NCBI GenBank assembly: GCA_046727955.1
Contig: JBKPDO010000010.1
Coordinates: forward strand, 5,823-69,822
DNA: 64,000 nt
Direction of reading: 5' to 3'
Source of the DNA: a bacterium
GTDB lineage: Bacteria > Actinomycetota > CALGFH01
Part shown: positions 1-64,000 of the stretch, piece after piece
Layout: each line of letters starts with the position of its first letter
Numbering within the stretch: the first letter of the stretch is position 1
The notes under the pieces: model-generated
Told to the model about the DNA's origin: nothing
Databases searched by the model: none
What the model saw: the letters and a program-made list of their open reading frames with translations, nothing else
Made by a program: the position numbers and the translations under genes

Positions 1-162
1 GGATCGAGAAGATCAAACCGAGCCTAGCATGAGAGTTCTTTTTTGGATCCCACCAGAGCCGAACGATAACGGCTCGAGACCTACGCGTTAGGACATTAGT
101 TGGTTCCCCCTATCCTCGGATGAGATGATCAGCTACAGCTTGTCCGTCTGCCTGATACGGAT

Positions 163-1854
163 ATGAGACCAATGGTGGGTCGCAGGCTCCTGGGCATCCC
201 GCCGAGCCAGGGTGGGAGCAGTCCGCTCTACCTCTACATGACGGCCGTCTCGGTAGCGGGCCTCGTCGTTCTCATCTACGCGGTGGTTCGCGCCGTGCCC
301 GCCACCCACCACGCTTCGGCGGCCTTCTGGCTGCTCGCGGTCCTGGTCCTGGTCCTGCAGGCAACGCCGATCTCGGTGGAGCCGTGGGTGGGCGGCGTCG
401 TCAGCACCTCGTTCCCGTTCGCGCTGGCCATGCTGCTCGGCTGGGGCGCGTACCCGGCGACGGTGGTCAACGGGCTGGGCGCCGCGCTCGGCGCCGCCCG
501 GCTGCGCCAGCCGCCGAGGAAGCTCTGGTTCAACGTCGGCCAGCAAGTCCTCATGATCGCCGCGGCCGGCGCCGTCTACGGCCCGCTCGACGCCGGCCGC
601 CCGTTCGATTTCACCAGCTATCAGCTACTGAGCTTTGCCGTGGCCGGGACGGTGGCGGCGGTCGTCAACACCTCGCTGATCCGCATCGGCTTTGCCCTCG
701 ACCGGCAGCGCCCGGTCACGACCACGCCTCGCAGCCGCTTCGACGCCTGGCTGTACCCGGTCGAGCTGAGCATGGGCCTGGTGGTGCTGCTCGTCGCACA
801 GCACGTCCCGTGGCTGCTGGTGGTGCTCGCGCCGGCCTCGATCATCCCCATCTACGTAGCCGCGCGGGCTGCGCTGGAGGCGCACGCGCGGCGTGCCGAC
901 GCGGAGGCGGCGCGTACCGTGGCCGAGGCCGCGCGCAGCGAGGCGGAGGCCGCCAGGGTCGCGGCCGAGCAGGTGGCCAGCGAGCACGCCCGCCTGATCC
1001 ACGCCAGCAACAGGCTGATCCGGCGCCTTGAGGAGGTCGACCGGCACAAGGACGAGATGCTGGCGGCGGTCACCCACGAGCTGCGCACGCCGGCGTCCAG
1101 CATCCTCGGGGTTGTCCGCACCCTGGGCCAGGCAGGCGACCGTCTCAGCCCCGAGCAGCACCAGCAGTTCCTGGGCCTGGTCCTGGAGCAGGCCGAGCAG
1201 CTCGACGAGCTCATCAGCCAGCTCCTGCTCGCCGCCAAGCTGCAGCAGCCCCAGTTCGTCGCCGACCCGACCACACGCGAGCTGGCGGACCTTGCCGAGC
1301 TGGCCCGCCGGGCGGGGCAGCTCGCCACCCTCACCTACCCGGACCGTCCGGTCGAGGTCGACGCCGACGACCAGCTGCCGGTGCAGGTCGATCGCAAGGT
1401 GGTCGCGCAGATCCTCGGCAACCTAGTCGGCAACGCCGCCACGCACACTCCGCCGGGCACGCCGATCGTGCTGGAGGCGGGACGCCGCGGGAGCCTCGCG
1501 GTGGTCGCGGTCGAGGACCGCGGACCGGGCGTGCCACCCCAGGAGCGTACCCGCGTCTTCGAGCGGTTCACGCAGCTCAACGGCACCGAGACGGCTCACA
1601 AGGGCGGCGTCGGGCTGGGTCTGTATATCGCGCGCCAGCTCGCGCGCGCCCAGGGCGGCGAGGTGCTGGCGGTCGACCCGGTCGCCGAGGGCGGCGCCCG
1701 CTTCGAGCTGCGCCTGCCGGTGCTCGAGGCAGGCGCCGCCGACGAGCCGCCGGCCACCAAGCCGGCCACCAAGCCGGCCACCAAGCCGGCCACCAAGCCG
1801 GCCACCAAGCCGGCGACCGCGGCCAAGCCGCCGGCCGACGCCGCCACGCCCTGA
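163..1854 (+). CDS. Sensor histidine kinase: polytopic N-terminal membrane domain, HisKA H-box (VTHELRTPASSILG), HATPase_c (GLGLYIARQLARAQGGEV); C-terminal (PATK)n basic repeat tail. Alternative start at M26 (238).
   Basis: ORF track translation. H-box and G-box motifs are visible. Hydrophobic N-terminal segments. No response regulator adjacent. Confidence 0.8.
   Translation: MRPMVGRRLLGIPPSQGGSSPLYLYMTAVSVAGLVVLIYAVVRAVPATHHASAAFWLLAVLVLVLQATPISVEPWVGGVVSTSFPFALAMLLGWGAYPATVVNGLGAALGAARLRQPPRKLWFNVGQQVLMIAAAGAVYGPLDAGRPFDFTSYQLLSFAVAGTVAAVVNTSLIRIGFALDRQRPVTTTPRSRFDAWLYPVELSMGLVVLLVAQHVPWLLVVLAPASIIPIYVAARAALEAHARRADAEAARTVAEAARSEAEAARVAAEQVASEHARLIHASNRLIRRLEEVDRHKDEMLAAVTHELRTPASSILGVVRTLGQAGDRLSPEQHQQFLGLVLEQAEQLDELISQLLLAAKLQQPQFVADPTTRELADLAELARRAGQLATLTYPDRPVEVDADDQLPVQVDRKVVAQILGNLVGNAATHTPPGTPIVLEAGRRGSLAVVAVEDRGPGVPPQERTRVFERFTQLNGTETAHKGGVGLGLYIARQLARAQGGEVLAVDPVAEGGARFELRLPVLEAGAADEPPATKPATKPATKPATKPATKPATAAKPPADAATP
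1750..1830 (+). repeat. 12-bp tandem repeat (ccggccaccaag) x ~6.5, encoding PATKPATKPATK at the C-terminus of the histidine kinase
   Basis: Direct reading of sequence 1741-1830 and of the ORF translation. Confidence 0.8.
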
Positions 1855-1898
1855 TCAGCTATGCCGCCTGAAGGACCGGGGACTAACGCTCGGCTGTG

Positions 1899-2744
1899 CT
1901 ACTCACCCCCGAGGGTGGAGGGGCCTCGCTCTTGAGTCCCCCGGACCCCCTCGGTGCGGGGAGCCTCGCCGGCGGGGCGCCGGCGTTCTCGCGCCAGCCG
2001 GCGGTGACGCTGGAGGGTGCGCAGGGTGCCGAGGCCGTAGACCACCGACCGGCGGAAGTTCACCGAGCTCGCCTCGGTGAAATAGCGCGTCGGCACGGGG
2101 ATCTCGCCGATGCGGAAGCCGGCCAGCACGACCTGGGAGACCAGCTCCTGGTCGAAGACGAAGTCGTTGGAGTTGGCGTGGTAGTCGATCGCCTCGAGCA
2201 GCTTGCGGGAGTATGCCCGGTAGCCGGAGTGGTACTCGGACAGGTCGAGCCCGAAGGCGCGGTTCTCCAGCACCGTGAGGAAGCGGTTGGCCACGAACTT
2301 CCAGCGCGGCATGCCGCCGGCCAGCGGGTCGCCGAGCAGCCGGCTGCCGAGCATCATGTCCGCCCTGCCCTCGACGATCGGGGCGATCAGGTCGGGGATG
2401 CGGGTGGCGTCGTACTGGTAGTCCGGGTGGAGCATGACCACCACGTCGGCTCCCTCGGCCAGGGCGGTGTCGTAGCAGGTCTTCTGGTTGCCGCCGTAGC
2501 CGAGGTTCTGGCGGTGAACGACCACCTGGAGGTCGAGGAGCTCGGCGACCGCGACGGTGTCGTCCCGCGACAGGTCGTCGACCAGGATCACGTGGTCGAC
2601 CACTTCGGAGGGGATCTCGCGGTAGGTGCGGACCAGCGTGCGCGCCGCGTTGTAGGCGGGCATTACCACGATGACCTTGGGTCGCTGCGATGGTGGCTGC
2701 ATGAATTCGGCCTGTCCTACGGGGCTCGGTCCGGCTGTGGGCAT
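1899..2744 (-). CDS. Family 2 glycosyltransferase, soluble polyprenyl-phosphate sugar synthase-like (DPM1/Ppm1-like catalytic domain, no C-terminal TM)
   Basis: N-terminal VIVVMPAYNAARTL..VILVDDLSRDDT (GT-A fold DxD region). About 280 aa. Confidence 0.75.
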   Translation of the reverse strand: MPTAGPSPVGQAEFMQPPSQRPKVIVVMPAYNAARTLVRTYREIPSEVVDHVILVDDLSRDDTVAVAELLDLQVVVHRQNLGYGGNQKTCYDTALAEGADVVVMLHPDYQYDATRIPDLIAPIVEGRADMMLGSRLLGDPLAGGMPRWKFVANRFLTVLENRAFGLDLSEYHSGYRAYSRKLLEAIDYHANSNDFVFDQELVSQVVLAGFRIGEIPVPTRYFTEASSVNFRRSVVYGLGTLRTLQRHRRLARERRRPAGEAPRTEGVRGTQERGPSTLGGE

Positions 2745-2815
2745 TGCGACGACGAACGCCCCGGATAGTAGTCAATCAAACCCGTACCGGGCGAGATCGG
2801 CTAGTGGCGCAGGCC

Positions 2816-4354
2816 CTAGCCGGGCGCGACGCGCAGGAGGTAGAGGCCCCGTACCGGGTCGACGAGCAGCGGCGCGACCTGGAGGCGGCCGATCCGCTTG
2901 GGAATGGTCGTCGACAGCGGCGCGAAGCGGGGCTCAGAGGGGAACTCGTTCCGGTCGTAGAAGACCGCCACCGTCCCGGAGAGGGCACCGTCCAGCGGCT
3001 GATGGAGCGTGCTCAGGAACAGATCGCGCGCCCGACCGAGCGGGAGCCCCAGCTCCAGCGCTATCCGCGGGCGCTGCATGATGGGGACGGCCACCACTGT
3101 CCCGGGCGCCGCGACGAGCGGTCGGAGCGCGCGGACCGCGATCGCCGTGTCTCGGCTGAGGTCGGCGCCGGGGTCCAGGGTCGAGCGAACCAACTGCTGG
3201 TTGGTCAGCGCCAGCGGCCAGGCGGCGGCGGCGGTGATGCCGCCGGCGAGCAACCCGCCGAGCAGCGCGCCGAGGACCGTGCGCCACCTGCCGCCGCCAA
3301 GAGCGCGCAGCGCGAGCGGCACGGCAGCGGCGGCGAGCCATGCGGCGCCCAGAGCGGCGAGGACCCGCATGCCCGCGTCGGGCGGGTCGTAGTAGCGGAA
3401 GGAGATGTACGTGCCCCGCCAGGCCTCCACGCCGAGAAAAGCGAGCACACCGACGACGACCACGCCCACGCCGGTCAGCCACAGCCAGGCCCGCCGCCTG
3501 ACGAGCCCGACCACGCCGAGCAAGGCCAGGGCGGACAGCAGCGGGGTGGCCCAATAGCGCTGGGCGACCCGGCCCGTCCATTCGAGCGGCGCGACCGCGT
3601 GGCGACCGCTGAGCAGGTCCGTGTAGCGCTCGGGAACCTCGAGCGAGTGCAGCGCGTCGCCGGTGAGCGCCAAGTCGTGGCCCAGCCACAGCAGCGGCGC
3701 GGCCAGGGGCACGAGCAGCAGCAGGGCGCGCCGCTCGCCGCGCCGCCAGGCGACCAGACCGAGCAGGACAGCGGGAGGCAGCAGCAGCAAGCTCTCGGCC
3801 CGGGTGAGGCTGGCCAGCAGCAGCGCGGCCGCGGCCACCCCCCAGCGCCGCTGTGGCCGCGCCAGCGAATCGAGCGCCACTGCCCAGCCCGCCAGCGCCC
3901 AGATCGACGAGTTGCCCCGGCCCACCTGACTGATCAGTGGGGCCGACCCGGCCAGCGCCAGCACGACCGCCACAGCGGCGGGGGGCCCCGCCAAGCGCCC
4001 GGCCGCACGGGCCAAAGCGGTCACAGCCAAGGCGAAGACCGCCACGGTAAGGACGCTGATGGTGCGCCAGTCGTGGGTGAGCGTCCAGGCCAGGCCATCG
4101 ACCAGGGTGAGCAGCGGCTTGGGGGTCGACAGCAGGAACTCCTCCAGGCGCCGGCCATGGATCAGGCGGTCGAAATACAGCGCTGAGGCGTACTCGTCTG
4201 GATCGAGCGTCGGCGGCCCCGGCAGCCGCACCAGCAGCGCGGTCGCCCCCGCGACCGCCGACCACAACGCCAGCCACGGCCAGGACGCCACGCGGGGAGC
4301 CCTGACGGGCGCCGGCGCGTGGACAGGGCCGTCAGCAGTCACCACCGCCACCGG
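2816..4354 (-). CDS. Polytopic GT-C superfamily glycosyltransferase (GT39/GT83-like; PMT/ArnT-type). Start uncertain (ORF runs to 4801).
   Basis: Many TM helices. First-loop DE motif (PPTLDPDEYASALYFDR). GTG start at 4354 is chosen because an AAGGAGG RBS sits about 10 nt upstream. Confidence 0.6.
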   Translation of the reverse strand, partial: PVAVVTADGPVHAPAPVRAPRVASWPWLALWSAVAGATALLVRLPGPPTLDPDEYASALYFDRLIHGRRLEEFLLSTPKPLLTLVDGLAWTLTHDWRTISVLTVAVFALAVTALARAAGRLAGPPAAVAVVLALAGSAPLISQVGRGNSSIWALAGWAVALDSLARPQRRWGVAAAALLLASLTRAESLLLLPPAVLLGLVAWRRGERRALLLLVPLAAPLLWLGHDLALTGDALHSLEVPERYTDLLSGRHAVAPLEWTGRVAQRYWATPLLSALALLGVVGLVRRRAWLWLTGVGVVVVGVLAFLGVEAWRGTYISFRYYDPPDAGMRVLAALGAAWLAAAAVPLALRALGGGRWRTVLGALLGGLLAGGITAAAAWPLALTNQQLVRSTLDPGADLSRDTAIAVRALRPLVAAPGTVVAVPIMQRPRIALELGLPLGRARDLFLSTLHQPLDGALSGTVAVFYDRNEFPSEPRFAPLSTTIPKRIGRLQVAPLLVDPVRGLYLLRVAPG

Positions 4355-4452
4355 GTCCACCACCTCCTTCAGCGCGACTGCATCGTACCGTTGCCGCTCC
4401 GCCAGGATGCGATAGATTGCCGTGGCCGCGCTCCGGCGGCGATGGTGAGGTG

Positions 4453-5250
4453 ATGGTGACCGAATTCGACGCCAAGCAGTATTGGGAGACCCGTCTGGCG
4501 GCCAATCCTGGACTTCGCGGTGTCGGCTTCGTGCGGCTTGGACGCCAATACAACGACTGGCTGTACCGGGTGCGGCGCCAGGTCTTCCCGCGCCGCCTGC
4601 GGGCGCTCGACACCCGCATGGACGGCCTGGACGTGCTCGACATCGGCTCCGGCACAGGGTTCTACCTAGACCGCTGGCGCGAGCTGGGGGTCCGCTCGGT
4701 GGTGGGGACGGATCTCGCCGAAGTCGCCGTCCAGGCGCTGCGCCGCAGCCACCCTGGCACCGAGGTCTATCAGGTCGACATCGGCGGTGATCTCGGGCCA
4801 CTGAGCGGCCGCACGTTCGGCATCGTCTCGGCCTTCGACGTCCTGTTCCACATCGTGGAGGACGATCGCTTCGAGGCAGCGATCAAGCACGTCCGCTCGC
4901 TGCTCGAGCCAGGTGGCCTCTTCGTGTGGTCGGACAACTTCGTTCATCAGCAGACGGTGCGGATCCCCCATCAGTCGAGCCGCTCGCTGGACTTCATCGA
5001 GCGGACGCTCGCCTCGTCAGGGTTCGAGGTGGTCGAGCGACGACCGATGTTCGTGCTGATGAACGGCCCGGCCGACACCCGCAGTCCCCTGCTCAAGGGC
5101 TGGTGGCTGGCACTGCGCGGCGCCGTCTCGCTCGGAGAGCCGGTGGGCTGGACGCTTGGCGCCCTGCTCTATCCGCTCGAGCTGCTGCTCACCCGCCTCC
5201 TGAAGGAGAGCCCAAGCACTGAATTGATGATCTGCCGCGCGGTCGACTGA
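4453..5250 (+). CDS. Class I SAM-dependent methyltransferase
   Basis: Motif I VLDIGSGTGFY. RBS GGTGAGG before ATG at 4453. Divergent from the GT-C gene. Confidence 0.75.
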   Translation: MVTEFDAKQYWETRLAANPGLRGVGFVRLGRQYNDWLYRVRRQVFPRRLRALDTRMDGLDVLDIGSGTGFYLDRWRELGVRSVVGTDLAEVAVQALRRSHPGTEVYQVDIGGDLGPLSGRTFGIVSAFDVLFHIVEDDRFEAAIKHVRSLLEPGGLFVWSDNFVHQQTVRIPHQSSRSLDFIERTLASSGFEVVERRPMFVLMNGPADTRSPLLKGWWLALRGAVSLGEPVGWTLGALLYPLELLLTRLLKESPSTELMICRAVD

Positions 5251-5293
5251 CCCTGTCCGTCTGCCGACAAAGCGTCACGCTGGCATTGGCCAC

Positions 5294-5791
5294 TCAGGGC
5301 ACACCGCGACCGCGGCGGATCGCCTCGGTCCGGGCCAGCCGATGCTCGCGCCGGATCTTCGCCTCGGCCTGGCGGCGGCGCTCCTGCTCGGTCTCGGGCT
5401 GCAGCGGCGCCACCGGCCGCGGCCGTCCACCCTGGTCGAGCGCGACGAACACCAGGTAGGCCGAGGAGGTGTGGGTGCGCTGCCCGGTCACCAGGTCCTC
5501 CGCCTCGACCCTCACCCCGACCTCCATGGAGGTGCGGCCCACGTCGTTCACGCAGGCGTGCACGAACACCACGTTGCCCACGTGGACAGGGTGCAGGAAG
5601 CTCATCTCGTCGAGCGAGACCGTGACCGTTAGCCCGCCGGCGTGGCGGCCGGCGGCGATGCCCGCCGCGCTGTCGATCAGCTTCATGATCTCGCCGCCGT
5701 GGACGTTGCCCGCGAGGTTCGCGTGCACGAGCTCCATGAGCTGCGACAGCGTCACCGCCGACTCCCGCGGCGCCTTGGGCTCGAGGCTCAT
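5294..5791 (-). CDS. Acyl-CoA thioesterase (hotdog fold, YciA-like)
   Basis: About 165 aa with a hotdog-like core. Sits immediately downstream of the acyl-CoA dehydrogenase, with stop/start adjacent. Confidence 0.6.
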   Translation of the reverse strand: MSLEPKAPRESAVTLSQLMELVHANLAGNVHGGEIMKLIDSAAGIAAGRHAGGLTVTVSLDEMSFLHPVHVGNVVFVHACVNDVGRTSMEVGVRVEAEDLVTGQRTHTSSAYLVFVALDQGGRPRPVAPLQPETEQERRRQAEAKIRREHRLARTEAIRRGRGVP

Positions 5792-5792
5792 G

Positions 5793-6959
5793 CTAGATGC
5801 GACCGCGGTCCCGGTGCTGGCGCAGGCGGCGAGCCATCACGACCCTGAGGATCTGGTTCGTCCCCTCATAGATCTGGGTGACTTTCGCGTCCCTCATCAT
5901 GCGCTCGACAGGAAATTCCTTGACGTAGCCGTAGCCGCCGAGGAGCTGTACCGCGTCGGCGGTCACGCGCATGGCGGTGTCGCTAGCGAGGCACTTGGCG
6001 GCCGCCGCGAAGAAGGTGAGGTCATCGTCATCGCGGTCGGCCCTCGCGGCGGCGCCGTAGACCATGGCGCGCGCCGCCTCCACCGACATCGCCATGTCCG
6101 CGAGCATGAACTGGATGCCCTGGAAGTCCGCGATGGCCGTGTGGAACTGCTGCCGCTCCTCGACGTAGCCGAGGCTGTAATCGAGCGCGCCCTGGGCGAT
6201 GCCGACGGCTTGCGCCCCGATGGTGACGCGGCTGTGGTCCAGCGCCCGCAGGGCCAGCGGGAAGCCCTGGCCCTGTTCGCCGAGCCGGTTGGCGGCGGGC
6301 ACGCGCACGTCCTGGCAGATGATCTCGGTGGTGGGCGAGCCGCGGACGCCCAGCTTGTCCTCGTGCTTGCCGACCTGAAAGCCGGGCATGGAGTCCTCGA
6401 GCACGAAGGCGGAGATGCCCTTGGAGCCGGCCTGGGGGTCGGTCACGGCGTAGTAGACGTAGAGCTTGCTCACCCCGCCGCCGGTGATGAACCGCTTTGT
6501 GCCGTTGAGCACGTAGTCGTCGCCGTCGCGCACGGCCCGGGAGCGCATGGCCGCCGCGTCCGACCCGGAGCCGGGCTCTGTCAGGCAGTAGGACGCCAGC
6601 GCGCTTCCGTCGGCGATCGGGGGCAGGAAGCGGCCCCGCTGCTCCTGGTCGCCGACGAACAGGACCGGCAGGGTGGCGAGCTTGTTGACGGCGGGAACCA
6701 GCGAGGTGCTGGCGCAGACCCTGGCGAGCTCCTCGATCAGCACGCAGTGGGTGACCGAGTCGGCCCCACCACCGCCGTGCTCCTCGGGGATGTTGAGCCC
6801 CAGCAGGCCGGCGGACTTCAGCACCTCGACGTTGTCCCAGGGGAACTCCCCGGTCCGGTCGATCTCGGCCGCCCGCTCGGTGAACTTGTCCTCGAACAGC
6901 CGCCGCCACTCCCTGCGGAACAGCTGCTGGTCCTCGGTGAGCGTGAACGCCTCGGTCAT
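5793..6959 (-). CDS. Acyl-CoA dehydrogenase (388 aa). The ORF-track extension to 8162 is an artefact antisense to the GT2 gene.
   Basis: MTEAFTLTEDQQLF..CLTEPGSGSDAAAM..GGYGYVKEFPVERMMRDAKVTQIYEGT are ACAD signatures. Internal ATG located by frame arithmetic. Confidence 0.85.
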   Translation of the reverse strand: MTEAFTLTEDQQLFRREWRRLFEDKFTERAAEIDRTGEFPWDNVEVLKSAGLLGLNIPEEHGGGGADSVTHCVLIEELARVCASTSLVPAVNKLATLPVLFVGDQEQRGRFLPPIADGSALASYCLTEPGSGSDAAAMRSRAVRDGDDYVLNGTKRFITGGGVSKLYVYYAVTDPQAGSKGISAFVLEDSMPGFQVGKHEDKLGVRGSPTTEIICQDVRVPAANRLGEQGQGFPLALRALDHSRVTIGAQAVGIAQGALDYSLGYVEERQQFHTAIADFQGIQFMLADMAMSVEAARAMVYGAAARADRDDDDLTFFAAAAKCLASDTAMRVTADAVQLLGGYGYVKEFPVERMMRDAKVTQIYEGTNQILRVVMARRLRQHRDRGRI

Positions 6960-7148
6960 GGTGCCAACCTCCTCGAGCGGCGCCAACCGCGATCGTACAG
7001 GGCTTCCGTACCCTTCCGTAGAATGAAGCGCGTCCGGAACAGCGACAATGGCGAGGCCTTTCGACACCTGCGGACAGCGCCGCTCGGCCAGGGGAACCGG
7101 GCGGCCGGGGCGTTTGGATCGTGACCGACGACCTGGGATCATGCGCCT

Positions 7149-8090
7149 ATGACTGATCAGGACGGGCAACTGGTCTCCGTGGTCGTGCCCGCGCACAACG
7201 AGGAGACCACCGTCGGCGTGTTCGTGGAGCGGACCGCCAAGGCGTTCGCGCAGCTCGGCCGGCCCTGGGAGCTGCTGTACGTCGACGACGGCTCCACCGA
7301 CGGCACCGCCGCGGCGGTCGAGACGGCCGCGACCTCCGAGCCTCGCGTCCGCATGGTCCGCCAGCGCCGCAACCTCGGCCTCACCGAGGCCCTCAACCGC
7401 GGCTTCCGCGAGGCGCGGGGGGAAGTGATCGTGTTCCTGCCGGCGGACCTCGAGTCCGACCCGCAGGTCGACATCCCGCTCCTGCTGGGCAAGCTGGACG
7501 AGGGCTACGACGTGGTGGCCGGCTGGCGGCAGGGCCGGCGCGACGGCAAGCGCTTCGCCAGCCGCCTCGCCAATTTCACCTGCCGCGTGATGTTCGGGCT
7601 CGACGTGCACGACATGAACTGGATCAAGGCGTTCCGGCGCGAGGTCACCGACGCCCTGGCGCTGCGCTCGTCCTGGCACCGCTACATCCTGGTCATGGCG
7701 CAGAACGAGGGCTTCCGGATCGGCGAGGTCAAGGTCCCCTACAAGGCGCGCGCGGTGGGGCGGTCCAAGTTCGGCTTCTCGCGGCTGCCGGTATCGTTCA
7801 TAGACGTGGTCACGCTCAAGTTCCTGCTCACCTTCCAGCGCAAGCCGATCCTTTTCTTCGGCGCGCTCGGCGCGGGCATGATCGGCGCCGGCGTGCTGCT
7901 GTGGATCTACCTGCTGTGGTCGTTCCTGGCCTCGCACACGCAGTACCGCCCGCTGATGCTGGTCGCCGGCATCGCCATGCTGGCGGGGCTGCTGGTCGTC
8001 CTGGTCGGCTTCCTGGGCGAGCTGGTGGTCAACGTCTCCGAGCGGGTCGACCGTCTGGAACGGCGACTCACCGACGAGCGGGAGCGTTGA
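7149..8090 (+). CDS. Family 2 glycosyltransferase with two C-terminal TM helices (GtrB/ArnC/DPM1-like polyprenyl-phosphate hexose synthase)
   Basis: LVSVVVPAHNEE..LLYVDDGSTDGT, with a C-terminal hydrophobic pair (ILFFGALGAGMIGAGVLLWIYLL..). Confidence 0.8.
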   Translation: MTDQDGQLVSVVVPAHNEETTVGVFVERTAKAFAQLGRPWELLYVDDGSTDGTAAAVETAATSEPRVRMVRQRRNLGLTEALNRGFREARGEVIVFLPADLESDPQVDIPLLLGKLDEGYDVVAGWRQGRRDGKRFASRLANFTCRVMFGLDVHDMNWIKAFRREVTDALALRSSWHRYILVMAQNEGFRIGEVKVPYKARAVGRSKFGFSRLPVSFIDVVTLKFLLTFQRKPILFFGALGAGMIGAGVLLWIYLLWSFLASHTQYRPLMLVAGIAMLAGLLVVLVGFLGELVVNVSERVDRLERRLTDERER

Positions 8091-8191
8091 GCGCGACCCA
8101 GGCAACGCAGACCGGCTCCTCCTCTTCCCGACCGGCGGGCGTGGTGGCGGGCCCCTCACCACTGAGGCGCCGGTCGCGGAGCTGGATCGCG

Positions 8192-9934
8192 ATGGCGCTC
8201 GCGACGCTGGTTGCCTGGGCGGCGCTCAGCTGGCCGCTGGCCATCCATTTCGACCACGTCTGGACGATGAAGGGCAACCGCTCGGCCGCCCAGGAGCCGA
8301 ACTTCACCGCCAGGCCAGGCGCCCTGGCCGGTGGCGACTCGCTGCAGAACGTCTTCATCGAGTCCGTGGTGGTCGACAACCTCCGCGAGCTGCGCAACCC
8401 TTTCCTCGACCTGCGCGAGGGCACGGCCGGACCGGCGCCGCTGCGCACCACCTCGCTGGACCTGCCGTGGACACTGCTGTTCGCGCTGGTCTGGCCGCTG
8501 GCCGGTCTGGTCCCCGCCTACAACGCGACGCTGCTGCTGTCCACCCTGCTCACCGGGCTGGTGACCTTCGGCTGGCTGCGGCGCCACGCCCGCTGGCCAC
8601 CGCTCGCCGCGGCGGGCGCGCTCGCCTACACCTTCACGCCGAACCACCTGTTCCAGCTCACCAGCCACTACAACGCGGTCATGTGGTGGGCGTTCCCGGC
8701 GGCGGTGTGGGCCTTCGAGGCCGCCGTCGAGCGCCACCGCGCGGGCGCGCGCTGGCGCGGCCCGGCGCTCGCGCTGACCGCGGTGGTCCTGCTGGTCGGC
8801 CTCTCCGGCGAGTACCACCTCGCCCTATACCTCGCGGGCCTGCTGGTCTTCCTGGCGGCCTGGTCGCTCGGCGGCGCGAGGCTGGCGCGCCGGCCACTGC
8901 CGTGGGGCCCGGCGCTCACCGCCGTCGCCGCGGTCGCGGTGTCCACCGGTTACGTGCTGGCCACCTTCCACTACGTCTTCAAGGGCACGGTCGCCGGCGA
9001 GAACGGGACCTGGAGCCAGGTCGTGCTGTACGCGCCGTCGTCGGTGTGGGCGCTGGTGCGCAAGAGCTTCGGCACCCAGGGCGAGGGGCTGATCTACGTC
9101 GGCTGGCCGCTGCTGCTGCTGGCCGCCGCTGGCCTGGTGGTGGCGCTGGCGGTCGCCAAGCAGCGCGAGCGCACGCTGGCCTATGCCGTGCTGGTCGTGC
9201 CGCTGCTCGCGCTCACCTACGGCCCGAGGGCGGACGTCGGGTCATTCCGGCCCTACCGGTTCCTCTTCGACCACCTGCCGTTCCTGTCGCTGCAGCGTGT
9301 GCCGGAGCGGCTCATGGTCGTGACCGCGATGGTGCTGGTCCTGCTGGCCGTGGTGGCGGTCGACACCGGCGCGGAGGCGGTGCTCCGCTGGGCGGTGCTC
9401 GGCCGGGCGGTGCTCCGCTGGGCGGTGCTCGGCCGGGCGGTGGCGAGACGGCTTGGCGTGGTCGCGCTGCTGCTGGCGACCGTACTGCTGCTGGTGGACT
9501 ATCGCATCTCCGAGAGCCGGCTGCAGCCGGACCTGACGGGCAACCAGGTGGTGGCGACGCTGCGGGACGCGGGCGAGCGGGCCGGCCCGATCCTCGGCAT
9601 CCCCGTGCTGGGGCCTGGGGTGACCTGGAACTCGGCCACCACCTACCTGGCCGCGCAGAGCCGCCGGCGCTCGCTCAACGCCTACAACCAGACGCCGGCG
9701 CCCTGGCTGAACGAGCGGCTCCAGCGCCTGGACCCGCTCAACCGCGGCACCGCCGGCCCGGCCGCCCTCGACCTGCTCGCCGCCACCGGCACCAGGCAGG
9801 TGGTGGTCATCGACGAGCCGCGCGTCTTCGCCCCCGGCCAGTGGCAGGCGACCGTGGACGCGCTGCTCGCCTCCGGCCACTTCCGCCTGGTCGCCCGCGA
9901 CCCGCCACTCGCCCTGCTCGAGCGCACAGGCTGA
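8192..9934 (+). CDS. Large polytopic membrane protein, putative lipid-linked-sugar-dependent glycosyltransferase (GtrC/GT-C-like). ATG at 8192; the ORF track starts at 7901, overlapping the GT2 gene.
   Basis: More than 10 predicted TM segments. Immediately downstream of the GtrB-like GT2. No recognisable catalytic motif, so the function is inferred from context. Confidence 0.5.
   Translation: MALATLVAWAALSWPLAIHFDHVWTMKGNRSAAQEPNFTARPGALAGGDSLQNVFIESVVVDNLRELRNPFLDLREGTAGPAPLRTTSLDLPWTLLFALVWPLAGLVPAYNATLLLSTLLTGLVTFGWLRRHARWPPLAAAGALAYTFTPNHLFQLTSHYNAVMWWAFPAAVWAFEAAVERHRAGARWRGPALALTAVVLLVGLSGEYHLALYLAGLLVFLAAWSLGGARLARRPLPWGPALTAVAAVAVSTGYVLATFHYVFKGTVAGENGTWSQVVLYAPSSVWALVRKSFGTQGEGLIYVGWPLLLLAAAGLVVALAVAKQRERTLAYAVLVVPLLALTYGPRADVGSFRPYRFLFDHLPFLSLQRVPERLMVVTAMVLVLLAVVAVDTGAEAVLRWAVLGRAVLRWAVLGRAVARRLGVVALLLATVLLLVDYRISESRLQPDLTGNQVVATLRDAGERAGPILGIPVLGPGVTWNSATTYLAAQSRRRSLNAYNQTPAPWLNERLQRLDPLNRGTAGPAALDLLAATGTRQVVVIDEPRVFAPGQWQATVDALLASGHFRLVARDPPLALLERTG
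9378..9437 (+). repeat. 30-bp direct repeat x2 inside the CDS (encodes AVLRWAVLGR AVLRWAVLGR)
   Basis: Sequence 9371-9440 read directly. Confidence 0.6.
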
Positions 9935-10128
9935 TCCGCGCTCATCTCCGAGGGCCGTCGTGGGGTGCGGCGCGGCACCACCGGCACGGCGAGAGTGCCA
10001 ACAGAGCGCCGGTCAAGCAGGCGGCGCAGCGTGCAGCGCCAGACCATACGTGCAGCTCCTGGCCCTGCGCACCGCCCCCGGTGGCCACCCGATCACCTCA
10101 AACCGGCTACTTGACCGGCGCTCTACCG

Positions 10129-11136
10129 TCAGCCGCGCACGTGCTCTGACGGGGCGTCCCGCCCGCGCGAGCGGTGCAGGGCGCGTTCGATCGCGTAGGC
10201 GACGAGGGCGCCGAGCAGGTCGAAGAGCGTCAGCCACAGGCGCGAGACGAGCGCGACCACCAGCGCCGGGCCGGCCGGCACCACCGGGGAGAGGGCGAGC
10301 ACCAGCACACCCTCACGCACCCCCAGACCGGCGGGGGTGAGCAGCGACAGGAACCCGACCGCGTAGCCCGCGGCATAGCCAGCCACCGCCAGCGGGACCC
10401 CCGATGCCGCCAGCGGGAAGATGCTCCGGACCAGGGCGGCGAATGCCAGCCCGATCAGCCCCCAGTAGAGCAGGTAGCCGCCGGCCAGCCCAGCCACCAC
10501 CCCGCGCGACGGCACCATCGGCGCGTCCCCCCCGGCATCCTCGCCACCTCGCCGCAGCAGCCGGTCGAGCACCAGGCCGAGATCCGGGTAGCGCCCCCGC
10601 ACGAACCGTCCCAGCGGCCGCCACAGCACTAGCACCAGCAGCGACAGCCCCACCAGCGCGGCGAGCCCGAGCAGCGCCGAGCGGCCCAGCCGCGCCCACT
10701 CCGCGACCAGCACGGGCAGTCCCACCAGCAGCGCCACACCCACCGACAGCGCCTGCGTCAGCGCCATCACCGCCAGCGTCGTGCGGCGCGGCGCTCCCTC
10801 TCGCCTGGCCAGCTCGACCGCGCCGACGAAGCTCCACACGTTCCCAGGCACGTACCTCGCCAGGTTGGACAGGAACCAGATTCGTGCGCCCGCCGCCACC
10901 GGCGTCGGCGTCACCCTCGCCAGCGCCACCGCCCACAAGCCCGCCACCAGCGCGTAGGATACCGCGCACGCAAGGCAGGCGAGCGCGAAATACGCGGGGT
11001 CGAGGCTCCATTTCACCGCGGTGACCTGGTGCCAGCGGCTCACCAGAGTCCACGAAAAAAACCCGGCGACCAGCGCCAGCACGGGTATCGCCCGCCAGCG
11101 GAGGGACCGGGGTCGCGCCGCTGAATCCTGCTCCAC
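10129..11136 (-). CDS. Flippase-like membrane protein (lysylphosphatidylglycerol-synthase TM-region family / UPF0104)
   Basis: Polytopic. Conserved ARYVPGNVWSF-type motif typical of this family. This family often accompanies GT2 enzymes. Confidence 0.6.
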   Translation of the reverse strand: MEQDSAARPRSLRWRAIPVLALVAGFFSWTLVSRWHQVTAVKWSLDPAYFALACLACAVSYALVAGLWAVALARVTPTPVAAGARIWFLSNLARYVPGNVWSFVGAVELARREGAPRRTTLAVMALTQALSVGVALLVGLPVLVAEWARLGRSALLGLAALVGLSLLVLVLWRPLGRFVRGRYPDLGLVLDRLLRRGGEDAGGDAPMVPSRGVVAGLAGGYLLYWGLIGLAFAALVRSIFPLAASGVPLAVAGYAAGYAVGFLSLLTPAGLGVREGVLVLALSPVVPAGPALVVALVSRLWLTLFDLLGALVAYAIERALHRSRGRDAPSEHVRG

Positions 11137-11266
11137 GTCTGCTCCCGGGTGATAACGTCAACCTTGTGGCATGCTAACTGCTCGTCCACGTTGCCGTTCG
11201 GCATGCTTTTCGACTAGCTTCTCGCTTGAGCACGAACCCTATTTGATCGAGGAGGAATCCGCCCTG

Positions 11267-11806
11267 ATGGCAGTCAAGACCATCCACGTCTCGGACATCT
11301 CGGGCAAGGAGGCGGACGAGCAGTCACTTGGGCGTCTCGTCGTCCATGAGCACCCGGAATACTCGGACCTGCCAGTCACCCTCGAGGCGCTGCCCGAGGA
11401 GGTCCAGCCGCTCCGAGACTCCTCCGCTCGTTTCGTCACCGTAGAGTGGGTCCGTCCCGGCACGCGCAAGGGCGAGCGCATGACGGTGCCGGTGGAGGAC
11501 TTCAACCTCCTCGCCGGGCCCGGCGTAATGGACAACGCCATCCAGGATGCGCTCATCTCCAAGCACCGCAGCCGCGCACGCAGCAGCACCGAAAGCGGCC
11601 GCGCCAGCGCGTCCCGGTCGAGCCGCGCAAAGGTCAACTACGCCACGCTCGAACACGCCGGCGAGCCGCACCGCGGGCGCATCACCGAGTCCGAGAAGGA
11701 ACTGGTGCGCACCCATCTCGACGAGATCAACAAGCGCCTGAGCGACGACGGGATGCGCGAGATCGACCCGAACGACGCGACTATGAAGGAGCGTTACGGC
11801 CTGTAA
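11267..11806 (+). CDS. Hypothetical small basic protein, possibly Lsr2-like nucleoid-associated: N-terminal beta-rich acidic domain, Ser/Arg-rich linker, C-terminal RGRI motif
   Basis: GAGGAGG RBS at 11250-11256, 10 nt before ATG 11267. C-terminal ...PHRGRITESEKELVRTHL resembles the Lsr2 RGR minor-groove motif. Weak. Confidence 0.45.
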   Translation: MAVKTIHVSDISGKEADEQSLGRLVVHEHPEYSDLPVTLEALPEEVQPLRDSSARFVTVEWVRPGTRKGERMTVPVEDFNLLAGPGVMDNAIQDALISKHRSRARSSTESGRASASRSSRAKVNYATLEHAGEPHRGRITESEKELVRTHLDEINKRLSDDGMREIDPNDATMKERYGL

Positions 11807-11854
11807 GGTTGGGATCCAGATCCGCGCACTGCCCGAAACGCTCTCATCCGTAAA

Positions 11855-12628
11855 ATGCCGGTTCTGGTCGGAACTTCTGGGTGGCAGTACCGTGATTGGC
11901 GCGGCCGTTTCTATCCGGAGCGGCTGGCGCAGGCAAAGTGGCTCGAGCACTACGCCGGCCAGTTCATGACGGTGGAATCGAACAACGCCTTCTATAGGCT
12001 GCCGGAACCGCACACCTTTGCGGCTTGGGCCGCGCGAACACCGCCGGATTTCGTGATGGCGGTGAAGGCGAGCCGCTTCCTCACCCACGTCAGGCGCCTG
12101 CGCGACCCAGAGGAGCCGGTGCGGCGTTTCCTCGAGCACGCCGGCCAGCTTGGCGCCAAGCTGGGCCCGGTGCTGCTCCAGCTCCCGCCCACGCTCAAGG
12201 TGGATCTCGGCGCGCTGCGGGACACCCTGGAGCGCTTCCCGCGCGAGGTGCGAGTCGCGGTGGAGCCGCGCCACGACAGCTGGTTCAGCGACGAGACCCG
12301 CGCCCTGCTGGCCGACCGGGGCGCGGCGCTGTGCCTGGCCGACAGCCCGAGGAGGCGCTCGCCGCTCTGGCGCACCAGCGACTGGAGCTATCTCCGCTTC
12401 CACGAGGGGGCCGCGACGCCGTGGCCGTGCTATGGCGAGCAGGCGCTCGCCAGGTGGGCCGAGGCGCTGGCCGGCACCTGGGGCCCTGAGCCGGACGTCT
12501 ACGTCTATTTCAACAACGACCGGGGCGGCTGCGCGGTACGCGACGCGGCCCGCTTCGCCCGCGCGGCCACCCGATCGGGCCTGCACCCCACCCGCACGCC
12601 GTCGCCGAGCCAGGTACGGGTGGGCTGA
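11855..12628 (+). CDS. DUF72 (UPF0759) family protein
   Basis: N-terminal VGTSGWQYRDWRGRFYP signature. Confidence 0.8.
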   Translation: MPVLVGTSGWQYRDWRGRFYPERLAQAKWLEHYAGQFMTVESNNAFYRLPEPHTFAAWAARTPPDFVMAVKASRFLTHVRRLRDPEEPVRRFLEHAGQLGAKLGPVLLQLPPTLKVDLGALRDTLERFPREVRVAVEPRHDSWFSDETRALLADRGAALCLADSPRRRSPLWRTSDWSYLRFHEGAATPWPCYGEQALARWAEALAGTWGPEPDVYVYFNNDRGGCAVRDAARFARAATRSGLHPTRTPSPSQVRVG

Positions 12629-12652
12629 GGCAGAGGCCCTGCCGGCCGCTGG

Positions 12653-13810
12653 CTACCCTCGCGCCTCGATGCCGAGCGCGCGGGCGATCAGGATGCGCAT
12701 GACCTCGCTCGTGCCCTCCCCGATCTCCAGGATCTTGGCGTCGCGGTAGAAGCGCGCCACGGGGAATTCGTTGACATAGCCGTAGCCGCCGTGGACCTGC
12801 ACCGCCTCGCGGGCGCAGGTGACCGCCGCCTCGGAGGCGTAGAGCTTGGCGATCGCGGCCTCCTTGCCGAAGGGCTCGCCCGCCATCAGCTTGCTGGCCG
12901 CCCGCTGCCAGGCGAGCCTGGCCGTGTGGGCGCGCAGCTCCATGTCGGCGATCTTGAAGGCGATCGCCTGGAACGAGGCGATCGGCTGGCCGAAGGCACG
13001 GCGCTCGCGCGCGTACTTCACGCACTCGTCGACGCAGCCCTGGCACAGCCCGGTGCCGAGCGCGGCGATCGCCACCCGGCCCTCCTCCAGCGTGCGCAGG
13101 AAGTTGGCCAGGCCGGCGCCCCGCTCACCGAGCAGGTTCTCGGCGGGCACGCGGCAGGCCTCGAAGACCAGCTCACGCGTGTCCGAGGCGTGCCAGCCGA
13201 TCTTGGAGTAACGCCTGCCGACGCGGTAACCGGCGGTGCCGGTCGGCACCACGATGCTGGAGATCTCGCGCTTGCCGGCGCGCTCGCCCGTGACCGCGGT
13301 CACGGTGACCAGGCCGGAACGGGGCACGCCCGCGTTGGTGATGAACGCCTTGGTGCCGTCGATGACCCATTCGTCACCGTCGAGCCGGGCTCGGGTGCGC
13401 AGCGCGCCGGCGTCGGAGCCGCCGCCCGGCTCGGTCAGCCCGAAGGCGCCGAGCTGCTCACCGCGCGCCAGCGGCGGTAGCCAGCGCTGCCGCTGCTGCT
13501 GGCTCCCGAAGCGGTAGATCGGCATCGCGCCCAGGCCGACCGCCGCCTCCACGGTGATCGCCACCGACGAGTCGACCCTGGCCAGCTCCTCGATCGCCAG
13601 GCACAGGGTCAGGTAGTCGGCGCCCATCCCGCCGTAGCGCTCAGGGAACGGCAGGCCGAACAGGCCCATGCCGGCCATCTGGTCGAGGACGGCCTCGTCC
13701 AGCTCCTCGTCGCGGTCCATCGCCTCGGCTCTCGGGGCGACCACCTCGTCGGCGAATGCGCGGACGATCTTGCGGAACTCTTCCTGCTCCGGCTCGAGTG
13801 AGAAGTCCAT
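12653..13810 (-). CDS. Acyl-CoA dehydrogenase (isovaleryl-CoA dehydrogenase-like). An alternative upstream start lies at 13840.
   Basis: MDFSLEPEQEEFRK..GLTEPGGGSDAGAL..GGYGYVNEFPVARFYRDAKILEIGEGTSEV. Confidence 0.8.
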   Translation of the reverse strand: MDFSLEPEQEEFRKIVRAFADEVVAPRAEAMDRDEELDEAVLDQMAGMGLFGLPFPERYGGMGADYLTLCLAIEELARVDSSVAITVEAAVGLGAMPIYRFGSQQQRQRWLPPLARGEQLGAFGLTEPGGGSDAGALRTRARLDGDEWVIDGTKAFITNAGVPRSGLVTVTAVTGERAGKREISSIVVPTGTAGYRVGRRYSKIGWHASDTRELVFEACRVPAENLLGERGAGLANFLRTLEEGRVAIAALGTGLCQGCVDECVKYARERRAFGQPIASFQAIAFKIADMELRAHTARLAWQRAASKLMAGEPFGKEAAIAKLYASEAAVTCAREAVQVHGGYGYVNEFPVARFYRDAKILEIGEGTSEVMRILIARALGIEARG

Positions 13811-13901
13811 GACAAGCTCCCTCGTGGGGCGGCGCGACAAGCGGCGCGGGTGGCACCAAGTTCATCCTACGAGTCTGCACGGCCCAGGCTATCGGCCCAG
13901 G

Positions 13902-15467
13902 CTATCGCCGTGGCTGTTGGGTCAGGGGCGAGGGCCTGCGCGGGGCGTACTCGAGCCCGAGGAGCGCCAGGTCGTCGGTATAGCGGCCGTCGGAGTGCTC
14001 GTCGACCATCTCGACGAGGCGGTCGAGGACCTCGTCGAGGCCGTCGCCGGCGATCGCCTCGTCGAAGCGGGCGCGGTCGATGAACTGGCCGCTGCGGTTG
14101 CGCGCCTCCACCAGCCCGTCGGTGTAGCAGATCAGTCGCTGCCCGGGACGGAGCAGCCCGAACGCCTCGACCGCCTGCGTGCCCAGACCGAGCGGGGCGG
14201 CCACGCGGGGCAGCAGCGGCCCGGCCACGCCCAGCGGGGGCGGGTGGCCAGCCGTGGCGAGCACCACCCGCCCATTGAGGTAGACGCGGCCGGCGAGAGC
14301 AGTGACGAAATCCTCTTCCTCTCCCTCACGCGCGACCAGCCGGTCGAGCCGCGCGAGAATCGCGGCCGGGCCGATCCCCTCACCGGCGAGGCTGCGGAAG
14401 GCACCCTTGAGCAGCGCCGCCAGCGAACTGGCCTCTAGGCCCTTGCCGCGGGCGTCGGCGATGATGAACCCGAGCCCCTGTGGGCCCGTCTCGACCACGT
14501 CGTAGAAGTCGCCGCCGATCTCCGCGAGGGTGCTGGCCGACTGGTACCGCACCGCCAGCTGGTAGCCGGCCGCCCACTCCGGCGGGGTGGAGAGCAGCAG
14601 GGCCTGGATCTGGTCCAGTACCTCGGCCTGGGCCTGGACGCGCTCAGAGCCGGAGATGGCGCGGGCGCCGAGGCTCGCGAAGCGGGTGGAGGCCTCCAGG
14701 TCGCTGGCGGACAGACGCGGGTCGCGCTGCCGCCAGGCGAGCAGGATGTTGCCAGTCTGGTACCCGGCCGCGTCGACCAGCGGCAGCCAGAGGAGGCTCC
14801 CGAGGCCGCGTGCCTCGAGCATGGGCTTCTCTGGCCCGGACCACAGACGGCCGCCGCACCGCTGTGGGCTGGTGGCGAAGGCGGCCGGGAACGTGGCGCG
14901 GTCCAGCCGGGCCGGCAGCGGTGGGACCAGCTCGTCACGCGCCTGGGCGACCGCGACCATGCGCTCCCCGTTGCGCCGGTACACCGCCACCCCCGCCGCC
15001 TCGTAGAGCTTGCACGCCGAGCGGGCCAGCAGCTCGTAGGCCTGCTCTGTCTCGACGCCGGCGGCCAGCGAGGCGGCGATGGTGATGGTGTCGGCGGCGC
15101 GCCCGAAGGCTGACCGCTCGCGCCGGTAGGCTCCCTGGTTGAGCAGGGCCAGCATGGTGCCGAGGGCGATCAGCAGGAGCTGGGCGCCGAGCTGCTGGTC
15201 CGCGACCTTGTGCAGGTGCAGCCCGGCCGCCAGGCCGACCCCGAGCGCGGTGAGCCCCGAGACGAGCACCTGCTCGCGGCCGGTGGACAGCCACCCGGCC
15301 AGCAGCGGGGCGAGGACCAGGAACGCTCCGGTGTACAGCGCCCTGGAGGTCAGCCAGTCGCCGGCCACGGCGGCGGCGATCAGCAGGTACGGCGCCGCCG
15401 CCCGCCACGACCAGCCGGCGAGCAGCCCGCCCGCGCCGGACTGCTCGTCGGCCGCCTGCTGCACCAC
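13902..15467 (-). CDS. PP2C-family (SpoIIE/RsbU-like) serine phosphatase with N-terminal membrane segments and a central sensor (GAF-like) region
   Basis: GGDFYDVVE..GFIIADARGKG..GHPPPL PPM motifs. Four N-terminal hydrophobic helices. GTG start. Confidence 0.7.
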   Translation of the reverse strand: MVQQAADEQSGAGGLLAGWSWRAAAPYLLIAAAVAGDWLTSRALYTGAFLVLAPLLAGWLSTGREQVLVSGLTALGVGLAAGLHLHKVADQQLGAQLLLIALGTMLALLNQGAYRRERSAFGRAADTITIAASLAAGVETEQAYELLARSACKLYEAAGVAVYRRNGERMVAVAQARDELVPPLPARLDRATFPAAFATSPQRCGGRLWSGPEKPMLEARGLGSLLWLPLVDAAGYQTGNILLAWRQRDPRLSASDLEASTRFASLGARAISGSERVQAQAEVLDQIQALLLSTPPEWAAGYQLAVRYQSASTLAEIGGDFYDVVETGPQGLGFIIADARGKGLEASSLAALLKGAFRSLAGEGIGPAAILARLDRLVAREGEEEDFVTALAGRVYLNGRVVLATAGHPPPLGVAGPLLPRVAAPLGLGTQAVEAFGLLRPGQRLICYTDGLVEARNRSGQFIDRARFDEAIAGDGLDEVLDRLVEMVDEHSDGRYTDDLALLGLEYAPRRPSPLTQQPRR

Positions 15468-15560
15468 GTCTCCTCGTCTCCTCCATGCTCGTTTTGCTTG
15501 CGAGGGTACCTCCCCGATCGGACAGCCGGGAACAAGACGGGCAGCGGCACGAGGCCGGGG

Positions 15561-15710
15561 GGTCCGGGGGGCTCTCTAGCGAGGCCCCTCTCCCCCCGCG
15601 GTGACTCGCACAGCCGAGCGTAGCCCCCCGGTCAGAACAGGGTCCGGGGGGCTCTCTAGCGAGGCCCCTCTCCCCCCGCGGTGACTCGCACAGCCGAGCG
15701 TAGCCCCCCG
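15561..15710. repeat. Direct repeat, 71 bp x2 separated by 8 bp, in a divergent intergenic region. Each unit carries a GGGGGG...CCCCCC hairpin related to the dispersed G5AGC/GCTC5 family.
   Basis: ggtccggggggctctctagcgaggcccctctccccccgcggtgactcgcacagccgagcgtagccccccgg occurs twice. Confidence 0.8.
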
Positions 15711-15775
15711 GCGCGACAGCCCTGGCACTACTATTGCTGGCCTCCGTCCGATGCCGGCGAAAGGCGGTCTGCAGC

Positions 15776-16744
15776 ATGCGCACCCTGGTTACCGGAGGCG
15801 CGGGGTTCATCGGCTCCGCCCTAGTGGACCGCCTGGTCCACGGCGGCCACGAGGTCGTGGTGGTCGACGACCTCTCGACCGGGAAGGTGGAGAACATCGC
15901 CGATGCCATGGCCTCCGGTCGCGCCCACCTCGCCGAGGTGGACATCGCCGGGCCGGACCTGGCCGGCGTGGTCGCGGGGGCCAGGCCAGAGGTCGTCTAC
16001 CACCTCGCCGCGCAGATCGACGTGCGCCGCAGCGTCGCGGAGCCGGTGCTCGACGCCCGCATCAACGTGCTCGGCACCATCCAGGTGGCCGGGGCGGCCC
16101 TGGAGACTGGCTGCCGGCGGCTGGTCTTCGCCAGCTCCGGCGGCACCGTGTACGGCGAGCCGGACCCCTCCGAGCTGCCGATCGACGAGTCCTATCCACC
16201 GCGGGTGACCAATCCGTACGGCGTCTCCAAGCGGGCGGCCGAGGACTACCTGGACAGCTTCGCCGGCCTCCGTGGGCTCGAGCCGGTGAGCCTGCGGCTG
16301 GGCAACGTCTACGGTCCTCGCCAGGACCCCAACGGCGAGGCGGGGGTGGTGGCAATCTTTTGCGACCGGCTGCTGTCGGTCCGCCCGGTGACGGTGTTCG
16401 GCGACGGGCGGCAGACGCGCGATTACGTGTTCGTGGACGACGTGGTGGACGCCTTCGTGGCCGCCGGAGAGTCTTACGGCGTGGCCGGGGCCAAGCTCAA
16501 CATCGGCACCGGGACCCAGACCTCGGTGCTGGAGCTGTACGAGGCGCTCCGTGCGGTGACCGGGTTCGGCCCCGAGCCCACCTTCGTCCCGCCCCGCCCT
16601 GGCGAGCTGCAGGCGATCGCGCTGGACTGCGCCCGCGCCGAGCAGGTGCTCGGCTGGCGGCCGAAGCTGGACCTGAAGGCAGGGCTGGAGCGCACCTGGG
16701 TGTGGGCGTTCCAGGAGGTCAACACTGGGAGCGTCGGCGGGTGA
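15776..16744 (+). CDS. NAD-dependent epimerase/dehydratase (UDP-glucose 4-epimerase-like)
   Basis: MRTLVTGGAGFIGS Rossmann motif, YxxxK region and overall SDR-e architecture. Internal ATG is taken by frame arithmetic. Confidence 0.8.
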   Translation: MRTLVTGGAGFIGSALVDRLVHGGHEVVVVDDLSTGKVENIADAMASGRAHLAEVDIAGPDLAGVVAGARPEVVYHLAAQIDVRRSVAEPVLDARINVLGTIQVAGAALETGCRRLVFASSGGTVYGEPDPSELPIDESYPPRVTNPYGVSKRAAEDYLDSFAGLRGLEPVSLRLGNVYGPRQDPNGEAGVVAIFCDRLLSVRPVTVFGDGRQTRDYVFVDDVVDAFVAAGESYGVAGAKLNIGTGTQTSVLELYEALRAVTGFGPEPTFVPPRPGELQAIALDCARAEQVLGWRPKLDLKAGLERTWVWAFQEVNTGSVGG

Positions 16745-17571
16745 GCGGCGCCGAAGGGCCAGGCGCCAGCGGGCCAGGCGCCAGCGGGCCAGGCGCCAGC
16801 GGGCCGGTCCGGCTCGAGGTGGCGGCGGGCGTCGCCACTGTGACCCTCGACCGGCCGGAGGCGCTCAACGCCATCTCGACCGACCTGGCGCGGGCGCTGG
16901 CGGCCACGTTCGAGCCCCTGGCGACCCGGCCCGACCTGCGCGCGGTGGTGCTGACCGGCGCCGGCGACAAGGGCTTCTGCGCCGGCGCCGACCTGCGGGA
17001 GCGGAGCGGCTTCGACGACCACGACTGGTTCGTGCAGCGGGAGGTGTTCCGGCGTGCCTTCGGCGCGGTGCGGCGCTGCCCGCTGCCCACGGTCGCGGCG
17101 GTGTTCGGCTTCGCGCTCGGGGGCGGCTGCGAGCTGGCGCTCGCCTGCGATCTGGTGGTGGCCGCCGACGATGCCACTCTGGGGCTGCCGGAGGTGCGTC
17201 TCGGCCTGGTCCCGGCCGGCGGGGGTACGCAGCTGGTGGTGCGCCGGGTGGGGCGCTCCGCCGCCAAGGACCTGGTACTGACGGGGCGGCGGGTCGGCGC
17301 GGCCGAGGCGCGGCGGCTCGGCCTGGTGGACCGGGTGGTTGCCCGCGTCTCGGTCCATGAGGCCGCCCGGGAGCTGGCCGGCGAGATCGCGGGCAACTCG
17401 CCCACGGCCGTGCGGCTCGCGAAGTGGGCGCTGGACCTGGGCGCTGACCTGGCCCAGGAGGCCGGGCTGGAGGTGGAGGACCAGGCCTGGCGCCGGGCGG
17501 TGCTCTCCGACGACCGCCGCGAGGGCATCGCTGCCTGGAACGAGCGCCGTCCGCCCCGCTGGCCGGGCTAG
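16741..17571 (+). CDS. Enoyl-CoA hydratase/isomerase (crotonase family; methylglutaconyl-CoA hydratase-like in context). GTG start overlaps the epimerase stop. N-terminal (GPGAS)x3 repeat.
   Basis: LDRPEALNAI..GAGDKGFCAGADL..GGGCELALACD crotonase motifs. 15-bp tandem repeat x3 at 16756-16803. Confidence 0.75.
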   Translation: MSGAEGPGASGPGASGPGASGPVRLEVAAGVATVTLDRPEALNAISTDLARALAATFEPLATRPDLRAVVLTGAGDKGFCAGADLRERSGFDDHDWFVQREVFRRAFGAVRRCPLPTVAAVFGFALGGGCELALACDLVVAADDATLGLPEVRLGLVPAGGGTQLVVRRVGRSAAKDLVLTGRRVGAAEARRLGLVDRVVARVSVHEAARELAGEIAGNSPTAVRLAKWALDLGADLAQEAGLEVEDQAWRRAVLSDDRREGIAAWNERRPPRWPG

Positions 17572-17588
17572 ACAGCCTGTTTGCATTC

Positions 17589-17833
17589 GGGGGGGAGCCC
17601 GAGACAGCTCCCCCCGAACCCCCCCACCGCACCTCGACGTGACCCCTGGGTCGGGGGTCAGCACCGCGATCGGGCAGGTGCGCCGTCCGAACCCCCCCAC
17701 CGCACCTCGACGTGACCCCTGGGTCGGGGGTCAGCACCGCGATCGGGCAGGGTCGCCGTCCGAACCCCCCCGTCGGGTACCTCGACGTGATCCCTGGGTT
17801 GTGGGTCAGCACCGTGACCGGGTAGGGTCGCCG
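17589..17833. repeat. Palindrome ggggggagc-N9-gctcccccc (17589-17616) followed by ~73-bp tandem repeat x3 (17614-17833), in a convergent intergenic region
   Basis: Unit ccgaacccccccaccgcacctcgacgtgacccctgggtcgggggtcagcaccgcgatcgggcagg.gcgccgt. The third copy is degenerate. Confidence 0.8.
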
Positions 17834-17866
17834 TGCCGCGGATCACCATTGCAACCAGGCCCCGCG

Positions 17867-19600
17867 TCAGTCGGGCTCCAGGACGACCAGGGTCTGGCCG
17901 GCCGAGACCGGCTGGCCGGCCGCGAACGGGACCTCGACCACCGTTCCGGCGAACGGCGCTCGCAGCGGCGTCTCCATCTTCATCGCCTCGACCACGGCCA
18001 GCAGGTCGCCCGCGTCCACCCGGTCGCCCGGCGAGACCTCCACCCTGCTGAGCGTTCCCGCCAGCGGCGAGGAGACCCGACCGCCGTCCCCACCCCGACC
18101 GGCGAGCGCCGAGGGGCGGTGCCGGTAGAGCCGCACCGGGTAGGTTGCGCCGCCGACCGTGACCGTGAAATCGGGCCCGGCACCGCCGGCGGCGCTCCCC
18201 CCGGCGGCGGGCGCCGGCTGCGCGAGGTCGCTCAGGTCCAGCGTCTCCTCGAGCCAGGTGGTCCAGTGGGCGCCGGCGCGGAAATCCCCGTGGTCGAGGA
18301 TGCGCGCCAGCGCCGCCGTGGTGGTCGGGACGCCGTCGACCTCGAGGTCGGCCAGGGCCGCGCGCATGCGCTCGATCGCCTCGCCCCGGTCACGGCCCCA
18401 GGCGATGACCTTGCCGAGCAGGTCGTCGTAGAAGGGCGAGACCTGGTCGCCGGACTGGTAGCCGGCGTCGACCCGCACGCCGGGTCCACCCGGCCAGCGC
18501 AGCCGCGCGATCGCCCCTGAGGCGGGCAGGAAGCCGCGGCCAGGGTCCTCCGCGTTGATGCGGCACTCGATCGCGTGACCCGCGAAGCGGACCTGCTCCT
18601 GACAGAAGCCGAGCGGCTCGCCGGCGGCGATGTGGAGCTGGGCCGCCACGATGTCGATGCCGGTCACGGCCTCGGTGATCGGGTGCTCCACCTGGAGCCG
18701 GGTGTTCATCTCCAGGAACCAGGCGCCGCCTCCGGCCGAGTCCCAGAGCAGCTCGACCGTGCCCGCGCCGGTGTAGCCGCACGCCTTGGCCACCGTCACA
18801 GCCCAGGTGGTCATGCGCTCGCGCACCTCGGCGGGCAGGCCGGGCGAGGGGGTCTCCTCCACCAACTTCTGGTGGCGCCGCTGCACCGAGCAGTCGCGCT
18901 CGCCCAGGTGCACGATGCCGCCGTGCGCGTCGGCCAGGACCTGTACCTCGACGTGACGCGGGCGCTCGAAGAAGCGCTCGAGGTAGCAGACGCCGGAGCC
19001 GAAGGCGGCCGCCGCCTCCCGGCTGGCGGCCTCCAGCGCGGCCGCCGCCTCTTCCGGGCCACGCACCACCCGGATGCCGCGGCCGCCGCCTCCGGCCGCC
19101 GCCTTGATCGCCACCGGCCAACCGTGCGCCTCGCCGAACGCGGCCACCTCCGCAGCGTCGCCGACCGGCTCGGTGGTGCCGGGCACCGGCTCCACCCCGG
19201 CGGCCAGCACCGTGCGGCGGGCCGCCAGCTTGTCGCCCATCTGCGCGATGGCGTCGGCGGGCGGACCCACCCAGACCAGCCCGGCCGCCTCCACTGCCCT
19301 GGCAAAGTCCGCGTTCTCGCTGAGCAGCCCGTAGCCGGGGTGCACCGCCTCGGCACCCACCTCGCGCGCCGCCGCGAGCAGCCTGCCCGCGTCCAGGTAG
19401 GACTCGGTGACACGGGCGCCGCCGAGCGCCACCGCCCGGTCCGCCTCGCGCACGTGCAGGGCACCGGCGTCCGGCTCGGAGTAGACCGCCACGCCCACCA
19501 GGCCCTGCTCACGGCAGGCGCGCAGCACGCGCACGGCGATCTCCCCCCGGTTGGCGACCAGCACGGTGCGGAAGGGCCGAGCAGCGGTCATGGCGGTCAT
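17867..19600 (-). CDS. Biotin-dependent acyl-CoA carboxylase alpha subunit (biotin carboxylase plus C-terminal biotinyl/BCCP domain); methylcrotonyl-CoA carboxylase-like in context
   Basis: MTAMTAARPFRTVLVANRGEIAVRV.. BC N-terminus and EAMKMETP biotinylation motif. ATG overlaps the upstream stop (ATGA). The ORF-track N-terminal extension is an artefact. Confidence 0.85.
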   Translation of the reverse strand: MTAMTAARPFRTVLVANRGEIAVRVLRACREQGLVGVAVYSEPDAGALHVREADRAVALGGARVTESYLDAGRLLAAAREVGAEAVHPGYGLLSENADFARAVEAAGLVWVGPPADAIAQMGDKLAARRTVLAAGVEPVPGTTEPVGDAAEVAAFGEAHGWPVAIKAAAGGGGRGIRVVRGPEEAAAALEAASREAAAAFGSGVCYLERFFERPRHVEVQVLADAHGGIVHLGERDCSVQRRHQKLVEETPSPGLPAEVRERMTTWAVTVAKACGYTGAGTVELLWDSAGGGAWFLEMNTRLQVEHPITEAVTGIDIVAAQLHIAAGEPLGFCQEQVRFAGHAIECRINAEDPGRGFLPASGAIARLRWPGGPGVRVDAGYQSGDQVSPFYDDLLGKVIAWGRDRGEAIERMRAALADLEVDGVPTTTAALARILDHGDFRAGAHWTTWLEETLDLSDLAQPAPAAGGSAAGGAGPDFTVTVGGATYPVRLYRHRPSALAGRGGDGGRVSSPLAGTLSRVEVSPGDRVDAGDLLAVVEAMKMETPLRAPFAGTVVEVPFAAGQPVSAGQTLVVLEPD

Positions 19601-21168
19601 ACCGGGGGGACCCCGTGACGGCGCCGCGTGAACTCGCGGTCCTTGCCCGCCGCCGCGGCCAGGCGCCGGCTCACTTCCGCCCTGAGCGCCTCCGGCTGGA
19701 CCACGGCGTCCACCACCAGGTCGGCCGCGAGCCGCACCAGGTCGACGTCCTCGCGGTACTCGCGCTGCAGCCGCTCGAACTCCTCGGCGCGCCGCTCCTC
19801 GGGCAGGGCGGCGAGCTTGTTGTAGTAGACCGCGTTGACCGCCGCCTCCGGCCCCATCACCGCGATCGAGGCGGTCGGCAGCGCCAGGGTGGCATCCGGC
19901 TCGAAGCCGGGCCCGGCCATGGCGTAAAGACCGGCGCCGTAGGCCTTGCGCACCACCACGCAGATCTTCGGGACGGTCGCCTCGCTCACCGCGGTGATCA
20001 TCTTGGCGCCGTGGCGGATGATGCCCTGCCGCTCGACCTCCGTGCCGATCATGAAGCCCGGCACGTCGGCCAGGAACACCAGCGGCAGGTTGAAGGCGTC
20101 GCAGAGCCAGATGAAGCGGGCGCCCTTGTCGGCGGAGTCCACGAACAGCACCCCGCCCTTGGCCAGCGGCTGGTTGGCGACGATGCCGACCGCCCGGCCC
20201 TCGATGCGGGCGAGCCCGGTGATCAGCTCCGGCGCGAACTCCGGCTTGATCTCGAAGAAGCTGCTCTCGTCGCTGATCGCCGCGACCAGCGGGAGCATAT
20301 CGAAGGGTTGCGACTCGTCGACGGGCACGAGCGGCGCGACCGGGCCGCTGTAGGCGGGCCCCCTTGGCTCCTCGGTGGGCGGCTCGCCGCGCCAGTTGCC
20401 CGGGAAGTAGGAGAGGTAGCGCCGCGCCGCCTGGATGGCCTCGTCCTCGTCGGCGCAGAGCAGGTCGCCGCAGCCGGAGACGCGGCAGTGCATGGCCGCG
20501 CCGCCCATCTCCTCGAGGGTGGTGCGCTCGCCGATCACCATCTCGGCCATGCGCGGCGAGCCGAGGTACATGGAGGCGTTGCCGTCCACCATGAACACCA
20601 CGTCGCAGAAGGCCGGGATGTAGGCCCCACCGGCGGCCGAGGGCCCGAACAGGCAGCAGACCTGCGGTACCCGCCCCGACAGCCGGACCTGGTTGTAGAA
20701 GATCTTCCCGGCGCCGCGGCGGCCGGGGAACATCTCGACCTGGTCGGTGATGCGCGCCCCGGCCGAGTCGACCAGCCAGACCAGCGGGACCTCGTGGCGC
20801 AGCGCGTACTCCTCGATGCGGATGATCTTCTCGACCGTTCGCGCGCCCCATGAGCCGGCCTTGACCGTCGAGTCGTTGGCCACCACCGCCACGTCGCGGC
20901 CGGCGATCCTGCCGACCCCGGTGACGACGCCGTCCGCCGGCAGGTCGCCGGCCAGGGCATTGGCCAGGAGCCCGTCCTCCACGAAGCTATCGGCGTCGTC
21001 GAGCAGCCGCCGCAGGCGCTCGCGCACGAACAGCTTGCCCTGCTCGCGCGCCTTGCTGTGGTACCGCTCGGCCCCGCCGGCGCGAGTCTGTTTCGCCAGC
21101 GCCTCGAACGCCGGCTCCGGCCGCTGCCCGGCCTCGAGCGCCCGCCTCGGTGCCCTTGGATCGCTCAT
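19597..21168 (-). CDS. Acyl-CoA carboxylase carboxyltransferase beta subunit (MCC-beta/PCC-beta family)
   Basis: Both CoA-carboxyltransferase N and C domains are present. ATGA coupling at both ends. Confidence 0.85.
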   Translation of the reverse strand: MSDPRAPRRALEAGQRPEPAFEALAKQTRAGGAERYHSKAREQGKLFVRERLRRLLDDADSFVEDGLLANALAGDLPADGVVTGVGRIAGRDVAVVANDSTVKAGSWGARTVEKIIRIEEYALRHEVPLVWLVDSAGARITDQVEMFPGRRGAGKIFYNQVRLSGRVPQVCCLFGPSAAGGAYIPAFCDVVFMVDGNASMYLGSPRMAEMVIGERTTLEEMGGAAMHCRVSGCGDLLCADEDEAIQAARRYLSYFPGNWRGEPPTEEPRGPAYSGPVAPLVPVDESQPFDMLPLVAAISDESSFFEIKPEFAPELITGLARIEGRAVGIVANQPLAKGGVLFVDSADKGARFIWLCDAFNLPLVFLADVPGFMIGTEVERQGIIRHGAKMITAVSEATVPKICVVVRKAYGAGLYAMAGPGFEPDATLALPTASIAVMGPEAAVNAVYYNKLAALPEERRAEEFERLQREYREDVDLVRLAADLVVDAVVQPEALRAEVSRRLAAAAGKDREFTRRRHGVPPV

Positions 21169-22100
21169 CCCGTCTCCCCCTGTGCCCGCTGGCCCGCGCT
21201 CAGCGCCGGCGCTCGGCGGGTGCGAGGCCCGGCGACCAGCACCTGGCTACGGAGCGGGTGGCCGACCAGCGCCCCGGCGAGCCGGGCCGCCTCGAGGAGG
21301 CGGTCGAGCTCGATGCCGGTGCCGATGCCCATGTCCTCGACCATGTGGACGACGTCCTCGCTGGCGACGTTGCCGCCCGCGCCCGGGGCGGTGGGGCTTC
21401 CGCCGAGCCCACCCACCGCGCTGTCGAAATCCACGCAGCCAGCCTGCAGCGCGGCCAGCAGATTCGCCAGGCCGGTTCCCCTGGTGTCGTGGAAGTGGCA
21501 GTTGATCGCCGGGGTCAGCGAGCGCAGCTCGGCCAGCAGCGCCTCGACCCGGGTCGGCGTGGCCATCCCGGTGGTGTCGCCAAGGGAGATCGCCCGGCAG
21601 CCGAGCTCGAGCAGCCGCCGCGCCAGCTCGACTACCCTGGCCACCGGCACGTCGCCCTCGTACGGGCAGCCCCAGGCGGTCGAGATGGTGGCCTCGACCG
21701 GCGTCTCGCCCGCCAGTCGCACCACTCCCGCGATCTGCCGCAGGGTCTGGTCGATGGTGCGGTTGACGTTGCTGGCGTTGTAGCTCTCGGAGGCGGCGAC
21801 CACCACCTGAAGCCGGTCGGCGCGGGCGGCCAGGGCGTCGCCGGCGCCGCGCTCGTTGGGCGCCAGCGCCGAGTAGGTCACCCCCGCCCGGCGGCGGATG
21901 CCGGCGAAGACCCGGTCGGTCGCGGCCATGGCGGGCACCGCCCTGGGCGAGACGAACGAGCCCACCTCGATACGCCGCACACCGGTGGCCGAGAGCGCAT
22001 CCACCAGCCGGACGCGCGCCTCGACCGGCAGCGGCGCCTCGCTCTGCAGCCCGTCGCGCGGTCCGACCTCGCGGAGGCTGATCGTCGTTGGCAGCTCCAC
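21165..22100 (-). CDS. Hydroxymethylglutaryl-CoA lyase
   Basis: EVGPRDGLQSE..HFHDTRGTGLAN..TIM-barrel HMGL signatures. Confidence 0.85.
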   Translation of the reverse strand: MELPTTISLREVGPRDGLQSEAPLPVEARVRLVDALSATGVRRIEVGSFVSPRAVPAMAATDRVFAGIRRRAGVTYSALAPNERGAGDALAARADRLQVVVAASESYNASNVNRTIDQTLRQIAGVVRLAGETPVEATISTAWGCPYEGDVPVARVVELARRLLELGCRAISLGDTTGMATPTRVEALLAELRSLTPAINCHFHDTRGTGLANLLAALQAGCVDFDSAVGGLGGSPTAPGAGGNVASEDVVHMVEDMGIGTGIELDRLLEAARLAGALVGHPLRSQVLVAGPRTRRAPALSAGQRAQGETG

Positions 22101-22235
22101 GGCACCTCGAGAAACTCAGCAAACCCGAACACGATCCTACCGGCCCCACCACTCCCCCGGCTCAGCTCACCGACACCCACCGGCACTCGGTCGCAAAGAA
22201 AAGGGATCCCCAAATGTCGAGGACCCCGGCTGGGA

Positions 22236-22916
22236 TCAGAGGCGGTCCAGGAGGTCGCGCTTCTTGCGCTGGAACTCCTCTTCGGTGATGGCGCCGCGGT
22301 CGCGCAGGCTGGCCAGCCGCTCCAGGTCGTCCAGGGTGCTCGGCGGACGGCCCCCACCGCTCATGCGCTGCCCGTTCGCCTCCATCTGGCGGTAGATCTC
22401 GACCTGGACCGCCTCTGGGTGCGGCACGTTCTCGAAAACTGACTGGCCACGCTCGCCCGCGGACTCGATCAGCAGGTCGCCGGCGCCGATCATCCGCTCC
22501 CACAGGGACTGTGTGAAGGTGACGTCGTTCAGGCGCTCGAGCGGGATCTCGCGAGAGAGCTTGGACAGCACGCCCGCGCGGAAAATCAGCCGGTCGGTGG
22601 TCAGCACGAAATGGGTCGTCACCCAGCGCAGGTAGCGGGGCAGCACGAACACCAGCAGGAGCAGCACGGCCACACCGGTCACCGCCAGCCGGACCGGCCA
22701 CAGCAGGCTGCCGCCTGGCAGCAGCGTCCAGCCCAGAGAGCCGGCGACCACCACCGCGAACCCCAGCAGGATGGGCCCCACCAACGCCCACCAGTGGGGG
22801 CGGAGGTCATAGACGACCTCTTCGTGCTCCCCCAGGAGCCGTTCCGGGAACGGCACGCGAATGACCTCCTCCGTCGCGCCGGGACGCCGGCTCCGGCCGC
22901 CGCGCGAGGGTAGCAA
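22236..22916 (-). CDS. Membrane protein with a bacterial PH domain (bPH_2/DUF304, YdbS-like) and a C-terminal SHOCT domain. Start uncertain.
   Basis: YDLRPHWWAL plus two TM helices, and C-terminal LASLRDRGAITEEEFQRKKRDLL. Confidence 0.6.
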   Translation of the reverse strand: MLPSRGGRSRRPGATEEVIRVPFPERLLGEHEEVVYDLRPHWWALVGPILLGFAVVVAGSLGWTLLPGGSLLWPVRLAVTGVAVLLLLVFVLPRYLRWVTTHFVLTTDRLIFRAGVLSKLSREIPLERLNDVTFTQSLWERMIGAGDLLIESAGERGQSVFENVPHPEAVQVEIYRQMEANGQRMSGGGRPPSTLDDLERLASLRDRGAITEEEFQRKKRDLLDRL

Positions 22917-23042
22917 CCACCGCGGCCCCGCTCAAGAGCCCACAGCCCCGCTCAAGAGCCGGGCCCGGGTCCTTGGGTCCGGACTGGGGCCGGACCGTTG
23001 CACGATCGCAACCTCCGCGGCCGATCTTGACGGATGTAGCGG

Positions 23043-24020
23043 GTGCCGTGGCCCGCGGAACACTCCCGAGGACCCTTGACACGACAACGCCTGATCCCGA
23101 GCCTGGCCGGAGCGGCTGCGCTCGCCGCCGCCCTGAGCCTGCTCGCGGGCCCCAGCCCCGGTCATCGCGGTCCCTCCACAGCCAGAGGCCAGCTCGGCGC
23201 CATGACGGCGCTGCCCAGGCTCGCCGAGCAGCGCGCTGACGAGACTCCGGGCAGGCGCCTGGCGTCAGCCCGCTGGCGTCTCGACGTCACCGTCTACTAC
23301 CTGCGCAAGGTCGGCACCGCCCGCTACCTGGTCCCTGAGGAGCACGCGGTGCCCTTCGCGACCTCCGGCGACAAGGTGGTGGCAGCCGCCGTGACCGAGC
23401 TGCTCAACGGCAGGCCGCGCTACTTCGGCGCCGAGCGGCCCTTCCCCGGTGGGACTCGCCTGCTCGACCTGCGGCTGGCTGCCGGCACCGCCACCGTGAA
23501 CCTGTCCCGCCAGGCGCTCCGGGCAGCCAGCCCCGACGGCTACCCACTGCAGACGCTGGTGTGGACGGTCACCCAGTTCCCTCCGGTCAAGCGGGTGGTC
23601 GTGCGGGTCGAGGGGCGGTCAGGCGGCTTGCTCGACGGGCGGGAGGTGTCGGACCTTCTCGGCGCCGGCGATGGTGGCGGACAGCTCGTCCGCGACCAGT
23701 CGCTGCGCGTGGCTCCCATCCTGCTCGACGAGCCGGGCGCGGAGGCGACGGTCAGCGGGGTCCGGCTTGTGGCCAGGGGCGAGGCCCGCGTCGCGAGTGG
23801 TACGGTCGGCCTGCGCCTGCGGGACAGCACCGGGAGGGTCGTCTCCCAGGGTTTCGCCACGCTGGCGGTCAGCCCACCCGCGTGGGGCAGGTTCTCTGGC
23901 GCGCTGGTGTTCGCGCCGCCGCCCCAGCGGCAGCTCTGGCGGATGGAGGCGTTCGAGGCCAGCCCGGTCGACGCCTCGGTGACCTACTCCGTGACCGTCC
24001 CGGTCTGGGTGGGCGGCTGA
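23043..24020 (+). CDS. Secreted GerMN-domain protein with C-terminal Gmad2 (Ig-like) domain. Probable TTG/alternative start near 23076.
   Basis: Signal-like LIPSLAGAAALAAALSLLAG. GerMN-type VTVYYLR..VPEEHAVP segment. C-terminal beta-rich domain. Confidence 0.6.
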   Translation: MPWPAEHSRGPLTRQRLIPSLAGAAALAAALSLLAGPSPGHRGPSTARGQLGAMTALPRLAEQRADETPGRRLASARWRLDVTVYYLRKVGTARYLVPEEHAVPFATSGDKVVAAAVTELLNGRPRYFGAERPFPGGTRLLDLRLAAGTATVNLSRQALRAASPDGYPLQTLVWTVTQFPPVKRVVVRVEGRSGGLLDGREVSDLLGAGDGGGQLVRDQSLRVAPILLDEPGAEATVSGVRLVARGEARVASGTVGLRLRDSTGRVVSQGFATLAVSPPAWGRFSGALVFAPPPQRQLWRMEAFEASPVDASVTYSVTVPVWVGG

Positions 24021-24039
24021 CTCGCCGAGACCGGCCGTC

Positions 24040-24290
24040 CCACACCGACCATGGCACAGGCGCTCTTGGGGGGCCGCCGGAGGGGTCCGGGGAACCCCGA
24101 GGGCCGGAGGGGTCCGGGGAACCCCAAGGGGGTGCCCCGGTGGGTCGGGCCCCGGTGGGTCGGGTCCCAGTGGGAAGGGGGGAGCGAGCTCCCCGTACGG
24201 CACCACGGAACGATCTTGACCTTGGGGGGCGTGGGGGGAGCGAGCTCCCCCCACATGGATAGACCTGCCCCGGGCGCCGAAGCGCGCTGT
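24040..24290. repeat. Composite dispersed repeat (REP/MITE-like). It has module A (ccgaccatggcacaggcgctcttgggggg), a 27-bp tandem (ggccggaggggtccggggaaccccgag x2), and a module B hairpin (gtggggggagcgagctccccccacatggatagacctgccc).
   Basis: It sits between convergent genes (GerMN-domain gene ends at 24020, birA ends at 24290). Near-identical modules recur at 56993-57295 and 59421-59460. Confidence 0.75.
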
Positions 24291-25123
24291 CAGACTTCTG
24301 AGCTCACGTGCTCGACGTCAGCGGTAGCTATCTCGACCCTGGCGCCGATGTCGGTGAGGATCACCAGGTTCCCCGAGGCGGTGAGGTCGACTGCCGTGCC
24401 GACCACCGGGTCGCCGCTGAGGCGCTCGGCCCGCACCCGCCGGCCCAGCGTCTCCAGCCGGTCGCGGTAGGCGAGCAGGAGCGGCGTGGTCGGCCCCGCG
24501 CCGAGGTCGCCGTAGCCGGCCATGAAGCGCCGGCCCCACGCGCCGAGCAACTCGGCCCGGTCGACTCGACGGCCGGCCGCCAGCCCCACGCTGGTCGCCC
24601 GTCCAGCCAGCTCGGCGGGGAAGTCCATGGCCTCGCCCACGTTGACGCCCATCCCGAGCACCACCCATGGGAGCCGGCCGCCAGCCTGACCTCCGGCGCC
24701 GGCCTCGGCGAGCAGCCCGGCCGCCTTGCGCCCGTCCAGCAGCAGGTCGTTCGGCCACTTGAGGCCGACCGTCGCGCGGCTGCCCGCGGCGGCCAGGACC
24801 TGGTGGACGGTGTCGGCCAGGGCCACACCGGCGAGTGAGACGATCAGCCACGCCTGCCCGATGGCGAGCGGCGGGCGCAGCACCACCGAGACCAGCAGCG
24901 CGCTGCCCGGCGGCGCCACCCAGGCGCGCCCGAGGCGGCCCCTGCCCGCGGTCTGCTCATCCGCGACCACGGTCGCACCCTCCGGCACACCGGCCTCGGC
25001 CAGCTCCGCGGCCCGCGCCATCGTAGTCGGCAGCCTGCTGGCGATCTCCAGCGGGCTGAAGAACGGCGGCAGGGCGCGCCGCAGCGCCTCCCCGTACCCG
25101 CCGGGATCACCCATGTCCCCCAA
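24290..25123 (-). CDS. birA: Biotin--[acetyl-CoA-carboxylase] ligase
   Basis: GRGRLGRAW and KWPNDLL motifs. About 277 aa, with no N-terminal HTH domain evident. Confidence 0.8.
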   Translation of the reverse strand: MGDMGDPGGYGEALRRALPPFFSPLEIASRLPTTMARAAELAEAGVPEGATVVADEQTAGRGRLGRAWVAPPGSALLVSVVLRPPLAIGQAWLIVSLAGVALADTVHQVLAAAGSRATVGLKWPNDLLLDGRKAAGLLAEAGAGGQAGGRLPWVVLGMGVNVGEAMDFPAELAGRATSVGLAAGRRVDRAELLGAWGRRFMAGYGDLGAGPTTPLLLAYRDRLETLGRRVRAERLSGDPVVGTAVDLTASGNLVILTDIGARVEIATADVEHVSSEV

Positions 25124-25415
25124 GCCTCCTGTACGCCACTGTCTGCAAGCCTTGAGCCCCGCCGAGGCGGCCGCCGCTCGACGGGAAGCCTATATGGCTC
25201 TCTACAATGCCTAGTGCCGACCCCGGACAACGGTTGCCCGGTCGGCGCCGGGCTCCCGTGGTCACCATCGTGCGCCATTCGGATCACCTGGCGAGGCGCC
25301 GGCCGGGCAGACGTTTGGAGGGGAGGCACAATTGTCCAGCAGGACTTGGCGAGGCGATCGTCCCGGACGAGGCCCGGGCGGGAGGTTCAGGGTGGCGCCA
25401 CTACAGCCGAAGCCG

Positions 25416-26960
25416 ATGAAGGAACGGATCGACGAGCTCCGCAAGCGCAAGGAGCAGGCGCTGCACGCCGGCTCCAAGCAGGCGGTCGAGACCCAGCACG
25501 CCAAGGGCAAGCTGACCGCCCGCGAGCGGATCGACGCGCTGCTCGACCCTGGCTCGTTCGTCGAGACCGACATGCTGGCGGTGCACCGCGCCACCGCCTT
25601 CGGGATGGACGAGCGGCGTATCCCCACCGACGGCGTGGTGACCGGCTACGGCAGCATCGACGGGCGCAGGGTGTGCGTGTTCAGCCAGGACTTCACCGTG
25701 TTCGGCGGGTCGCTCGGCGAGGTCATGGCGGAGAAGATCTGCAAGCTCCAGGACCTGGCGATGCGGATGGGCGTGCCGTGCATCGGCATCAACGACTCCG
25801 GCGGCGCCCGCATTCAGGAGGGCGTGGTGGCGCTCTCCGGTTACGCCGAGATCTTCTGGCGCAACGTGCAGGCGTCCGGGGTGGTGCCGCAGCTCTCGCT
25901 GATCATGGGGCCCTCGGCGGGCGGGGCGGTCTACTCACCCGCCATCACCGACTTCGTCTTCATGGTCAAGGAGACCTCCTACATGTTCATCACCGGCCCT
26001 GACGTGGTGAAGGCCGTGACCGGTGAGGACGTGACCTTCGAGGAGCTCGGTGGGGCGATGACCCACGCGGTGAAGTCCGGCACCGCGCACTTCGCCGCCG
26101 AGGACGAGGACGAGTGCTTCGACCTGGTCCGCCAGCTCCTGTCGTACCTGCCGCCCAACAACATGGAGGACCCACCGCGCCGCCAGCCGACCGACGACCC
26201 GCGCCGCGAGGACCCGACCCTTCTGGACCTGGTGCCGGACAACCCCAACCAGCCCTACGACATGCGCGAGGTCATCAAGCGCGCGGTCGACAACGGCGAG
26301 TTCACCGAGGTCCTGCAGGCGCACGCCGAGTCGATCGTGGTCGGGTTCGCCCGCCTGAACGGCCGCCCGGTCGGGGTGGTCGGCAACCAGCCGCTGCACC
26401 TGGCCGGCGTGCTCGACATCAACGCCTCGGTCAAGGGCGCCCGCTTCGTCCGCTTCTGCGACGCCTTCAACCTCCCGATCGTCAGCTTCGTTGACGTGCC
26501 AGGCTTCATGCCGGGCACCAACCAGGAGTGGGGCGGGATCATCCGGCACGGCGCCAAGCTGCTGTACGCCTACGCCGAGGCCACGGTCCCGCTGCTCACC
26601 GTGATCACGCGCAAGGCGTACGGCGGCGCCTACGACGTCATGTCGTCCAAGCCGCTGCGCGCCGACGTGAACCTCGCCTGGCCCAGCGCGGAGATCGCGG
26701 TCATGGGCCCGCAGGCGGCGGTGAACATCATCTTCCGCAGGGAGATCGAGGCGGCGGCGGATCCCGGCACTCGCCGCGACGACCTGGTGGCCGAGTACAC
26801 CGACCGCTTCGCCAACCCCTACATCGCGGCGGAGCGCGGCTACCTCGACGACGTGATCGAGCCCCAGACGACGCGCCCGCGGCTGATCCAGGCGCTGGAG
26901 ATGTGCGTCACCAAACGCGAGACCCGCCCGCCCCGCAAGCACGGAAACATACCGCTGTGA
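25416..26960 (+). CDS. Acyl-CoA carboxylase carboxyltransferase beta subunit (propionyl-CoA carboxylase beta / AccD5-like)
   Basis: Near full-length collinearity with the mycobacterial AccD5 pattern ([33 protein letters not shown]...HGNIPL). ORF-track start 25332; ATG at 25416 preferred. Confidence 0.85.
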
Positions 26961-27274
26961 ACAGCGATAACGGCTTGGAGTCCGCCTTCGGCGGACGATC
27001 ATCTGACTCCGACCGCCAGACTCGGCGGTCGGCCGCCGACCGCAGAATTCTGCGGTCGGCGGGCGGGCTGCGTTTCGAGCTACTCAAGGGCACGCCGGAG
27101 GGGGACGAGGCCGAGGTGCTCGGGGCGGCGATCGACCGGCTGGTCGCCTGGGACCGCGGCCAGGAGTCGAGCGGCTGGGTCACCAGCGTGCGGCCCGGCA
27201 TCGGCCTGCGCGCCTGGAGCCCAGGCAGCCGCTGGAGCCAGAGCCTGCGCTCGTCATGGGGCGGGGATCGTTGA
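26957..27274 (+). CDS. Putative acyl-CoA carboxylase epsilon subunit (AccE-like). Start uncertain; a GTG overlaps the accD stop.
   Basis: Position between the accD-like and accA-like genes. [21 protein letters not shown] and a W/R/G-rich tail resemble actinobacterial AccE/PccE peptides. Confidence 0.4.
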
Positions 27275-27336
27275 GCCAGTGAGCTACCCTTTGCGACAGC
27301 CCGGCTCGCCGGCACCGCGCATCGAGGAGGCACCCA

Positions 27337-29097
<1,761 letters not shown>

Positions 29098-29104
29098 GCC
29101 GCGG

Positions 29105-29512
29105 ATGACCTCTGTGGCCGCATGGGCGGCGGCGGCACCCGCCGCCCGCGACGCCGTGCTCGCGCTGGCCGAGCACGCGGTGGCGCTGCAGCCCGCCGCC
29201 GAGGCGGTGATCCAGTGGTACCGGCTCGACGAGCTGATCACGCCCGATCACGCCGAGGAGGGCCGCCGCGTCGAGCGGGCCTACCGTGACCTGCTGGAGC
29301 AGCTCCACCGCATGGCGCTCGACCCGGTCGTCACGGAACCGCTCAATGACCTGCTGGAACGGCACCTCGACCTGATCCGCCGCGCCACCGGCGGCTCCCG
29401 CCCACCGGAGGGGCTCGGTCGCCTCGCCGGTGAGCTGGTGAGCTTCCGCGACCTGCTGCGCCGCACCGCGCGCGTGCGGGGCCGCGCGGTCGCCGACGTC
29501 CCCGGCCTCTGA
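29105..29512 (+). CDS. Hypothetical protein (alpha-helical, 135 aa) immediately downstream of the accA-like gene
   Basis: ORF only. No recognisable motif. 8-bp gap to the accA stop suggests co-transcription. Confidence 0.4.
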   Translation: MTSVAAWAAAAPAARDAVLALAEHAVALQPAAEAVIQWYRLDELITPDHAEEGRRVERAYRDLLEQLHRMALDPVVTEPLNDLLERHLDLIRRATGGSRPPEGLGRLAGELVSFRDLLRRTARVRGRAVADVPGL

Positions 29513-29651
29513 GGGAGTCGGCGGTAAGGGCTCGCCGCGCAATAACTCGGCCGGTCGAGTGCCGCTCACCTCGGTGTCCTGGCCCCGGAACCACCAAGTT
29601 GTTAGTCGGCAAGCCCTAACCGACGTCCGGCACCGGCCTGGGGCTGCTCGC

Positions 29652-30197
29652 TCAGCCCTCGGCGGCGGCCCGGCCCGGCCCGTAGCTGCCGTCGAGGCGG
29701 GCGCGCAGCTCGCTCAGCTCGCGCTCGAGCCGCCCCAGCTCCTCGCCCAGGTAGTCACGAGTCGGCATCTCGCCGAGCGCGAGCCGGATCGCCGCAAGCT
29801 CGCGCGCCAGGTACTCGGTGTCGGCCAGGGCGCGGGCATTGGCCCGCCGGTCGGCGAGCATCTCTTGGCGGTCGCGCTCCTCCTGACGGTTCTGCGCCAG
29901 CAGGATCAGCGGGGCCGCGTAGGACGCCTGCAGTGACAGCGCCAGGGTCAGGAGGATGAACGGGTACGGGTCGAAGGTCTTGTGGCCGAGGCGCTGCATG
30001 AGCCCGTTGTAGGCGATCCAGCCGATGACGACGACGGTCTGGAACACCAGGTACCTGGCGGTGCCGAGGAAGCGCGCGATCCCCTCGGAGAAGCGCCCGA
30101 ACGCCTCGGGGTCGTAGTAGAGGGCGAACCGCGGCGGCGGTCGCCGCGGCGCGGTCAGGCTGGCCCGGCGCTGGATCCGGCGCGGCAACACGCTCAT
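29652..30197 (-). CDS. DUF1003 domain membrane protein
   Basis: FLGTARYLVFQTVVVIGWIAYN.. core plus a C-terminal coiled coil. The start overlaps the upstream stop by 4 nt. Confidence 0.7.
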   Translation of the reverse strand: MSVLPRRIQRRASLTAPRRPPPRFALYYDPEAFGRFSEGIARFLGTARYLVFQTVVVIGWIAYNGLMQRLGHKTFDPYPFILLTLALSLQASYAAPLILLAQNRQEERDRQEMLADRRANARALADTEYLARELAAIRLALGEMPTRDYLGEELGRLERELSELRARLDGSYGPGRAAAEG

Positions 30198-31585
30198 CCC
30201 ACGTGCTCCATCGGCTCGCCCCCACTCTTGCCGCCCTCGCCGCCGCCGCCCTCGCCGCCGCCCTCGCCGCTGCCGCCCTCGCCGCCGCCGTCACCCTTGC
30301 CGTTGCCGGTCCGGCGGTCGCCGCCGTTGCCGTTTCTGCGCGTGCGGATCGGGCCACGCCGCCAGGCGGGAGGCAGCAGATGGTCGAGCACGTCGTCCAC
30401 CGAGACCGCGCCCAGCAGCCTCGTCTGCTCGTCGCACACGGGCGCGGCCAGCAGGTCGTAGGTGGCCAGGTACTCGGCGACCCGTCTGGTCGGCAGGTTG
30501 GGCGAGAGCACGTCCAGGTCGGTGTCGATGAGGGACCCCAGCGGGGCTCCCGGCAGCTCACGCAGCAAACGCTGGAAGTGCGCCACGCCCAGGTAGCGGC
30601 CGGTCGGCGTCTGGTTGGGCGGCCGCACCACGAACACCTGCCCGGCCAGTGCCGGTGGCAGGTCCGGGTCGCGCACGCGGGCCAGCGCCTCGGCGACCGT
30701 GTCGCTGGCGCGCATGATCACCGGCTCGGTGGTCATCAGCCCGCCGGCCGTCTCCTCGTCGTAGACCAGCAGCCGGCGCACCGGCTCGGCCTCCTCGGGG
30801 ACCATGAGCGCCAGCATCCGGGCCCGCTCCGCCTCGGACATCTTGCCCAGCAGGTCGGCCGCGTCGTCCGGGTCCATGGCCTCCAGCACGTCGGCCGCGC
30901 GCTCGTCGCCCAGGCGCGCCAGCAGGCCCGCCTGCACCTCCTCGGGAAGTTGCTCCAGCGTTGCCGCCAAGCGGTCGTCGTCCAGCTCGGCGGCCATCTC
31001 CTCGCGCGTCTCGGTGGGCAGAGCGAGCAGCGCGGCCGCCACGTCGGCGGGCCGCAGGTCCGCCAGGGCGGCGAGGCGCGACTCCGCCGATTCCCCGGCC
31101 TCCAGTCCGGCCACCATGTCCCAGGGCAGGCGCAGGTGGCGGGCGCGACGCCACGGCCGCAGGCCCGATCCAGGCTCTACGACGTCCAGTGCCGAGACCA
31201 CCCAGCCCTCGCGGATCTGGCTGATGGCCACGTCGTTGATGCGGTACACCCGGCCCGTCTCGCGGTGCCGCACGCGCGCGTCCACCAGCTCTCCCAGCAC
31301 CAGCGTCTCGCCGGCGCGCAGCTCGAAGGGGCGGAGGTTCACCGTGCCCGTGGTCAGCGTGGCCCCGCTCGCGTCCAGCTCGCGAACCCGGCCCATGGCG
31401 ATGAAGATCGGCCGGCGCTGGACCCAGACGGTGAGCCCGAGCACCACGGGCGGCGAGCCCGGGGCGGCCCTGGCGATCACGACGTCCGCGATTCGACCGA
31501 TCATCTCCCCGCTCGGCGCTCGTACCGGCAGGCGGGCCAAGCGCGAGACAAAGAGCTGCTCGCTCGATAAAGCCACCCCGGTCAC
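30194..31585 (-). CDS. Cytoplasmic MgtE_N plus CBS-pair protein without the MgtE TM domain. Carries an N-terminal PRC-barrel-like region and a C-terminal Gly/Glu-rich low-complexity tail.
   Basis: MgtE_N acidic helical region (EEMAAELDDDRLAATLEQLPEE..). CBS region. Tail GNGKGDGGGEGGSGEGGGEGGGGEGG. Confidence 0.7.
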   Translation of the reverse strand: MTGVALSSEQLFVSRLARLPVRAPSGEMIGRIADVVIARAAPGSPPVVLGLTVWVQRRPIFIAMGRVRELDASGATLTTGTVNLRPFELRAGETLVLGELVDARVRHRETGRVYRINDVAISQIREGWVVSALDVVEPGSGLRPWRRARHLRLPWDMVAGLEAGESAESRLAALADLRPADVAAALLALPTETREEMAAELDDDRLAATLEQLPEEVQAGLLARLGDERAADVLEAMDPDDAADLLGKMSEAERARMLALMVPEEAEPVRRLLVYDEETAGGLMTTEPVIMRASDTVAEALARVRDPDLPPALAGQVFVVRPPNQTPTGRYLGVAHFQRLLRELPGAPLGSLIDTDLDVLSPNLPTRRVAEYLATYDLLAAPVCDEQTRLLGAVSVDDVLDHLLPPAWRRGPIRTRRNGNGGDRRTGNGKGDGGGEGGSGEGGGEGGGGEGGKSGGEPMEHVG

Positions 31586-31759
31586 CTCCTCGTCATGGCA
31601 GGCCCGGGGGGCTGTCGGGGCTAACTAGCCCCCCGGCGCGTCCTTGTGGTCGGCCCTGGACGGGCCACTATGGCCAGCGCTCATCGCTACTCGCGTCGCT
31701 CCAGTCAGTCAGTCTGTCTGTCTTCCAGTGCTCACCGCCCTGAGGCGGACGAATTCAGG

Positions 31760-34700
31760 TCAACGAGCGTTGAAGTACTTCGCCTCGGGATGATGGACGA
31801 TGATCGCCGAGGTGGACTGCTCTGGGTGAAGCTGGTACTCCTCGGACAGCTCGACGCCGATCCGCCCCGGCTCGAGCAGCTCGAAGATCTTTTCCTGTTG
31901 CTCGAGGTCCGGGCAAGCCGGGTAGCCGAACGAATAGCGTGCTCCCCGATAGCCCTGGTCGAACAGCTCCTCCAGGTCACCGGCGTCGTCGCCCGCGATG
32001 CCCAGCTCCTCACGGATGCGCTTGTGCCAGTACTCGGCGAGCGCCTCGGCCATCTCGACCGTGACCCCGTGCAGCTCAAGGTACTCCCGATAGCGGTTGG
32101 CCGCGAACAGCCGAGCAGTGGCCTCCGATGCCTCCACACCCATCGTGACGACGTGGAAGGCCACCACGTCCAGTTCCCCGGACTCCACCGGACGGAAGAA
32201 GTCGGCGATGCACAGGCGCCGGTCGCGTCGCTGGCGCGGGAAGGAGAAGCGCAGCCACTCCGAGCCGTCCCCACGCCAGACGATCAGGTCGTTCCCCTCG
32301 GCGTTGCAGGAGAAATAGCCGTAGACCACGGCCGGCCGCAGCACCTGCTCGGCGATGGCCTGGTCGAGCAGGGCGCGCAGGCGTGGCCTCGCCTCCGTCT
32401 CCAGCAGCCGCCGCCAGCCCTCCTTGCCACCGGATGGGCGCAGCTGCCACTGGCCGCGGAACAGGGCGGACTCGTTCAGGTAGGCGGCGATCTCGCGCAC
32501 CGGGATGCCCTTGACGATGCGCGACTCACCGGTGAACGGCGGTGCCGGCACCGGCACGTCGACGCGCACGTCCGAGCGCGCCACCTCGTCGGTCCCGGGT
32601 GGAGCCGGTGACGGCCCGCGCGCCGGGGTCCTGGGCACGCGTGGGGCCCGAGGAGCCTCCTTGTCCGGCCTGACGCCCTTCTCGCGCTCCTCGCGGAGCT
32701 GATCCATCACGTGCAGGCCCGCGAAGGCATCGCGGCAGTAGAAGACCCGCCCCTTGTAGACCTGGCGCAGGTCGCCCTCCACGTAGGTCCGGTTCAGGGC
32801 CGCGCCCCCCAGCAGCACCGGGTAGCGCGCCAGACCGCGGGCGTTGAGCTCCTCCAGGTTCTCGCGCATCACCACGGTCGATTTGACCAGCAGACCCGAC
32901 ATGCCGATGGCGTCGGCCTCGATCTCCTCGGCCATGTCGATGATCGCCGAGATCGGCTGCTTGATGCCCAGGTTGTGAACTATGTAGCCATTGTTCGTCA
33001 GGATGATGTCCACCAGGTTCTTACCGATGTCGTGTACGTCACCCTTGACAGTCGCGAGCACGACCCTGCCCTTGCCGCCCTGGTCCGCCCGCTCCATGTG
33101 CGGTTCCAGCAGCGCCACCGACGCCTTCATCACCTCCGCCGACTGCAGCACGAAGGGAAGCTGCATCTCGCCGGAGCCGAACAGGTCGCCGACCGTCTTC
33201 ATGCCCGCGAGCAGCACTTCGTTGATGATCGCCAGCGGCTGCCGGGTACGCATCGCCTCGCGGAGGTCCTCCTCCAGGCCCTCGCGGACGCCATCGATGA
33301 TGCGGCGCTCGAGGCGCTGGTCCACCGGCAGCCCCGCGAGATCCTCGGCGCTGGCCGAGCGGGTCGCCTGCTTGCCCTCGAACAGCGCCATGAACCGCTG
33401 CAGCGGGTCGTACCCTTCCCGCCGCCAGTCGTAGATCAGGTCGAGGGCGACCTGGCGCGGCTCTTCCTCGATGCGGTGCATCGGCAGGATCTTGGCCGGC
33501 GACACGATCGCGGCGTCGAGCCCGGCCTCACGGGCCTCGTGCAGGAACACCGAGTTGAGCACCTGCCGTGCCGCGGGCGAGAGGCCGAACGACACGTTCG
33601 ACACGCCCAGGATCGTCCGCACCCCTGGCAGCTCCGCCCTGATCCGCCGGATCGCCTCCAGGGTGGCGATGGCGTCGCCGCGCAGGTCCTCCTGCCCCGA
33701 GCCGAGCGGGAAGGTGAGGGCGTCGAACAGCAGGTCCTCTGGGCTCAGCCCGTATTTCCCGGTGGCGAGGTCGTGGATGCGGTGGGCGATCCGCAGCTTC
33801 CAGTCGACGTCGCGCGCCTGCCCCTCCTCGTCGATCAGCAGGGCAACCACCGCGGCGCCGAACTCGCGGGCGAGCGGGCACACGGTGGCCATGCGGCCCT
33901 CGCCGTCCTCGAGGTTGATCGAGTTGATGATGGCGCGGCCGCCGAGCCGCTTGAGCCCGGCCTCGATCACGTCGGCCTGGGTCGAGTCGAGCACGATCGG
34001 CCCGGTCGACTGCTGCGCCAGCCGCTGGACCAGCGCGTCCATGTCCGGCACCCCGTCGCGGCCGACGTAGTCGACACACACGTCCAGCACGTGCGCGCCC
34101 TCGCGGATCTGCTCCTTGGCGATGCCGACCAGGCCCTCGAGATCGCCGGCGAGCATCAGGTCGCGGAACCTGCGCGAGCCGTTGGCGTTGCAGCGCTCGC
34201 CCACGGTCAGGTAGGTGGTCTCCTGGTCGAGCGGCACCGACTGGTACAGGCTGGCGACCGCCGGCTCGTGGACCGGCCGGCGGTGCGCGGGCTGGCGGCC
34301 CCCGACCGCGTCGACGAGCTGGCGGATGTGGTCTGGCGTGGTGCCGCAGCAGCCGCCCACCAGGTTGACGCCGAACTCCGCGACGAAGCGGTCGTGCGCC
34401 TGGGCGAGCTGCGACGGCGTCAGCGGGTAGTGCGGCCGGCCGTCGCGCAGCTCGGGCAGGCCGGCGTTCGGCAGGCACGACAGCCGCGCGCGCGCGTGCT
34501 GCGAGAGGTAGCGCAGGTGCTCACCCATCTCGGCCGGGCCGGTGGCGCAGTTCATGCCGATGACGTCGGCGCCCAGCGGCTCGATCGCGGTGAGGGCGGC
34601 GGCGATGTCCGAGCCCAGCAGCATCTGGCCGGTCGTCTCGACTGTGACTTGCACGATCAGCGGGACGTGGCGCCCGGCCCGCCGCATCCCCGCGAACGCC

Positions 34701-35215
34701 CCGGCGACGGCGGCCTTGAGCTGCAGCAGATCCTGGCAGGTCTCGACGATCAGCACGTCGGCGCCGCCCTCGAGCAGGCCGAGCCCCTGGTCGGAGTAGG
34801 TGGCGCGCAGGACGTCGAAGGTGGTGTGGCCGAGCGTCGGCAGCTTCGTGCCCGGCCCCATGGAGCCGGCCACCCAGCGCGGGCGCCTGTCCGACTGGAA
34901 ATCGTCGGCCACCTCGCGAGCCAGGCGGGCGGCGACCCGGTTCAGCTCGACCACGCGGTCGGCGATGCCGTACTCGCCGAGCACGATCGCGCTCGCGCCG
35001 AAGGAGTTGGTCTCGACGGCGTCCGCGCCAGCCTCCAGGTAAGCGGCGTGGATGTCACGCACCACGTCAGGCCGGCTGACGCAGAGGATCTCGCTGCAGC
35101 CCTCCTTGCCCTGGTAATCGTCCAGGGTGAGATCCGCCGCCTGCAGCATGGTGCCCATGGCCCCGTCGAAGACGAGGACACGCTCCTGGAGCGCGGACAG
35201 AAAGTCACGGTCCAT
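31760..35215 (-). CDS. metH: Cobalamin-dependent methionine synthase
   Basis: Hcy-binding, pterin-binding, B12-binding and AdoMet-activation regions are all recognisable (1151 aa). ATG at 35213-35215. Confidence 0.9.
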   Translation of the reverse strand: MDRDFLSALQERVLVFDGAMGTMLQAADLTLDDYQGKEGCSEILCVSRPDVVRDIHAAYLEAGADAVETNSFGASAIVLGEYGIADRVVELNRVAARLAREVADDFQSDRRPRWVAGSMGPGTKLPTLGHTTFDVLRATYSDQGLGLLEGGADVLIVETCQDLLQLKAAVAGAFAGMRRAGRHVPLIVQVTVETTGQMLLGSDIAAALTAIEPLGADVIGMNCATGPAEMGEHLRYLSQHARARLSCLPNAGLPELRDGRPHYPLTPSQLAQAHDRFVAEFGVNLVGGCCGTTPDHIRQLVDAVGGRQPAHRRPVHEPAVASLYQSVPLDQETTYLTVGERCNANGSRRFRDLMLAGDLEGLVGIAKEQIREGAHVLDVCVDYVGRDGVPDMDALVQRLAQQSTGPIVLDSTQADVIEAGLKRLGGRAIINSINLEDGEGRMATVCPLAREFGAAVVALLIDEEGQARDVDWKLRIAHRIHDLATGKYGLSPEDLLFDALTFPLGSGQEDLRGDAIATLEAIRRIRAELPGVRTILGVSNVSFGLSPAARQVLNSVFLHEAREAGLDAAIVSPAKILPMHRIEEEPRQVALDLIYDWRREGYDPLQRFMALFEGKQATRSASAEDLAGLPVDQRLERRIIDGVREGLEEDLREAMRTRQPLAIINEVLLAGMKTVGDLFGSGEMQLPFVLQSAEVMKASVALLEPHMERADQGGKGRVVLATVKGDVHDIGKNLVDIILTNNGYIVHNLGIKQPISAIIDMAEEIEADAIGMSGLLVKSTVVMRENLEELNARGLARYPVLLGGAALNRTYVEGDLRQVYKGRVFYCRDAFAGLHVMDQLREEREKGVRPDKEAPRAPRVPRTPARGPSPAPPGTDEVARSDVRVDVPVPAPPFTGESRIVKGIPVREIAAYLNESALFRGQWQLRPSGGKEGWRRLLETEARPRLRALLDQAIAEQVLRPAVVYGYFSCNAEGNDLIVWRGDGSEWLRFSFPRQRRDRRLCIADFFRPVESGELDVVAFHVVTMGVEASEATARLFAANRYREYLELHGVTVEMAEALAEYWHKRIREELGIAGDDAGDLEELFDQGYRGARYSFGYPACPDLEQQEKIFELLEPGRIGVELSEEYQLHPEQSTSAIIVHHPEAKYFNAR

Positions 35216-35374
35216 GCCAGCAAGCGTAGCCGATCCACGCGGTGCGCCGCGTCCGTTGTCCACAGGGGGGTGCGACCACCCCCGTTGCACTGGGTGCAGG
35301 TACGTCTGGCACGGGGCGCACGGTCACCGGCCTGGCCGGGTGTAGGGCACCGGCCTAGAGTGCGGGATAGGCCG

Positions 35375-36169
35375 ATGCGCGACGTCTCCAAGCCTGTGCC
35401 CCGATCCGGTGCCGACCTCGGCGCCCCGAGCAGGGCGCCCACCGGCCCGGAGCTACCGCCGCGCCGGGTGCTGCGTGACGAGGTGCTGCTGGTCCTTGGC
35501 CTCTCGCTGGCCGCTTCGGCCGCCTACGCGCTGGTGGACCTGCTGTCGGCGCCGCTCCGGGGCGTGGCGGCCCCGCTCTACGCCAATGTCGGCCTCGTCT
35601 ACCAGCTTCTCGACGTGGCGACCTCACTCGTCCCGGTGCTGCTCGCGCTCCATTTCCTGAGGCGCTCGGGTGAGTCGGCCACAAGCATCGGGCTGGACGG
35701 GCGGCGGCCGCTCGCGGACGCCGCCTGGGGCACCGCCCTGGCCGCGGTGGTTGGCGTGGTCGGGCTCGGCATCTACGTCGGCGCGGTGGAGCTGGGCGTC
35801 AACCGGTCGGTGGTGCCGGTGCCGCCGCTCGGGCACTGGTGGACGATCCCGGTGCTGCTGCTCGGCGCCGCGCGCAGCGGCCTGCTCGAAGAGGTGATCG
35901 TCTGCGGCTACCTGCTGCGGCGGCTCGACCAGCTCGGCTGGTCCCGCGGACGTGCCCTGTGGGCGAGCGCGCTGCTCCGCGGCGCGTACCACCTCTACCA
36001 GGGCTACGGGGGCTTCGCCGGCAATCTCGCCCTCGGTCTCTTCTTCGGCCGGGTCTACCAGCGTCGCGGCCGAACCACCCCGCTGGTGATCGCCCACTTC
36101 CTGATCGACGCGGTCGCGGGCCTGGGCTACCTCGCCCTGCGCGGCAAGGTCTTCTGGCTGCCGCACTGA
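35375..36169 (+). CDS. CPBP family intramembrane metalloprotease (CAAX protease-like)
   Basis: EE..R motif (LLEEVIVCGYLLRRL) and HxxxD (AHFLIDAV). Polytopic. The upstream part of the 32711-36169 ORF is antisense to metH and rejected. Confidence 0.75.
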   Translation: MRDVSKPVPRSGADLGAPSRAPTGPELPPRRVLRDEVLLVLGLSLAASAAYALVDLLSAPLRGVAAPLYANVGLVYQLLDVATSLVPVLLALHFLRRSGESATSIGLDGRRPLADAAWGTALAAVVGVVGLGIYVGAVELGVNRSVVPVPPLGHWWTIPVLLLGAARSGLLEEVIVCGYLLRRLDQLGWSRGRALWASALLRGAYHLYQGYGGFAGNLALGLFFGRVYQRRGRTTPLVIAHFLIDAVAGLGYLALRGKVFWLPH

Positions 36170-36264
36170 AGCGGCTGCCCCGCACCGTCCCGGTCGGGCA
36201 TCGCCCGAGTTATCCTCCTCCCGCCACGGGCTGAGGGGCTGGAGGTGAGGTCGCCTGTCCCGAG

Positions 36265-37191
36265 CTATGCGGCTTGCAGGAGCAGCGAGCGAACTGGGGG
36301 GAGGCCGGCGGCGACCTGGTCCCAGGAGGCGCCTGCGTCCTGGGAGAGGTATACGGAGCCGTCGGCGGTCCCGAAGGCCGCTATGGTCCCGGCGGCCGCC
36401 AGGCAGCCGCTGTCGACGTTGGAGTCGAACCATTCCGGCAGCCCGGCTCTGGACCGCTCCAGCCTCGAGGTGTCGTCCAGCGAGGTCCGGTAGACGGCGG
36501 CCCTCCTCCCTGACGGTCCGGTCGAGGCGCTGACCAGCACCACGCCGTCGCAGATTCCCACCGCCCGGCAGTAGGCGGCGTGCAGGCCCGAACGCTCGAA
36601 CCTCCAGTGGTCGCCCCCGTCCTCAGTCACGGCGAGCCCGACCGCGGTCGCGGCGACAACCAGGTCCGCGCGGGTCGGATGCGCCAGCACCTGGTGGACG
36701 TCGGCATCCACCTCGATGGTCGGCGTCCAGGTGACGCCTCCGTCCGCCGAACGGGGTATGCCCCCGACGTGGACGTTCACGTGCAGCCTGCCGGCTCCGT
36801 CCTGGGTCAGCGAGCGCACCGCGGGCGGCCCGCCCCACGGCGTGTGCCAGGTGCTGCGGCCCGGTACCTGCTCGAACGACTCCAGCGGCTCGAGCGAGCC
36901 CTCCTCCAGGCGGAGCAGGCGTGCCTCCTCGGCGCCCACCAGCAGCCCGAACGAGCTCGGCAGCAGGCAGGTCAGCTCGAAGGGCCCTGCACCCGCGACC
37001 TCGCTCCAGGGCCCGCCGGCCTCGTGGCACAGCACCGACTCGCCGTCCGCCACCGCCCACAGCATCCCGCCCTCCCGGGCGAGCGCCAGCACCTCGCGGT
37101 CGGCGAGAGCACCGCCCTCGAGCTGCGCCGGCGACCCGGCATCCTCCACCTCGTAGAGTCCCTTTGTCGTCCCCACAATGATCCCGGTCAT
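36265..37191 (-). CDS. BNR/Asp-box repeat beta-propeller protein (Ycf48/sialidase-like fold)
   Basis: Repeated SxDxGxTW-type motifs (SADGGVTW, TEDGGDHW, SQDAGASW). Confidence 0.55.
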   Translation of the reverse strand: MTGIIVGTTKGLYEVEDAGSPAQLEGGALADREVLALAREGGMLWAVADGESVLCHEAGGPWSEVAGAGPFELTCLLPSSFGLLVGAEEARLLRLEEGSLEPLESFEQVPGRSTWHTPWGGPPAVRSLTQDGAGRLHVNVHVGGIPRSADGGVTWTPTIEVDADVHQVLAHPTRADLVVAATAVGLAVTEDGGDHWRFERSGLHAAYCRAVGICDGVVLVSASTGPSGRRAAVYRTSLDDTSRLERSRAGLPEWFDSNVDSGCLAAAGTIAAFGTADGSVYLSQDAGASWDQVAAGLPPVRSLLLQAA

Positions 37192-37357
37192 GGCACCCCT
37201 CTTCCGGCAGGCACGACCCCCTCGATCGTAAGCGCTGGCGGCCTTGGGAAGAACCGCCCGCTTCAGCGGAAGCTCGGAGTCTCGCCGAGGCCGGCGCGGG
37301 CGATCATGGTGACGATCACGCCGACGAAGCGGCGGCCTTGGGCATCGCGGGCTCCCT

Positions 37358-38980
37358 TCAATCGAGGCGGGCGCGGGCGCGCCAGCGGGCGGCTCGCAGA
37401 TCGCGGCGGATCTGCTTGACCACGTTGCGGCCGGGTATGCCGGTCACCCCGCCGCCACCGTGCGTCGCCGAGCCGGCCTGGTAGAGGCCGCGGACGGGGG
37501 TGCGGTAGTCGGCGTAGCCGGCGGCGGGCCGGGTATGGAACAGCTGGCTGGGCGACAGCTCGCCGTGGAAGATGTTCCCGCCGACCAGCCCGTACTCGTG
37601 CTCCATCTGCCAGGGGCCGATGACCTGGCGGTGCAGGATCGAGCTGGTGAAGCCGGGCGCCACCGCCTCCAGCCGCGCGACCACGCGGTCGGCGTGCGCC
37701 TCCAGCTCCTCGTCCATGGGCTTGCCGGCCCATTCGTGCGGCACCCACTGGGTGAACATCGAGACGATGTGGTGGCCCTCCGGGCACAAGGTGGGATCGA
37801 AGACCGAGGGGATGCAGATGTCCGCGAACGGCTTGGCCGAGGGCCGTCCGGCCACCGCGTCCTGGAAGGCGCCCTCGACGTCGTCGAGCGACTCGGCCAG
37901 CACGATCGTGCCGCCGTGCACCTCCGGGTCGAAGCCCGGCTTGGCGGCGAACTCCGGCAACCTGTCCACCGCGAGGTTGACCTTGACCACCCCGCTCCGG
38001 GTCTTCCAGCGCTCGATGTCGCCGACGAACTCGGCCGGCAGCTCGGCGCGGTCGACCAGCTCGAGGAAGGCGACCTTTGGGTGGACGGCCACGACCACCA
38101 GGTCCGAGCGCAGCTCCTCGCCGCTGGAGAGCGCCACCCCGGTGACGCGGCCACGGTCGGTGGTGATCCGGGCCGCGCGGGCGCCCGTGCGCACCTGGGC
38201 GCCGAGGGACGCCGCAGCCTCGGCCAGGGCGTGGCTGACGGCGCCCATGCCACCCTCGGCGAAGCCCCAGCCGCCGAGCTTGCCGTCGCCGACGTCACCG
38301 ATGTGGTGGTGGGCCATGACGTAGGCGGTGCCTGGTGCTCGCGGGCCGGCCCAGGTGCCGATCACCCCACTCACGGCCAGCACGCCCTGCAACTCCGGCG
38401 ACTCGAAGAACTCGTCCAGCAGGTCGGCGATGCTCATGGTGAACAGTCGGGTGGCGTCCGCGACGCGGCGCTGGTCCAGGCCGCGCAGGCGCCACAGCAG
38501 GCGGGCCTGCGCGGCGAGGTCCGCGGCGCGGTGCGAGCCGAGGCGCGGCGGGATCTGGGAGAGCAGCGGGCCGAGCACGCCGGCGAGGTCGTGCATCCAG
38601 GCGTCCCAGCGCTCCATGGCGTCGGCGTCGCGCGACGAGAACCTGACGATCTGCGCGCGGCGGCGCGCGGGGTCGTCGGGCAGTTGAAGGTAGCCGCCGC
38701 CGGCGTGCGGCGCGAAGTACGGGCCCTGCGGGTGGACCTTGTAGCCGTGACGCTCGAGCGCGAGGTCGCGGACCAGTCCGGGCGCCAGCAGGCTGACCAC
38801 GTAGGAGAGCGAGGTCACGCGGTAGTCGGGGCCCCATGGCCGCTCGGTGACCGCAGCGCCGCCGACCGCCTCGCGCGCCTCGAGCACCACCGTGCGCAGG
38901 CCCTCCCGCGCGAGGTAGGCCGCCGCGACCAGGCCGTTGTGGCCACCGCCGATGACGATCGCGTCGAAGCTCGAGCCCAT
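37358..38980 (-). CDS. FAD-dependent oxidoreductase, phytoene desaturase (CrtI)-related family
   Basis: N-terminal DAIVIGGGHNGLVAAAYLAREG dinucleotide-binding motif. About 540 aa. Confidence 0.7.
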   Translation of the reverse strand: MGSSFDAIVIGGGHNGLVAAAYLAREGLRTVVLEAREAVGGAAVTERPWGPDYRVTSLSYVVSLLAPGLVRDLALERHGYKVHPQGPYFAPHAGGGYLQLPDDPARRRAQIVRFSSRDADAMERWDAWMHDLAGVLGPLLSQIPPRLGSHRAADLAAQARLLWRLRGLDQRRVADATRLFTMSIADLLDEFFESPELQGVLAVSGVIGTWAGPRAPGTAYVMAHHHIGDVGDGKLGGWGFAEGGMGAVSHALAEAAASLGAQVRTGARAARITTDRGRVTGVALSSGEELRSDLVVVAVHPKVAFLELVDRAELPAEFVGDIERWKTRSGVVKVNLAVDRLPEFAAKPGFDPEVHGGTIVLAESLDDVEGAFQDAVAGRPSAKPFADICIPSVFDPTLCPEGHHIVSMFTQWVPHEWAGKPMDEELEAHADRVVARLEAVAPGFTSSILHRQVIGPWQMEHEYGLVGGNIFHGELSPSQLFHTRPAAGYADYRTPVRGLYQAGSATHGGGGVTGIPGRNVVKQIRRDLRAARWRARARLD

Positions 38981-39049
38981 AGGTGATAGAGAGTACGCGG
39001 TATCGTGGGCGGGATCAGCAGCGGCGCCGAGGGAGCGGCAGGGCCCTCC

Positions 39050-40462
39050 TCAGTAGCGGTAGCCGGCCTGGACCCGGCCGGCGAGGAGGCGGGCGCACTC
39101 CTGGATCGAGCCCGCGAAGGAAGGATAGATCTGGAACGCCTGCGCGAGCTGGTTCGCGGTGAGCCGGTCGAAGCAGGCGACCGACGCCGGGGCGATCAGG
39201 TCAGAAGCGTAGCCGGCCACCACCGCACCGCCCACGATCGTGCCGGACCCCGGGCGCGCCAGCAGCTTCACGAAGCCGTCCTGCTGGTTGGCCATCTTGG
39301 CGCGAGAGTTGCTCGACAGCGGTAGCTTCTCGGTCACGACCTCGATGTTGGCCTTGGCCGCGCGCTGCTCCGACAGGCCGACCGTGGCGATCTGCGGGTC
39401 GGTGAAGACGGTCTGGGCCACCGCGTCCCAGCGCAATGGGGCCACCGCCTGGCCGAGCAGGTGCCACATGGCGATGCGGCCCTGCATCGCCGCCACCGAC
39501 GCGAGCATCTGCCTGCCGGTCACGTCCCCGGCGGCATAGATGTTCGGCACGGTGGTGCGGCTCACGCCGTCGACCATCACCCCCCCGCTGTCGGCGTTCA
39601 CGCGCACACCGACCTCTTCCAGGCCGAGCCCGGAGGTCTGGGGGACCTGGCCGATGGTGAGCAGGACGTGCGTCCCCTCCACCGTGCCGCCGTCCTCGAG
39701 GTGGACCACGCCGTGGTCGCCGCTGCGCTCCACGCTGGCCGCCCTGGAGCTCTTGACCGTCTCCAGGCCGCGCCGCCGGAAGACCTCCTCGATGACCATG
39801 GCGGCGTCCTCGTCCTCGGAGGGCAGGACGCGGTCCCGGCTCACCACGAAGGTGACCTTGGAGCCAAAGCGGAGGAAGGCGGTGGCGTACTCCGCTCCGG
39901 TGGCGCCCGCTCCGATGACCACCAGGCGCTCGGGGACCTCCTTGAGGTTGTAGACGTCCTTGCTGGACAGGATCACCTCGCCGTCGGTGGGCGCGGTGTG
40001 GAGCCTGCGCGGGGCCGAGCCGGTGGCGATCAGGATCGCGTCGCAGGTCAGCCGCTCGGCCAGGCGGGTGTCGACGCGCACCTCGACCGTGTGGGGGTCG
40101 GCTATGTAGCCCCTGCCCTTCACGACGCGGGCACCCTCGGCGACCACCCGCTTGCGGATGTCCTCGGACTGGGCGTGGGCCAGGTCCCGGACGCGCTGCA
40201 TGATGGTGGGCAGGTCGACCTCGTAGGTCGGCACGGAGCGGTTCGGCATCCCCTGGAAGTGGACGCCGAGCGCCGGCGCGGTCTCCAGGATCGAGAACGC
40301 CTGCGCCGAGCTGAGCAGCGTCTTCGACGGCACGCAGTCCCACAGGACGGTGTTGCCCCCGAGCCCCTCGTCGCTGACGATGGTGACGTCCGCGCCGAGC
40401 TCGGCCGCGACCAGCGCGGCCTCGTAGCCGCCCGGCCCACCCCCGATGATCACAATCTTCAT
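39050..40462 (-). CDS. Pyridine nucleotide-disulfide oxidoreductase, LpdA-like (single-cysteine variant)
   Basis: MKIVIIGGGPGGYEAA..GGNTVLWDCVPSK has one Cys where dihydrolipoamide dehydrogenases have the CxxxxC pair. C-terminal dimerisation domain present. Confidence 0.75.
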   Translation of the reverse strand: MKIVIIGGGPGGYEAALVAAELGADVTIVSDEGLGGNTVLWDCVPSKTLLSSAQAFSILETAPALGVHFQGMPNRSVPTYEVDLPTIMQRVRDLAHAQSEDIRKRVVAEGARVVKGRGYIADPHTVEVRVDTRLAERLTCDAILIATGSAPRRLHTAPTDGEVILSSKDVYNLKEVPERLVVIGAGATGAEYATAFLRFGSKVTFVVSRDRVLPSEDEDAAMVIEEVFRRRGLETVKSSRAASVERSGDHGVVHLEDGGTVEGTHVLLTIGQVPQTSGLGLEEVGVRVNADSGGVMVDGVSRTTVPNIYAAGDVTGRQMLASVAAMQGRIAMWHLLGQAVAPLRWDAVAQTVFTDPQIATVGLSEQRAAKANIEVVTEKLPLSSNSRAKMANQQDGFVKLLARPGSGTIVGGAVVAGYASDLIAPASVACFDRLTANQLAQAFQIYPSFAGSIQECARLLAGRVQAGYRY

Positions 40463-40526
40463 GACCCGATAGTACTCACCTCAGGGGTCCCGCTCCCATC
40501 CGGCGGCGCCAAGCCCTCAATCGGCG

Positions 40527-40694
40527 TCAGGTGATTCTTCGCAGCGTGAGCACCAGCGGGACGAACACCCACAGGGCGAGGCCGAGGCCGATGAGATTCA
40601 GGCGACCCGACCAGCTCGAGCGGATGCCGAAGGCGGCCACGAGGAAGCAGAGGAACGCCGCCAGGTAGATGACGAACTGGAGCGTGTCAGACAT
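40527..40694 (-). CDS. Small membrane protein (about 55 aa, two TM helices). Start uncertain.
   Basis: MSDTLQFVIYLAAFLCFLVAAFGI...LIGLGLALWVFVPLVLTL. Confidence 0.35.
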   Translation of the reverse strand: MSDTLQFVIYLAAFLCFLVAAFGIRSSWSGRLNLIGLGLALWVFVPLVLTLRRIT

Positions 40695-40741
40695 AGAAGG
40701 CAGTTCCTTCAGACGGGGGTCGTCGGCGCGACCCATCCAAG

Positions 40742-40789
40742 ACCCGGATGGATAGTTCTTACCGCCTCAAACCATTGAGGAAACGCTCA
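40742..40789 (-). terminator. Two short GC hairpins (ccatcc-N7-ggatgg; cctcaa-N4-ttgagg) downstream of the mutase gene; no clear U-tract
   Basis: Inverted repeats read directly. Confidence 0.3.
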
Positions 40790-40828
40790 CCGTCCGCCGC
40801 GATCGCCCGCTCATCCCGCTCATCCCGC

Positions 40829-42424
40829 TCACAGCGTGTCCGGCGGCCGGTAGACGCCGAAGACTTCGCGCAGCGCGTCGCACACCTCGCCGACCGTGGC
40901 CATGCGCCGCAGCGCCTCGCGCATCGGCACGAGCAGGTTGTCCCGACCACGAGCGGCGTCGCGCAGGGCCTCCAGGGCGTCGCGCACCGCCTGGGCGTCC
41001 CGCTGCGCGCGCACCTCGGCCAGCGACTTGGCCTGCGCCTCCGCGATGGCGGGGTCGAGCCGCAGCAGGCTCACCGGCTCTTCCTCGCCCTCGGTCCAGC
41101 GGTTGACGCCCACCACCACGCTGTCGCCTGACTCGACCGCCCGGAGCTGCTCGTAGGCAGAACGCTCGATCTGCTCCTTCTGGAAGCCGCGCTCGATCGC
41201 TGCCACCGCCCCGCCCAGCCCGTCGACCTCGGCGATGAGCGCCCGCGCCCGCGCCTCGACCTCGTCGGTGAGGCGCTCGATGAAGTACGACCCGGCGAGT
41301 GGGTCGACCGTGTCGGTGACGCCCGTCTCGCTGGCGAGCACCTGCTGGGTGCGCAGCGCCAGCCGCGCGGCCGACTCGCTCGGCAGGGCCAGCGCCTCGT
41401 CGTAGGCGTTGGTGTGCAGCGACTGGGTGCCCCCGAGCGCCGCGGCGAGAGCCTGGTACGCCACCCGGACCACATTGTTGAGCGGCTGCTGGGCGGTGAG
41501 CTGCACGCCTGCCGTCTGCGTATGGAAACGCAGCATGCGCGAGCGCGGGTCCTTGGCGCCGAAACGGCTGGCCATGATCTCAGCCCAGGTGCGCCGGGCG
41601 GCGCGGAACTTGGCCACCTCCTCCAGCAGGGTCGTGCGGGCGACGAAGAAGAACGACAGCCGCGGCGCGAACGCGTCGACGTCGAGCCCGGCCTCCGACG
41701 CGGCCTGCACGTAGGCGACGGCATTGGAGAGGGTGAAGGCCACTTCCTGCACCGCGGTCGCGCCTGCCTCGGCCATGTGGTAGCCGGAGATCGAGATGGT
41801 GTTGAAGCGCGGCAGGTGGCGGGCGCAGTAGGCGAACAGGTCGGTGGCGATGCGCAGGCTCGCCCTGGGCGGGTAGATGTAGGTGCCGCGGGCGATGTAC
41901 TCCTTGAGAACGTCGTTCTGGACGGTGCCGGACAGCTCGGCTGGGTCGACCCCCTGCTCCTCCCCCACCAGCTGGTACAGCAGCAGCAGGACGGCCGCGG
42001 GGGCGTTGATGGTCATCGAGGTGGAGACCTTGCCGAGCGGGATCCCGTCCAGCAGCCTGCGCATGTCGGCCAGGGAGTCGATAGCCACGCCAACCTTGCC
42101 CACCTCGGCCGCGGCCATGGGATGGTCGGAGTCGTAGCCCATCTGGGTGGGCAGGTCGAACGCCACCGAAAGGCCGGTCTGGCCGTGCGCGAGCAGGTAG
42201 CGGAAGCGTGCGTTGGTCTCGGCCGCCGAGCCGAAGCCGGCGTACTGGCGCATGGTCCAGGGCCGGCCCCGGTACATGGTCGGGTAGATCCCGCGCGTGA
42301 AGGGATCGCGCCCGGGCTCGCCCAGAGCCCGCTCTGGGTCGAAGCCCGCCAGGTCCTCGGGTCCGTACAGGATCTCGACCGGGATGCCCGACTCGGTGCG
42401 GCGCTCGTCGTCTGTAGTGCCCAT
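40829..42424 (-). CDS. Methylmalonyl-CoA mutase family large (substrate-binding) subunit, 531 aa, lacking the C-terminal B12-binding domain
   Basis: Mutase TIM-barrel motifs ([22 protein letters not shown]..). The protein ends before any DxHxxG B12 motif. The ORF-track N-terminal extension (to 43234) is an artefact. Confidence 0.75.
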
Positions 42425-42471
42425 CGTCCAGCCTCCTGTCGCAGGAGGCCAGGGTAAGGCACTACCTCGCT

Positions 42472-43317
42472 TCAGGCTGGGAGCGCGCGGGAGCCCGCGG
42501 CGACGCGGCGCAGCGCGTACCAGACGTCCGCCGCCTCGGGGCGCTCGGCCGGCTCCTTGGCCAGCAACCGCTCGATCACCGGGGCGAGCGGGCCGAGGTG
42601 GTCCGCCGGTCGCGGTGGGTCGTTGACGATGGCGTTCACCACGTCCAGGTGCACCTTGGCCGACTTGAACGGCGGCTCGCCCTCGACCGCGAAGTACAGC
42701 GTCGCCCCGAGCGCCCACAGGTCCGTGGGCGGCCCGACCTGGAGCCCCTTGATCTGCTCGGGCGCCATGAACGCCGGCGAGCCGACCACCACCCCGGTCG
42801 CGGTCAGCTCGGGGTCGCCGGTGAGGGACGCGGTGCCGAAGTCGGTGAGCTTGGTGGTGCCGTCCTCGCGCACTAGCACGTTGCTGGGCTTGACGTCCCG
42901 GTGAACGATGCCGGCCCGGTGCGCCGCCTCCAGGGTCGCCAGCAGCCGCAGGCCGATCGCCGCGGCCCGGCGCGGGTCGAGCGGGCCGCGCTCGCCGACG
43001 AGCTGGTCGAGGTTGGGCGCCTCCACCAGCTCCATGACGATGTAGTCCTGGCCCGAGTCCTGGACCACGTCGAAGAGGATGACGGCGCCCGGATGGCTCA
43101 GGCGCGCGGCGGCGCGCGCCTCGCGGATCACCCGCGCCCGCAGCGCGGTCCGCTGCTCCTTCCGGACCGCCGGGGGCAGCTCGACCTCTTTGATTGCGAC
43201 CGGACGGCCCAGCAGGGTGTCCTCGGCCCGCCATACCACGCCCACGCCGCCCTCACCGAGCTGCGGCCCGAGCTCGTAACGGCCGGCGATCGTGCGTCCA
43301 GCGACATCCTGTGCCAT
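42472..43317 (-). CDS. Ser/Thr protein kinase, catalytic domain only (281 aa, no TM)
   Basis: [31 protein letters not shown] all present. Internal ATG by frame arithmetic. Confidence 0.75.
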
Positions 43318-43415
43318 GCCGCCGCACCTTATCAGCCGAGCGCGGTGAAGGCGCGCTCGAACTGTGCAGCGATGCCCCTCCGGCAGGCACGGGAGCCCTC
43401 CGCCGTCCCGGCTCG

Positions 43416-45005
43416 CTATCCCGGCGGCGCGAAGGAGCCGAGGGCTGTCTGCAGGATGGCCTGGGCGACGCCCCAGTCGGTCTCGTGCGAGAACACGCTG
43501 ATGGCCAGCCAGCGGCCGGGGCCGCTCTGGCCCGGCGGGGTGTTGGCGCCGAGCTCGATCGCGTGGAAGGGCTGCTGGTCGTCGCCGAGGTAGGTGAACT
43601 CCAGCACGGCGCCGGGACGGCCCTGGAGGACCGTCGGCTCGACCCGGACCTGCTGGTAGCTGCCCTCGTGGAGGCCCGCGTGCAGCTGCGAGGACTGCTG
43701 CTCGGCGGCGACCGGGTCGCCGGCGGGCCCGTCCTGCCACTGGACCCGCAGGAAGGTCGGCAGGGAGCGGTCGTGGAACTCGGTGGTATGGTCGTCCTGC
43801 TGCACGACCTCCCAGCTCGCCGGGTAGGCGATGCGGTAGCCGACGCGCTGGTCGGTGAATACGGTCCACCCGGCCGGCAGCGCCGCGGCCGTCGGCGGCG
43901 GCGTGGTGGTGGACGTGCTGGTCGAGGTCGAGGTCGAGGTGCTCGGAGTAGTCGCGACGGCGCGGTCACGCGCCCGCTGCTCCGCGACGGAGCCGGCCGG
44001 GTTGCCGATCACCGCCACGATCACCACGAACGACAGCAGCGCGAGCAGCACCGAGACGCCGGCGACCAGCACCCCCCGCCGCCGCGGGTCCAGCAGCCAG
44101 TCGACCGCCTCGCCCCGTGCCGGCAGCCAGGCCGGCAGCCAGGCCGGACGGCCCCGAGCGCGGGCGGCCTGGCCGGCGGCGCCCGCCGCCGGGACGGGCG
44201 TCAGCAGGGCGGTGCCCTCGTCGAGGTCCTCGAGCTGCCTCCGGACGCTGGCGGCCGAGGGGCGCATAGCGGGCGTCCGTGTGAGCAGCGCCGCGAGCAC
44301 CGGGCCCAGCGGGCCGGCATGCTCGCAGGGCCGCGGCTCCTGGTACAGCACCGCATCGGCGGGCACTGTCCGCGCCTGCTCACCGAAGGGGGGCTGGCCC
44401 TCCACGGCGGTGTACATGGTGGCGCCGAGCGCCCACAGGTCCGCCGCCGCTCCGGCAGGCTCCCCACGAGCCTGCTCGGGCGCTGGAACGGCGATCGGCC
44501 GCGCGGGTGGCACCACCGCCGCCAGCCCGAGGCCTGCCAGGCGGGCAGCGCCGTCCGGGGTCACCAGCACGCTCGCCGGCTGCAGGTCCAGGTGGGCAAA
44601 GCCGGCGCGATGGACCGCCTCCAGCACCCCGAGCACGTCGAGGCCGATACGCGCCACCCGGCGCGGCGGCAGGTGGTCGTGGCGCTCGAGGAGCTCGTCC
44701 AGGGGAAGCGCCTGGACCAGCTCGGTGACCACGTAGAGGCGGTCCCCGTCGAGCAGGACGTCGTGCAGCGTGAGCGCGCCCGGGTGGTCGATGCCGGCCG
44801 CCACGCGGGCACCATGGACGATCCGGGACCAGCGCGCGGCGCGCTCGGCCTCGGACTCGGCTGGCGACTCGATCTCCTCGACCGCGACGACGCCGCCGGT
44901 GACCAGGTCGGTGGCGCGCCAGACGGTACCGGCGCGGCCCCGGCGCAGGGTCGCCTGCAGGACGTAGCGGTTGGCGACGAGCCGTTCGGGGGAAGCCTGC
45001 TCCAT
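43416..45005 (-). CDS. Membrane-anchored pseudokinase: degenerate kinase-like domain, one TM helix, Ser/Thr/Pro linker with (ST)n, and an extracytoplasmic C-terminal domain
   Basis: VAVEEI replaces VAIK (no catalytic Lys). HLDLQPASV replaces HRDLKPxN. No DFG (LAGLG). TM VLLALLSFVVIVAVI. Confidence 0.65.
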   Translation of the reverse strand: MEQASPERLVANRYVLQATLRRGRAGTVWRATDLVTGGVVAVEEIESPAESEAERAARWSRIVHGARVAAGIDHPGALTLHDVLLDGDRLYVVTELVQALPLDELLERHDHLPPRRVARIGLDVLGVLEAVHRAGFAHLDLQPASVLVTPDGAARLAGLGLAAVVPPARPIAVPAPEQARGEPAGAAADLWALGATMYTAVEGQPPFGEQARTVPADAVLYQEPRPCEHAGPLGPVLAALLTRTPAMRPSAASVRRQLEDLDEGTALLTPVPAAGAAGQAARARGRPAWLPAWLPARGEAVDWLLDPRRRGVLVAGVSVLLALLSFVVIVAVIGNPAGSVAEQRARDRAVATTPSTSTSTSTSTSTTTPPPTAAALPAGWTVFTDQRVGYRIAYPASWEVVQQDDHTTEFHDRSLPTFLRVQWQDGPAGDPVAAEQQSSQLHAGLHEGSYQQVRVEPTVLQGRPGAVLEFTYLGDDQQPFHAIELGANTPPGQSGPGRWLAISVFSHETDWGVAQAILQTALGSFAPPG

Positions 45006-45096
45006 GGTCGCGGCAGTACTCTACGACAGTCAGGTCCGCAGCGGTCGAGATCCACCCGCTCCGCTGAGGGCTGCGGAGGGGGTGGCGAGGGGATCG

Positions 45097-45342
45097 CTAC
45101 TCGTCCGGGCGGGCGCGGCGGCGGCGGGTTGGGGGTGGCTCGCCGACCGCGCGCTGCCACAGGATGGCGACCAGCTTGCGAGCGAGCATCACGGCGAGCG
45201 CCGATGCCACGGCGAACGCGACCTGCTTGGCGATCCTGCGAGCCTCGTCCGGGGCCCGCTCGGAGAGCTTGGCCACCTTCTCCTCCATGCGTCTGCGGGT
45301 CAGCTCGATCTCTCGGGCGGTCGCCGCCGCGGTCTCACCCAC
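45097..45342 (-). CDS. DUF3618 domain protein. Start uncertain (GTG at 45342 overlaps the holin gene; alternative ATG at 45285).
   Basis: TAREIELTRRRMEEKVAKLSE motif plus one C-terminal TM. Conserved pairing with holin-X in Actinobacteria. Confidence 0.4.
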   Translation of the reverse strand: MGETAAATAREIELTRRRMEEKVAKLSERAPDEARRIAKQVAFAVASALAVMLARKLVAILWQRAVGEPPPTRRRRARPDE

Positions 45343-45776
45343 CTGATCTCCTCTCTGAGCTCGGTCGCGGTCTCTCTCAGCTCGGCCCTGGCCTGCGCGG
45401 GCGTCACCCTCGACCTGGCCAGGCGTCGGGCTCCCAGAAACCCGAGGAGGCCGGCCAGCAGCACCACCGCGCCGCCGACGATCAGTGGACCGAGCCATGC
45501 CGGCCCGTAGATCGCCCGTGCCGCCGAGGCGAGCAGGAACCCGATCCCGTAGAGCACCAGGACCCCCGCCACCGCCAGCAGGCTGGCTGCTCTGGCGCCG
45601 GACACCAGCCCCTCGGTCATCTCCTGCCTGGCCAGCAGGACCTCTTGGCGCACCAGTGTGGTGGCGTCGTCGGCGAGGCCCCTGAGCAGCTCGCCGGTGG
45701 ACGGCTCGCCCGCCACCGCTGGTCCCTGGGGCGAAACGACCCCGTCGCCCCCAGGGGACACTTGCTCGCTTGTCAC
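45300..45776 (-). CDS. Phage-holin-family protein (putative actinobacterial holin-X, holin superfamily III)
   Basis: LVRQEVLLARQEMTEGL followed by two TM helices. GTG start at 45776 with a GGGGGAG RBS. Confidence 0.55.
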   Translation of the reverse strand: MTSEQVSPGGDGVVSPQGPAVAGEPSTGELLRGLADDATTLVRQEVLLARQEMTEGLVSGARAASLLAVAGVLVLYGIGFLLASAARAIYGPAWLGPLIVGGAVVLLAGLLGFLGARRLARSRVTPAQARAELRETATELREEIRWVRPRRRPPERSS

Positions 45777-45844
45777 AATGCTCCCCCTGCTCCGCTGATC
45801 GTCTCGTGATCCTGCCTGATCAGGTTCCCCTCGACAACAGTCTT

Positions 45845-46795
45845 TTACCGCGCGGGCGACCAGGCGGGTCCGAGCACCTCCAGCAGCCGTGTCAGCGCGC
45901 GCCGAGTGGTCGGCGACAGCGGCAGCCCCGCCAGCTCCCACAGCGGGACCCATTCCAGCTGGGAATGCTCGCCTGGGTCGCGGTTGCTCGTCTGCCCCCG
46001 CCAGGCCGTCGCCAGGTAGAACGCATCGGCCCGCTCACCATCGTGGAAGCAGCCCAGCGGCGCGGCAGCGAGCGGCTCCACGTCCGCCTCCTCGCGCGCC
46101 TCGCGGACCAGCGCCTCCAGCAGCGACTCCCCCGGCTCCCGCTTGCCGCCAGGCGCGTCCCATACCCCTGGGTAGCGGCGCTCCGGCCGCCGCGTGCGCC
46201 GGCCGAGCAGGACCCGCGAGCCGTCGAAGAGGAACACGGCCGCGCTCACCGCCTCGGCCAGCGGCACCTCGCGGACCACCCCGACCCCGCCGACCGCCGC
46301 CTGGTGCAGCACCTGCCACTCGCCGCGCTCGTCCTCCTCGGTGAGCGTGACCTCTGGCAGCGGGAACACGGCATGGAAGCCCGCCAGCTCCCGCGCGGCC
46401 GCCTCCAGCTCGGCGGGCGGCCTGTCCTGCGTCACGGTCACGTGTGGATAGAACGGGAAGGCGCGCTGGTCCAGCGGCGGCGCCCGCAGCGCCGCCTCGA
46501 GCGCACGCAACGTCGGCTCGCCCTCCGTCACCACCAGGAAGACCACCGCGCTCTGCGGCAGGAACGTCGCCGCGCCGCGCAGCTCGATCACGCCGGGAAG
46601 CACCCTGGCCGCCGCGCGGTCGACCAGGGCGATCGCCGCGTCCCGGGCAGCGGCCGCCACCGTCTGCGGCGGCACCAGCGTCAGGTGAGGCGGGATCAGG
46701 TCCCTGGCCGGGTCGCGCAGCGCCCGCCGCCAGGCCTGCACGTGCGCGGCCAGCGGCTCAGGCAGCAGCACGATCACCCCGAGAGCGCCGGTCAT
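45845..46795 (-). CDS. Fusion protein: N-terminal 2H phosphoesterase (LigT/2',5'-RNA ligase-like, two H-x-T/S-x motifs HLTL, HVTV) plus C-terminal NUDIX hydrolase
   Basis: Nudix box GKREPGESLLEALVREAREEADVE. 2H motifs about 80 aa apart. ATG by frame arithmetic. Confidence 0.65.
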   Translation of the reverse strand: MTGALGVIVLLPEPLAAHVQAWRRALRDPARDLIPPHLTLVPPQTVAAAARDAAIALVDRAAARVLPGVIELRGAATFLPQSAVVFLVVTEGEPTLRALEAALRAPPLDQRAFPFYPHVTVTQDRPPAELEAAARELAGFHAVFPLPEVTLTEEDERGEWQVLHQAAVGGVGVVREVPLAEAVSAAVFLFDGSRVLLGRRTRRPERRYPGVWDAPGGKREPGESLLEALVREAREEADVEPLAAAPLGCFHDGERADAFYLATAWRGQTSNRDPGEHSQLEWVPLWELAGLPLSPTTRRALTRLLEVLGPAWSPAR

Positions 46796-46938
46796 GTACC
46801 CGGCGCGGCATGCAGCGCCAGACCTTCGTGCGACGCTGGACCTTGCGCGCCGTCCCCGTTGACCACTCACTCACCTCACGAAGGGATACTTGACCGGTGC
46901 TCTTCAGGACGGCGGTGGCCGGCGGGGCCACGCCTCGC

Positions 46939-47937
46939 CTAGCCCGCGCCGCGGGGAAGCAGCCCCATGCGGTCCTTGGCCAGCGCCAGGTTCACGCGCG
47001 CCACCGCCTGCGCCTTGGCCGCGCCCGCCTCCAGGACCTCGGCCAGCCGCTCTCCGTCCGCGCGAAGCTCCAGGTAGTGCTCGCGCACCGGGCTGATGAA
47101 GGCGATCAGCGCCTCGGCCAGGTCCGACTTCAGCTCGCCGTAGCCACGACCGGCGTACGCCACCTCGAGCTCGCCGACGGCCTTGCCCGTGACCACCGAG
47201 TACAGCTCGAGCAGGTTGGTGATCGCCGGCTTGTCGGGCCGGGCGACGACCTCGCGGCCGGAGTCCGTGACCGCGGCGCGGACCTTCCTCCGGACCACCT
47301 CCGGCGGGTCCAGCAGGTCGATCCGCCCGGCAGGGGACTCGCTCGACTTCGACATCTTCTGGTCCGGGTGCTGCAGGTCCATCACCCTGCCGCCGACCTT
47401 GGGGATGTACGGCTCGGGCACCACGAAGGTCCGCCCGAAGCGGGCGTTGAAGCGCTCGGCCACGTCCCGCGTCAGCTCCAGGTGCTGGCGCTGGTCTTCC
47501 CCCACCGGCACCCGCTCCGCCTGGTAGATCAGGATGTCCGCGGCCTGCAGCACCGGGTAGTTGAAGTAGCCGGCGGGGAGCGCGCCCGCGCCGCCCTGCG
47601 CCGCCTTCGCCTTGAACTGCGTCATCCGGCGCAGCTCGCCCACGGTGGCGATGTGGTTCAGCAGCCAGGCCAGCTCGGTGTGCTCCGGCACGTGCGACTG
47701 CACGAACAGCGTGCACACCTCCGGGTCGAGCCCGCAGGCAAGCAGCATCGCCGCCGTCTCCAGCGTGTGCGAGCGCAGCTCCGTCGGGTCGTAGGGCAGG
47801 GTGATCGCGTGCAGGTCGACCACGCAGTAGTAGGCGTCGAACTCGTACTGCTGCTCGACCCACTGCCGGAACGCCCCAATGTAGTTGCCGACATGGGTGT
47901 TGCCGGTGGGCTGGACGCCAGAGAGGATACGAGCCAC
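46939..47937 (-). CDS. trpS: Tryptophan--tRNA ligase
   Basis: KMSKS motif; class I TrpRS/TyrRS family; 332 aa. Confidence 0.9.
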   Translation of the reverse strand: MARILSGVQPTGNTHVGNYIGAFRQWVEQQYEFDAYYCVVDLHAITLPYDPTELRSHTLETAAMLLACGLDPEVCTLFVQSHVPEHTELAWLLNHIATVGELRRMTQFKAKAAQGGAGALPAGYFNYPVLQAADILIYQAERVPVGEDQRQHLELTRDVAERFNARFGRTFVVPEPYIPKVGGRVMDLQHPDQKMSKSSESPAGRIDLLDPPEVVRRKVRAAVTDSGREVVARPDKPAITNLLELYSVVTGKAVGELEVAYAGRGYGELKSDLAEALIAFISPVREHYLELRADGERLAEVLEAGAAKAQAVARVNLALAKDRMGLLPRGAG

Positions 47938-48004
47938 GGTCAGTCCTTGCGCGTCGGGTCGCCGATCACGAACCTGGTCATCCTACCTGTCAGCCAGCGC
48001 CTGC

Positions 48005-49528
48005 TCACACCGCCTCGGCGGTGCGGCGGAGGGGGACAGCCACGGGCAGGTAGGCGAGGGGCAGGCGCAGCTCGAAGCGGGCGCGCCCGCCCGCCTCGCT
48101 GGGGTCCACAGCGCGCAGCTCGCCGCCGTTGGCGTGGGCGAGCTGCCGGGCCATGGCGAGACCGTGGCCAAGCCTGCTCTCGGGAGCGTAGTCACCGTCC
48201 AGATCGGACTGCTCGAAGATGCGCTCGCGCTGCTCGGGGGGGACGTCGACGCCCTCGTCCTCGACCGAGAGGACCACGCGGTCACCGTGTCGGCTCGCGC
48301 CGAGCTGGATGGGGGTCTCCGGAGGCGCATACCGGTGCGCGTTGACGATGAGGTTGCCGAGGAGGTCGAGGATCTCGTCCTGGTTGACGCAGACCGGGAG
48401 ACTGTCGTTCGGTGCCTCCGCGACCACGGGGCGGCCCGCGCAGATGGTCTTGGCAAGCTGCTCGGCGACGTTGACCAGCTCGGCGGCGTCCACGCGCCGG
48501 CGCTCGGGCTCTGCGCTGTGGGCGGCGGTGATCTGCAGCTGGTCGAGCTTGCCGGCGAGCTGCTCGGTCTGCTCGACGCCGTTGCTCGCCAGGCCGTCGA
48601 GCCAGCCGAGGTCGCGCCGCTCGGCCTCTCGGGAGATGGTGCCGAGCAGCCCCTTGAGCATTGCGGTGGAGGCTCGCAGATCGAGCGCCATAGCCGAGAG
48701 CTGCAGGCTGTTTACGCCGCTGCCGGCCTCGGCCTGGCGCCTGAAGCGGTCGGCGACCACGAACAGGTGCCGGTAGTGGAGCAGCTCCTTGGCGTACTCG
48801 CGGCTGAGCGCCTCGGCGCGGTTGGCCGCGCGTCCCGCCACGTACATGGGCAGCGCCGGCACGGCCAGCACCACGGGCAGGACCAGACGGTGCTCGGCCA
48901 CCAGCAGCGCGACCAGCACCATGCTGAACTGGACCGCGCCCTCCAGCAGCTCGACCTGGGTGCCCGCGAACAGCGAGGAGGGGGTCAGCGGACGCCGCTC
49001 CGCCAGCGCGATGGCCACCCGCACCATCAGCCGGTTGACCAGCACGAGCACGATCGTGGCGGCCACGAAGGCGGGCACCTGCTCGAGCCCCAGCGATGGC
49101 CGCCCCCCGAGATGCTGGTAGACCCAGCCGGCGGCCGCGATCGACAGGGCGTACTGGCCGGCGTTGAAGGACACACGCAGGGCCGGCTTGCGGTGCAGGA
49201 GGTCGCTTACGACGCTGGCGACCATGAAGACCACGACCGTCAGCGGGATACCCCAGCCGGTCAGCAGCGCCAGGGCGAAGGGGCGCGACATGGTGATCTG
49301 ATAGACGGCGTTGCGGCGCCACACCGGAATGCGGATCAGCTCGGCGGGGAGCACGCACGCGGCCAGGACCCAGAAGGAGAGGTCAGCCTGCCTCGCCGCG
49401 GCGACGACGTCAGGGAGCAACCAGACAAGGAACCCGATGCCCACCAGGCCAACCAGGACCAGATAGACCTCCACGCCGGTCGGTTGGCGTCTGGCGCTCG
49501 GGAGGGCCAGACGGAATTGGCTCGCCAT
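48005..49528 (-). CDS. Histidine-kinase-like protein paralogous to 163-1854 (same polytopic N-terminal domain, HATPase_c present) but lacking the phospho-acceptor His in the H-box
   Basis: FWVLAACVL../LSFNAGQYAL.. collinear with FWLLAVLVL../LWFNVGQQVL.. of the first kinase. The H-box region reads SLQLSAMALDLRASTAML with no His. Confidence 0.7.
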   Translation of the reverse strand: MASQFRLALPSARRQPTGVEVYLVLVGLVGIGFLVWLLPDVVAAARQADLSFWVLAACVLPAELIRIPVWRRNAVYQITMSRPFALALLTGWGIPLTVVVFMVASVVSDLLHRKPALRVSFNAGQYALSIAAAGWVYQHLGGRPSLGLEQVPAFVAATIVLVLVNRLMVRVAIALAERRPLTPSSLFAGTQVELLEGAVQFSMVLVALLVAEHRLVLPVVLAVPALPMYVAGRAANRAEALSREYAKELLHYRHLFVVADRFRRQAEAGSGVNSLQLSAMALDLRASTAMLKGLLGTISREAERRDLGWLDGLASNGVEQTEQLAGKLDQLQITAAHSAEPERRRVDAAELVNVAEQLAKTICAGRPVVAEAPNDSLPVCVNQDEILDLLGNLIVNAHRYAPPETPIQLGASRHGDRVVLSVEDEGVDVPPEQRERIFEQSDLDGDYAPESRLGHGLAMARQLAHANGGELRAVDPSEAGGRARFELRLPLAYLPVAVPLRRTAEAV

Positions 49529-49650
49529 GACGCCGAATCCCCTCTAGACCGGACCGTCGTCCCATACCGAATATCGGTCAGCTTCTCGTATTAGAGTAAC
49601 TTCCCTGTCAAACCACCAGCTAGCACTAGGATTCTGCTAAGCAAAATGAT

Positions 49651-49712
49651 TATGACCAAAAGTAAGGGCTGCTCGATAGGGGGTCCTTCGTTCTTCTCGA
49701 GCAGCCCTCGGC
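49651..49712 (-). terminator. Strong intrinsic terminator on the minus strand: 11-12 bp GC stem (agggctgctcga / tcgagcagccct) with loop, followed by CTTACTTTTGG
   Basis: Read directly. Lies in the only AT-rich stretch of the window (49600-49680). Confidence 0.6.
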
Positions 49713-49742
49713 CACACCGGTCACAGAGGACCGGTCAGTGGC

Positions 49743-49838
49743 TCAGTACTTGTACATGGCGCTGGCGGAGAACGCGAGCGCAGCGAGCCCGGCAAGCGCC
49801 GCGGCGATACGCGCCATGCGGCCCTTGAGGCGTGTCAT
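49743..49838 (-). CDS. Small ORF, 31 aa (MTRLKGRMARIAAALAGLAALAFSASAMYKY): basic N-terminus plus a hydrophobic helix
   Basis: Consensus-strength SD GGAGGGGG 7 nt upstream of ATG. Flanked upstream by a weak terminator and downstream by a strong one. Confidence 0.35.
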   Translation of the reverse strand: MTRLKGRMARIAAALAGLAALAFSASAMYKY

Positions 49839-49950
49839 CCTGTCACCCCCTCCGTTGGGGACAGCGTTGACCAGGCAGCCAGTTGGCCGACCACCGGGTC
49901 GGGGTTGGGGGAAGGCGAGACCGGATCGCCTACGGCCCGGGATTCTAACC

Positions 49951-49976
49951 AAAAACCGCGTGAAACGCTCGTTTCG
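49951..49976 (-). terminator. Weak hairpin (gaaac-gagc-gtttc) followed by U5, about 100 nt downstream of acnA
   Basis: Read directly; the stem is short. Confidence 0.35.
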
Positions 49977-50072
49977 CACAAACGTTTCGGTAGCCGGCAC
50001 TGGTTGCTCGCGTCACGAGATCAGAAAGCCCTAACGGATCACTAATCGGGCAGCTCGGGACGGGTGCAGCCG

Positions 50073-52922
<2,850 letters not shown>

Positions 52923-53032
52923 ATCGCGTCCCTCCAGCCGTTCCTCTCACGCGTAGCATGCTCCCAGAGGGCCAAGGGTACCCACCCGCGCCGGGCCACG
53001 GCACCCACGATAATCGAGGGGGAAGCACCACC

Positions 53033-53656
53033 ATGAGCAAGCGCGGCGTGCAGCGCGGCTCGAGCAAGCGGCCGACTGGCTCGGCGAGAAAGGCCGCGAT
53101 GCGGCGCCGGCGGGAGCGGCGCCGGCGCGCGGCGATCATCACTGGGGTGACTCTGGTGGTGGCCGGCGCGGTGGTCGCCGCGGTGCTGCTCAGCCGCGGC
53201 TCCGGCGGGGCCACGGCGGGCTACGGCAAGGTCAAGACCTTCACCGTCTCCAGCCGCGTCCACACCACGGCGCCGGTGAGCTATCCGCAGAACCCGCCGG
53301 TCGGAGGTCCGCACAACCCGGTCTGGCAGAACTGCGGCTACTATGACCAGCCGGTGCGCAACGAGAACGCGGTCCACTCGATGGAGCACGGCACGGTGTG
53401 GATCACCTACCGGCCCGGGCTCCCTGCTCCAGGTCGCCTAGCGCTCGCCGGCCTCGCCCGCGCTCAGACCTACATGCTGGTCAGCCCCTACCCCGGCCTG
53501 CCGGCGCCGGTGGTCGCCTCTGCCTGGGGCGTGCAGGAGTGGTTCCACACCGCCACGGACCCCCAGCTGAACGACTTCATTGCCAAGTACCGCCAGGGGC
53601 CGCAGACGCCCGAGCCAGGCTCGCCGTGCACTGGCGGCACCGGAACGCCGAAGTGA
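53033..53656 (+). CDS. DUF3105 domain protein with an N-terminal basic region and one TM
   Basis: VHSMEHGTVWITYRP DUF3105 signature. RBS GAGGGGGA upstream of the ATG. Confidence 0.75.
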   Translation: MSKRGVQRGSSKRPTGSARKAAMRRRRERRRRAAIITGVTLVVAGAVVAAVLLSRGSGGATAGYGKVKTFTVSSRVHTTAPVSYPQNPPVGGPHNPVWQNCGYYDQPVRNENAVHSMEHGTVWITYRPGLPAPGRLALAGLARAQTYMLVSPYPGLPAPVVASAWGVQEWFHTATDPQLNDFIAKYRQGPQTPEPGSPCTGGTGTPK

Positions 53657-53670
53657 CGCCGAAGTGACGC

Positions 53671-54603
53671 TCATACGCTGAGCTTGGCCAGGTCGGCCTG
53701 CTTGGCGCGGACCGCCGCGGCCGCCTGGCGCAGGTCGGCCAACTCGCCCTCGGCAAGCGGCAGCTCGACGATCTCCTTCACCCCGCCGCGGCCGAGCCGC
53801 ACCGGTACGCCCAGGTAGACGCCGTCGATGCCGTACTGGCCGGTCACCCAGGCGCACACCGGCACGAGCGCGCCCGAGTCGGCCAGTACCGCCTGGACCA
53901 TCGCGGTGGCGGCGCTGGACGGGGCGTAGTAGGCCGAGCCAGTCTTCAGCAGCGCGACGATCTCGCCGCCGCCGTCGCGGGTACGCTGCACGATGCGCTC
54001 GACGGTGCCGGCGTCGGCCAGTTCGAGCAGCGGCTTGCCGTCCACCTTGACCAGGCTCGGCACCGGCACCATGGTGTCGCCGTGCGAGCCGAGTGTCATA
54101 GCCTCGACCTTGCTGGGGCTGGTGCTCAGCTCCTCGGCGACGAAGTGCTTGAAGCGAGCGGTGTCGAGCATGCCCGCCTGGCCGACCACCCGCTCCTTCG
54201 GGAAGCCGGAGACCTGGGCCGCCAGGGCGGTCATCTCGTCGAGCGGGTTGGACACCACGATGAGGACCGCGCCGGGCGAGCCCTCTACCAGCCTGCTGGT
54301 GACTTCACCGACGATCTTGGCATTGGTCTCGAGCAGGTCCATCCGGCTCATGCCGGGCTTTCGGGGCACGCCGGCGGTGATCACGCACACGTCCGAGCCG
54401 GCGGTCTCCTCGTAGCCGTTGCTGCCGACGATGCGGGTCTCGAAGCCCTCGATCGAGCGGGACTGGGCCATGTCGAGCGCCAGCCCCTGCGGCAGGCCCT
54501 CGATGATGTCGGTCATCACCACCTCGTCAGCGAGGCCCTTCTCGGCGATCCGCTGCACCGTGGTGGAGCCGTATTTGCCAGCTCCAACAACCGTGACCTT
54601 CAT
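53671..54603 (-). CDS. mdh: Malate dehydrogenase (LDH-like MDH)
   Basis: MKVTVVGAGKYG..ITAGVPRKPGMSRMDL.. Confidence 0.85.
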   Translation of the reverse strand: MKVTVVGAGKYGSTTVQRIAEKGLADEVVMTDIIEGLPQGLALDMAQSRSIEGFETRIVGSNGYEETAGSDVCVITAGVPRKPGMSRMDLLETNAKIVGEVTSRLVEGSPGAVLIVVSNPLDEMTALAAQVSGFPKERVVGQAGMLDTARFKHFVAEELSTSPSKVEAMTLGSHGDTMVPVPSLVKVDGKPLLELADAGTVERIVQRTRDGGGEIVALLKTGSAYYAPSSAATAMVQAVLADSGALVPVCAWVTGQYGIDGVYLGVPVRLGRGGVKEIVELPLAEGELADLRQAAAAVRAKQADLAKLSV

Positions 54604-54605
54604 GC

Positions 54606-55694
54606 CTAGACCCCCTGCTCGATCCCGGTGATGACCGCGTCGGCGACCTGGCTGGTGCCGACCGCGGTGGGGTCGTCGCGGTGCGGCTTCATGTCGTAGG
54701 TGACGCTGCGGCCCTCGGCGATGACCGCGGCGATGGCGCGCTCGAGCCGGTCGGCGGCGTCGCCCTCACCCAGGTGCCTGAGCATCAGCACGCCGGAGAA
54801 CATCATCGCCATCGGGTTGACCTTGTTCTGCCCCCTGTACTTGGGGGCCGAGCCGTGGGTGGCCTCGAACACCGCCGCCTGGTCGCCGAGGTTGGCGCCG
54901 GGCGCCACGCCGAGGCCCCCGACCAGCCCGGCGCCCAGGTCGGAGAGGATGTCGCCGTAGAGGTTCGGCAGCAGCAGCACGTCGAAGTTCTCCGGCTTCT
55001 GCACCAGCTGCATGCACATGTTGTCGACCAGGTACTCGTCGTACTCGATGTCGGGGTACTGTTTGGCGACCTCGCGGCTCACCGCGTAGAAGAGCCCGTC
55101 GGTGTGCTTCATGATGTTCGCCTTGGTCACCGCCGTGACCCTCTTGCGCCCGTACGCGCGGGCGTACTCGAAGGCGAACCTGGCGATGCGCCGCGTGCCG
55201 GTGATGGAGATCGGCTTGATCGAGATGCCGGAGTCCTCGCGGATGCGCTTGTCCTGCAGGCCGTTGAGGAACTCGATGACCTGCCTGGCCTGGGCGGTGC
55301 CCTCCTCGAACTCGATGCCCGCGTACAGGTCCTCGTGATTCTCGCGCACGATCACCAGGTCGACGTTCTCGTGGCGCGAGCGGACGCCCTTGTACCACTT
55401 GCACGGCCGCAGGCATGCGTACAGGTCGAGCTCCTTGCGCAGTGCGACGTTGACGCTGCGGAAGCCGGTGCCGATCGGCGTGGTCAGGGGGCCCTTGATC
55501 GCCACCCGGTTGGCGCGGATGGACTCGAGCACCGGCTGGGGCAGCGGCGTCCCGTACTGCTCGATGACCTCGGCGCCAGCCTCCTGGACGTCCCAGTCGA
55601 ACTGGACACCGGTCGCCTCGAGCACGCGTCGCGTCGCCTCGGACAGCTCGGGACCTACACCGTCACCAGGGATGAAGGTGACTCGGTGGACCAT
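54606..55694 (-). CDS. icd: Isocitrate dehydrogenase (isocitrate/isopropylmalate dehydrogenase family, short homodimeric type)
   Basis: [31 protein letters not shown] and [10 protein letters not shown] motifs. The TCA context supports IDH over LeuB. Confidence 0.75.
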
Positions 55695-55864
55695 CTCGGA
55701 AGCTCCTCTCGTAGCTCCTCAGCTCTTGAGCGAGCCAAGAGTACCGCCGGCGCGAGCCGCGCAGGTCCCTGGACGGGTCAGCCGAGGTAGTCGGAGGATG
55801 TACTGGTCGGGCGGGTTCCCTACGATGTTGCGAGAGGCGCCCTCGAGAGACCGGAGGAACCGAG

Positions 55865-56992
55865 ATGGCGGATGGCAAGGGAAAAGGACTCGAGGGCGTG
55901 GTCGCGGCTCAGACCAGCATCTCCGACATCGACGGCCAGCAGGGTAAGCTTTTCTACGCTGGCTATGACATCGCGGACCTGGCCGAGCACTCCACCTTCG
56001 AGGAGACCGTCTACCTGCTCCACCACCTCGAGCTGCCGACCCGGGAGCAGCTCGACGGGGTGAAGGAGGTGCTGCGGGCGGGCCAGCGCCTCGACCCGAT
56101 GCTGGTCCGGCTCATCTCGGCGCTCGGCGACAACACCAGTCCCATGACGGTGCTGCGCACGGTGATCTCGGCGTCCGCCGCCCTGGACGCAGAGCTGGAC
56201 GACGATTCGTCCGAGGCGAACCTCCGCAAGTCGTACCGGCTGGTTGCGCTGACGCCGCAGGTCGTGGCCGCCCTCCACCGGCTGCGCACTGGCGGCCAGG
56301 CGGTCGAGCCGCGCGACGACCTGTCACTGGCCGGCAACTTCCTCTACTCGCTCACCGGCAAGGAGCCGGACGTCCAGATCGCTCGCGACTTCGACGTCTG
56401 CCTGGTGCTGTACGCCGACCACACCATGAACGCCTCGACCTTTGCCGGGCGGGTCGCGGCGGCTACCCTGGCGGACATCTACGCATCCGTCACCGCCGCC
56501 ATCGCCACGCTCCAGGGCCCTCTGCACGGCGGCGCCATCGAGCAGGTCCGCCACATGCTCGACGAGATCGGCACGCCCGACCGGGCCGCCGACTACGTGC
56601 GCGACCGGCTCGCCCGCAAGCAGAAGGTGATGGGCTTCGGCCATCGCGTCTACAAGACGTGGGACCCGCGGGCGACGATCCTGCGCGCGATGTCCCAGCG
56701 CCTCGGCCAGCAGCTCGGCGACACCCACTGGTTCGAGATCTCCGATCGCATCCAGGAGACCGTGCGGGCCGAGAAGGGCCTGTACCCGAACGTGGACTTC
56801 TACACCGCCAGCGTGTACTCGGCGCTCGGCATCCCGCCCGACCTGTACACCACCCTGTTCGCCACGGCGCGCATGGCCGGCTGGACCGCCCACATCCGCG
56901 AGCAGTACGCCGACAACCGCCTGATCCGGCCCGACTCCGAGTACATAGGCCCGCCGCCGCGCCATTGGATCGACATCGACCAACGCGGGTAA
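55865..56992 (+). CDS. Citrate synthase (small type; could be 2-methylcitrate synthase)
   Basis: GFGHRVYKTWDPRA signature; 375 aa. Confidence 0.85.
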   Translation: MADGKGKGLEGVVAAQTSISDIDGQQGKLFYAGYDIADLAEHSTFEETVYLLHHLELPTREQLDGVKEVLRAGQRLDPMLVRLISALGDNTSPMTVLRTVISASAALDAELDDDSSEANLRKSYRLVALTPQVVAALHRLRTGGQAVEPRDDLSLAGNFLYSLTGKEPDVQIARDFDVCLVLYADHTMNASTFAGRVAAATLADIYASVTAAIATLQGPLHGGAIEQVRHMLDEIGTPDRAADYVRDRLARKQKVMGFGHRVYKTWDPRATILRAMSQRLGQQLGDTHWFEISDRIQETVRAEKGLYPNVDFYTASVYSALGIPPDLYTTLFATARMAGWTAHIREQYADNRLIRPDSEYIGPPPRHWIDIDQRG

Positions 56993-57295
56993 GCCTGGCA
57001 CAGGCCGCTCTTCGTTTGACCGCCCACCCCGACCATGGCACAGGCACTCTTTCGTTTGACCGCCCGCCCCGACCATGGCACAGGCCGCTCTTCGTTTGAC
57101 CGCCCACCCGCCCCGACCATGGCACAGGCGCTCTTGGGGGGCCGTGGGGGGAGCGAGCTCCCCCACATGGATAGATCTGCCCGGCGCGCGAAGCGCGCGC
57201 CGTGGGGGGAGCGAGCTCCCCCCACATGGGTAGACCTGCCCGGTGCGCGAAGCGCGCGCCGTGGGGGGAGCGAGCTCCCCCATATGGGTAGATCC
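56993..57295. repeat. Composite dispersed repeat, tandemly amplified. It has about 3.5 copies of the 44-bp module A (ccgaccatggcacaggc.ctcttcgtttgaccgccc.cc) and then 3 copies of the ~58-bp module B. Module B is a G5AGCGAGCTC5 hairpin plus a GGCGCGCGAAGCGCGCGCC hairpin.
   Basis: Read directly. Lies between convergent genes (citrate synthase and metF-like). Confidence 0.8.
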
Positions 57296-58204
57296 TCACC
57301 TTGGCATTGGCCGGGGCAATAGATGCGCCGCCTCGATGAGTTGCGGTACGCCGCTGTCTGGGCCGAGGCCCATCAGGTGCACGCCGCGCACGCCCGCCAG
57401 CCCGCGCACCTGTTCGATTGCCTCGGCGGCCAGGCTGACGCCCTCGGCACGCTGGTCGGAGGCGGCGCGCAGCCGGCGCAGGGTGTCGGCGGGCACGGCC
57501 CAGCCGGGCAGGGCCGCGAACCGCTCGAGCTGCGCGGCGGAGCGCGGCGGCAGCATCCCGGCGAGGATCGCGACCTTCTCCGTCAGCCCGCGCTCGCCCA
57601 TCCGCTCGAGCCAGGTCGCGAACCCGGCGACGTCGTAGACCGGCTGCGTCTGCACAAAACGCGCGCCGGCGGCCACCTTGGCCTCCAGGCGCGCCCCGCC
57701 GGAGGGGTCGGCGCCGGGCGCCTCGGCCACGCCGATCAGGAATGGCGCGGGCGGCGCGACGGGCACGCCGCCGGGCCCGACGCCCCGCGCGAGGTCGCCC
57801 GTCATGCGCGCCAGTCCCACCGCGTCCAGGTCGAAGACCGCCTTGGCGTTGGTGAACGGGCCGACCTCGAGCGGGTCGCCAGACAGGCACAGCACCGCGC
57901 GGATGCCAAGGGCGTGAGCGCCGAGCAGGTCGGCGGCGAGGGCCAAGCGGTTGCGGTCGCGGCAGGTGAGCTGGAGCACCGGCTCGAGGCCCTCGCCGGC
58001 GGCGAGCACGGCGGCGGCCAGCGGGGACATGTCGACCCGAGCGGTGGCGTTGTCGGTCACGTTGACGGCGTCGACCATGCCCCGGAGCTGCCGGGCCATG
58101 CGCCGAACCATCTCAGGGTCCGGCGAGCGGGGTGGCACCAGCTCGCCAGTAACCACGAAGCGCTCTTGCTCGAGGAGCGCGCCGAACCTCCCGAAATCGG
58201 TCAA
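57296..58204 (-). CDS. metF: Methylenetetrahydrofolate reductase (MetF/MTHFR family)
   Basis: MTHFR TIM-barrel family; 302 aa. The start overlaps the folD stop. Confidence 0.75.
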   Translation of the reverse strand: MTDFGRFGALLEQERFVVTGELVPPRSPDPEMVRRMARQLRGMVDAVNVTDNATARVDMSPLAAAVLAAGEGLEPVLQLTCRDRNRLALAADLLGAHALGIRAVLCLSGDPLEVGPFTNAKAVFDLDAVGLARMTGDLARGVGPGGVPVAPPAPFLIGVAEAPGADPSGGARLEAKVAAGARFVQTQPVYDVAGFATWLERMGERGLTEKVAILAGMLPPRSAAQLERFAALPGWAVPADTLRRLRAASDQRAEGVSLAAEAIEQVRGLAGVRGVHLMGLGPDSGVPQLIEAAHLLPRPMPR

Positions 58205-59097
58205 GCGTCGCTCCCTCCTCCGGGCGCGGCCGCATTCGCGCGGCGCGCCAGCTCGGTGGCGGCGGTGACCGTATTGGCCAGCAGCATCGCCACCGTCATC
58301 GGGCCGACGCCGCCCGGCACAGGAGTATAGGCGCCGGCGACCTCTGCGACCTCGGCGACGACGTCACCGACCAGCCGCCCCTCGATCCGGTGGTTGCCGG
58401 CGTCGACCACGGCGGCGCCCGCCTTGACCATGTCAGGGGTGATCATCCCGGCCACGCCGGCGGCGGCCACCAGCACGTCCGCCTCGCGGGTGAACCGGGC
58501 GAGGTCGCGGGTGCCAGTGTGGCACAGCGTTACGGTGGCGTTGGCGCCGGGCGCCTTGGCCGACAGCAGCACCGCCAGCGGGCGGCCGACCAGCAGACCA
58601 CGCCCGACGATCACCGCGTGGGAGCCCTCGACCTGGACCTTCTCGCGGCGCAGTAGCTCGACGATGCCGATCGCGGTGGAGGGCGCCAGCCAGGGGTCGC
58701 CGCGCAGCAGGCGGCCCTCGTTCCACGGGTGGAGGCCGTCGACGTCCTTGGCCGGGTCGATCGCCTCCTGGACCTGGACCGGGTTCAGGCCCGCCGGCAG
58801 GGGGAGCTGCACGATGATGCCATGGATCGCCGAGTCGGCGTTCAGCGTCGCGACCTCGTCGAGGACCTGCTGCTGGGAGGCGTCGGCCGGCAGGGCGGCC
58901 CTGCGGGACTCGATCCCCCAGCGGCTCGCGGCGCGCTGCTTGGCGCCGACGTAGATGTGCGACGCCTCGTCGTCGCCGACCAGCACCGCCGCCAGCCCCG
59001 GCCGCCGCCCCGCCGCCGCCAGCCGCTCGACCTCACCGGCCAGCTCGGCCTGGAGCTGTGCCGCCACCGCCTTCCCGTCGAGGATCCTCGCTGTCAT
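58201..59097 (-). CDS. folD: Bifunctional methylenetetrahydrofolate dehydrogenase/cyclohydrolase
   Basis: ILDGKAVAAQ..YVGAKQRA..VGRGLLVGRPLAVLL..VPGGVGPMTVAMLL motifs. Internal ATG by frame arithmetic. Confidence 0.85.
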   Translation of the reverse strand: MTARILDGKAVAAQLQAELAGEVERLAAAGRRPGLAAVLVGDDEASHIYVGAKQRAASRWGIESRRAALPADASQQQVLDEVATLNADSAIHGIIVQLPLPAGLNPVQVQEAIDPAKDVDGLHPWNEGRLLRGDPWLAPSTAIGIVELLRREKVQVEGSHAVIVGRGLLVGRPLAVLLSAKAPGANATVTLCHTGTRDLARFTREADVLVAAAGVAGMITPDMVKAGAAVVDAGNHRIEGRLVGDVVAEVAEVAGAYTPVPGGVGPMTVAMLLANTVTAATELARRANAAAPGGGSDA

Positions 59098-59420
59098 CCA
59101 TCCTCCTCCGCGATCACCTGGGTGCCGCGCTCCATCTCCATCCTGGCAGCATGATTCCAGCCTTGCCCCGGCCGGCGCCGGACGAGCTGGCGGCCGCCTC
59201 CGCAAGACGCTCCCCGGACGCGGTGGCCAAGCTGGTCGGGGCCTTCGCCGAGCTGTGCAGGGCCGCCTCAGACGAGCGCGGGATCAGCGGCGTGGCCGGG
59301 TGACCTGCCTGGACGCGTGCACACACAGCGCCAGGGCGGCTAGGAACAAGATGGCGTCGATCGGGTCGTCCATGGGTTAGCGGTCCGATCTAGGTGAGGA
59401 CAGATGGTGGCCGGGTCTTG

Positions 59421-59460
59421 GGGGCCGGCCGTTGGGGGAGCGAGCTCCCCCACGTGGATC
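59421..59460. repeat. Single copy of the G5AGCGAGCTC5 hairpin module, between purH and folD
   Basis: gttgggggagcgagctcccccacgtggatc. Confidence 0.6.
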
Positions 59461-59489
59461 GAGGACTGTGGGTGCGCATCTGGCGTCGT

Positions 59490-61061
<1,572 letters not shown>

Positions 61062-61076
61062 GTGTCAGTCCTCACT

Positions 61077-61769
61077 TCAGTCCTCACTCGGTCGGGGGTC
61101 GCCCAGCTGCCCGTCGAAGCTGGCCCGGCGGCCGTCGATCCGCACCCTGCCCTCCGCGACCAGCCGGACGGCCACCGGCAGCAGACGATGCTCCTCCTGC
61201 TTGATGCGCTCGTGCAGGCTGGCTTCGTCGTCACCCTGCTGGACCGGTACCACCGCCTGGAACAGCACCGGACCGTGGTCGACCTCCTCGTCGACCAGGT
61301 GGATGGTGCAGCCGGTGACGCGCACGCCGTAGGCGAGGGCCTCGCGCACCGCGTGGGCGCCCCGGAAGGCCGGCAGGAGGCTCGGGTGGGTGTTGACGAT
61401 GCGGTTGGGGAAAGCCCGGACGAACTCGGGGCCGAGGATGCGCATGAACCCGGCCAGGCAGACGGCGTCCGGTCGGGCGCCGGCGACCAGGTCGCGCAGG
61501 GCCCGGTCGAAGGAGGGCCGGTCTGGCTGGTCCTCGGGGCGCACCACGGCGGTGTCGATGCCGGCGCGCCGGGCGCGCTCCAGCCCAAAGGCGTCCAGGC
61601 GGTCGCTGACCACCAGGACCACTCGTGTGCCACGCTCGGGGTCCGCGGCGGCGTCGATCAGCGCCTGCAGATTCGAGCCCTGACCGGATACGAGGACCAC
61701 CACACGCCTTGAATCTGCCACGACTCTCCCGAGTGCTCCGTTCGCTGCTGGTCCGAGGGATGCTGCCAT
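61077..61769 (-). CDS. purN: Phosphoribosylglycinamide formyltransferase. Start uncertain: ATG at 61769, or a downstream GTG before VVVLVSGQGSNLQ.
   Basis: VLVSGQGSNLQAL..NTHPSLLP..HLVDEEVDHGPV motifs. Confidence 0.8.
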   Translation of the reverse strand: MAASLGPAANGALGRVVADSRRVVVLVSGQGSNLQALIDAAADPERGTRVVLVVSDRLDAFGLERARRAGIDTAVVRPEDQPDRPSFDRALRDLVAGARPDAVCLAGFMRILGPEFVRAFPNRIVNTHPSLLPAFRGAHAVREALAYGVRVTGCTIHLVDEEVDHGPVLFQAVVPVQQGDDEASLHERIKQEEHRLLPVAVRLVAEGRVRIDGRRASFDGQLGDPRPSED

Positions 61770-62005
61770 CGCCTCCAAGTGTGCGGCAACTAGGCGGATA
61801 ACCGCCGGCCAGCCGGACGCGGCCAGGCGCACCGTCGCCTGAGCTGTAAACTCAGCCCGTTCGCGGGTAGAGTCGCTGGACTGCGGCGACCTGCGGGACG
61901 AACCAGGACCGCGTGGCCGGAGAGGGGACTGTGGACAGGGGAGGCATCGCCGGCCGGCTGGCCAGCGCCGCCCGCCGGCCGCACTCGCTGCCAGAGCAGC
62001 TCGGC

Positions 62006-62371
62006 ATGGCCGGCCTGGGCGCGGCGGCGGCGGCGTTCGTCTACCCGGCCGCCAGCCGCGCCACCGGCCTGGGACTGCCGTGCCCGCTGCGCACGCTCAC
62101 CGGGATCCCATGCCCCACGTGCGGTATGACCACCGCAGCCACCAGCCTCGCCAGTGGCGACGTGCGGGCGGCGATGGCCGCCAATCCCTTCGTGTTCCTG
62201 CTCGCGGGTGGGACACTGGTCATGACCGCGCTGCTGGCTGCACGAGCACTCGGCTGGGCGCCACCGCCGGCGCCATGGTCGGAGAGCGCGCGCCGCCGGG
62301 TCCGGTGGGCGGTCGCCCTGTTGGTGGCCGCCAGCTGGGCGTTCCAGCTGCACCGCTTCGGATGGGTCTGA
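62006..62371 (+). CDS. DUF2752 domain protein (ORF-track start 61913)
   Basis: CPLRTLTGIPCPTCGMT motif plus TM helices. Confidence 0.6.
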   Translation: MAGLGAAAAAFVYPAASRATGLGLPCPLRTLTGIPCPTCGMTTAATSLASGDVRAAMAANPFVFLLAGGTLVMTALLAARALGWAPPPAPWSESARRRVRWAVALLVAASWAFQLHRFGWV

Positions 62372-62406
62372 GGGCTCGACCTCGCTCTGCTGGACTTGGA
62401 GGAACG

Positions 62407-63012
62407 ATGACTGAGGGCACCACGCCGCGGGAACCGGGCGAGGAAGGGCGTCAGCAGCCAGGTCCACCCCCGCCGCCCCCACCTCCACCGGGCTGGGGCC
62501 AGCCATCCCTGGGCCCACCGCCACCCCCACCGGGCTGGGGCCAGCCATCCCTGGGCCCACCGCCACCCCCACCGGGCTGGGGCCAGCCACCCCCGGGCCC
62601 ACCGCCACCCCCACCGGGCTGGGGTCCGCCGCCGCGGGGGCCCGGCGGCCCGGGTCCGGGTCCGGGCTGGGGCCCGCAGCAGCCGGGCACCATGGGCCTG
62701 CCCGAGAACACCGCCTCCGGCCTGGCGTACCTGGCCACCTTCGTGACAGGGGCGATCTTCTTCTTGCTGGACCGGCGGCCCGAGGTCCGCTTCCACGCCA
62801 TGCAGTCGATCCTGTTCGGGGCCGCCTGGCTGGTGGTCTGGATGCTCCGGCGGGCGATCGACATCTTCCCGTTCGACCTCGTGCTGTACCTGGCCTGGCT
62901 CGCCGGGCTGATCACCTGGGTGGTGCTGCTCATCCAGGGGTTCACCGGTAACCACCTCAAGTTGCCGTTCATCGGCGATCTCGCCGAGCAGCGGGCTCGC
63001 GACACGTCCTGA
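62407..63012 (+). CDS. DUF4870 (Tic20-like) membrane protein with a proline-rich N-terminal repeat region
   Basis: (PPPPPPGWGQPSLG)n, then ...FHAMQSILFGAAWLV... TM core. Confidence 0.65.
   Translation: MTEGTTPREPGEEGRQQPGPPPPPPPPPGWGQPSLGPPPPPPGWGQPSLGPPPPPPGWGQPPPGPPPPPPGWGPPPRGPGGPGPGPGWGPQQPGTMGLPENTASGLAYLATFVTGAIFFLLDRRPEVRFHAMQSILFGAAWLVVWMLRRAIDIFPFDLVLYLAWLAGLITWVVLLIQGFTGNHLKLPFIGDLAEQRARDTS
62485..62625 (+). repeat. 42-bp tandem repeat x ~3.3 (coding PPPPPPGWGQPSLG)
   Basis: Read directly from 62461-62640. Confidence 0.7.
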
Positions 63013-63032
63013 CCAGACGAGAAGGAGCAGTG

Positions 63033-63653
63033 ATGACCCAAGGCTACGGTCCTCCGGATCCCAACCAGCCTGGCCAGGGGCCACCCTCCTACCCACCACC
63101 CCCGCCTACCTACGGCCAGCCGCCTCCGGGCACGTACAGCCAGCCGCCCTCTGGCGAGTACGGCCAGCCGCCCCCGGCCGCGTACGGGCAGTCCGGCTAC
63201 GGCGGCGACCGGCCCGGCTATTACATGGGCCATCTGCTCGCCAACTGGCTCCAGCGGGTGGGCGCCTTCCTGATCGACGTGCTCATCGTCGCCATCCTGG
63301 TGGCCATCGCGATCGCTATCTCGGCGCCGTCGAACAACTCGGTCTCGGGTGGCGCGGCTCTGGTCGCGCTCCTGCTCTATCTGGTGGCCGCCGGTGTCTT
63401 CATCTACAACCGCTGGATCATGCAGGGCCGCACCGGGCAGTCCTGGGGCAAGCGGGCGCTCGGCCTGAAGCTCTTGCGCATGGACAACGGCCAGCCGGTC
63501 GGGGGTGGCATGGCCTTCGTCCGTGACCTAGCCCACACCCTCGATGGCCTTCCCTGCATTCTCCTCCCGATCGGCTACCTCTGGCCGCTCTGGGACAACC
63601 GCCGCCAGACCTTCGCCGACAAGGTGTGCAACACCGTGGTCATCGCGGACTGA
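63033..63653 (+). CDS. RDD family membrane protein with a Pro/Gln/Tyr-rich N-terminal region
   Basis: Pro-rich N-terminus (YGQPPPG.. repeats), then TM helices, then the R..D..D pattern (RWIMQGRTGQSWGKRALGLKLLRMDNG). Confidence 0.7.
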   Translation: MTQGYGPPDPNQPGQGPPSYPPPPPTYGQPPPGTYSQPPSGEYGQPPPAAYGQSGYGGDRPGYYMGHLLANWLQRVGAFLIDVLIVAILVAIAIAISAPSNNSVSGGAALVALLLYLVAAGVFIYNRWIMQGRTGQSWGKRALGLKLLRMDNGQPVGGGMAFVRDLAHTLDGLPCILLPIGYLWPLWDNRRQTFADKVCNTVVIAD

Positions 63654-63803
63654 GCGCCCAAACGCTCCGCGTTTGGGCGCAGAAGAGTTGTGGAGCGGGC
63701 TCTTCGAGCCCACCCCGGCCACCCCCAAATTGAATGCCTGATAAGGAGGCGAAGCCTCACCGCATTTGGGGGGGTTCGCGGGGGGGCGCCGGCGCCCCCC
63801 GCG

Positions 63804-64000
63804 TCATCCCCGCGTCGCCGCCACGGCCAGCTCGGCCGTCTCGGTGGGGTTGCGACCGACCCGCACCCCGGCCGCTTCCAGCGCCTCGGCCTTGGCCTGG
63901 GCAGTCCCGCTCGAACCGGAGATGATCGCGCCGGCGTGGCCCATGCGCTTGCCGGGCGGCGCCTCGAACCCCGCGATGTAGGCGACCACCGGCTTGCTCA
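63804..64000 (-). CDS. sucD: Succinate--CoA ligase alpha subunit, C-terminal fragment (the gene continues past the window end)
   Basis: [29 protein letters not shown] matches the SucD C-terminus. The 63804-63989 ORF is the in-window part. Confidence 0.7.

Follow-up and report, generated by a model that had tools for sequence, protein, structure and literature searches.

The window, a stretch of 64,000 nucleotides from an uncultured soil actinomycete, contains two sensor-kinase-like genes (referred to as A and B respectively), which lie 46 kb apart. Both open reading frames were recovered with the boundaries that an earlier note on this DNA had reported. The genes and their component features are:

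163..1854, + strand: gene A, 563 aa, with a MASE9-like polytopic N-terminus followed by HisKA and HATPase_c domains
1075..1077, + strand: codon CAC for His305 of A, the phospho-acceptor in VTHELRTP by alignment
1749..1818, + strand: 12-bp tandem repeat with the unit GCCGGCCACCAA, encoding (PATK)5-PAT in the disordered C-terminal tail of A
48005..49528, - strand: gene B, 507 aa, with MASE9 followed by a His-less DHp and a degenerate HATPase_c domain
48863..49528, - strand: MASE9 polytopic membrane domain of B, aa 1-222 (PF20972 matches in orthologues; AF2)
48728..48856, - strand: long pre-DHp helix of B, aa 225-267, in which Y-R-H254-L-F-V..R-R-Q is invariant
48530..48709, - strand: DHp-like helical hairpin of B, aa 274-333 (AF2 helices 274-304 and 308-333; profile alignment to HK853)
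48683..48685, - strand: codon CTC for Leu282 of B, at the phospho-acceptor His position, aligned to His305 of A
48056..48499, - strand: CA (HATPase_c) domain of B, aa 344-491 (Pfam, alignments)

Compared by BLASTP over their full length, A and B share 37% identity across 529 columns (E 2e-66), and their N-terminal membrane domains alone align at 37.5% identity over 240 aa (E 2e-24), which bears out the earlier proposal that the two are paralogues with collinear membrane domains. The CA domains are 49% identical (E 6e-39) and the DHp regions 25% (E 0.01). Pfam confirmed the HATPase_c domain previously noted in both proteins, with matches to HisKA (E 1.3e-12) and HATPase_c (E 6.4e-21) in A, and to HATPase_c (E 1.3e-15) but not HisKA in B, whose MASE9 match falls below threshold. 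A itself has no direct match to PF20972 (MASE9); its membrane domain aligns to that of B as given above, and many of its relatives at about 41% identity carry precomputed PF20972 matches. Judging from these alignments, A and B are old paralogues of a MASE9-HisKA-HATPase_c sensor-kinase family. A scan of GTDB genomes returned only three loci, all in metagenome-assembled genomes of Actinomycetes/Actinomycetota, with no cultured relative among them. The one accession common to relatives of A and of B, WNGB01, is a whole-metagenome assembly, and the co-occurrence of A and B there is therefore uninformative.

Gene A retains all of its motifs intact (His305, the N box, G1 as DRGPG and G2 as GGVGLGL). 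Its upstream flank lies outside the window and was taken from orthologous loci, where the conserved order is LCP, GT2, A, GT2, large membrane proteins and DegT, with a GT2 glycosyltransferase upstream of A. By its motifs and synteny, A is a catalytically orthodox orphan kinase within a conserved cell-envelope glycan cluster.

The C-terminal tail of A had been described as (PATK)6, encoded by a perfect 12-bp repeat and reminiscent of HupB/H1-like DNA-binding tails. The 12-bp tandem repeat is indeed present (TRF period 12, 5.8 copies, 98% matches, score 133), but it is made up of five perfect GCCGGCCACCAA units and one variant unit, so that the tail reads (PATK)5-PAT, short of six units and not fully perfect. 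About two units are found in the A orthologues P0121 and P0122 (94% and 90% identity respectively), and a single ATKP in orthologues at 68-76% identity. The (PATK)n expansion is thus missing from 90-94% identical orthologues, which is essentially the outcome that the earlier note had named as counting against its proposal. Further, the tail contains 6 K/R versus 4 D/E in 43 residues, a net charge of only +2. A HupB/histone-H1-like basic tail was rejected on account of this weak charge and of the repeat number not being kept among orthologues. From the same comparison, the PATK array arose by recent, strain-specific slippage during replication in a disordered tail that is itself poorly conserved, and it is an ordinary microsatellite-type length polymorphism that calls for no special explanation.

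The other specific claim of the earlier note, that B lacks the H-box His, was confirmed by both the pairwise alignment with A and a profile alignment to the solved HK853, in which the B-family Leu lies opposite the H-box His of 'ISHELRTP'. This Leu occupies the His column in 72/72 aligned B-family sequences (62-100% identity), and HisKA HMM scoring, which detects the domain in A, gives no match in B or in any of its orthologues (0/49). Across B, dN/dS ranges from 0.24 to 0.44 (0.38-0.47 for A as a control), with purifying selection on MASE9, the pre-DHp helix, the DHp hairpin and the CA core, and with the strongest constraint in the pre-DHp helix (0.08-0.39). A decaying pseudogene was ruled out by dN/dS together with this conservation. 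With the Leu fixed and purifying selection acting on all of its domains, B is a conserved pseudo-histidine kinase rather than a decaying gene, and the earlier suggestion to that effect is further supported by its retained fold. Within the sequences compared, B is a member of a narrow conserved pseudo-histidine-kinase family with the His fixed as Leu. The AF2 model of B, which is of moderate confidence only (pLDDT 71), consists of MASE9, the long helix, the DHp hairpin and the CA domain, and its top Foldseek matches are ZraS, CpxA and HK853. The phospho-acceptor was also lost independently in other MASE9 kinases (H to R in P0151-P0158, and H to L in P0257 and P0276).

The CA domain of B keeps the N-box residues N392, N396 and R399 and the G1 residues D424 and G426, which are invariant or nearly so in the family. 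The invariance of the N-box Asn and G1 Asp residues hints that B still makes use of nucleotide binding and is perhaps not entirely 'dead'. One reading of this pattern is that B is still an enzyme, which would phosphorylate the His of a partner kinase in trans, modify its own Ser287/Thr288 or His254, or work as an ATPase switch. S287, T288 and H254 are likewise invariant in the B family, and B gives a weak match to HATPase_c_2 (anti-sigma Ser-kinase type, E 6e-4). However, G1 of B reads D-E-G-V-D, having lost its second Gly, and G2 reads L-G-H-G-L (x-L-A-H-G-V in most orthologues, and x-L-(A/G)-H-G-(V/L) in the family), retaining one of three glycines. The ATP-lid segment 436-453 is unconserved and has pLDDT <50, and the HATPase_c_2 match is not specific to B, as A gives a similar one. 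His254 was judged unlikely as an alternative acceptor because it lies 28 residues upstream of the His site, past a helix break in the AF2 model. Overall, we regard an enzymatically active B as distinctly unlikely.

Upstream of B, toward acn, the following features precede the gene:

49938..49990, - strand: palindromes CCGAAACGTTTG and CGAAACGAGCGTTTCA, then TAGAAT, upstream of the small open reading frame (sORF), from an alignment of 12 loci
49743..49838, - strand: sORF of 31 codons encoding the peptide MTRLKGRMARIAAALAGLAALAFSASAMYKY, a predicted single-pass membrane peptide upstream of B
49656..49742, - strand: two GC-rich hairpins directly after the sORF stop, the second followed by TTACTTTTGG
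49596..49617, - strand: conserved non-coding box GGTGGTTTGACAGGGAAGTTAC between the hairpins and B, from a comparison of 13 loci

An sORF of the same length precedes B in every locus with DNA upstream of a B orthologue. It varies as a coding sequence does, with 12, 11 and 25 variable sites at the first, second and third codon positions and with a stop that stays in one place but takes three different forms, and the GGAGGGGG ribosome-binding site is conserved as well. The peptide does not vary in length, 16 of its residues are invariant, and its pattern is TM-like, with a predicted TM segment at residues 7-29. Of the 22 matches from a DNA-pattern scan of metagenomes, 21 are true sORFs. Where 500 bp or more follow the sORF (16 loci), the open reading frame that comes after it has a B-type MAS/MAR N-terminus; 10 B genes extend far enough to include the Leu motif, and it was read in all of them. 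On the strength of this comparison, a conserved membrane micro-peptide gene, new here, always lies ahead of pseudokinase B. One sORF orthologue scored 17.7 bits (E 0.003) against MmpA (NCBIfam NF046122, cutoff 32 bits) and the sORF of the window did not match NF046122, so that its identification as an MmpA small morphogenic membrane protein was rejected as below the curated cutoff.

The palindrome region at 49938..49990 is probably a promoter with an operator, and the box GGTGGTTTGACAGGGAAGTTAC, in which GG(T/A)TTGACA is near-invariant across the 13 loci, may be B's own promoter or operator. Between acn and B, consensus scans detected neither a complete sigma-70 site nor a terminator; the terminator scan missed the hairpins because their loops exceed the scanner's allowed length. 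In the sORF leader of 10 loci, RNAalifold detected only weak CCCC/GGGG pairing near the ribosome-binding site and no covariation, and we claim no structured leader RNA; no Rfam family reached its gathering score in the whole window. A hairpin after the sORF stop is present in 13 loci, with differing sequences. These terminator-like hairpins directly after the stop in all loci, together with a last sORF codon that is always aromatic (W/F/Y) and a downstream trpS, would fit an sORF that is a regulatory leader, acting by translation-coupled attenuation of B and trpS with no functional peptide and leaving B to act alone. However, Trp itself is not conserved at that codon, the sORF stays with B outside the acn-trpS context where trpS is absent (L007 and L038), and a fixed-length, TM-like peptide whose gene varies mostly at third codon positions argues for a translated product, which makes a mere leader very unlikely.

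The membrane domain of B scores 16.2 bits against PF20972 (gathering cutoff 24.3), and 34 of the 49 B orthologues match this family at E<=0.01 (best 7.7e-7), in addition to a precomputed match in P0066. Within aa 18-222 the AF2 model places helices at 18-46, 50-64, 81-92, 94-111, 116-139, 148-177, 190-210 and 217-222, and a short beta-hairpin at 66-79, a helix pattern with which a crude hydropathy scan broadly agrees. The MASE9 domain of B is 59-69% identical to that of a class of MASE9-HisKA_3 kinases (referred to as C-type), versus 37% for A. A C-type kinase lies next to the sORF-B pair in at least seven loci (L007, L021/L034, L036, L038, L027, L029 and L030), B and the C-type gene of one genome share tracts of 90-95% nucleotide identity, and in L033 the gene downstream of the sORF continues as a C-type chimera. 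No C-type kinase is present within the 64-kb window, and in the majority of loci, organized as acn-sORF-B-trpS, it is not adjacent, so B need not depend on it.

These relationships bear on the proposal of the earlier note that B heterodimerises with A and modulates it, with the PATK tail as a HupB/H1-like DNA-binding appendage. The two are same-genome paralogues, collinear over their full length and both orphans, and the similarity of their CA domains is in favor of such a pair. However, the DHp, which is the dimer interface, is their least similar part, the MASE9 of B is closer to that of another kinase class, and the conserved neighborhoods differ (the glycan cluster for A and acn-trpS for B), the two genes never being adjacent. 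Given also the tail expansion missing in close orthologues and its low net charge, we consider this proposal highly improbable. Among candidate partners of B, a MASE9-HisKA_3 paralogue is, from these identities and neighborhoods, the most likely, and A is a poor candidate.

Neither kinase gene has an adjacent response regulator, as noted earlier; this holds directly for B, whose neighbors are acn, the sORF and trpS, and through orthologous loci for the upstream side of A. No receiver domain was found in a six-frame translation of the whole window (crude receiver HMM, best E 0.09), in Pfam scans of 20 window proteins, within 8 kb of A orthologues in the loci inspected, or in the 8-10 kb around those orthologues of A, B and the C-type kinases that were inspected, although an orphan regulator may be encoded farther away. 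Reversed signaling as in DivL would need such a protein, with the DHp-CA module of B receiving a phosphorylated orphan response regulator and conveying the signal to MASE9 and the sORF peptide, or to a partner kinase. The DHp helices of B are conserved and His-less as in DivL (precedent PMC4211667), DivL (4q20) is among the sequence-detectable solved relatives of B, and the B family keeps an acidic residue (D/E283) just past the His site. Nevertheless, with no receiver domain in the window or in the related locus listings, and with variation (A/T/N/G/S) at the +4 position of the phosphatase/RR-contact motif E/DxxT/N, we think this route unlikely.

We instead favor a pseudokinase that signals through its contacts. 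B would be unable to autophosphorylate at the canonical site and would act via protein-protein contacts. Within the membrane, the sORF peptide may bind the MASE9 bundle much as MgrB or SafA acts on PhoQ, and the dead DHp-CA module would then pass on this state, either in a hetero-oligomer with a genuine kinase or by titrating that kinase's partner; the kinase in question would most likely be the MASE9-HisKA_3 paralogue and not A. MgrB and SafA are shorter than 70 aa, have a single TM helix and act on the membrane or periplasmic part of PhoQ. Their genes are not next to the kinase gene and their targets are active kinases, whereas the sORF is strictly linked to a pseudokinase, which its peptide may contact. 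A heteromer of B would similarly find a parallel in RetS-GacS, where a sensor-kinase-like protein controls another by direct heteromeric contact with no phosphotransfer to a regulator, although RetS, unlike B, keeps its His. As a whole, this account (an orthodox A with a slippage-derived tail, and a pseudokinase B with a peptide and a kinase partner) is our best explanation, held with slightly better than even confidence. A bolder and rather doubtful extension is a signaling device of three membrane parts, in which the peptide is the ligand or regulator of the MASE9 pseudokinase, a dead 'decoy' that gates the live MASE9-HisKA_3 kinase via MASE9-MASE9 contacts; the His losses would then represent a general pseudokinase-subunit strategy.

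To our knowledge, only a handful of bacterial pseudo-histidine kinases have been studied, for example DivL, PsmA and an evolved ChrS variant. Like B, DivL of Caulobacter crescentus has a conserved HisKA-type DHp-CA fold without the His and signals by protein-protein contacts (PMC4211667). It differs from B in having Tyr in place of the His, in sensing through PAS domains and in being held in the membrane by one anchor only; B has a Leu, a polytopic MASE9, a degenerate G2 and a micro-peptide gene linked to it, and is not known to have a response-regulator partner. PsmA of Streptomyces venezuelae, proposed as a scaffold or partner, is likewise an actinomycete kinase-like protein that lacks the H-box His and is conserved in its lineage (PMC12963549). 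However, it is a soluble hybrid protein with PAS and receiver domains, and species differ at its His position (PMC12963549), whereas B sits in the membrane, lacks a receiver and has an invariant Leu there. For MASE9, the available part of a preprint by Galperin and Chou (10.1101/2021.11.05.467447) gives eight predicted TM segments, including a short re-entrant pair, and proposes that the domain senses ligands within the membrane. The MASE9 proteins in that part have HD-GYP and GGDEF-EAL outputs, in contrast to the HisKA, HisKA_3 and His-less kinase modules seen here, and we found no MASE9 kinase or pseudokinase described in it.

B is a naturally fixed pseudokinase in a polytopic membrane setting, and it is experimentally approachable through a linked micro-peptide gene, a candidate intramembrane regulator, and a live paralogue with a near-identical sensor domain. 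As far as the available part of the preprint indicates, the uncharacterised MASE9 domain gains its first kinase and pseudokinase contexts, and MASE9 kinases show recurrent loss of the phospho-acceptor inside one sensor family. If the three-part device is real, these repeated independent losses (three changes of H to L and one of H to R) would reflect dedicated pseudokinase subunits, and recombination between the paired paralogues may swap their sensor and output halves.

Both sensor kinase genes of the window (G+C content 72%), referred to here as A and B, are strong coding frames:

163-1854, plus strand: A, 563 aa, GC3 0.93
48005-49528, minus strand: B, 507 aa, GC3 0.92

A BLASTP alignment runs the full length of both products with 37% identity (E 2e-66), made up of 37.5% (E 2e-24) over the N-terminal membrane domain (240 aa), 25% (E 0.01) over the dimerisation/phospho-acceptor region (DHp), and 49% (E 6e-39) over the ATP-binding (CA) domain. 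This confirms the paralogy and the collinear membrane domains proposed in an earlier note, and likewise the missing H-box His of B, since His305 of A (VTHELRTP) stands opposite Leu282 of B (AMALDLRAS). The features described there are real, with the corrections that B lies on the minus strand, that the C-terminal tail of A reads (PATK)5-PAT, and that the upstream flank of A falls outside the window. Pfam assigns HisKA and HATPase_c to A, and HATPase_c alone to B together with a sub-threshold match to MASE9, a domain defined as a sensor domain of HD-GYP and GGDEF-EAL proteins (10.1101/2021.11.05.467447).

A contains all HisKA-class catalytic motifs, and its architecture is common to thousands of relatives, many with a Pfam MASE9 match. 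Its orthologues at 66-76% identity are embedded in a conserved gene cluster in the order LCP protein, AMP-binding fragment, GT2, A, convergent GT2, two large membrane proteins, acyl-CoA dehydrogenase, GFO/MocA oxidoreductase, DegT aminotransferase, and another GT2, the downstream half of which is seen in the window. Because this glycan cluster is conserved and no receiver domain is encoded within 8 kb of these orthologues, A is a true orphan kinase, situated among cell-envelope glycan genes. A short repeat encodes the tail of A, with five of its units perfect and a further one variant:

1749-1818, plus strand: 12-bp tandem repeat, 5.8 copies, 98% matches

The earlier note likened this tail to those of HupB and histone H1, unless the array proved absent from orthologues, and the expansion is indeed absent from them. 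A 94% identical orthologue ends in EPPATKPATAANPPADAATP and a 90% identical one in EPPATKPATDSAAAAKPP..., those at 68-76% identity carry a single ATKP, and in a more distant A-like group the tail is unrelated (GGGRGRVAGG). Among the 43 residues of the tail of A are 6 K/R vs. 4 D/E. The PATK array is thus an ordinary feature: it was expanded by slippage in this strain only, within a disordered tail, and is no HupB-like module. In an A-like sister group (P0140-P0164), a conserved (P)SxGGGRGRV(A/I)G(G/S)R replaces the ATKP tail.

B belongs to a family in which the acceptor His is consistently missing. With a word-indexed search, about 84 relatives were retrieved (62-100% identity), which come from soil metagenomes or Actinomycetes MAGs without exception and have HATPase_c but no HisKA in every case. 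Aligning 72 sequences (71 matches plus B from the window) shows Leu at the His position in 72/72, within a conserved A-L-(D/E)-L-R-x-S-T-x-M-L. HMM scoring, as the earlier note had suggested, found HisKA in 0/49 B orthologues and MASE9 in 34/49 (E<=0.01). The profile of these 49 orthologues aligns with solved kinases across DHp and CA, and pairs the Leu with the HK853 H-box His (“VALDLRAS” vs. “ISHELRTP”). When 1.84 billion representatives were searched exhaustively with a profile, the family came out as one cluster at 50% identity (939 bits), while the next full-length matches score at most 277 bits and nearly all keep the His. Elsewhere among MASE9 kinases, the His was independently replaced by Leu in P0257 and P0276, and by Arg (VSRELRTP) in an A-related subgroup (P0151-P0158, P0163, and P0164), the sister of which retains it (VTHELRTP).

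The kinase fold is kept despite this substitution. An AF2 model of B (pLDDT 71) consists of the following parts:

residues 18-222: polytopic bundle
residues 225-267: long helix
residues 268-273: helix break
residues 274-304 and 308-333: DHp-like hairpin
residues 344-491: alpha/beta CA domain

The top Foldseek matches of this model are ZraS, CpxA, WalK, and HK853. In the N box of the CA domain, N392, N396, and R399 vary little or not at all, and neither do D424 and G426 of the G1 box; this box lacks its second glycine, only one of three glycines remains in the G2 box, and the lid segment (436-453) is unconserved and modelled with low confidence. On an alternative, less likely reading, B would still carry out ATP-dependent chemistry, on a different residue or on a partner. 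Nei-Gojobori dN/dS of B is 0.24-0.44 overall and lowest in the pre-DHp helix (0.08-0.39), compared with 0.38-0.47 for A as a control; these values and the conservation of the family rule out a dying gene. Judged from its sequence, B is a conserved pseudo-histidine kinase, presumably inactive as an autokinase.

B is located in a TCA-cycle neighbourhood (46939-56992) conserved across the majority of related loci, with three of its genes named by synteny and matching lengths with L005 and L008:

55865-56992: citrate synthase
54606-55694: isocitrate dehydrogenase
53671-54603: malate dehydrogenase
50073-52922: aconitase, upstream neighbour of the small ORF described below and B
49743-49838, minus strand: small ORF (sORF) of 31 codons, peptide MTRLKGRMARIAAALAGLAALAFSASAMYKY
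46939-47937: trpS, after B
45845-46870: LigT/NUDIX fusion, after trpS

Related loci continue with the sdh operon and a Ser/Thr kinase. The window also contains signalling and development-type genes at 13902-15467 (minus strand), 43416-45005 (minus strand), and 22236-24020, the set comprising a PP2C phosphatase of the SpoIIE family whose N-terminal region is long, a Ser/Thr protein kinase, and proteins of the bPH_2/SHOCT and Germane/Gmad2 types.

In related contigs, gene calling places a 31-aa ORF about 150-210 bp 5' of B, and the window's copy is preceded at 7 nt by the ribosome-binding site GGAGGGGG. With its length unchanged, the sORF is present 5' of every B orthologue whose upstream DNA could be examined (L005 7750-7845; L007 9738-9833; L008 7705-7800; L009 3348-3443; L010 5727-5822; also L012-L033), and the pair remains intact in L007 and L038, where the flanking genes are wholly different. 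No second copy occurs 5' of A-type genes or of C-type genes, a third paralogue class with MASE9-HisKA_3-HATPase architecture. A DNA-pattern scan of metagenomes gave 22 matches, 21 of them true copies; wherever at least 500 bp of downstream sequence is available (16 loci), the ORF after the sORF begins with a B-type MAS/MAR N-terminus. Leu at the His site (A-x-A-L-(D/E)-L-R) was read in the 10 linked B genes that are long enough, the remaining ones ending short of this position and L033 being a B::C chimera. Variable sites fall 12, 11, and 25 on the three codon positions, the stop position is constant with TGA, TAG, and TAA all used, and the ribosome-binding site is conserved, which together indicate that the sORF codes for protein. 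The peptide (consensus MTRLK..R.A.ALA.LA.LA....A..K[WFY]) has 16 invariant residues, a basic N-terminus, one predicted hydrophobic helix (7-29), and an aromatic last residue, and is predicted to be a single-pass membrane peptide.

The flanks of the sORF contain several non-coding elements, all on the minus strand:

49938-49990: conserved palindromes CCGAAACGTTTG and CGAAACGAGCGTTTCA and TAGAAT, upstream of the sORF
49656-49742: two GC-rich hairpins directly 3' of the sORF stop, the second with a T-rich tail and followed by TTACTTTTGG
49596-49617: conserved GGTTTGACAGGGAAG box before B, near-invariant GG(T/A)TTGACA(G/C)GGAAG

A hairpin follows the sORF stop in all aligned loci, although its sequence differs between them, and the hairpins could be a terminator or attenuator. 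The elements at 49938-49990 and 49596-49617 look like regulated promoters, as candidates. The sORF may alternatively, with lower probability, be a leader and not a peptide gene.

The closest paralogue of B is not A, as the MASE9 domain of B is 59-69% identical to that of C-type kinases (P0085-P0093) vs. 34-37% to that of A. The heterodimer of A and B envisaged in the earlier note is therefore the least supported rival, given also the weak DHp similarity. C-type genes adjoin the sORF-B pair, usually divergently, in L007, L021/L034, L036, L038, L027, L029, and L030, and B and C tracts within one genome share 90-95% nucleotide identity. The chimeric ORF in L033 (583-1986, minus strand), compared with L021 9579-11039 (minus strand) and 12549-13943 (plus strand), is an exact B(1-157)::C(125-465) fusion, identical to the L021 B orthologue and the neighbouring C-type P0087 respectively. 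Its junction lies inside a tract of 90-93% identity in which 47 consecutive nt are identical, and the chimera stems either from misassembly or from a true inversion between divergently oriented paralogues. Most loci, like the window, run acn, sORF, B, trpS and have no C-type gene here; any link between B and C-type kinases would thus have to work at a distance as well, or be dispensable. Downstream of C-type genes in three unrelated contexts (L007 14691-16312; L036 10135-11717; L038 13983-15571) are genes for an unannotated protein of ~190-200 aa and, after it, a DUF6545 protein, a pair that may belong to the same module.

B, lacking the acceptor His, retaining the fold under selection, and tied to a membrane micro-peptide gene, fits the pseudo-histidine kinases, of which DivL (PMC4211667) and PsmA of Streptomyces (PMC12963549) are established examples, as is a reported ChrS variant (PMC9491836). 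B differs from these in that its MASE9 sensor is polytopic, its Leu is invariant, a receiver is lacking, and a micro-peptide gene is strictly linked to it, a combination for which our literature search found no description. B may be, similarly to DivL, a receptor for a phosphorylated regulator. We consider it most likely, however, that B acts as a signalling pseudokinase, in which the sORF peptide would bind the MASE9 bundle of B, and B would modulate, via heteromeric contact, an active kinase that has this type of sensor.

Follow-up and report, generated by a model that had tools for sequence, protein, structure and literature searches.

We analyzed a 64,000-nucleotide stretch of DNA (the window) from an uncultured soil actinobacterium, which encodes genes of two putative lipid-linked sugar transfer modules (Table 1). 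Genes were called by combining third-position GC frame analysis with Pfam and NCBIfam scans. All genes listed in a preliminary description of the locus were recovered, with two start codons corrected. A polytopic protein is indeed present where g3 had been placed (2816-4354), but 4354 falls on a CCG codon and the start is GTG 4351; the resulting 511 aa match P0121, a protein of equal length annotated in an NCBI MAG, with 100% identity across the whole query. For the polytopic protein behind GT2b that had been placed at 8192-9934 (g8), the most likely start is GTG 8141, with ATG 8192 less likely; the resulting length of 597 aa is shared by most homologues. The region had also been termed an island, which is too loose a word because its GC content (0.68-0.76) is the same as that of the flanks and the remainder of the window consists of core housekeeping genes. 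Further genes of acyl-CoA metabolism are found in the flanks.

Table 1. Genes called in the analyzed region, with positions counted from the first nucleotide of the window
Feature	Coordinates	Strand	Remarks
Sensor histidine kinase	163..1854	+	HisKA/HATPase_c; polytopic N-terminal domain
GT2a, soluble DPM1/PpgS/AglJ-like GT2	1899..2744	-	PF00535; without predicted TM helix
g3, 511-aa polytopic GT-C-fold protein	2816..4351	-	Sequence family undescribed
Class I SAM-dependent methyltransferase	4453..5250	+	Divergent from g3
4HBT (YciA-like) acyl-CoA thioesterase	5294..5791	-	PF03061, YciA
Acyl-CoA dehydrogenase	5793..6959	-	Acyl-CoA_dh_N/M/1 matches
GT2b, ArnC/GtrB-type GT2	7149..8090	+	PF00535 plus two C-terminal TM helices
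g8, 597-aa polytopic GT-C-fold protein	8141..9934	+	Sequence family undescribed
PplT/UPF0104 (LPG_synthase_TM) membrane protein	10129..11136	-	PF03706; convergent with g8
g10, 179-aa soluble protein	11267..11806	+	Conserved; adjoins PplT gene

GT2b matches PF00535 (8.3e-32, 110.9 bits, cutoff 23.3) and, over residues 7-299, the NCBIfam model of ArnC (3e-36), with PgfS at 3e-30. Its score of 125.1 bits is under the ArnC equivalog cutoff of 529 (PRK10714); judged by sequence, GT2b is ArnC-like and not ArnC. Residues 8-296 align to residues 9-298 of ArnC (9hwj, 9bhc, and 8vxh; E ~2e-34), transmembrane helices included, and residues 9-301 align to GtrB (5ekp; 1.8e-15). The two C-terminal transmembrane segments of GT2b lie at residues 234-252 and 271-289. 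At the position of DADLQ, the canonical metal/nucleotide motif of ArnC, GT2b has PADLE, which retains the second Asp and is kept in all six of the six close homologues; a distant relative has DADGQ. This end-to-end similarity suggests that GT2b is the membrane-anchored polyprenyl-phosphate sugar synthase of module 2.

Foldseek comparison of the g8 model returned GT-C proteins for all top 12 matches, with probabilities of 0.97-1.00 and TM-scores of 0.33-0.40; the model is moderately confident, and the first loop (residues 33-125) lies outside the modeled part. The best structural matches include Pmt4, Pmt2, and the DPY19 C-mannosyltransferase. The first loop, which follows TM1, is long and is predicted to lie outside the membrane because the N-terminus is basic (RRRSRS). 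It contains six acidic residues that are invariant in 121 sequences (D38, D66, D79, D90, E93, and D107), and D66, which is part of a GDxLQ motif, is near-invariant down to approximately 20% identity. The protein also has a conserved QRVPER loop with R386 and a C-terminal extracytoplasmic domain. Fold and conservation together make g8 the putative glycosyltransferase of module 2.

Module 1 pairs GT2a with g3. GT2a was matched to PF00535 in the Pfam scan (4.7e-18), and its top three NCBIfam matches were AglJ (1.4e-21), PpgS (6.8e-20), and dolichyl-P hexose transferase (1.8e-12), none of which, nor any other NCBIfam match, reached its equivalog cutoff. The sole match among PDB sequences was Pyrococcus DPMS (5mlz; 2.5e-4). 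No transmembrane segment is predicted, leaving GT2a without a membrane anchor. In both NCBIfam and the PDB, its nearest relatives are lipid-phosphate sugar synthases and not soluble acceptor glycosyltransferases, which points to GT2a as the candidate polyprenyl-phosphate sugar synthase of module 1. Its partner g3 combines structural similarity to GT-C enzymes with an acidic first-loop motif, an invariant D50-P-D52-E53 immediately past TM1, and has a C-terminal extracytoplasmic alpha/beta domain; it is the putative glycosyltransferase of the module. As in g8, further invariant residues of g3 gather in predicted external loops.

At the sequence level, neither g3 nor g8 has a Pfam or NCBIfam match above threshold (PMT, PMT_2, YfhO, DUF2079, DUF6541, GT-C_AftD, and others). 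The same is true of 32 members of the g3 family with respect to described GT-C families, and among 58 distant relatives of g8 all matches to such families fall below threshold. Searches of PDB sequences with g3 and g8 profiles found nothing. Both proteins have a known fold, and their sequence families are undescribed in Pfam, NCBIfam, and PDB sequences; at this level, the earlier suggestion that the large membrane protein behind GT2b is a candidate new GT-C family is borne out. One alternative is that g8, g3, or both serve as an oligosaccharyltransferase, ligase, or polymerase whose substrates are oligosaccharides linked to polyprenyl diphosphate instead of polyprenyl-monophosphate monosaccharides, and that the GT2 enzymes act elsewhere. 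We regard this as very improbable. Both proteins lack the WWD(Y/W)G motif that oligosaccharyltransferases carry in the C-terminal domain, and indeed any WWD, the sole WW of g8 (residues 182-183) being in the membrane domain, and Pfam and NCBIfam scans found no phosphoglycosyltransferase or Wzx-type gene at the locus. Pmt, Aft, ALG9/12, and ArnT, all of which use monophosphate donors, score nearly as high, and tight coupling to a monosaccharide-P-polyprenol synthase also favors donors of this kind.

We compared gene neighborhoods across 17 informative related loci, defined as those that include sequence upstream of a g8 homologue with 61% identity or more. GT2b, which is 82-97% identical across related loci, immediately precedes g8 in 16 of the 17. 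A g8 relative with only 32% identity is followed by a GtrB/ArnC-type GT2 gene with a 4-nt overlap. Synteny among the close relatives is partly inherited because all are from one uncultured lineage; given the 16 loci and the recurrence at 32% identity, the adjacency of GT2b and g8 goes beyond chance. In loci L024 and Jc5, GT2b is kept and g8 is missing, so GT2b need not serve g8 alone. For module 1, the GT2a gene is directly downstream of g3 in L001, L002, L024, and Jc5; counting against the module reading, g3 homologues of 56-58% identity occur singly, with no GT2 gene beside them.

The membrane protein convergent with g8 matches PF03706 over residues 20-305 of 335 (1.8e-13, 51 bits, cutoff 33.4) and has approximately eight hydrophobic segments. 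Its gene is beside or near g8 in most related loci having enough downstream sequence, and in L030 an unrelated PF03706 gene divergently adjoins a g8 relative of 27% identity. Family membership and conserved neighborhood suggest that this PplT protein is a flippase for a lipid-linked sugar. Always beside the PplT gene across the related loci is g10, which is 65-95% identical among them and has no match in Pfam, NCBIfam, or the PDB.

Experiments tie PF03706 proteins to the flipping of phospholipids rather than polyprenyl-P-sugars, and members that stand alone occur alongside glycolipid synthases (PMC12713373; 10.1101/2022.03.11.483950). This raises the possibility that a glycosylated membrane lipid, for example a glycosyl-phospholipid or glycolipid as in GpgSDF, HexSDF, or MprF, is itself the end product, jointly produced and flipped by GT2b and the PF03706 protein, and that g8 acts in another way and does not use this lipid; the Jc5 locus, in which GT2b and PF03706 persist without g8, is consistent with it. 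We nevertheless consider it highly unlikely, as GpgS is a soluble GT4 and not a GT2 (PMC12713373), the architecture of GT2b is that of ArnC/GtrB in full and is specific for polyprenyl-phosphate acceptors, and g8 has a GT-C fold, follows GT2b in nearly all informative loci, and has a distant relative coupled to a GtrB-type GT2.

The preliminary description had proposed that the locus follows GtrABC / Ppm-Pmt logic, and our analysis supports this at the two points chosen beforehand as those on which the proposal could fail: g8 has a GT-C fold, and both GT2 enzymes group with polyprenyl-phosphate sugar synthases, GT2b with ArnC/GtrB from end to end and GT2a with AglJ/PpgS/DPMS. The explanation we find likely is that the region comprises two separate modules for extracytoplasmic glycosylation, both of the GtrABC/Arn/Ppm-Pmt type. 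In each, a sugar is probably first coupled to a lipid carrier in the membrane and then passed on to a cell-envelope target outside the cell. Module 2 would extend over 7149-11136. Anchored by its C-terminal helices, GT2b would draw on a nucleotide sugar at the cytoplasmic face to load polyprenyl phosphate with one sugar, as full-length homology to ArnC/GtrB suggests, and the PF03706 protein may move the polyprenyl-P-sugar to the outer leaflet. There, g8 would hand the sugar over to an acceptor located outside the membrane, with D66 in the first external loop as the likely catalytic acid and R386 as the likely ligand of the donor phosphate. In module 1 (1899-4351), soluble GT2a would make a second polyprenyl-P-sugar to be consumed by g3 as a second GT-C enzyme, with D50, D52, and E53 forming its putative catalytic loop. 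The two modules show no sign of cooperation.

The most likely acceptor is a glycopolymer of the cell envelope, a protein being less likely. The genomic context points weakly in this direction: an LCP gene, which encodes a ligase, adjoins the locus, and in L004 module 2 lies beside GT4 genes and an ABC-2 (Wzm/Wzt-type) exporter. Alternatively, the modules may glycosylate secreted or membrane proteins by Ppm1/Pmt-type O-glycosylation instead of a glycopolymer or lipoglycan, an explanation that departs from the two-module explanation above solely in the acceptor. The Pmt4, Pmt2, and DPY19 matches of g8 fit protein targets, as does the layout of module 1, in which a soluble DPM1-like GT2 and a GT-C enzyme with an acidic loop resemble actinobacterial Ppm1/Pmt. 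Against this, g3 and g8 have no match past threshold to PMT or PMT_2 in Pfam and no MIR domains, and the LCP ligase and the GT4 and exporter genes favor a glycopolymer without being decisive; we judge protein targets to be rather unlikely.

The glycosylation logic of such modules is already well known. Three-component systems are established for GtrA/GtrB/Gtr* O-antigen glucosylation and for the Gram-positive CsbB/GtcA/YfhO type (PMC11127046). Module 2 is like these in its combination of a GtrB/ArnC-type GT2, a polytopic enzyme with a GT-C fold, and a candidate flippase, with conserved coupling. It differs in that a PF03706/UPF0104 protein replaces the GtrA-family flippase, no GtrA-family or SMR/MATE flippase being detected by Pfam or NCBIfam among the proteins scanned across 163-12628, and in that g3 and g8 match no Gtr*/YfhO Pfam family above threshold. 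Among published architectures, the one nearest to module 2 is a predicted archaeal triad of an AglD-like GT2 (arCOG00897), a UPF0104 flippase (arCOG00899), and a PMT/STT3-like enzyme (arCOG00563) (Makarova et al. 2015, PMC5898192); like module 2, it unites GT2, PF03706, and GT-C-like proteins in a conserved neighborhood. The triad, which is itself a prediction, belongs to archaea and relies on dolichol, whereas module 2 is bacterial. Its GT2 is fused to UPF0104, whereas GT2b is ArnC-like with transmembrane helices of its own, and the GT-C protein of module 2 probably belongs to another sequence family. Module 1, a DPM1/PpgS-like GT2 without transmembrane helices and a GT-C-fold enzyme in one actinobacterial operon, resembles PpgS (Rv3631)/Rv3779 and Ppm1/Pmt. 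Mycobacterial Rv3779 and Pmt are GT-C enzymes that work with a soluble DPM1-like GT2. The differences are that GT2a scores 71 bits against the PpgS cutoff of 370 and that g3 has no sequence-level relation to described GT-C families.

In the Arn pathway (ArnB, ArnC, ArnE/F, and ArnT), which adds aminoarabinose to lipid A, the counterpart of GT2b is ArnC, whose cutoff GT2b falls far short of. Equivalents of ArnA, ArnD, and ArnE/F are absent, and the host, an actinobacterium, has no lipid A. In relatives, GT2b is preceded by a GFO oxidoreductase, with UDP-GlcNAc 3-dehydrogenase as its best match (3e-43), and a DegT aminotransferase; this pair, including the aminotransferase, is missing from the window. 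Based on these gene assignments, the pair suggests an amino sugar in the relatives, and the dehydrogenase match would imply a 3-amino hexose and not Ara4N. A bolder proposal, which we put forward tentatively and think rather unlikely as a whole, is that g3 and g8 represent two unclassified GT-C families confined to an uncultured soil actinobacterial lineage, that PplT is their dedicated polyprenyl-P-sugar flippase, and that module 2 in the GFO/DegT-bearing relatives supplies the envelope with a cationic 3-amino sugar. If true, this would be the first bacterial MprF-type (PF03706) domain to flip an isoprenoid-linked sugar, and module 2 in those relatives would be the functional counterpart, in actinobacteria, of charge modification by the Arn pathway.

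The methyltransferase, histidine kinase, thioesterase, and acyl-CoA dehydrogenase probably stand outside the mechanism. The kinase had been described as bracketing the region, but it lies on one side only. It has approximately six to seven hydrophobic segments and a (PATK)n C-terminal tail, with no response regulator in the adjoining genes. It is present in L001 and L002, and L024 and Jc5 have a GT2-methyltransferase fusion and an AMP-binding enzyme in its place; it is not conserved with the system and is probably an unrelated neighbor. The methyltransferase (Methyltransf_25/23/11/12 matches; start at 4450, 4453, or 4456) is present and divergent from g3, as had been described. The proposed link to methylation is weak because the gene is not conserved at this position: it occurs there only in the window and in L001, a contig from the same species, and relatives carry a polytopic protein of 519-541 aa instead. 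The acyl-CoA dehydrogenase and the thioesterase (PF03061, 3.9e-20; YciA, 7e-17) do lie between the modules, as previously noted, and the pair is syntenic in close relatives; it is absent beside module 2 in L004, and both are probably bystanders.

The best-supported reading of this region is a pair of three-component-type extracytoplasmic glycosylation modules, as the preliminary description proposed: module 1 consists of the family-2 glycosyltransferase GT2a and the large polytopic protein g3, and module 2 of a second such transferase (GT2b), the polytopic protein g8 and a flippase-like PF03706 protein. Both the examination of the GT-C fold and the clustering of the GT2 enzymes support this reading. 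We called genes in the window, whose GC content is approximately 72%, by third-position GC and assigned families with Pfam and NCBIfam models, which recovered the previously described gene list in full. Two start codons changed while the genes themselves stood. The codon at position 4354 is CCG, which moves the start of g3 to GTG 4351; the resulting 511-aa protein matches one of equal length called by NCBI at 100% identity across the whole query. The start of g8 is most likely GTG 8141 rather than 8192, giving 597 aa, the typical length of its homologues.

Coordinates of genes called in the window and of a third polytopic protein in two related loci
Feature	Sequence	Position	Strand	Basis
Histidine kinase	window	163-1854	+	third-position GC, family models
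GT2a	window	1899-2744	-	
Polytopic g3	window	2816-4351	-	
Class I SAM methyltransferase	window	about 4453-5250	+	
4HBT thioesterase	window	5294-5791	-	
Acyl-CoA dehydrogenase	window	5793-6959	-	
GT2b	window	7149-8090	+	
Polytopic g8	window	8141-9934	+	
PF03706 protein	window	10129-11136	-	
g10, conserved small protein	window	11267-11806	+	
Third polytopic protein	L002	2963-4588	-	
Third polytopic protein	L024	8433-9992	+	

The region has no distinct composition and the remaining window encodes core metabolism (carboxyltransferases, an HMG-CoA-lyase-like enzyme, biotin ligase, MetH, methylmalonyl-CoA mutase, aconitase, malate dehydrogenase and TrpRS), so "island" is a loose term for it. Nor does the histidine kinase bracket the region, since it lies on one side only. 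Promoter, terminator and Rfam scans over the region gave no signal beyond background.

Both GT2 enzymes group with lipid-phosphate sugar synthases rather than with soluble-acceptor transferases. Residues 8-296 of GT2b, including both C-terminal TM helices, align with three solved ArnC structures (E about 2e-34), and the protein can also be aligned to GtrB (5ekp) and DPMS. The ArnC NCBIfam model covers residues 7-299 at 125 bits, against a cut-off of 529 bits, which points to an ArnC-like enzyme rather than ArnC. GT2a has no predicted TM segments; AglJ, PpgS and dolichyl-phosphate hexose transferase are its best family matches and Pyrococcus DPMS is the single match in PDB, all of them sub-threshold. 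Where ArnC, GtrB and DPMS have D-A-D-L-Q, GT2b has P-A-D-L-E (residues 98-102, window 7434-7448), a motif kept in all six close homologues, and GT2a reads H-P-D-Y-Q. In this lineage, Pro thus takes the place of the first DXD Asp.

Neither g3 nor g8 matched any Pfam or NCBIfam model, and profiles of the two families (120-121 homologues) found nothing meaningful among PDB sequences. At E <= 0.001 we detected several hundred homologues for each of the two proteins (373 and 432); among the matches listed, all were unnamed or "hypothetical" except one labelled "MFS family permease," and the named sources were Actinomycetota MAGs and metagenomes. When 1.84 billion cluster representatives were searched exhaustively with HMMER, g8 matched only 172 clusters at E <= 0.001; across GTDB, with a single genome scanned for each species, 17 loci emerged, all from uncultured Actinomycetes or Actinomycetota MAGs. 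Seeding a profile search with distant relatives led back to the close family and brought in no named one. The Pfam matches of distant g8 relatives were all sub-threshold and all in the GT-C clan (PMT_2, DUF2079, YfhO, DUF6541, PTPS_related and GT-C_AftD), and nothing in this check spoke against a GT-C fold for the protein first placed at 8192-9934. As far as Pfam, NCBIfam and PDB are concerned, it still qualifies as a candidate for a new GT-C family. The g3 family lacks even sub-threshold GT-C clan matches in Pfam. The g8 and g3 families align by hhalign with a probability of only 28%; their common "SL(Q/E)(R)VPER" loop is suggestive of distant paralogy but no proof of it.

Conserved residues in both proteins are predicted to occupy GT-C active-site positions. 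An invariant D50-P-D52-E53 lies ten residues past TM1 of g3; the first loop of g8 carries invariant D38, D66 (GDxLQ), D79, D90, E93 and D107, and the loop preceding TM10 carries "QRVPER" (385-390). At about 20% identity, D66, N128, H176, P186 and R386 of g8 are still nearly invariant. The basic N-termini of g3 and g8 would place these loops outside the membrane. OST-like top matches support an oligosaccharyltransferase- or polymerase-like use of PP-linked donors; we disfavor this explanation because the WWD motif is missing, no phosphoglycosyltransferase or Wzx gene is present, and the enzyme is coupled with a monosaccharide-P-lipid synthase. An assignment of g8 as an oligosaccharyltransferase was rejected for lack of WWD. 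Within g8, the loop that joins the last two TM helices contains AVLRWAVLGR repeats, encoded by a perfect 30-bp in-frame tandem duplication (2.2 copies, window 9376-9442). There, a 760-aa g8 homologue in locus L004 has ~150 aa inserted, which marks the loop as a hotspot of length variation.

We compared neighborhoods using a tblastn matrix over 30 related loci together with tables of called genes. Among loci with upstream sequence and a g8 homologue at 61% identity or more, GT2b lies directly upstream of g8 in 16 of 17; in L017, the exception, g8 is reduced to a fragment. Identity across loci is 78-97% for GT2b and 61-91% for g8. The genes for the PF03706 protein and the small soluble protein g10 follow g8, either adjacent or past an insert of ~3.7 kb found in one sub-lineage (L011 8800-12500, with similar spacing in L006, L014 and L021). 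The insert, which encodes an ECF sigma factor with a possible anti-sigma protein as well as an ABC-2 transporter pair, is uninformative. g8 is dispensable: L024 and the Jc5 locus lack it and keep GT2b. Among distant loci, the g8 relative in L026 (32% identity) overlaps by 4 nt with a downstream gene for a GtrB/ArnC-type GT2 (36% identity to GT2b over 291 aa), and in L030 a PF03706 gene with no BLAST similarity to that of the window is divergently adjacent to a 27%-identical g8 relative. The association of GT2, GT-C and PF03706 genes therefore exceeds inherited synteny. g10 (179 aa) is always beside the PF03706 gene, at 65-95% identity across related loci, and is more conserved than g8 or the PF03706 protein. 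It contains an "HRGRI" motif but matches nothing in Pfam, NCBIfam or PDB, and these offer no support for an Lsr2-like DNA-binding protein, which the RGRI motif might suggest.

Our data show gene content, fold, motifs and adjacency, whereas donor lipid, flipping, catalysis and acceptor are inferred as follows. In module 2, GT2b would load a sugar onto polyprenyl phosphate at the cytoplasmic side of the membrane, the PF03706 protein would flip the charged lipid, and g8 would move the sugar onto an external acceptor; in module 1, GT2a and g3 would handle a second sugar likewise. A system of the GpgSDF/MprF type (PMC12713373), in which the glycolipid is itself the end product, is disfavored by the ArnC/GtrB architecture of GT2b and by the coupled GT-C. 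For the two-module system, an LCP ligase lies just past the kinase in L001, a contig of the same species, and near GT2a in L024 and Jc5, and in L004 module 2 adjoins several GT4 genes and an ABC-2 exporter. This context faintly favors a glycopolymer over a protein as acceptor.

The same logic operates in GtrABC, Arn, Ppm-Pmt and PpgS-Rv3779 and in the three-component systems that PMC11127046 reviews. The nearest architecture in the literature is a triad predicted for archaea, which groups an AglD-like GT2 with a UPF0104 flippase and a PMT/STT3-like enzyme (PMC5898192); fusions and adjacency of PF03706 domains with glycosyltransferases have also been catalogued (10.1101/2022.03.11.483950). Unlike these, the genes here are bacterial, GT2b is ArnC-like with TM helices of its own, no GtrA, SMR or MATE flippase gene is present, and neither GT-C sequence family has a Pfam or NCBIfam model. 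Because the logic of lipid-P-sugar synthase, flippase and GT-C is well established, the advance would be incremental rather than conceptual, of moderate relevance to glycobiology and of little surprise to glycobiologists. The system combines orphan GT-C families with a putative flippase type in an uncultured lineage. If the reading is correct, two orphan sequence families join the GT-C glycosyltransferases, each with a cognate lipid-sugar synthase as a ready pair for biochemistry and possibly a new CAZy family, and it gives a first view of envelope glycan decoration in a soil-abundant actinobacterial lineage with no cultured member. The locus would also allow a clean test in bacteria of a prediction made a decade ago, namely that UPF0104/PplT proteins flip sugars linked to isoprenoids besides aminoacyl-phospholipids.

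A DegT aminotransferase gene lies upstream of GT2b in most relatives, often preceded by a GFO/IDH/MocA oxidoreductase gene (GFO; best match UDP-GlcNAc 3-dehydrogenase, 3e-43). The two sit between the acyl-CoA dehydrogenase and GT2b genes in L002 (6777-8919) and L028 (3205-5365). In the window, tblastn found neither, and a 189-bp intergenic gap (6960-7148) takes their place. Both are also missing from L029 (a 91-93% relative) and present in L028 (81-85%), so the loss of this presumed amino-sugar branch is recent.

In module 1, GT2a lies downstream of g3 in L001, L002, L024 and Jc5. Homologues of g3 with 56-58% identity stand by themselves. A third polytopic protein (519-541 aa) with no Pfam or NCBIfam match adjoins g3 in L002, L024, L028, L017 and Jc5. 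By BLAST it resembles neither g3 nor g8, and it may represent a third GT-C-like enzyme. In the window, the methyltransferase occupies its exact position. This methyltransferase is lineage-specific and has no BLAST-detectable relation to the divergent one beside the distant GT-C in L026. Another non-orthologous methyltransferase occurs in L024 (12470-13936, - strand) and Jc5 as a domain of a 488-aa fusion, class I, joined to an AglJ-like GT2 domain. Methylated sugars are possible but unsupported.

In L024 and Jc5, the fusion gene and an AMP-binding enzyme take the place of the kinase beside GT2a; the kinase is not conserved at its position. Its 3' end (1749-1818) contains a 12-bp tandem repeat (5.8 copies, 98% matches) encoding a low-complexity (PATK)n C-terminal tail. 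A role for the acyl-CoA dehydrogenase and thioesterase in glycosylation chemistry is unsupported; they belong to a wider acyl-CoA neighborhood and are not next to module 2 in L004. Window positions 12653-13840 and 19597-29097 encode an acyl-CoA dehydrogenase, two carboxyltransferases, an HMG-CoA-lyase-like enzyme, biotin carboxylase and biotin ligase, a neighborhood of the leucine/acyl-CoA catabolism type that probably accounts for the interleaving of the acyl-CoA dehydrogenase and thioesterase genes with those for glycosylation. Downstream of the locus, a 521-aa protein with three N-terminal hydrophobic segments (13902-15467, - strand) is kept, and its positional counterparts in L002, L028 and L029 match PF07228 (SpoIIE/PP2C phosphatase).

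Follow-up and report, generated by a model that had tools for sequence, protein, structure and literature searches.

Short GC-rich hairpin repeats dispersed just 3' of gene ends in an uncultured soil actinomycete: a probable REP/REPIN- or MITE-like family

Repeat loci in the window

The window (the whole 64,000-nt stretch of DNA analysed) comes from an uncultured soil actinomycete and carries short GC-rich hairpin repeats, well above chance, which are dispersed just 3' of gene ends. The core GGGGGAGCGAGCTCCCC occurs at 6 exact sites, and with up to 2 mismatches on both strands 11 matches were found, against 0.13 expected from shuffled sequences. An initial annotation had reported five loci with near-identical modules of one family. 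All of the repeat sequences it described were recovered where it had placed them, give or take a few bases, but they do not constitute one family: the covariance model R1 was matched over its full length at loci 4, 3 and 5 alone (77.7, 53.9 and 45.4 bits), while locus 2 gave a weak minus-strand hairpin match and locus 1, not significant at 8.5 bits (E 4), is a different repeat. The features are as follows.

15560..15711, no strand assigned: locus 1, separate family 'C' (TRF, blastn, fold)
17567..17645, minus strand: locus 2, diverged copy in opposite orientation (R1 22.7 bits, E 3.5e-4)
17614..17834, no strand assigned: locus 2, 73-bp tandem, x3.0, 91% (TRF)
24045-24284: locus 3 as a whole, same oriented ~75-nt element as loci 4 and 5
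24045..24075, plus strand: locus 3, type-1 left arm CCGACCATGGCACAGGCGCTCTTGGGGGGCC (R1 28.3 bits for 24044-24101)
24076..24174, plus strand: locus 3, inserted mini-hairpin modules (TRF, blastn)
24178..24194, plus strand: locus 3, solo hairpin-1 core GGGGGAGCGAGCTCCCC
24201..24284, plus strand: locus 3, full element with type-2 left arm (R1 53.9 bits)
56996-57294: locus 4 as a whole, oriented element of ~75 nt
56996..57135, plus strand: locus 4, module-A array, 40-bp unit x3.4, TGGCACAGGCCGCTCTTCGTTTGACCGCCCACCCCGACCA (TRF, sequence)
57112..57186, plus strand: locus 4, canonical full-length element (R1 77.7 bits, E 5e-20)
57141..57294, plus strand: locus 4, module-B array, 59-bp unit x2.6 (TRF, fold)
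59400..59473, plus strand: locus 5, single full-length but diverged copy, GATGGTGGCCGGGTCTTGGGGGCCGGCCGTTGGGGGAGCGAGCTCCCCCACGTGGATCGAGGACTG (R1 45.4 bits)
63753..63810, plus strand: sixth locus, variant copy (R1 18.1 bits, E 0.007)

At locus 4, the module-A array, which is the left arm in tandem and is non-palindromic, begins 4 nt past the stop codon of citrate synthase (assigned with Pfam), and the module-B array stops 1 nt short of the stop codon of the convergent MTHFR gene. The canonical element comprises the left arm CCGACCATGGCACAGGCGCTCTTGGGGGGCC, hairpin 1 GTGGGGGGAGC-GA-GCTCCCCCAC (57144-57166) and the right arm ATGGATAGATC. Within each module-B unit, hairpin 1 is followed by ACATGGrTAGAyCTGCCC and then by hairpin 2, GGCGCGC-GAA-GCGCGCC (first copy at 57183-57201).

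The type-1 left arm of locus 3 leads into other modules and not into hairpin 1, a layout shared with L046. According to TRF, the inserts are a 27-bp unit x2 (GCCGGAGGGGTCCGGGGAACCCCAAGG, 24076-24130) and a 15-bp unit x2.7 (GCCCCGGTGGGTCGG, 24134-24174), the latter absent from the initial annotation. The mini-hairpin module is itself dispersed, with blastn matches in L046, L013, L048 and L091. The full element, consisting of the type-2 left arm GGAACGATCTTGACCTTGGGGGGC, hairpin 1, ACATGGATAGACCTGCCCC and a degenerate hairpin 2 (GGGCGCC-GAA-GCGCGCT), terminates approximately 5 nt before the stop of a birA-like gene at 24290. Locus 5, previously taken for a single hairpin, turned out to be a full-length diverged element. 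It lies between folD and purH, approximately 17 nt past the end of purH (stop at 59490), on the strand opposite to the purH-folD transcript, where it forms the right end of a ~365-bp insertion that is missing from the relative L099.

The locus 2 copy belongs to a 'TTCG' subtype (GGTGGGGGGGTTCGGGGGGAGC-TGTCTCGG-GCTCCCCCCCGAATG) resembling L015; on the plus strand its hairpin reads TTCGGGGGGGAGC...GCTCCCCCCGAA at ~17587-17619, and it folds as DNA with z = -4.2. Each 73-bp unit alongside it begins again with CCGAACCCCCCCAC, which is the G-run arm of the element read on the opposite strand, so that the array looks like a tandemly repeated arm, comparable to module A of locus 4. No further copy of this tandem was found by blastn in the loci compared; in L107 it has an equal number of units with many substitutions. 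Locus 1 consists of a 72-nt long-hairpin unit (CCGGGGGGCT...AGCCCCCCGG closing stem) present twice with 100% identity around an 8-nt spacer, which TRF reports as period 80 (72-nt block plus 8-nt spacer) in 1.9 copies. The two ends of this unit reappear in L099 (7491-7566, blastn), in a non-orthologous convergent spacer. The sixth locus had been overlooked; its copy, CATTTGGGGGGGTTCG plus the hairpin CGGGGGGGCGCC/GGCGCCCCCCG, occupies a convergent spacer and has an orthologous counterpart in L099 (91.5%).

Architecture and conservation of the element

The unit of ~75 nt is oriented, running from a non-palindromic G-run left arm (..CCATGGCACAGGCGCTCTTGGGGGGCC) through the hairpin to a short right arm, ATGGATyGGGGAC (ATGGATCGGGGAC). 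The hairpin, GTGGGGGGAGC-GA-GCTCCCCCCAC, has an 11-bp stem and is essentially invariant across copies, and a second hairpin with a C-GAA-G loop comes after it in some lineages, including the window. Both stem-loops ascribed to module B are perfect as written, and the module folds as DNA with z = -3.8; the palindromic character claimed for module A as well did not hold up (z = +0.8). Copies from other genomes share 84-92% identity with the one in the window, and are as well conserved as the coding sequence of gltA (85-95% at the nucleotide level). A long outer stem or terminal inverted repeat (CCCCGACCATGG/CCATGGATCGGGG) was 63% paired, which is not above shuffles, and beyond the hairpins no covariation-supported structure was found in the element alignments. 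A search of Rfam matched no family.

Dispersal among genomes

A scan with an exact 17-mer, using one genome per species, matched at least 93 stretches of DNA. About 30 of the matches listed are the same element, mostly one per 8-kb locus (R1 52-91 bits). Among the matches listed, the hosts of the element are Actinomycetes/Actinomycetota MAGs, at least seven of which were matched repeatedly, up to six times per MAG. The element is thus not confined to the window or to one genome, in line with the earlier description of a dispersed REP/MITE-like intergenic repeat. No protein-coding neighbour is shared among the flanking genes of the copies.

A subfamily with a core ~90% identical, sharing CTCTTGGGGGG-N4-GGGGGGAGCGAGCTCCCCCC, was found in Myxococcales MAGs, where R1 scored 35-61 bits as compared to ~24-28 bits for the hairpin alone. 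These copies are ~135 nt long, their ends resemble imperfect terminal inverted repeats (CTTGAArTGACCG ... CGGTCAAyTCAAG), and an invariant or near-invariant G-T-R-G head precedes the hairpin GGCGCC-GNA-GGCGCC, at the base of which one base pair covaries (GU 16, GC 6, CG 6).

The arrays detected by TRF at four loci, together with the copy number of locus 4, which varies between same-species assemblies, would suit purely local tandem repeats, each arising in place by slippage without any mechanism of dispersal. The MIRU/VNTR loci of Mycobacterium are of this general kind, with tandem units of 46-101 bp in the intergenic regions of operons; MIRUs run in the direction of the operon and frequently span stop and start codons, which couples translation. 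The element likewise forms, in the intergenic spacers of an actinobacterium, tandem arrays with units of some tens of bp, and its copy number is apparently strain-variable at locus 4. Unlike MIRUs, it is hairpin-based, has no set direction with respect to transcription and is not coupled in frame to flanking genes; moreover, single copies predominate in other genomes and the 75-nt unit recurs at dozens of unrelated sites in many of them. A purely local origin is already contradicted by these dispersal data and is barely credible.

Filled and empty orthologous spacers

Comparison of orthologous gene pairs revealed spacers with and without the element.

gltA/MTHFR, filled: window 303 bp; L099 159 bp; L103 and L104 104 bp (single copy)
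gltA/MTHFR, empty: L101 22 bp; L105 17 bp
mdh/icd, filled: L101 single copy; L099 composite; empty: window 2 bp
folD/purH, filled: window 392 bp; empty: L099 27 bp

The empty spacers hold ordinary small hairpins instead, e.g. GCGGCC-TAC-GGGCCGC in L101. The composite in L099 (A x2 + B x2) stands at mdh/icd, a different site from that in the window; the two-module tandem architecture therefore characterises the family, and is no isolated accident of a single locus. Other modules (the 27-bp unit and family C) are likewise dispersed. As for copy number, locus 4 has B x2 in L003 and a shorter A array in L004, both same-species assemblies. Public contigs break within the hairpin and show G/C homopolymer artefacts, and these differences could partly reflect short-read assembly collapse.

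Presence/absence polymorphism at orthologous sites, insertion in either orientation, the terminal-inverted-repeat-like ends of the Myxococcales subfamily and a short inverted end (GAyCCATG) on the actinomycete copies all recall a classical MITE, that is, a deletion derivative of an IS with terminal inverted repeats, moved in trans by a DDE transposase and flanked by target-site duplications. The Correia/NEMIS elements of Neisseria are bacterial MITEs, and the present element resembles them in length (75-140 nt), imperfect inverted ends, either orientation, insertion polymorphism and possible transcript effects. It differs from them in that neither a target-site duplication nor a parent IS was recognised: the relatives are too distant in sequence for the filled and empty comparisons to define a duplication or the exact limits of the element, and no IS or transposase with matching ends occurs among the loci compared. 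The actinomycete ends are furthermore short and poorly paired (63%), conservation of these copies peaks at the central hairpin and not at the ends, and plasmid and viral collections gave no matches. We therefore regard a classical MITE as improbable.

Placement relative to genes

Copies lie almost only just past stop codons, with 10-61 nt between the hairpin core and the nearest stop. Convergent spacers are enriched (15 of 33 occupied spacers, as compared to 49 of 269 overall, p = 3e-4), which agrees with the proposed association with gene 3' ends, and divergent spacers are depleted (1/33 against 54/269, p = 0.009). In the window itself, three of the five loci first described are convergent and not four; locus 5 lies between two minus-strand genes and locus 1 between the divergent starts of SpoIIE phosphatase and epimerase genes, as database gene calls in L107 confirm. 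Where both flanking genes point the same way, 6 copies run with transcription and 8 against it; orientation is thus unbiased, which argues against a role as a strand-specific RNA.

A multicopy gene for a structured small RNA or riboregulator is hard to reconcile with copies that face either way relative to neighbouring genes. It would fit the fixed order of conserved sequence, the stable hairpins and the one-strand G-U wobble pairs of the Myxococcales copies, but there is no Rfam match, covariation-supported structure is absent outside the hairpins, promoter-like sites were looked for at the copies and not found, and tandem sub-unit arrays are ill-suited to an RNA gene. Such an origin is highly unlikely.

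The same placement could point to a selected cis-acting RNA element, retained for function and not through its own replication, which would be read by a conserved factor in bidirectional termination or mRNA 3'-end protection. The proximity to stops between convergent genes, the very stable hairpins, the high conservation across genomes, the covarying pair in the Myxococcales copies and the replacement of the element by ordinary hairpins in L101 are all consistent with this, and there is a precedent in the TRIT of Mycobacterium, a single hairpin centred ~8 nt inside the coding sequence, with 147 palindromic copies, mostly bidirectional, tightly placed at stop codons and reported as restricted to Mycobacterium (PMC3152330). 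Both are actinobacterial palindromic motifs conserved in sequence, with more than 100 copies, tight stop-codon placement, a form that could mostly serve in both directions and no canonical U-tract. The sequence of TRIT is nevertheless unlike that of the element, which has an asymmetric arm, a second hairpin and tandem sub-arrays and is polymorphic between close relatives. No T-tract follows the hairpins on either strand of any copy, and mycobacterial RNA polymerase is reported to require a U-tract (PMC3993855). A symmetric terminator would have no role for the conserved non-palindromic 30-nt arm, three or more tandem hairpins would be superfluous for termination, close relatives lack the element at the same gene pairs, and function alone leaves the spread of near-identical 75-nt copies to unrelated sites unexplained. 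A cis-acting RNA as the basis of the family thus appears unlikely.

Origin of the family and relation to known systems

The repeats are probably best explained as non-autonomous hairpin elements of a new family, REP/REPIN- or MITE-like, that spread through the chromosomes of uncultured soil actinomycetes, with secondary tandem amplification. New copies would be generated through recognition of the hairpin, perhaps in single-stranded form, by a copying mechanism analogous to that of HUH/Y1 (RAYT-type) enzymes, and selection would purge insertions elsewhere. The left arm (module A) and the two hairpins (module B) may then form tandem arrays that grow and shrink through slippage or unequal exchange, and interleaving with other mini-hairpin modules would give BIME-like mosaics. 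Roles as terminators or mRNA stabilisers between convergent genes are plausibly by-products and not the reason for the family's existence.

REP/BIME sequences and REPINs of Enterobacteria, Pseudomonas and Stenotrophomonas are mobilised by RAYT, a Y1 HUH enzyme (PMC2817692; PMC3116915), and published REPs combine a GT[AG]G head with a GC hairpin, e.g. GTGGCGAGGGAGCTTGCTCCCGCT of P. fluorescens (PMC2817692). The element follows this pattern with GTGG-GGGGAGC-GA-GCTCCCC, a GT[AG]G-type head and a short GC-rich hairpin. It is extragenic, lies mostly past the 3' ends of genes and seldom in promoter regions, has many dispersed copies of high within-family identity, forms mosaic clusters with other short motifs, and most copies lack an adjoining transposase; as initially proposed, none was found nearby. 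On the other hand, classical REPs are short symmetric palindromes that often alternate, whereas the element conserves an asymmetric 30-nt G-run arm and clusters head-to-tail, which speaks against the REP reading. No RAYT/IS200-like ORF was detected in ~0.9 Mb of loci compared, in a search of low power, and the phyla that host the element, Actinomycetota and Myxococcota, go unmentioned in the RAYT/REPIN literature compared. While the REPs tabulated by Nunvar et al. vary between species and strains (PMC2817692), the core of the element spans two phyla. The main point of note is the presence of a near-identical core in both actinomycete and Myxococcales genomes.

Repeat loci in the window

Every repeat sequence reported by the initial annotation was found in the window, and its general idea of REP/MITE-like repeats was right. 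The tandem arrays were delimited with Tandem Repeats Finder.

Tandem arrays at the repeat loci
15560-15711: locus 1, 80 bp x 1.9, 100% identical
17614-17834: locus 2, 73 bp x 3.0
24076-24174: locus 3, 27 bp x 2 and 15 bp x 2.7
56996-57135: locus 4, module A (left-arm unit), 40 bp x 3.4
57141-57294: locus 4, module B (unit with both hairpins), 59 bp x 2.6

The core of the hairpin, GGGGGAGCGAGCTCCCC, occurred at six exact sites, and 11 matches were found when up to two mismatches were allowed, compared to 0.13 expected from shuffled sequences. A covariance model of the approximately 75-nt element (R1), for which 27 copies served as input, was matched at the following sites.

Matches to the R1 model
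57112-57186: full-length, 77.7 bits
24201-24274: full-length, 53.9 bits
59400-59473: full-length, 45.4 bits
24044-24101: partial, 28.3 bits
Locus-2 hairpin, minus strand: weak, 22.7 bits, E = 3.5e-4
63753-63802: variant copy at a sixth locus, absent from the initial annotation

The view that five loci represent one family could thus not be upheld, since full-length matches were confined to loci 3, 4 and 5, the match at locus 2 was weak and none at locus 1 was significant. Nor is the whole element palindromic: module B folds strongly (z = -3.8), whereas module A is without a fold (z = +0.8). Convergent flanking genes, previously assigned to four of the five loci, were found only at loci 2, 3 and 4; locus 1 is divergent, and the copy at locus 5 lies antisense to purH-folD between co-directional genes. 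The sixth locus is flanked by convergent genes. The local density amounts to approximately 6 loci per 64 kb in the window and 5 per 21 kb in L099, the syntenic region of a relative.

Genes were called with a likelihood script based on G+C at codon positions, and its calls near the repeat loci agreed with database calls on the same or orthologous contigs. The window has a G+C content of 72%, and its genes belong to core metabolism: they specify aconitase, the isocitrate and malate dehydrogenases, citrate synthase, MTHFR, FolD, PurH, acyl-CoA carboxylase subunits and a biotin ligase. The metagenome-assembled genome (MAG) GCA_046730375.1 and several soil metagenomes from JGI encode an identical citrate synthase, and all its relatives at 75-95% identity come from "Actinomycetes bacterium" MAGs or metagenomes, which indicates that the host is an uncultured soil actinomycete. 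An exact protein look-up of the enoyl-CoA hydratase adjoining locus 2 returned no record.

Several further features of the window were recorded. Two adjacent plus-strand ORFs contain in-frame tandem repeats at 62479-62624 (42 bp x 3.5, 97%) and 63111-63191 (24 bp x 3.4), which encode proline/glycine-rich stretches (PPGWGQPS.. and YGQPPPG.. types) and are unrelated to the hairpin family. Shorter in-frame coding repeats with units of 12-30 bp (1749-1818, 9376-9442, 16747-16805 and 30230-30302) are ordinary low-complexity coding sequence of a high-GC genome. The 598-bp spacer beside the aconitase gene (49475-50072) shows 87% conservation across 587 nt in L099 and is partly kept in L101 and L103-L106; database gene calls in the relatives place a 31-codon ORF there, and the spacer could be a conserved leader or a small gene.

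Anatomy of the element

The unit common to loci 3-5 and to other genomes is oriented and has the consensus ..CCATGGCACAGGCGCTCTTGGGGGGCC / GTGGGGGGAGC-GA-GCTCCCCCCAC / ATGGATCGGGGAC. In the alignment of 27 copies the hairpin columns were invariant and the head G-T nearly so, while in a wider set of copies the two central loop bases were mostly GA and less often TC. In both the window and L099, hairpin 1 is followed by ACATGGrTAGAyCTGCCC and then by hairpin 2, GGCGCGC-GAA-GCGCGCC, so that module A corresponds to the left arm in tandem and module B to the two hairpins together. A left arm of a second type, GGAACGnTnTTGACCTTGGGGGG, was found at 24201-24230 and in the stretches L029, L031, L050 and L099 from other genomes. 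At locus 3, a mini-hairpin module, GGAGGGGTCCGGGGAACCCC..., is interposed between the left arm and hairpin 1 in exactly the layout of L046 from another genome; this module is itself dispersed and stands alone in L013, L048 and L091. Locus 2 carries a minus-strand copy of the "TTCG" subtype seen in L015, and every unit of its 73-bp tandem restarts with the G-run arm. Locus 1 consists of a different long-hairpin unit, both ends of which reappear in L099 in a convergent spacer that is not orthologous, and therefore this repeat, here called family C, is dispersed as well. Taken as a whole, the loci form a mosaic in which several G-run/C-run hairpin modules are combined.

Explicit pair counting showed 99% pairing in hairpin 1, yet the stem is invariant. 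Together with RNAalifold, it supported only hairpin 1 and, in copies from Myxococcales, hairpin 2 and a single covarying pair (GU 16, GC 6, CG 6) at the bottom of the hairpin-1 stem. An outer stem formed by the inverted ends was considered and rejected: a few compensatory C-G to U-A changes were present, but the overall pairing of 63% was no better than in shuffled sequences. Left-arm motifs similar to sigma-54 (TGGCAC) and -35 (TTGACC) elements were also dismissed as promoters, because the spacing to a second element did not fit and a promoter scan found none at the repeats. The loops of hairpin 2 are GAA, GCA, GGA or GAAA, closed by C:G. Loops of the d(GCGAAGC) type are unusually stable in single-stranded DNA, and by analogy there is a hint that recognition of the hairpins may take place at the DNA level.

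Distribution across genomes and phyla

Dispersal was assessed by an exact-match scan covering one genome per species, which returned at least 93 DNA stretches. The element is not confined to this window or genome: among the matches listed, approximately 30 were the same element, usually one per 8-kb locus, in Actinomycetes/Actinomycetota MAGs from several studies, with R1 scores of 52-91 bits. Repeated matches were seen, among those listed, in at least seven actinomycete MAGs, with at least six in the richest. Carriers of the element include GCA_046730375.1, DASQWY01, JASLBL01, DATABK01 and DASVXQ01 and, for the Myxococcales, VBKO01, DASWGQ01 and DASQBG01. Approximately 30 more of the matches listed came from Myxococcales, Deltaproteobacteria and Polyangia MAGs and formed a separate subfamily, about 135 nt in length, ..TGACCGTGATCTGTTGGGGGGTCGA / GGGGGGAGCGAGCTCCCCCC / TTGTAGA / GGCGCC-GAA-GGCGCC / GGATCGAAGAGCG...CAGAGCGGTCAA. 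In both subfamilies, CTCTTGGGGGG is followed after four variable positions by the same 20-nt hairpin and then by TGGA, and the two consensus sequences match at approximately 38 of 42 positions in a hand alignment. The actinomycete R1 model scored 35-61 bits on the Myxococcales copies in matching orientation, compared to 24-28 bits or so for the hairpin alone. The rest of the matches listed were isolated hairpins in assorted taxa, which look like chance matches or ordinary terminator stems.

Between genomes, the element is 84-92% identical, matching the gltA coding sequence (85-95%). Being as conserved as a coding sequence, it is therefore under constraint, as expected if only near-master copies propagate or if a factor reads the sequence.

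The 20-mer had no match in viral contigs, and neither the actinomycete nor the Myxococcales consensus matched the plasmid collection. A search of the whole window against Rfam 15 at the gathering threshold gave no match, and for locus 4 a permissive search yielded nothing beyond chance-level matches to miRNAs or frameshift sites. The hairpin sequence string had no literature match, and the element is not described in the literature searched or in Rfam.

Simpler hairpins, GCGGGGGAGCG(A/G)GCTCCCCCGC, single or in tandem, were observed in three stretches from Polyangia MAGs (L052 6089-6161, L032 5023-5061 and L087 4521-4589), directly after stop codons and without the G-run arm. They have the same stem as the repeat family, which suggests a wider use of this hairpin in high-GC soil bacteria.

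Filled and empty orthologous spacers

Syntenic 21-kb regions were compared from relatives whose gltA proteins are 95, 89, 86 and 85% identical.

Spacers in the window and in the syntenic regions L099, L101, L103/L104 and L105
gltA/MTHFR (locus 4): window 303 bp; L099 159 bp, composite; L101 22 bp, empty; L103/L104 104 bp, one clean copy; L105 17 bp, empty
mdh/icd: window 2 bp, empty; L099 composite, two left-arm and two B units; L101 single copy; L103/L104 about 60 bp, no element; L105 about 60 bp, no element
folD/purH (locus 5): window 392 bp; L099 27 bp; L101 107 bp; L103/L104 and L105 not comparable, UDG gene inserted

The composite in the mdh/icd spacer of L099 has the architecture of locus 4 at a different site, and the icd stop codon falls within the CGTTTGACC motif of the element. 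The sucC-side spacer contains three copies in L099 and is empty in L101, L103 and L105. No target-site duplications were recognisable in these filled/empty comparisons, in which the flanks are too diverged for them to be discerned.

Three other spacer features were noted. A folD-purH segment of about 365 bp (59098-59400), with a repeat copy at its right end, is missing from L099; it contains a possible 51-codon plus-strand ORF, and a 59-nt piece of it matches L103/L104 near the purH end. At 53645-53670, an 11-bp tandem (ACGCCGAAGTG x 2.4) duplicates the stop-codon region of a DUF3105 gene at the exact site of a family-C repeat in L099 (7483-7588), and may be a footprint or a coincidence. Finally, a 194-bp convergent spacer is taken up by a 15-bp inverted repeat, AGAGCGCCGGTCAAG at 9994-10009 and CTTGACCGGCGCTCT at 10110-10125, about 100 nt apart. 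Its motif TTGACCG..GCTCT is similar to the type-2 left arm as well as to the termini of the Myxococcales subfamily; no further copy of the inverted repeat was found in the window or the fetched loci.

Variation in copy number inside the species was observed at locus 4 alone: L003 carries two B units rather than three, and the A array of L004 is shorter. Collapse in short-read assembly may contribute to these differences. At loci 1 and 2 the number of units was unchanged in L107, despite many substitutions inside the repeat at locus 2. Public short-read contigs of this organism and its relatives break off within the repeats (L001 7280-7333, L107 1-60, and the ends of L002, L004, L100 and L108), and several of them carry G/C homopolymer artefacts (GGGGGGGGGGGGGCCCCCCCCC) where the hairpin should be. 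With contigs broken at the hairpin, part of the fragmentation of MAGs is probably due to this family. Once confirmed in long-read assemblies, the filled or empty state of sites and the number of tandem units might be used to distinguish strains or lineages.

Position relative to genes and possible role in transcripts

The expected enrichment at gene 3' ends was evident in the actinomycete loci, where 15 of the 33 occupied spacers were convergent (versus 49 of all 269, p = 3e-4) and a single one was divergent (versus 54 of 269, p = 0.009). The Myxococcales copies followed the same trend, which was not significant. The nearest stop codon lies 10-61 nt from the hairpin core, which places the ends of the element within about -8 to +37 nt. 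Within co-directional spacers, copies are placed near the stop of the upstream gene and far from the next start, six in sense and eight in antisense orientation.

A terminator or stabiliser role is possible. The arrangement of an intrinsic terminator, a GC hairpin followed directly by a U-tract, is however lacking: no T-tract follows any copy, and mycobacterial RNA polymerase reportedly needs a U-tract (PMC3993855). After the hairpin stem, the two strands read CACATGG and CACGGCC, respectively. No terminator-like site overlapped hairpin 1 or hairpin 2, and the sole one near a repeat locus (17564-17579) lies before and outside the locus-2 hairpin. Copies do sit exactly at the stop codons of the core metabolic genes gltA, icd, mdh and purH, a position from which they may affect 3'-end formation in a group of organisms with little-understood terminators.

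Elsewhere in the window, two adjacent perfect hairpins (CCGACCGCC-AGACT-CGGCGGTCGG and CCGACCGCAGAATTCTGCGGTCGG) occupy 27009-27060 in a 376-bp co-directional spacer of very low folding energy (-0.55 kcal/mol per nt); they are unrelated to the repeat family by blastn.

Relation to known repeat systems

REP sequences occur in high copy number in extragenic space with a bias to gene 3' ends; for the element, dispersal and the bias to 3' ends were observed. Actinomycete copies, GTGG-GGGGAGC-GA-GCTCCCC(CCAC), combine a GT[AG]G head with a GC-rich imperfect palindrome, although the head GTG is itself paired with CAC, and Myxococcales copies have an invariant or nearly invariant G-T-R-G head before GGCGCC-GNA-GGCGCC. 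The published REP of P. fluorescens, GTGGCGAGGGAGCTTGCTCCCGCT, likewise has a GT[AG]G head and a GC hairpin (PMC2817692) and is comparable to GTGGGGGGAGCGAGCTCCCCCCAC of the element. In contrast to REPINs and BIMEs, copies do not alternate in orientation: the arrays of the window and L099 are head-to-tail, and single copies are the rule elsewhere. With respect to the terminal inverted repeats of TIR-type MITEs, the inverted ends of the element are short and 63% paired in actinomycete copies and longer in Myxococcales copies. The family also differs from MIRU-type VNTRs, since most copies are single, both orientations occur (6 sense, 8 antisense) and copy number was observed to vary at locus 4 alone. 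Among actinobacterial repeats, TRIT of Mycobacterium comes closest, with 147 copies of a conserved palindrome in tight positions at stop codons and a mechanism reported as unsettled (PMC3152330). Judged by position, the element appears to share with TRIT a conserved palindrome in a narrow stop-codon window in both orientations, whereas the TRIT sequence is unrelated.

No mobilising enzyme, such as the single-copy RAYT (Y1_Tnp, PF01797) gene that inverted REPs flank in REPIN-RAYT systems, was found in the fetched loci: tblastn with approximate RayT and IS200 TnpA queries, a search of low power, gave nothing below E = 1 in about 0.9 Mb, no IS element accompanied the element, and an all-against-all blastp of 580 ORFs from these loci recovered generic large families, with no recurrent neighbour and no common small gene.

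The simplest account of all observations is a family of non-autonomous hairpin repeats. Such repeats would be copied to new sites, the new copies would persist only just past stop codons, and those that persist would then grow or shrink locally as tandem arrays. The family joins the known class of REP/MITE-like intergenic hairpin repeats, and it stands out by its head-to-tail sub-unit arrays at different sites and by a core common to two phyla. The putative recognition core, CTCTTGGGGGG-N4-GGGGGGAGCGAGCTCCCCCC followed by a second hairpin capped by C-GNA-G, is approximately 90% identical between uncultured soil Actinomycetes and Myxococcales. It is conceivable, though we consider it rather unlikely, that the element marks a hairpin-repeat replication system outside Proteobacteria. 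If so, a putative hairpin-specific enzyme, RAYT-like HUH or new, would have crossed phyla with its substrate, or a conserved host factor would constrain the sequence, and the A and B sub-arrays would reflect a distinct mode of growth, such as repeated insertion beside an existing hairpin, not simple slippage. Work on REP/REPIN-type repeats has dealt almost exclusively with Proteobacteria; their taxonomic range would be broadened by a well-defined family in uncultured soil actinomycetes of high GC content and its sister family in Myxococcales, and the element provides a concrete sequence for finding the enzyme that copies it.

Follow-up and report, generated by a model that had tools for sequence, protein, structure and literature searches.

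To our knowledge, catalogues of bacterial Hanks-type pseudokinases are recent, a function is known only for MviN and EssB/YukC, and no case has been demonstrated in which one of them regulates a partner kinase. In eukaryotes, pairs such as HER3/HER2, STRADalpha/LKB1 and KSR/RAF exemplify a dead paralogue that may serve as an allosteric or scaffolding partner. The described bacterial families are ActPs1, ActPs2, ActPs3/MviN, DYD, DLHK, GLW and CP1 (bioRxiv 10.1101/2025.01.12.632604; PMC12599244). Within ActPs3/MviN, the MviN pseudokinase is phosphorylated by PknB and recruits FhaA (PMC12599244).

In the window (the whole 64,000-nucleotide stretch of DNA that was analyzed), a receptor-like pseudokinase gene (PSK) is followed by the gene of a kinase-domain-only protein (K3) and that of an acyl-CoA mutase subunit, with same-strand gaps of 98 bp (PSK/K3) and 47 bp (K3/mutase) (Table 1). 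Both ORFs lie where the initial annotation had placed them, and their start codons are supported by the conservation of the N-termini in relatives. Because 99.98% identical DNA is present in five further independent assemblies (L093-L097, with the sequence checked for L093-L096), the arrangement of PSK and K3 is not an assembly artefact. The surroundings are largely as described before: the holin-X neighbor upstream is borne out by a match to PF07332, whereas the DUF3618 protein said to pair with it stayed below threshold (E 0.011), and the downstream gene, described as a stand-alone mutase subunit, encodes the N-terminal domain of a methylmalonyl-CoA mutase but no B12 domain. Over its whole length the window gave no Rfam matches, and a scan of positions 40400-46000 for sigma-70 promoters and terminators gave nothing usable in this 72% G+C DNA.

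Table 1. Features of the PSK-K3 locus (positions in the window; aa, residues of PSK).
Feature	Position	Strand	Evidence
PSK, 529-aa receptor-like pseudokinase gene	43416..45005	-	ORF; Pfam Pkinase 3.4e-24; family alignment with invariant M1; AF2 full-length mean pLDDT 81.4
PSK kinase-like domain, aa 1-266	44208..45005	-	PknA alignment; motif table; AF2 pLDDT ~85-97; Foldseek
PSK juxtamembrane motif G-T-A-L-L, aa 264-268	44202..44216	-	31/39 family members vs 5.4 expected (shuffles)
PSK transmembrane helix, aa 307-333, preceded by RRR	44007..44087	-	Kyte-Doolittle 3.03 (aa 313-333); AF2 helix 307-333
PSK disordered extracytoplasmic (ST)n/Pro linker, aa 334-375	43881..44006	-	Translation; AF2 pLDDT <50 for aa 335-372
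PSK ectodomain, PsbP/Mog1 fold, aa 376-529	43419..43880	-	
98-bp spacer, scar of deleted K2	43318..43415	-	Nucleotide identity to K2 3' ends of relatives
K3, 281-aa kinase-domain-only Hanks Ser/Thr kinase	42472..43317	-	Pfam Pkinase 5.8e-48; PknE, PknA/B E 1e-38 to 1e-41
Acyl-CoA mutase large-subunit N-terminal domain gene	40829..42424	-	PF01642 1.2e-221; TIGR00641; synteny

PSK has a Hanks-type fold, as seen from its match to the Pfam Pkinase profile PF00069 (86.1 bits, cut-off 31.7) and from the bilobal AF2 model, for which PknA and PknB are the best Foldseek matches (target TM-score 0.75-0.81). In the alignment with M. tuberculosis PknA, VAVK is replaced by VAVE, HRDVKPGN by HLDLQPAS and DFG by GLG. 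The initial annotation was right about the beta3 lysine, the altered HRDLKPxN and the absent DFG, but the HRD aspartate is retained (HLD); an additional loss is that of the alphaC glutamate, which has become glycine. With Glu, Gly, the retained Asp, Ser (for the catalytic-loop Asn), Gly and a Gly-rich loop reading RRGRAG at the six canonical positions, PSK does not qualify as catalytically competent. Relative to K3, its activation segment lacks about 11 residues, and neither Ser nor Thr occurs in it. The alignment to Hanks kinases that had been proposed as a check confirmed the losses in PSK and showed intact motifs in K3. A compensating WNK-like lysine, named beforehand as an observation that would speak against a dead kinase, was looked for and ruled out, since none of the 529 residues of PSK is a lysine; the family likewise has no conserved N-lobe lysine. 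Compared with 36 other genes (1.87% Lys), a lysine-free composition has P ~5e-5. One more gene of the window also lacks lysine, and for that reason we attach little weight to the composition as such.

The losses are shared by the family. Among 38 members, the lysine is replaced by Glu and the DFG aspartate by Gly in all, the HRD arginine by Leu in 37, and the HRD aspartate is kept in all. The atlas of bacterial Ser/Thr kinases defines a pseudokinase by the family-wide absence of at least one of the VAIK lysine, the HRD aspartate and the DFG aspartate, and in the PSK family both the first and the last of these are missing throughout (38/38). The full pattern recurs in four further representatives (P0250, P0275, P0284, P0305), and the partial sequence P0262 shows it for HLD and G-x-G only. 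By its sequence, PSK is confirmed as a genuine receptor-like pseudokinase.

The residues that are kept could nevertheless form a new site, made up of the HRD aspartate, the beta3 glutamate and the arginines of the former Gly-loop, for catalysis of an unusual kind or for the binding of a nucleotide or other ligand, comparable to the metal-independent ATP binding of DLHK and ULK4 or to the chemistries of SelO and SidJ. D140, E43 and H138 are invariant, R21 is conserved in at least 90% of the members, the APE motif is retained, and pseudokinases with an HRD aspartate may bind ATP unconventionally (PMC12599244). However, an acidic residue occupies the place of the phosphate-binding lysine, the metal-binding aspartate and the alphaC glutamate are gone, the catalytic-loop Asn is missing from the window protein (and is Ser or His in most members), and the window protein offers no lysine anywhere. 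We consider such an activity very unlikely.

K3 was described as a complete, apparently active Hanks kinase of 281 aa without a transmembrane (TM) segment, and this holds: all catalytic motifs are intact (GEGGVG, VAIK, the alphaC Glu and the activation-loop Thr residues; 164 bits against Pfam Pkinase), a hydrophobicity scan found neither a TM segment nor another hydrophobic stretch in the protein, and its activity is putative. All 49 orthologues are canonical, activation-loop Thr residues included. The gene is present in every context examined and is the most constrained of the array (dN/dS 0.16-0.19, with 0.13-0.17 for the housekeeping mutase). The longest K3 orthologues, of 541 aa, include the TM helix and ectodomain that more distant orthologues still have; others, of 342-488 aa, stop at what was the juxtamembrane polybasic segment, and the shortest form has 281 aa. 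We read this series as progressive truncation, with K3 as the shortened third paralogue of a set of receptor kinases.

The second paralogue, K2, is found in most relatives. It is a complete, active receptor kinase with the same type of ectodomain as PSK, and the order PSK-K2-K3-mutase is seen in L081, L082, L086 (with a GerE/LuxR-type gene between K3 and the mutase), L087/88, L089, L091 and the contig of P0024. L085 shows PSK-K2-K3 up to the end of the contig, and the tandem is partially visible in L001-L003; the three-kinase array is counted in at least nine related contigs. The array lies between a TrpRS/LigT-NUDIX/holin-X block and the acyl-CoA mutase gene in an uncultured clade of Actinomycetes, and wherever the contig of a relative is long enough, the mutase gene is found on the downstream side of K3. 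K2 is missing only in the window, with its identical copies L093-L097, and in L083/84. L092, a candidate PSK-less variant, was not considered further, since the N-terminus of its K2 is foreign sequence and the assembly is probably chimeric.

The spacer between PSK and K3 retains a trace of K2. Read in frame 0, it contains GIAAQFERAFTALG followed by two stop codons, which corresponds to the K2 C-terminus. It matches the 3'-terminal 30-34 nt of K2 from L085, L086 and L087 at 28/30 to 32/34 positions, and the 86-codon K2 remnant of L083 at 55/60 nt; local alignments to K2 score 50-95, compared to a mean of 20 and a maximum of 32 for shuffled sequences. K2 has thus left a tail of 86 codons in L083 and about 15 recognizable C-terminal codons in the window. 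Three tandem paralogues, PSK-K2-K3, are the ancestral as well as the commonest state, from which the window has lost K2 by deletion, so that its PSK and K3 are the remnant of a tandemly duplicated receptor kinase array.

This bears on the view of the locus as a split receptor. The conserved pseudokinase, the canonical soluble kinase and their linkage all stand, but a two-part design is not what the locus reflects. In the ancestral array an active receptor kinase is placed in between; PSK and K3 are best described as a natural pseudokinase-kinase pair by descent. The co-conservation that the initial annotation asked to see was found, with PSK and K3 linked in every related context examined and the PSK-(K2)-K3 order and short gaps kept where PSK identity is ~50% and K3 identity 67%. 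The short same-strand gaps (28-98 bp), together with an sdh operon that in many relatives runs divergently from PSK on its upstream side, suggest a putative single transcription unit beginning at PSK; in the five-kinase cluster of Streptomyces coelicolor, genes 93-173 bp apart are transcribed separately (PMC4416010).

The PSK family is monophyletic in a neighbor-joining tree, small, and found in metagenomes and metagenome-assembled genomes (MAGs) only. A scan of genome contigs retrieved mostly ordinary Streptomyces kinases (28-40% identity); its genuine family members numbered only three, all of them MAG loci. Two ectodomain-only proteins (P0044, P0045) look like 5'-truncated gene calls. Since this lineage has lost K2 and shortened K3 step by step, PSK could be a decaying leftover on the way to the same loss, perhaps along with the entire array; its dN/dS lies above that of its neighbors, and the PSK of L003, which was left out of the analysis, looks frameshifted. 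In contrast, the PSK ORF is unbroken and recurs without change in five other assemblies, 38 clusters spanning ~45-95% identity share its fixed substitutions, both the ectodomain and the kinase-like domain are confidently folded in the AF2 models, and dN/dS values (kinase-like domain, 0.40-0.53; ectodomain, 0.26-0.46; in comparisons that include L083, also without K2) are well below 1. On dN/dS and conservation a decaying pseudogene was rejected, and decay as an account of the array is largely refuted and has very little probability left. These values only suggest that PSK stays constrained without K2, as K2 may have been lost either before or after the window and L083 split.

Outside the kinase-like domain, PSK has the TM helix, (ST)n/Pro linker and extracytoplasmic domain ascribed to it earlier, as judged from hydrophobicity, the AF2 model and the translation. 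The ectodomain shows a structural match to PsbP-like proteins (Pfam PF01789) and has a PsbP/Mog1 fold. In the otherwise disordered juxtamembrane region, the family shares the consensus [A/S/P/G]-T-x-[V/L/A]-[L/I]; T-x-x-[L/I] is missing in 8 of the 39 members compared, and a Thr motif of this type is also present in K2 and K3 of L082. This motif might be a docking site for which the threonine would be phosphorylated. Against a docking role, no FHA-domain gene was seen among the window genes scanned.

In view of the conserved linkage and the conserved juxtamembrane T-x-x-L motif, we tentatively favor a role in which PSK, anchored in the membrane and itself non-catalytic, would serve the adjacent active paralogues as a sensor and docking subunit. 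The ectodomain would read an envelope cue, and the dead kinase domain together with the juxtamembrane Thr-x-x-Leu would form a platform that is bound, and probably phosphorylated, by K3 and, where present, by K2. Docking would place K3, the catalytic output, at the membrane, and in this genome PSK would be its sole remaining membrane or sensor partner.

The mechanism put forward initially is allosteric recruitment or activation of the soluble kinase by the dead-kinase sensor. Spelled out, a ligand bound by the ectodomain would lead to a heterodimer of the dead domain with K3 and thereby switch K3 on, with PSK as a dedicated allosteric activator after the manner of HER3/HER2, STRAD/LKB1 or the PknB back-to-back dimer. 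In PknB the dimer interface involves Arg10, Leu33 and Asp76, and all three have equivalents in K2 and K3. The numbering follows the PknB sequence and was checked against K40, E59, D138 and D156. PSK keeps the Arg10 and Asp76 equivalents in 38/38 members, its kinase-like fold is predicted to be intact, its linkage to K3 is strict, and both PknB and the MviN pseudokinase are known to form back-to-back dimers (PMC13434768; PMC12599244). At the position of Leu33, however, PSK has Asp (17 members), Thr (10), Ala (4), Gly (4), Ser (2) or Glu (1). L33D is a dimer-breaking mutation in PknB and StkP (PMC13434768), and the lost contact argues against classical back-to-back activation; moreover, the two-gene state is secondary, with K2 still in between in most relatives. 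We regard dedicated allosteric activation as unlikely.

A role unrelated to the neighboring kinases would fit the evolutionary rate of PSK, which is two to three times that of K3. PSK would then be a structural or sensing protein of the envelope or membrane in which the kinase fold is re-used, as in EssB/YukC of type VII secretion, and its adjacency to K3 a trace of tandem duplication. PsbP/LpqN/DcrB-type domains have diverse envelope roles, membrane pseudokinases with non-signaling roles are known (PMC9600267; PMC12599244), and PSK is intact where K2 is lost. Nevertheless, gene order and short gaps have outlasted considerable divergence, and the ancestral juxtamembrane Thr motif has been kept, as in the K2 and K3 mentioned above, which makes full independence improbable. 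We also hold it rather improbable that a ligand-gated receptor pseudokinase, PSK, directly controls a separate cytosolic K3, as a bacterial counterpart of eukaryotic receptor-pseudokinase/cytoplasmic-kinase signaling; the genome without K2 would represent the minimal version of such a system, with two proteins and a possible connection to the genes of TCA and propionate metabolism around it.

Most relatives carry K2 and this genome lacks it, which provides a deletion series made by nature. Should PSK modulate K3, the two-gene version would offer a compact test system for bacterial pseudokinase-kinase coupling; if it does not, the locus is a clean case of the divergence of tandem receptor kinases through pseudokinase formation, sensor loss and deletion. 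In either case the family adds a Lys-to-Glu/HLD/G-x-G signature, a PsbP-fold ectodomain and a fixed first position in a paralogous kinase array.

Like the described families, PSK is a conserved, lineage-specific kinase-fold family with fixed catalytic losses. It is actinobacterial, derives from an active actinobacterial kinase clade and, as in ActPs2, ActPs3 and DYD, has a TM segment C-terminal to the domain. It differs from the seven in the replacement of Lys by Glu (not Arg), the retained HRD aspartate, the change of DFG to G-x-G, and the absence both of large indels and of partner domains of the PQQ, MviN or helicase type; for none of them has an ectodomain of PsbP fold or a first-gene position in a kinase array been described. 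ActPs1 has lost all three residues, frequently has the G-helix deleted and carries PQQ, whereas in PSK the HRD aspartate is invariant, PQQ is absent and the C-lobe helices are present in the AF2 model. In ActPs2, Lys is changed to Arg, the HRD aspartate to Asn and DFG is deleted, with insertions of ~32 aa (beta3-alphaC) and ~250 aa (activation loop); PSK has Glu, the aspartate, G-x-G and a shortened activation segment. The ActPs3/MviN type, with all three residues lost, an activation-loop deletion of ~40 residues and often a link to the MviN/MurJ flippase, contrasts with the kept aspartate, the ~11-residue shortening relative to K3 and the lack of a MurJ domain in PSK. DYD combines Lys-to-Arg with DYD for DFG, where PSK has VAVE and G-[LFIV]-G. 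Only DLHK resembles PSK in pattern (HRD aspartate kept, Lys and DFG lost), but it is proteobacterial, lacks a TM segment, carries helicase/DNA2 domains and keeps the Asn, in contrast to the actinobacterial PSK with its TM helix, PsbP ectodomain and mostly Ser or His. The PSK family appears to fit none of the seven families and to be previously unclassified.

As a gene pair, PSK-K3 resembles PknG-GlnX-GlnH (PMC6069109), in which a soluble Hanks kinase gene lies beside that of a separate membrane sensor in a central-metabolism setting. There, however, the sensor consists of a four-helix-bundle membrane protein and a solute-binding lipoprotein rather than a pseudokinase, and PknG has rubredoxin and TPR domains that are absent from K3. 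As an array, the locus resembles SCO4775-4779 of S. coelicolor (pkaH, SCO4776, pkaD, pkaI, pkaJ), a tandem Hanks kinase array with ~100 bp spacers whose members act together and are dosage-sensitive (PMC4416010). All five of these are described as kinases, no pseudokinase being reported among them, and the genomic neighborhood is different; as the genome-contig search showed no synteny of the PSK array with Streptomyces loci, homology to that cluster is not established. The likeness to the eukaryotic pairs is an analogy only, as PSK and its paralogues arose by a separate, lineage-specific duplication and lack, in the case of PSK, the residue expected at the interface of the bacterial N-lobe dimer. 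The proposed role has its nearest parallel in M. tuberculosis MviN (Rv3910), likewise an actinobacterial membrane-anchored pseudokinase, on which an active Hanks kinase docks in a phospho-dependent manner and whose extracytoplasmic part is thought to bind envelope material. MviN differs in its fusion to a MurJ-like flippase, the loss of all three catalytic residues and a PknB encoded elsewhere. Our best guess, by analogy, is that PSK would act in a manner closer to the MviN pseudokinase scaffold than to classical back-to-back activation.

Three consecutive genes on the minus strand of the window (72% G+C) encode a receptor-like pseudokinase (PSK), a soluble Hanks kinase (K3) and an acyl-CoA-mutase N-terminal-domain protein. 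The two-gene observation of the initial annotation is borne out: PSK is a pseudokinase with a TM helix, linker and ectodomain, and K3 has all canonical kinase motifs, with no hydrophobic segment found in its sequence. Alignment with M. tuberculosis PknA reproduced the motif losses reported for PSK (VAVK to VAVE, HRDVKPGN to HLDLQPAS, DFG to GLG). The claimed loss of catalytic essentials holds for the Lys and the DFG and extends to the alphaC Glu, which is Gly, but the HRD aspartate is retained, as is the APE; the Gly-rich loop reads RRGRAG. From GLG to APE the activation segment of PSK has 14 residues, none of them Ser/Thr, against 23 in K3, TATG included. A conventional kinase role is ruled out for PSK. 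Rescue by a WNK-like lysine elsewhere, which the initial annotation had named as a refutation, is excluded because none of the 529 residues of PSK is a lysine (Arg, 42; close relatives, 0-1 Lys); the mean Lys content of 36 other window genes is 1.87%, giving P of about 5e-5. A second lysine-free gene lies at 21165-22100, and the absence of lysine from PSK might bear on Lys-directed modification, e.g. pupylation. The AF2 model of full-length PSK (mean pLDDT 81.4) confirmed the extracytoplasmic domain, though at a smaller size than the approximately 180 aa proposed.

Features of the window and predicted domains of PSK
Feature	Position	Strand	Remarks
677-aa ORF	7901-9934	+	GC3 0.90, coding-like; adjoins glycosyltransferase genes
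SpoIIE/PP2C-type phosphatase	13902-15467	-	521 aa; about 28 kb from kinases
Acyl-CoA-mutase N-terminal-domain gene	40829-42424	-	531 aa
K3	42472-43317	-	281-aa ORF; Pfam protein-kinase domain E 5.8e-48
PSK	43416-45005	-	529-aa ORF; Pfam protein-kinase domain E 3.4e-24
PSK kinase fold	aa 6-266		AF2, confident
PSK juxtamembrane stretch	aa 267-297		AF2, disordered
PSK helix	aa 307-333		AF2; hydrophobic core aa 313-333, Kyte-Doolittle 3.03
PSK (ST)n/Pro linker	aa 335-372		AF2, disordered
PSK ectodomain			AF2, compact; about 154 aa
Holin-X (PF07332) gene and 81-aa small ORF	45097-45342 and 45300-45776	-	about 40 nt overlap
LigT-like 2',5'-RNA-ligase/phosphoesterase domain fused to NUDIX	45845-46870	-	directly downstream of TrpRS in all relatives

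With a k-mer-indexed protein search, about 45 clusters (90% identity level; 95% to about 43% identity) were obtained in which the complete domain layout and the degenerate motifs of PSK are common to all; the matches after these are ordinary active kinases. When 1.84 billion representatives were searched exhaustively with a profile, only about eight 50%-identity clusters bore the x-x-V-E / HLD / G-x-G signature, with scores of 878, 718 and 661 bits followed by 460 (partial sequence) and 410 (active kinases). All members stem from metagenomes or from MAGs, under the label Actinomycetes or Actinomycetota. Among 38 members, aligned with PknB numbering, K40 is Glu and D156 is Gly without exception, D138 is retained in all 38, R137 is Leu in 37/38, E59 is Gly or Ala in 32/38, and N143 is replaced by His, Ser or Cys or kept as Asn. 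In a neighbour-joining tree PSK forms a single long-branched clade, beside K3, its paralogue K2 and further active kinases that bear the same ectodomain. Compared pairwise with four relatives, PSK has a dN/dS of 0.40-0.53 in the kinase-like domain and of 0.26-0.46 in the ectodomain; K3 has 0.16-0.19 and the mutase 0.13-0.17. Judged by these substitution patterns, selection maintains PSK, a conserved pseudokinase family and not a wreck; plain decay, ranked last among the rival explanations, is very improbable. The PSK of one MAG locus (L003:5646-7426) looks frameshifted between the N-lobe and the remainder. Two further degenerate kinase groups among the search matches (P0088, P0093, P0101, P0102, P0109, P0116; P0315, P0350, P0367), one with VVVR...HRDVKPAN...GFG (Lys to Arg, DFG to GFG) and one with VAVR...HRDV(R/Q)PSN...DFG, may be additional small pseudokinase lineages.

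In relatives the gene order is TrpRS, LigT/NUDIX, holin-X, small ORF, in many cases a divergent sdhCDAB, then PSK, K2, K3, mutase, a 55-aa ORF, Pyr_redox and amine oxidase. The triple array was seen in L081, L082, L085, L086, L087/88, L089, L091 and the P0024 contig; L001-L003 show part of it. K2, of 560-690 aa, is a canonical kinase that has a TM helix as well as a paralogous ectodomain of the PsbP type. It is absent only from the window and an 88%-identical relative (L083/L084), where an 86-codon ORF in L083 still encodes the C-terminal part of the K2 ectodomain. In the window the 98-bp PSK-K3 spacer reads in frame ...GIAAQFERAFTALG followed by two stops; it matches the K2 3' ends of relatives at 28/30 to 32/34 nt, with local alignment scores of 50-95 (shuffle mean 20, maximum 32). 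The arrangement is a real genotype: five further, independent assemblies carry it base for base. The pair is very probably a remnant of the PSK-K2-K3 triple. Of the split receptor proposed initially, the conserved pseudokinase is real, but the pairing arose secondarily by reduction of an array with three paralogues and is not a design. A K2 with a foreign N-terminus beside unrelated upstream genes (L092:4991-6955) probably reflects chimeric assembly of a metagenome across a conserved kinase segment.

K3 is the most constrained array member and is never lost. It carries a TM helix and ectodomain in L082 (541 aa), the most distant context, and similarly in orthologues of about 65% identity; in most relatives it has 342-488 aa and a conserved C-terminus (...GGxWLRRRWRRSG), and in the window sub-clade 281-303 aa, without this motif. 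Most orthologues (L081:10816-11907, L089:7001-8368, L091:7001-8314, P0126-P0169) have an acidic low-complexity tail, then GGxW(L/R)RRR(W/L/R)RRSG(G/S). The motif resembles the former polybasic juxtamembrane segment, kept as a new C-terminus, and might anchor the protein peripherally to the membrane.

Same-strand gaps in the array are 28-98 bp, the active paralogues always follow PSK, and PSK heads the array where sdh is divergent upstream. In many relatives sdhCDAB lies directly upstream (L081:3627-6862, L085:3587-6861, L087:111-3350); it is absent there from the window (45006-45096), L083, L089 and the P0024 contig, and the 64-kb window has no sdh genes anywhere. The kinase genes sit within a central-metabolism block (19597-29097, 40829-42424, 50073-56992) with two carboxyltransferases and a biotin carboxylase (propionyl/acyl-CoA carboxylase type), aconitase, malate dehydrogenase, isocitrate dehydrogenase and citrate synthase. 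The mutase gene is downstream of K3 in all relatives with a sufficiently long contig, usually directly adjacent; no B12-binding domain is encoded nearby. Upstream, the reported holin-X/DUF3618 pair was upheld for holin-X, but for the 81-aa ORF the DUF4235 and DUF3618 matches both stayed below threshold; the mechanical ORF list made both ORFs too long. The 677-aa ORF had no Pfam match at E <= 1e-4.

PSK would act without catalysis, as a sensor and a subunit on which the neighbouring kinases dock. The initial annotation instead had PSK allosterically recruiting or activating K3. Of the PknB back-to-back dimer residues, the Arg10 and Asp76 equivalents are retained (38/38), but the central Leu33, kept by K2 and K3, is Asp, Thr, Ala, Gly, Ser or Glu in PSK. 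Since L33D breaks the activating PknB dimer (PMC13434768), classical N-lobe allostery is doubtful, and the activator model, first among the rivals, is unlikely. In the disordered juxtamembrane stretch only one element is conserved, [A/S/P/G]-T-x-[V/L/A]-[L/I], present in 31/39 PSK members (5.4 expected by chance) and in the window as G-T265-A-L-L. FHA domains typically bind pThr-x-x-(Ile/Leu/Val). The M. tuberculosis pseudokinase MviN is phosphorylated by PknB and serves as a platform for FhaA (PMC12599244). Among the window genes scanned no FHA-domain gene was seen, and the SpoIIE/PP2C-type protein was the sole Ser/Thr phosphatase candidate noticed. Together, the Leu33 replacement and the conserved Thr motif favour docking. 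PSK-K3 coupling is plausible, and we tentatively regard PSK as the scaffold, and the sole membrane and sensor partner left here, with K3 as catalytic output. A kinase-independent envelope role ranks second among the rivals and is likewise unlikely. Third, and in our view improbable, is that the invariant Asp140 and Glu43, with the conserved Arg21, support an unconventional enzymatic activity or the binding of a ligand.

The locus would offer a useful, compact test case in a pseudokinase field with almost no functional data, although its hosts are uncultured. The closest gene organisation is the tandem kinase cluster SCO4775-4779 of S. coelicolor, where spacers of about 100 bp accompany separate transcription (PMC4416010), which urges caution in assuming an operon for PSK-K3. 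By mechanism, the closest are MviN-PknB-FhaA and the PknG-GlnX-GlnH module, one operon in which a soluble kinase is under a separately encoded membrane sensor (PMC6069109). Published work defines seven families of bacterial pseudokinases, ActPs1-3, GLW, CP1, DYD and DLHK (bioRxiv 10.1101/2025.01.12.632604; PMC12599244). PSK fits the general pseudokinase definition but none of the seven in its particulars: the HRD Asp, which it retains, sets it apart from ActPs1-3, GLW and CP1, it has Glu for Lys where ActPs2 and DYD have Arg, and it is without the insertions, deletions and partner domains of the seven. DLHK shares the pattern of a kept Asp with lost Lys and DFG, but its members are soluble proteins of proteobacteria, linked to helicase domains. 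PSK represents an unclassified family of actinobacterial, receptor-like pseudokinases with a fixed place in a tandem array.
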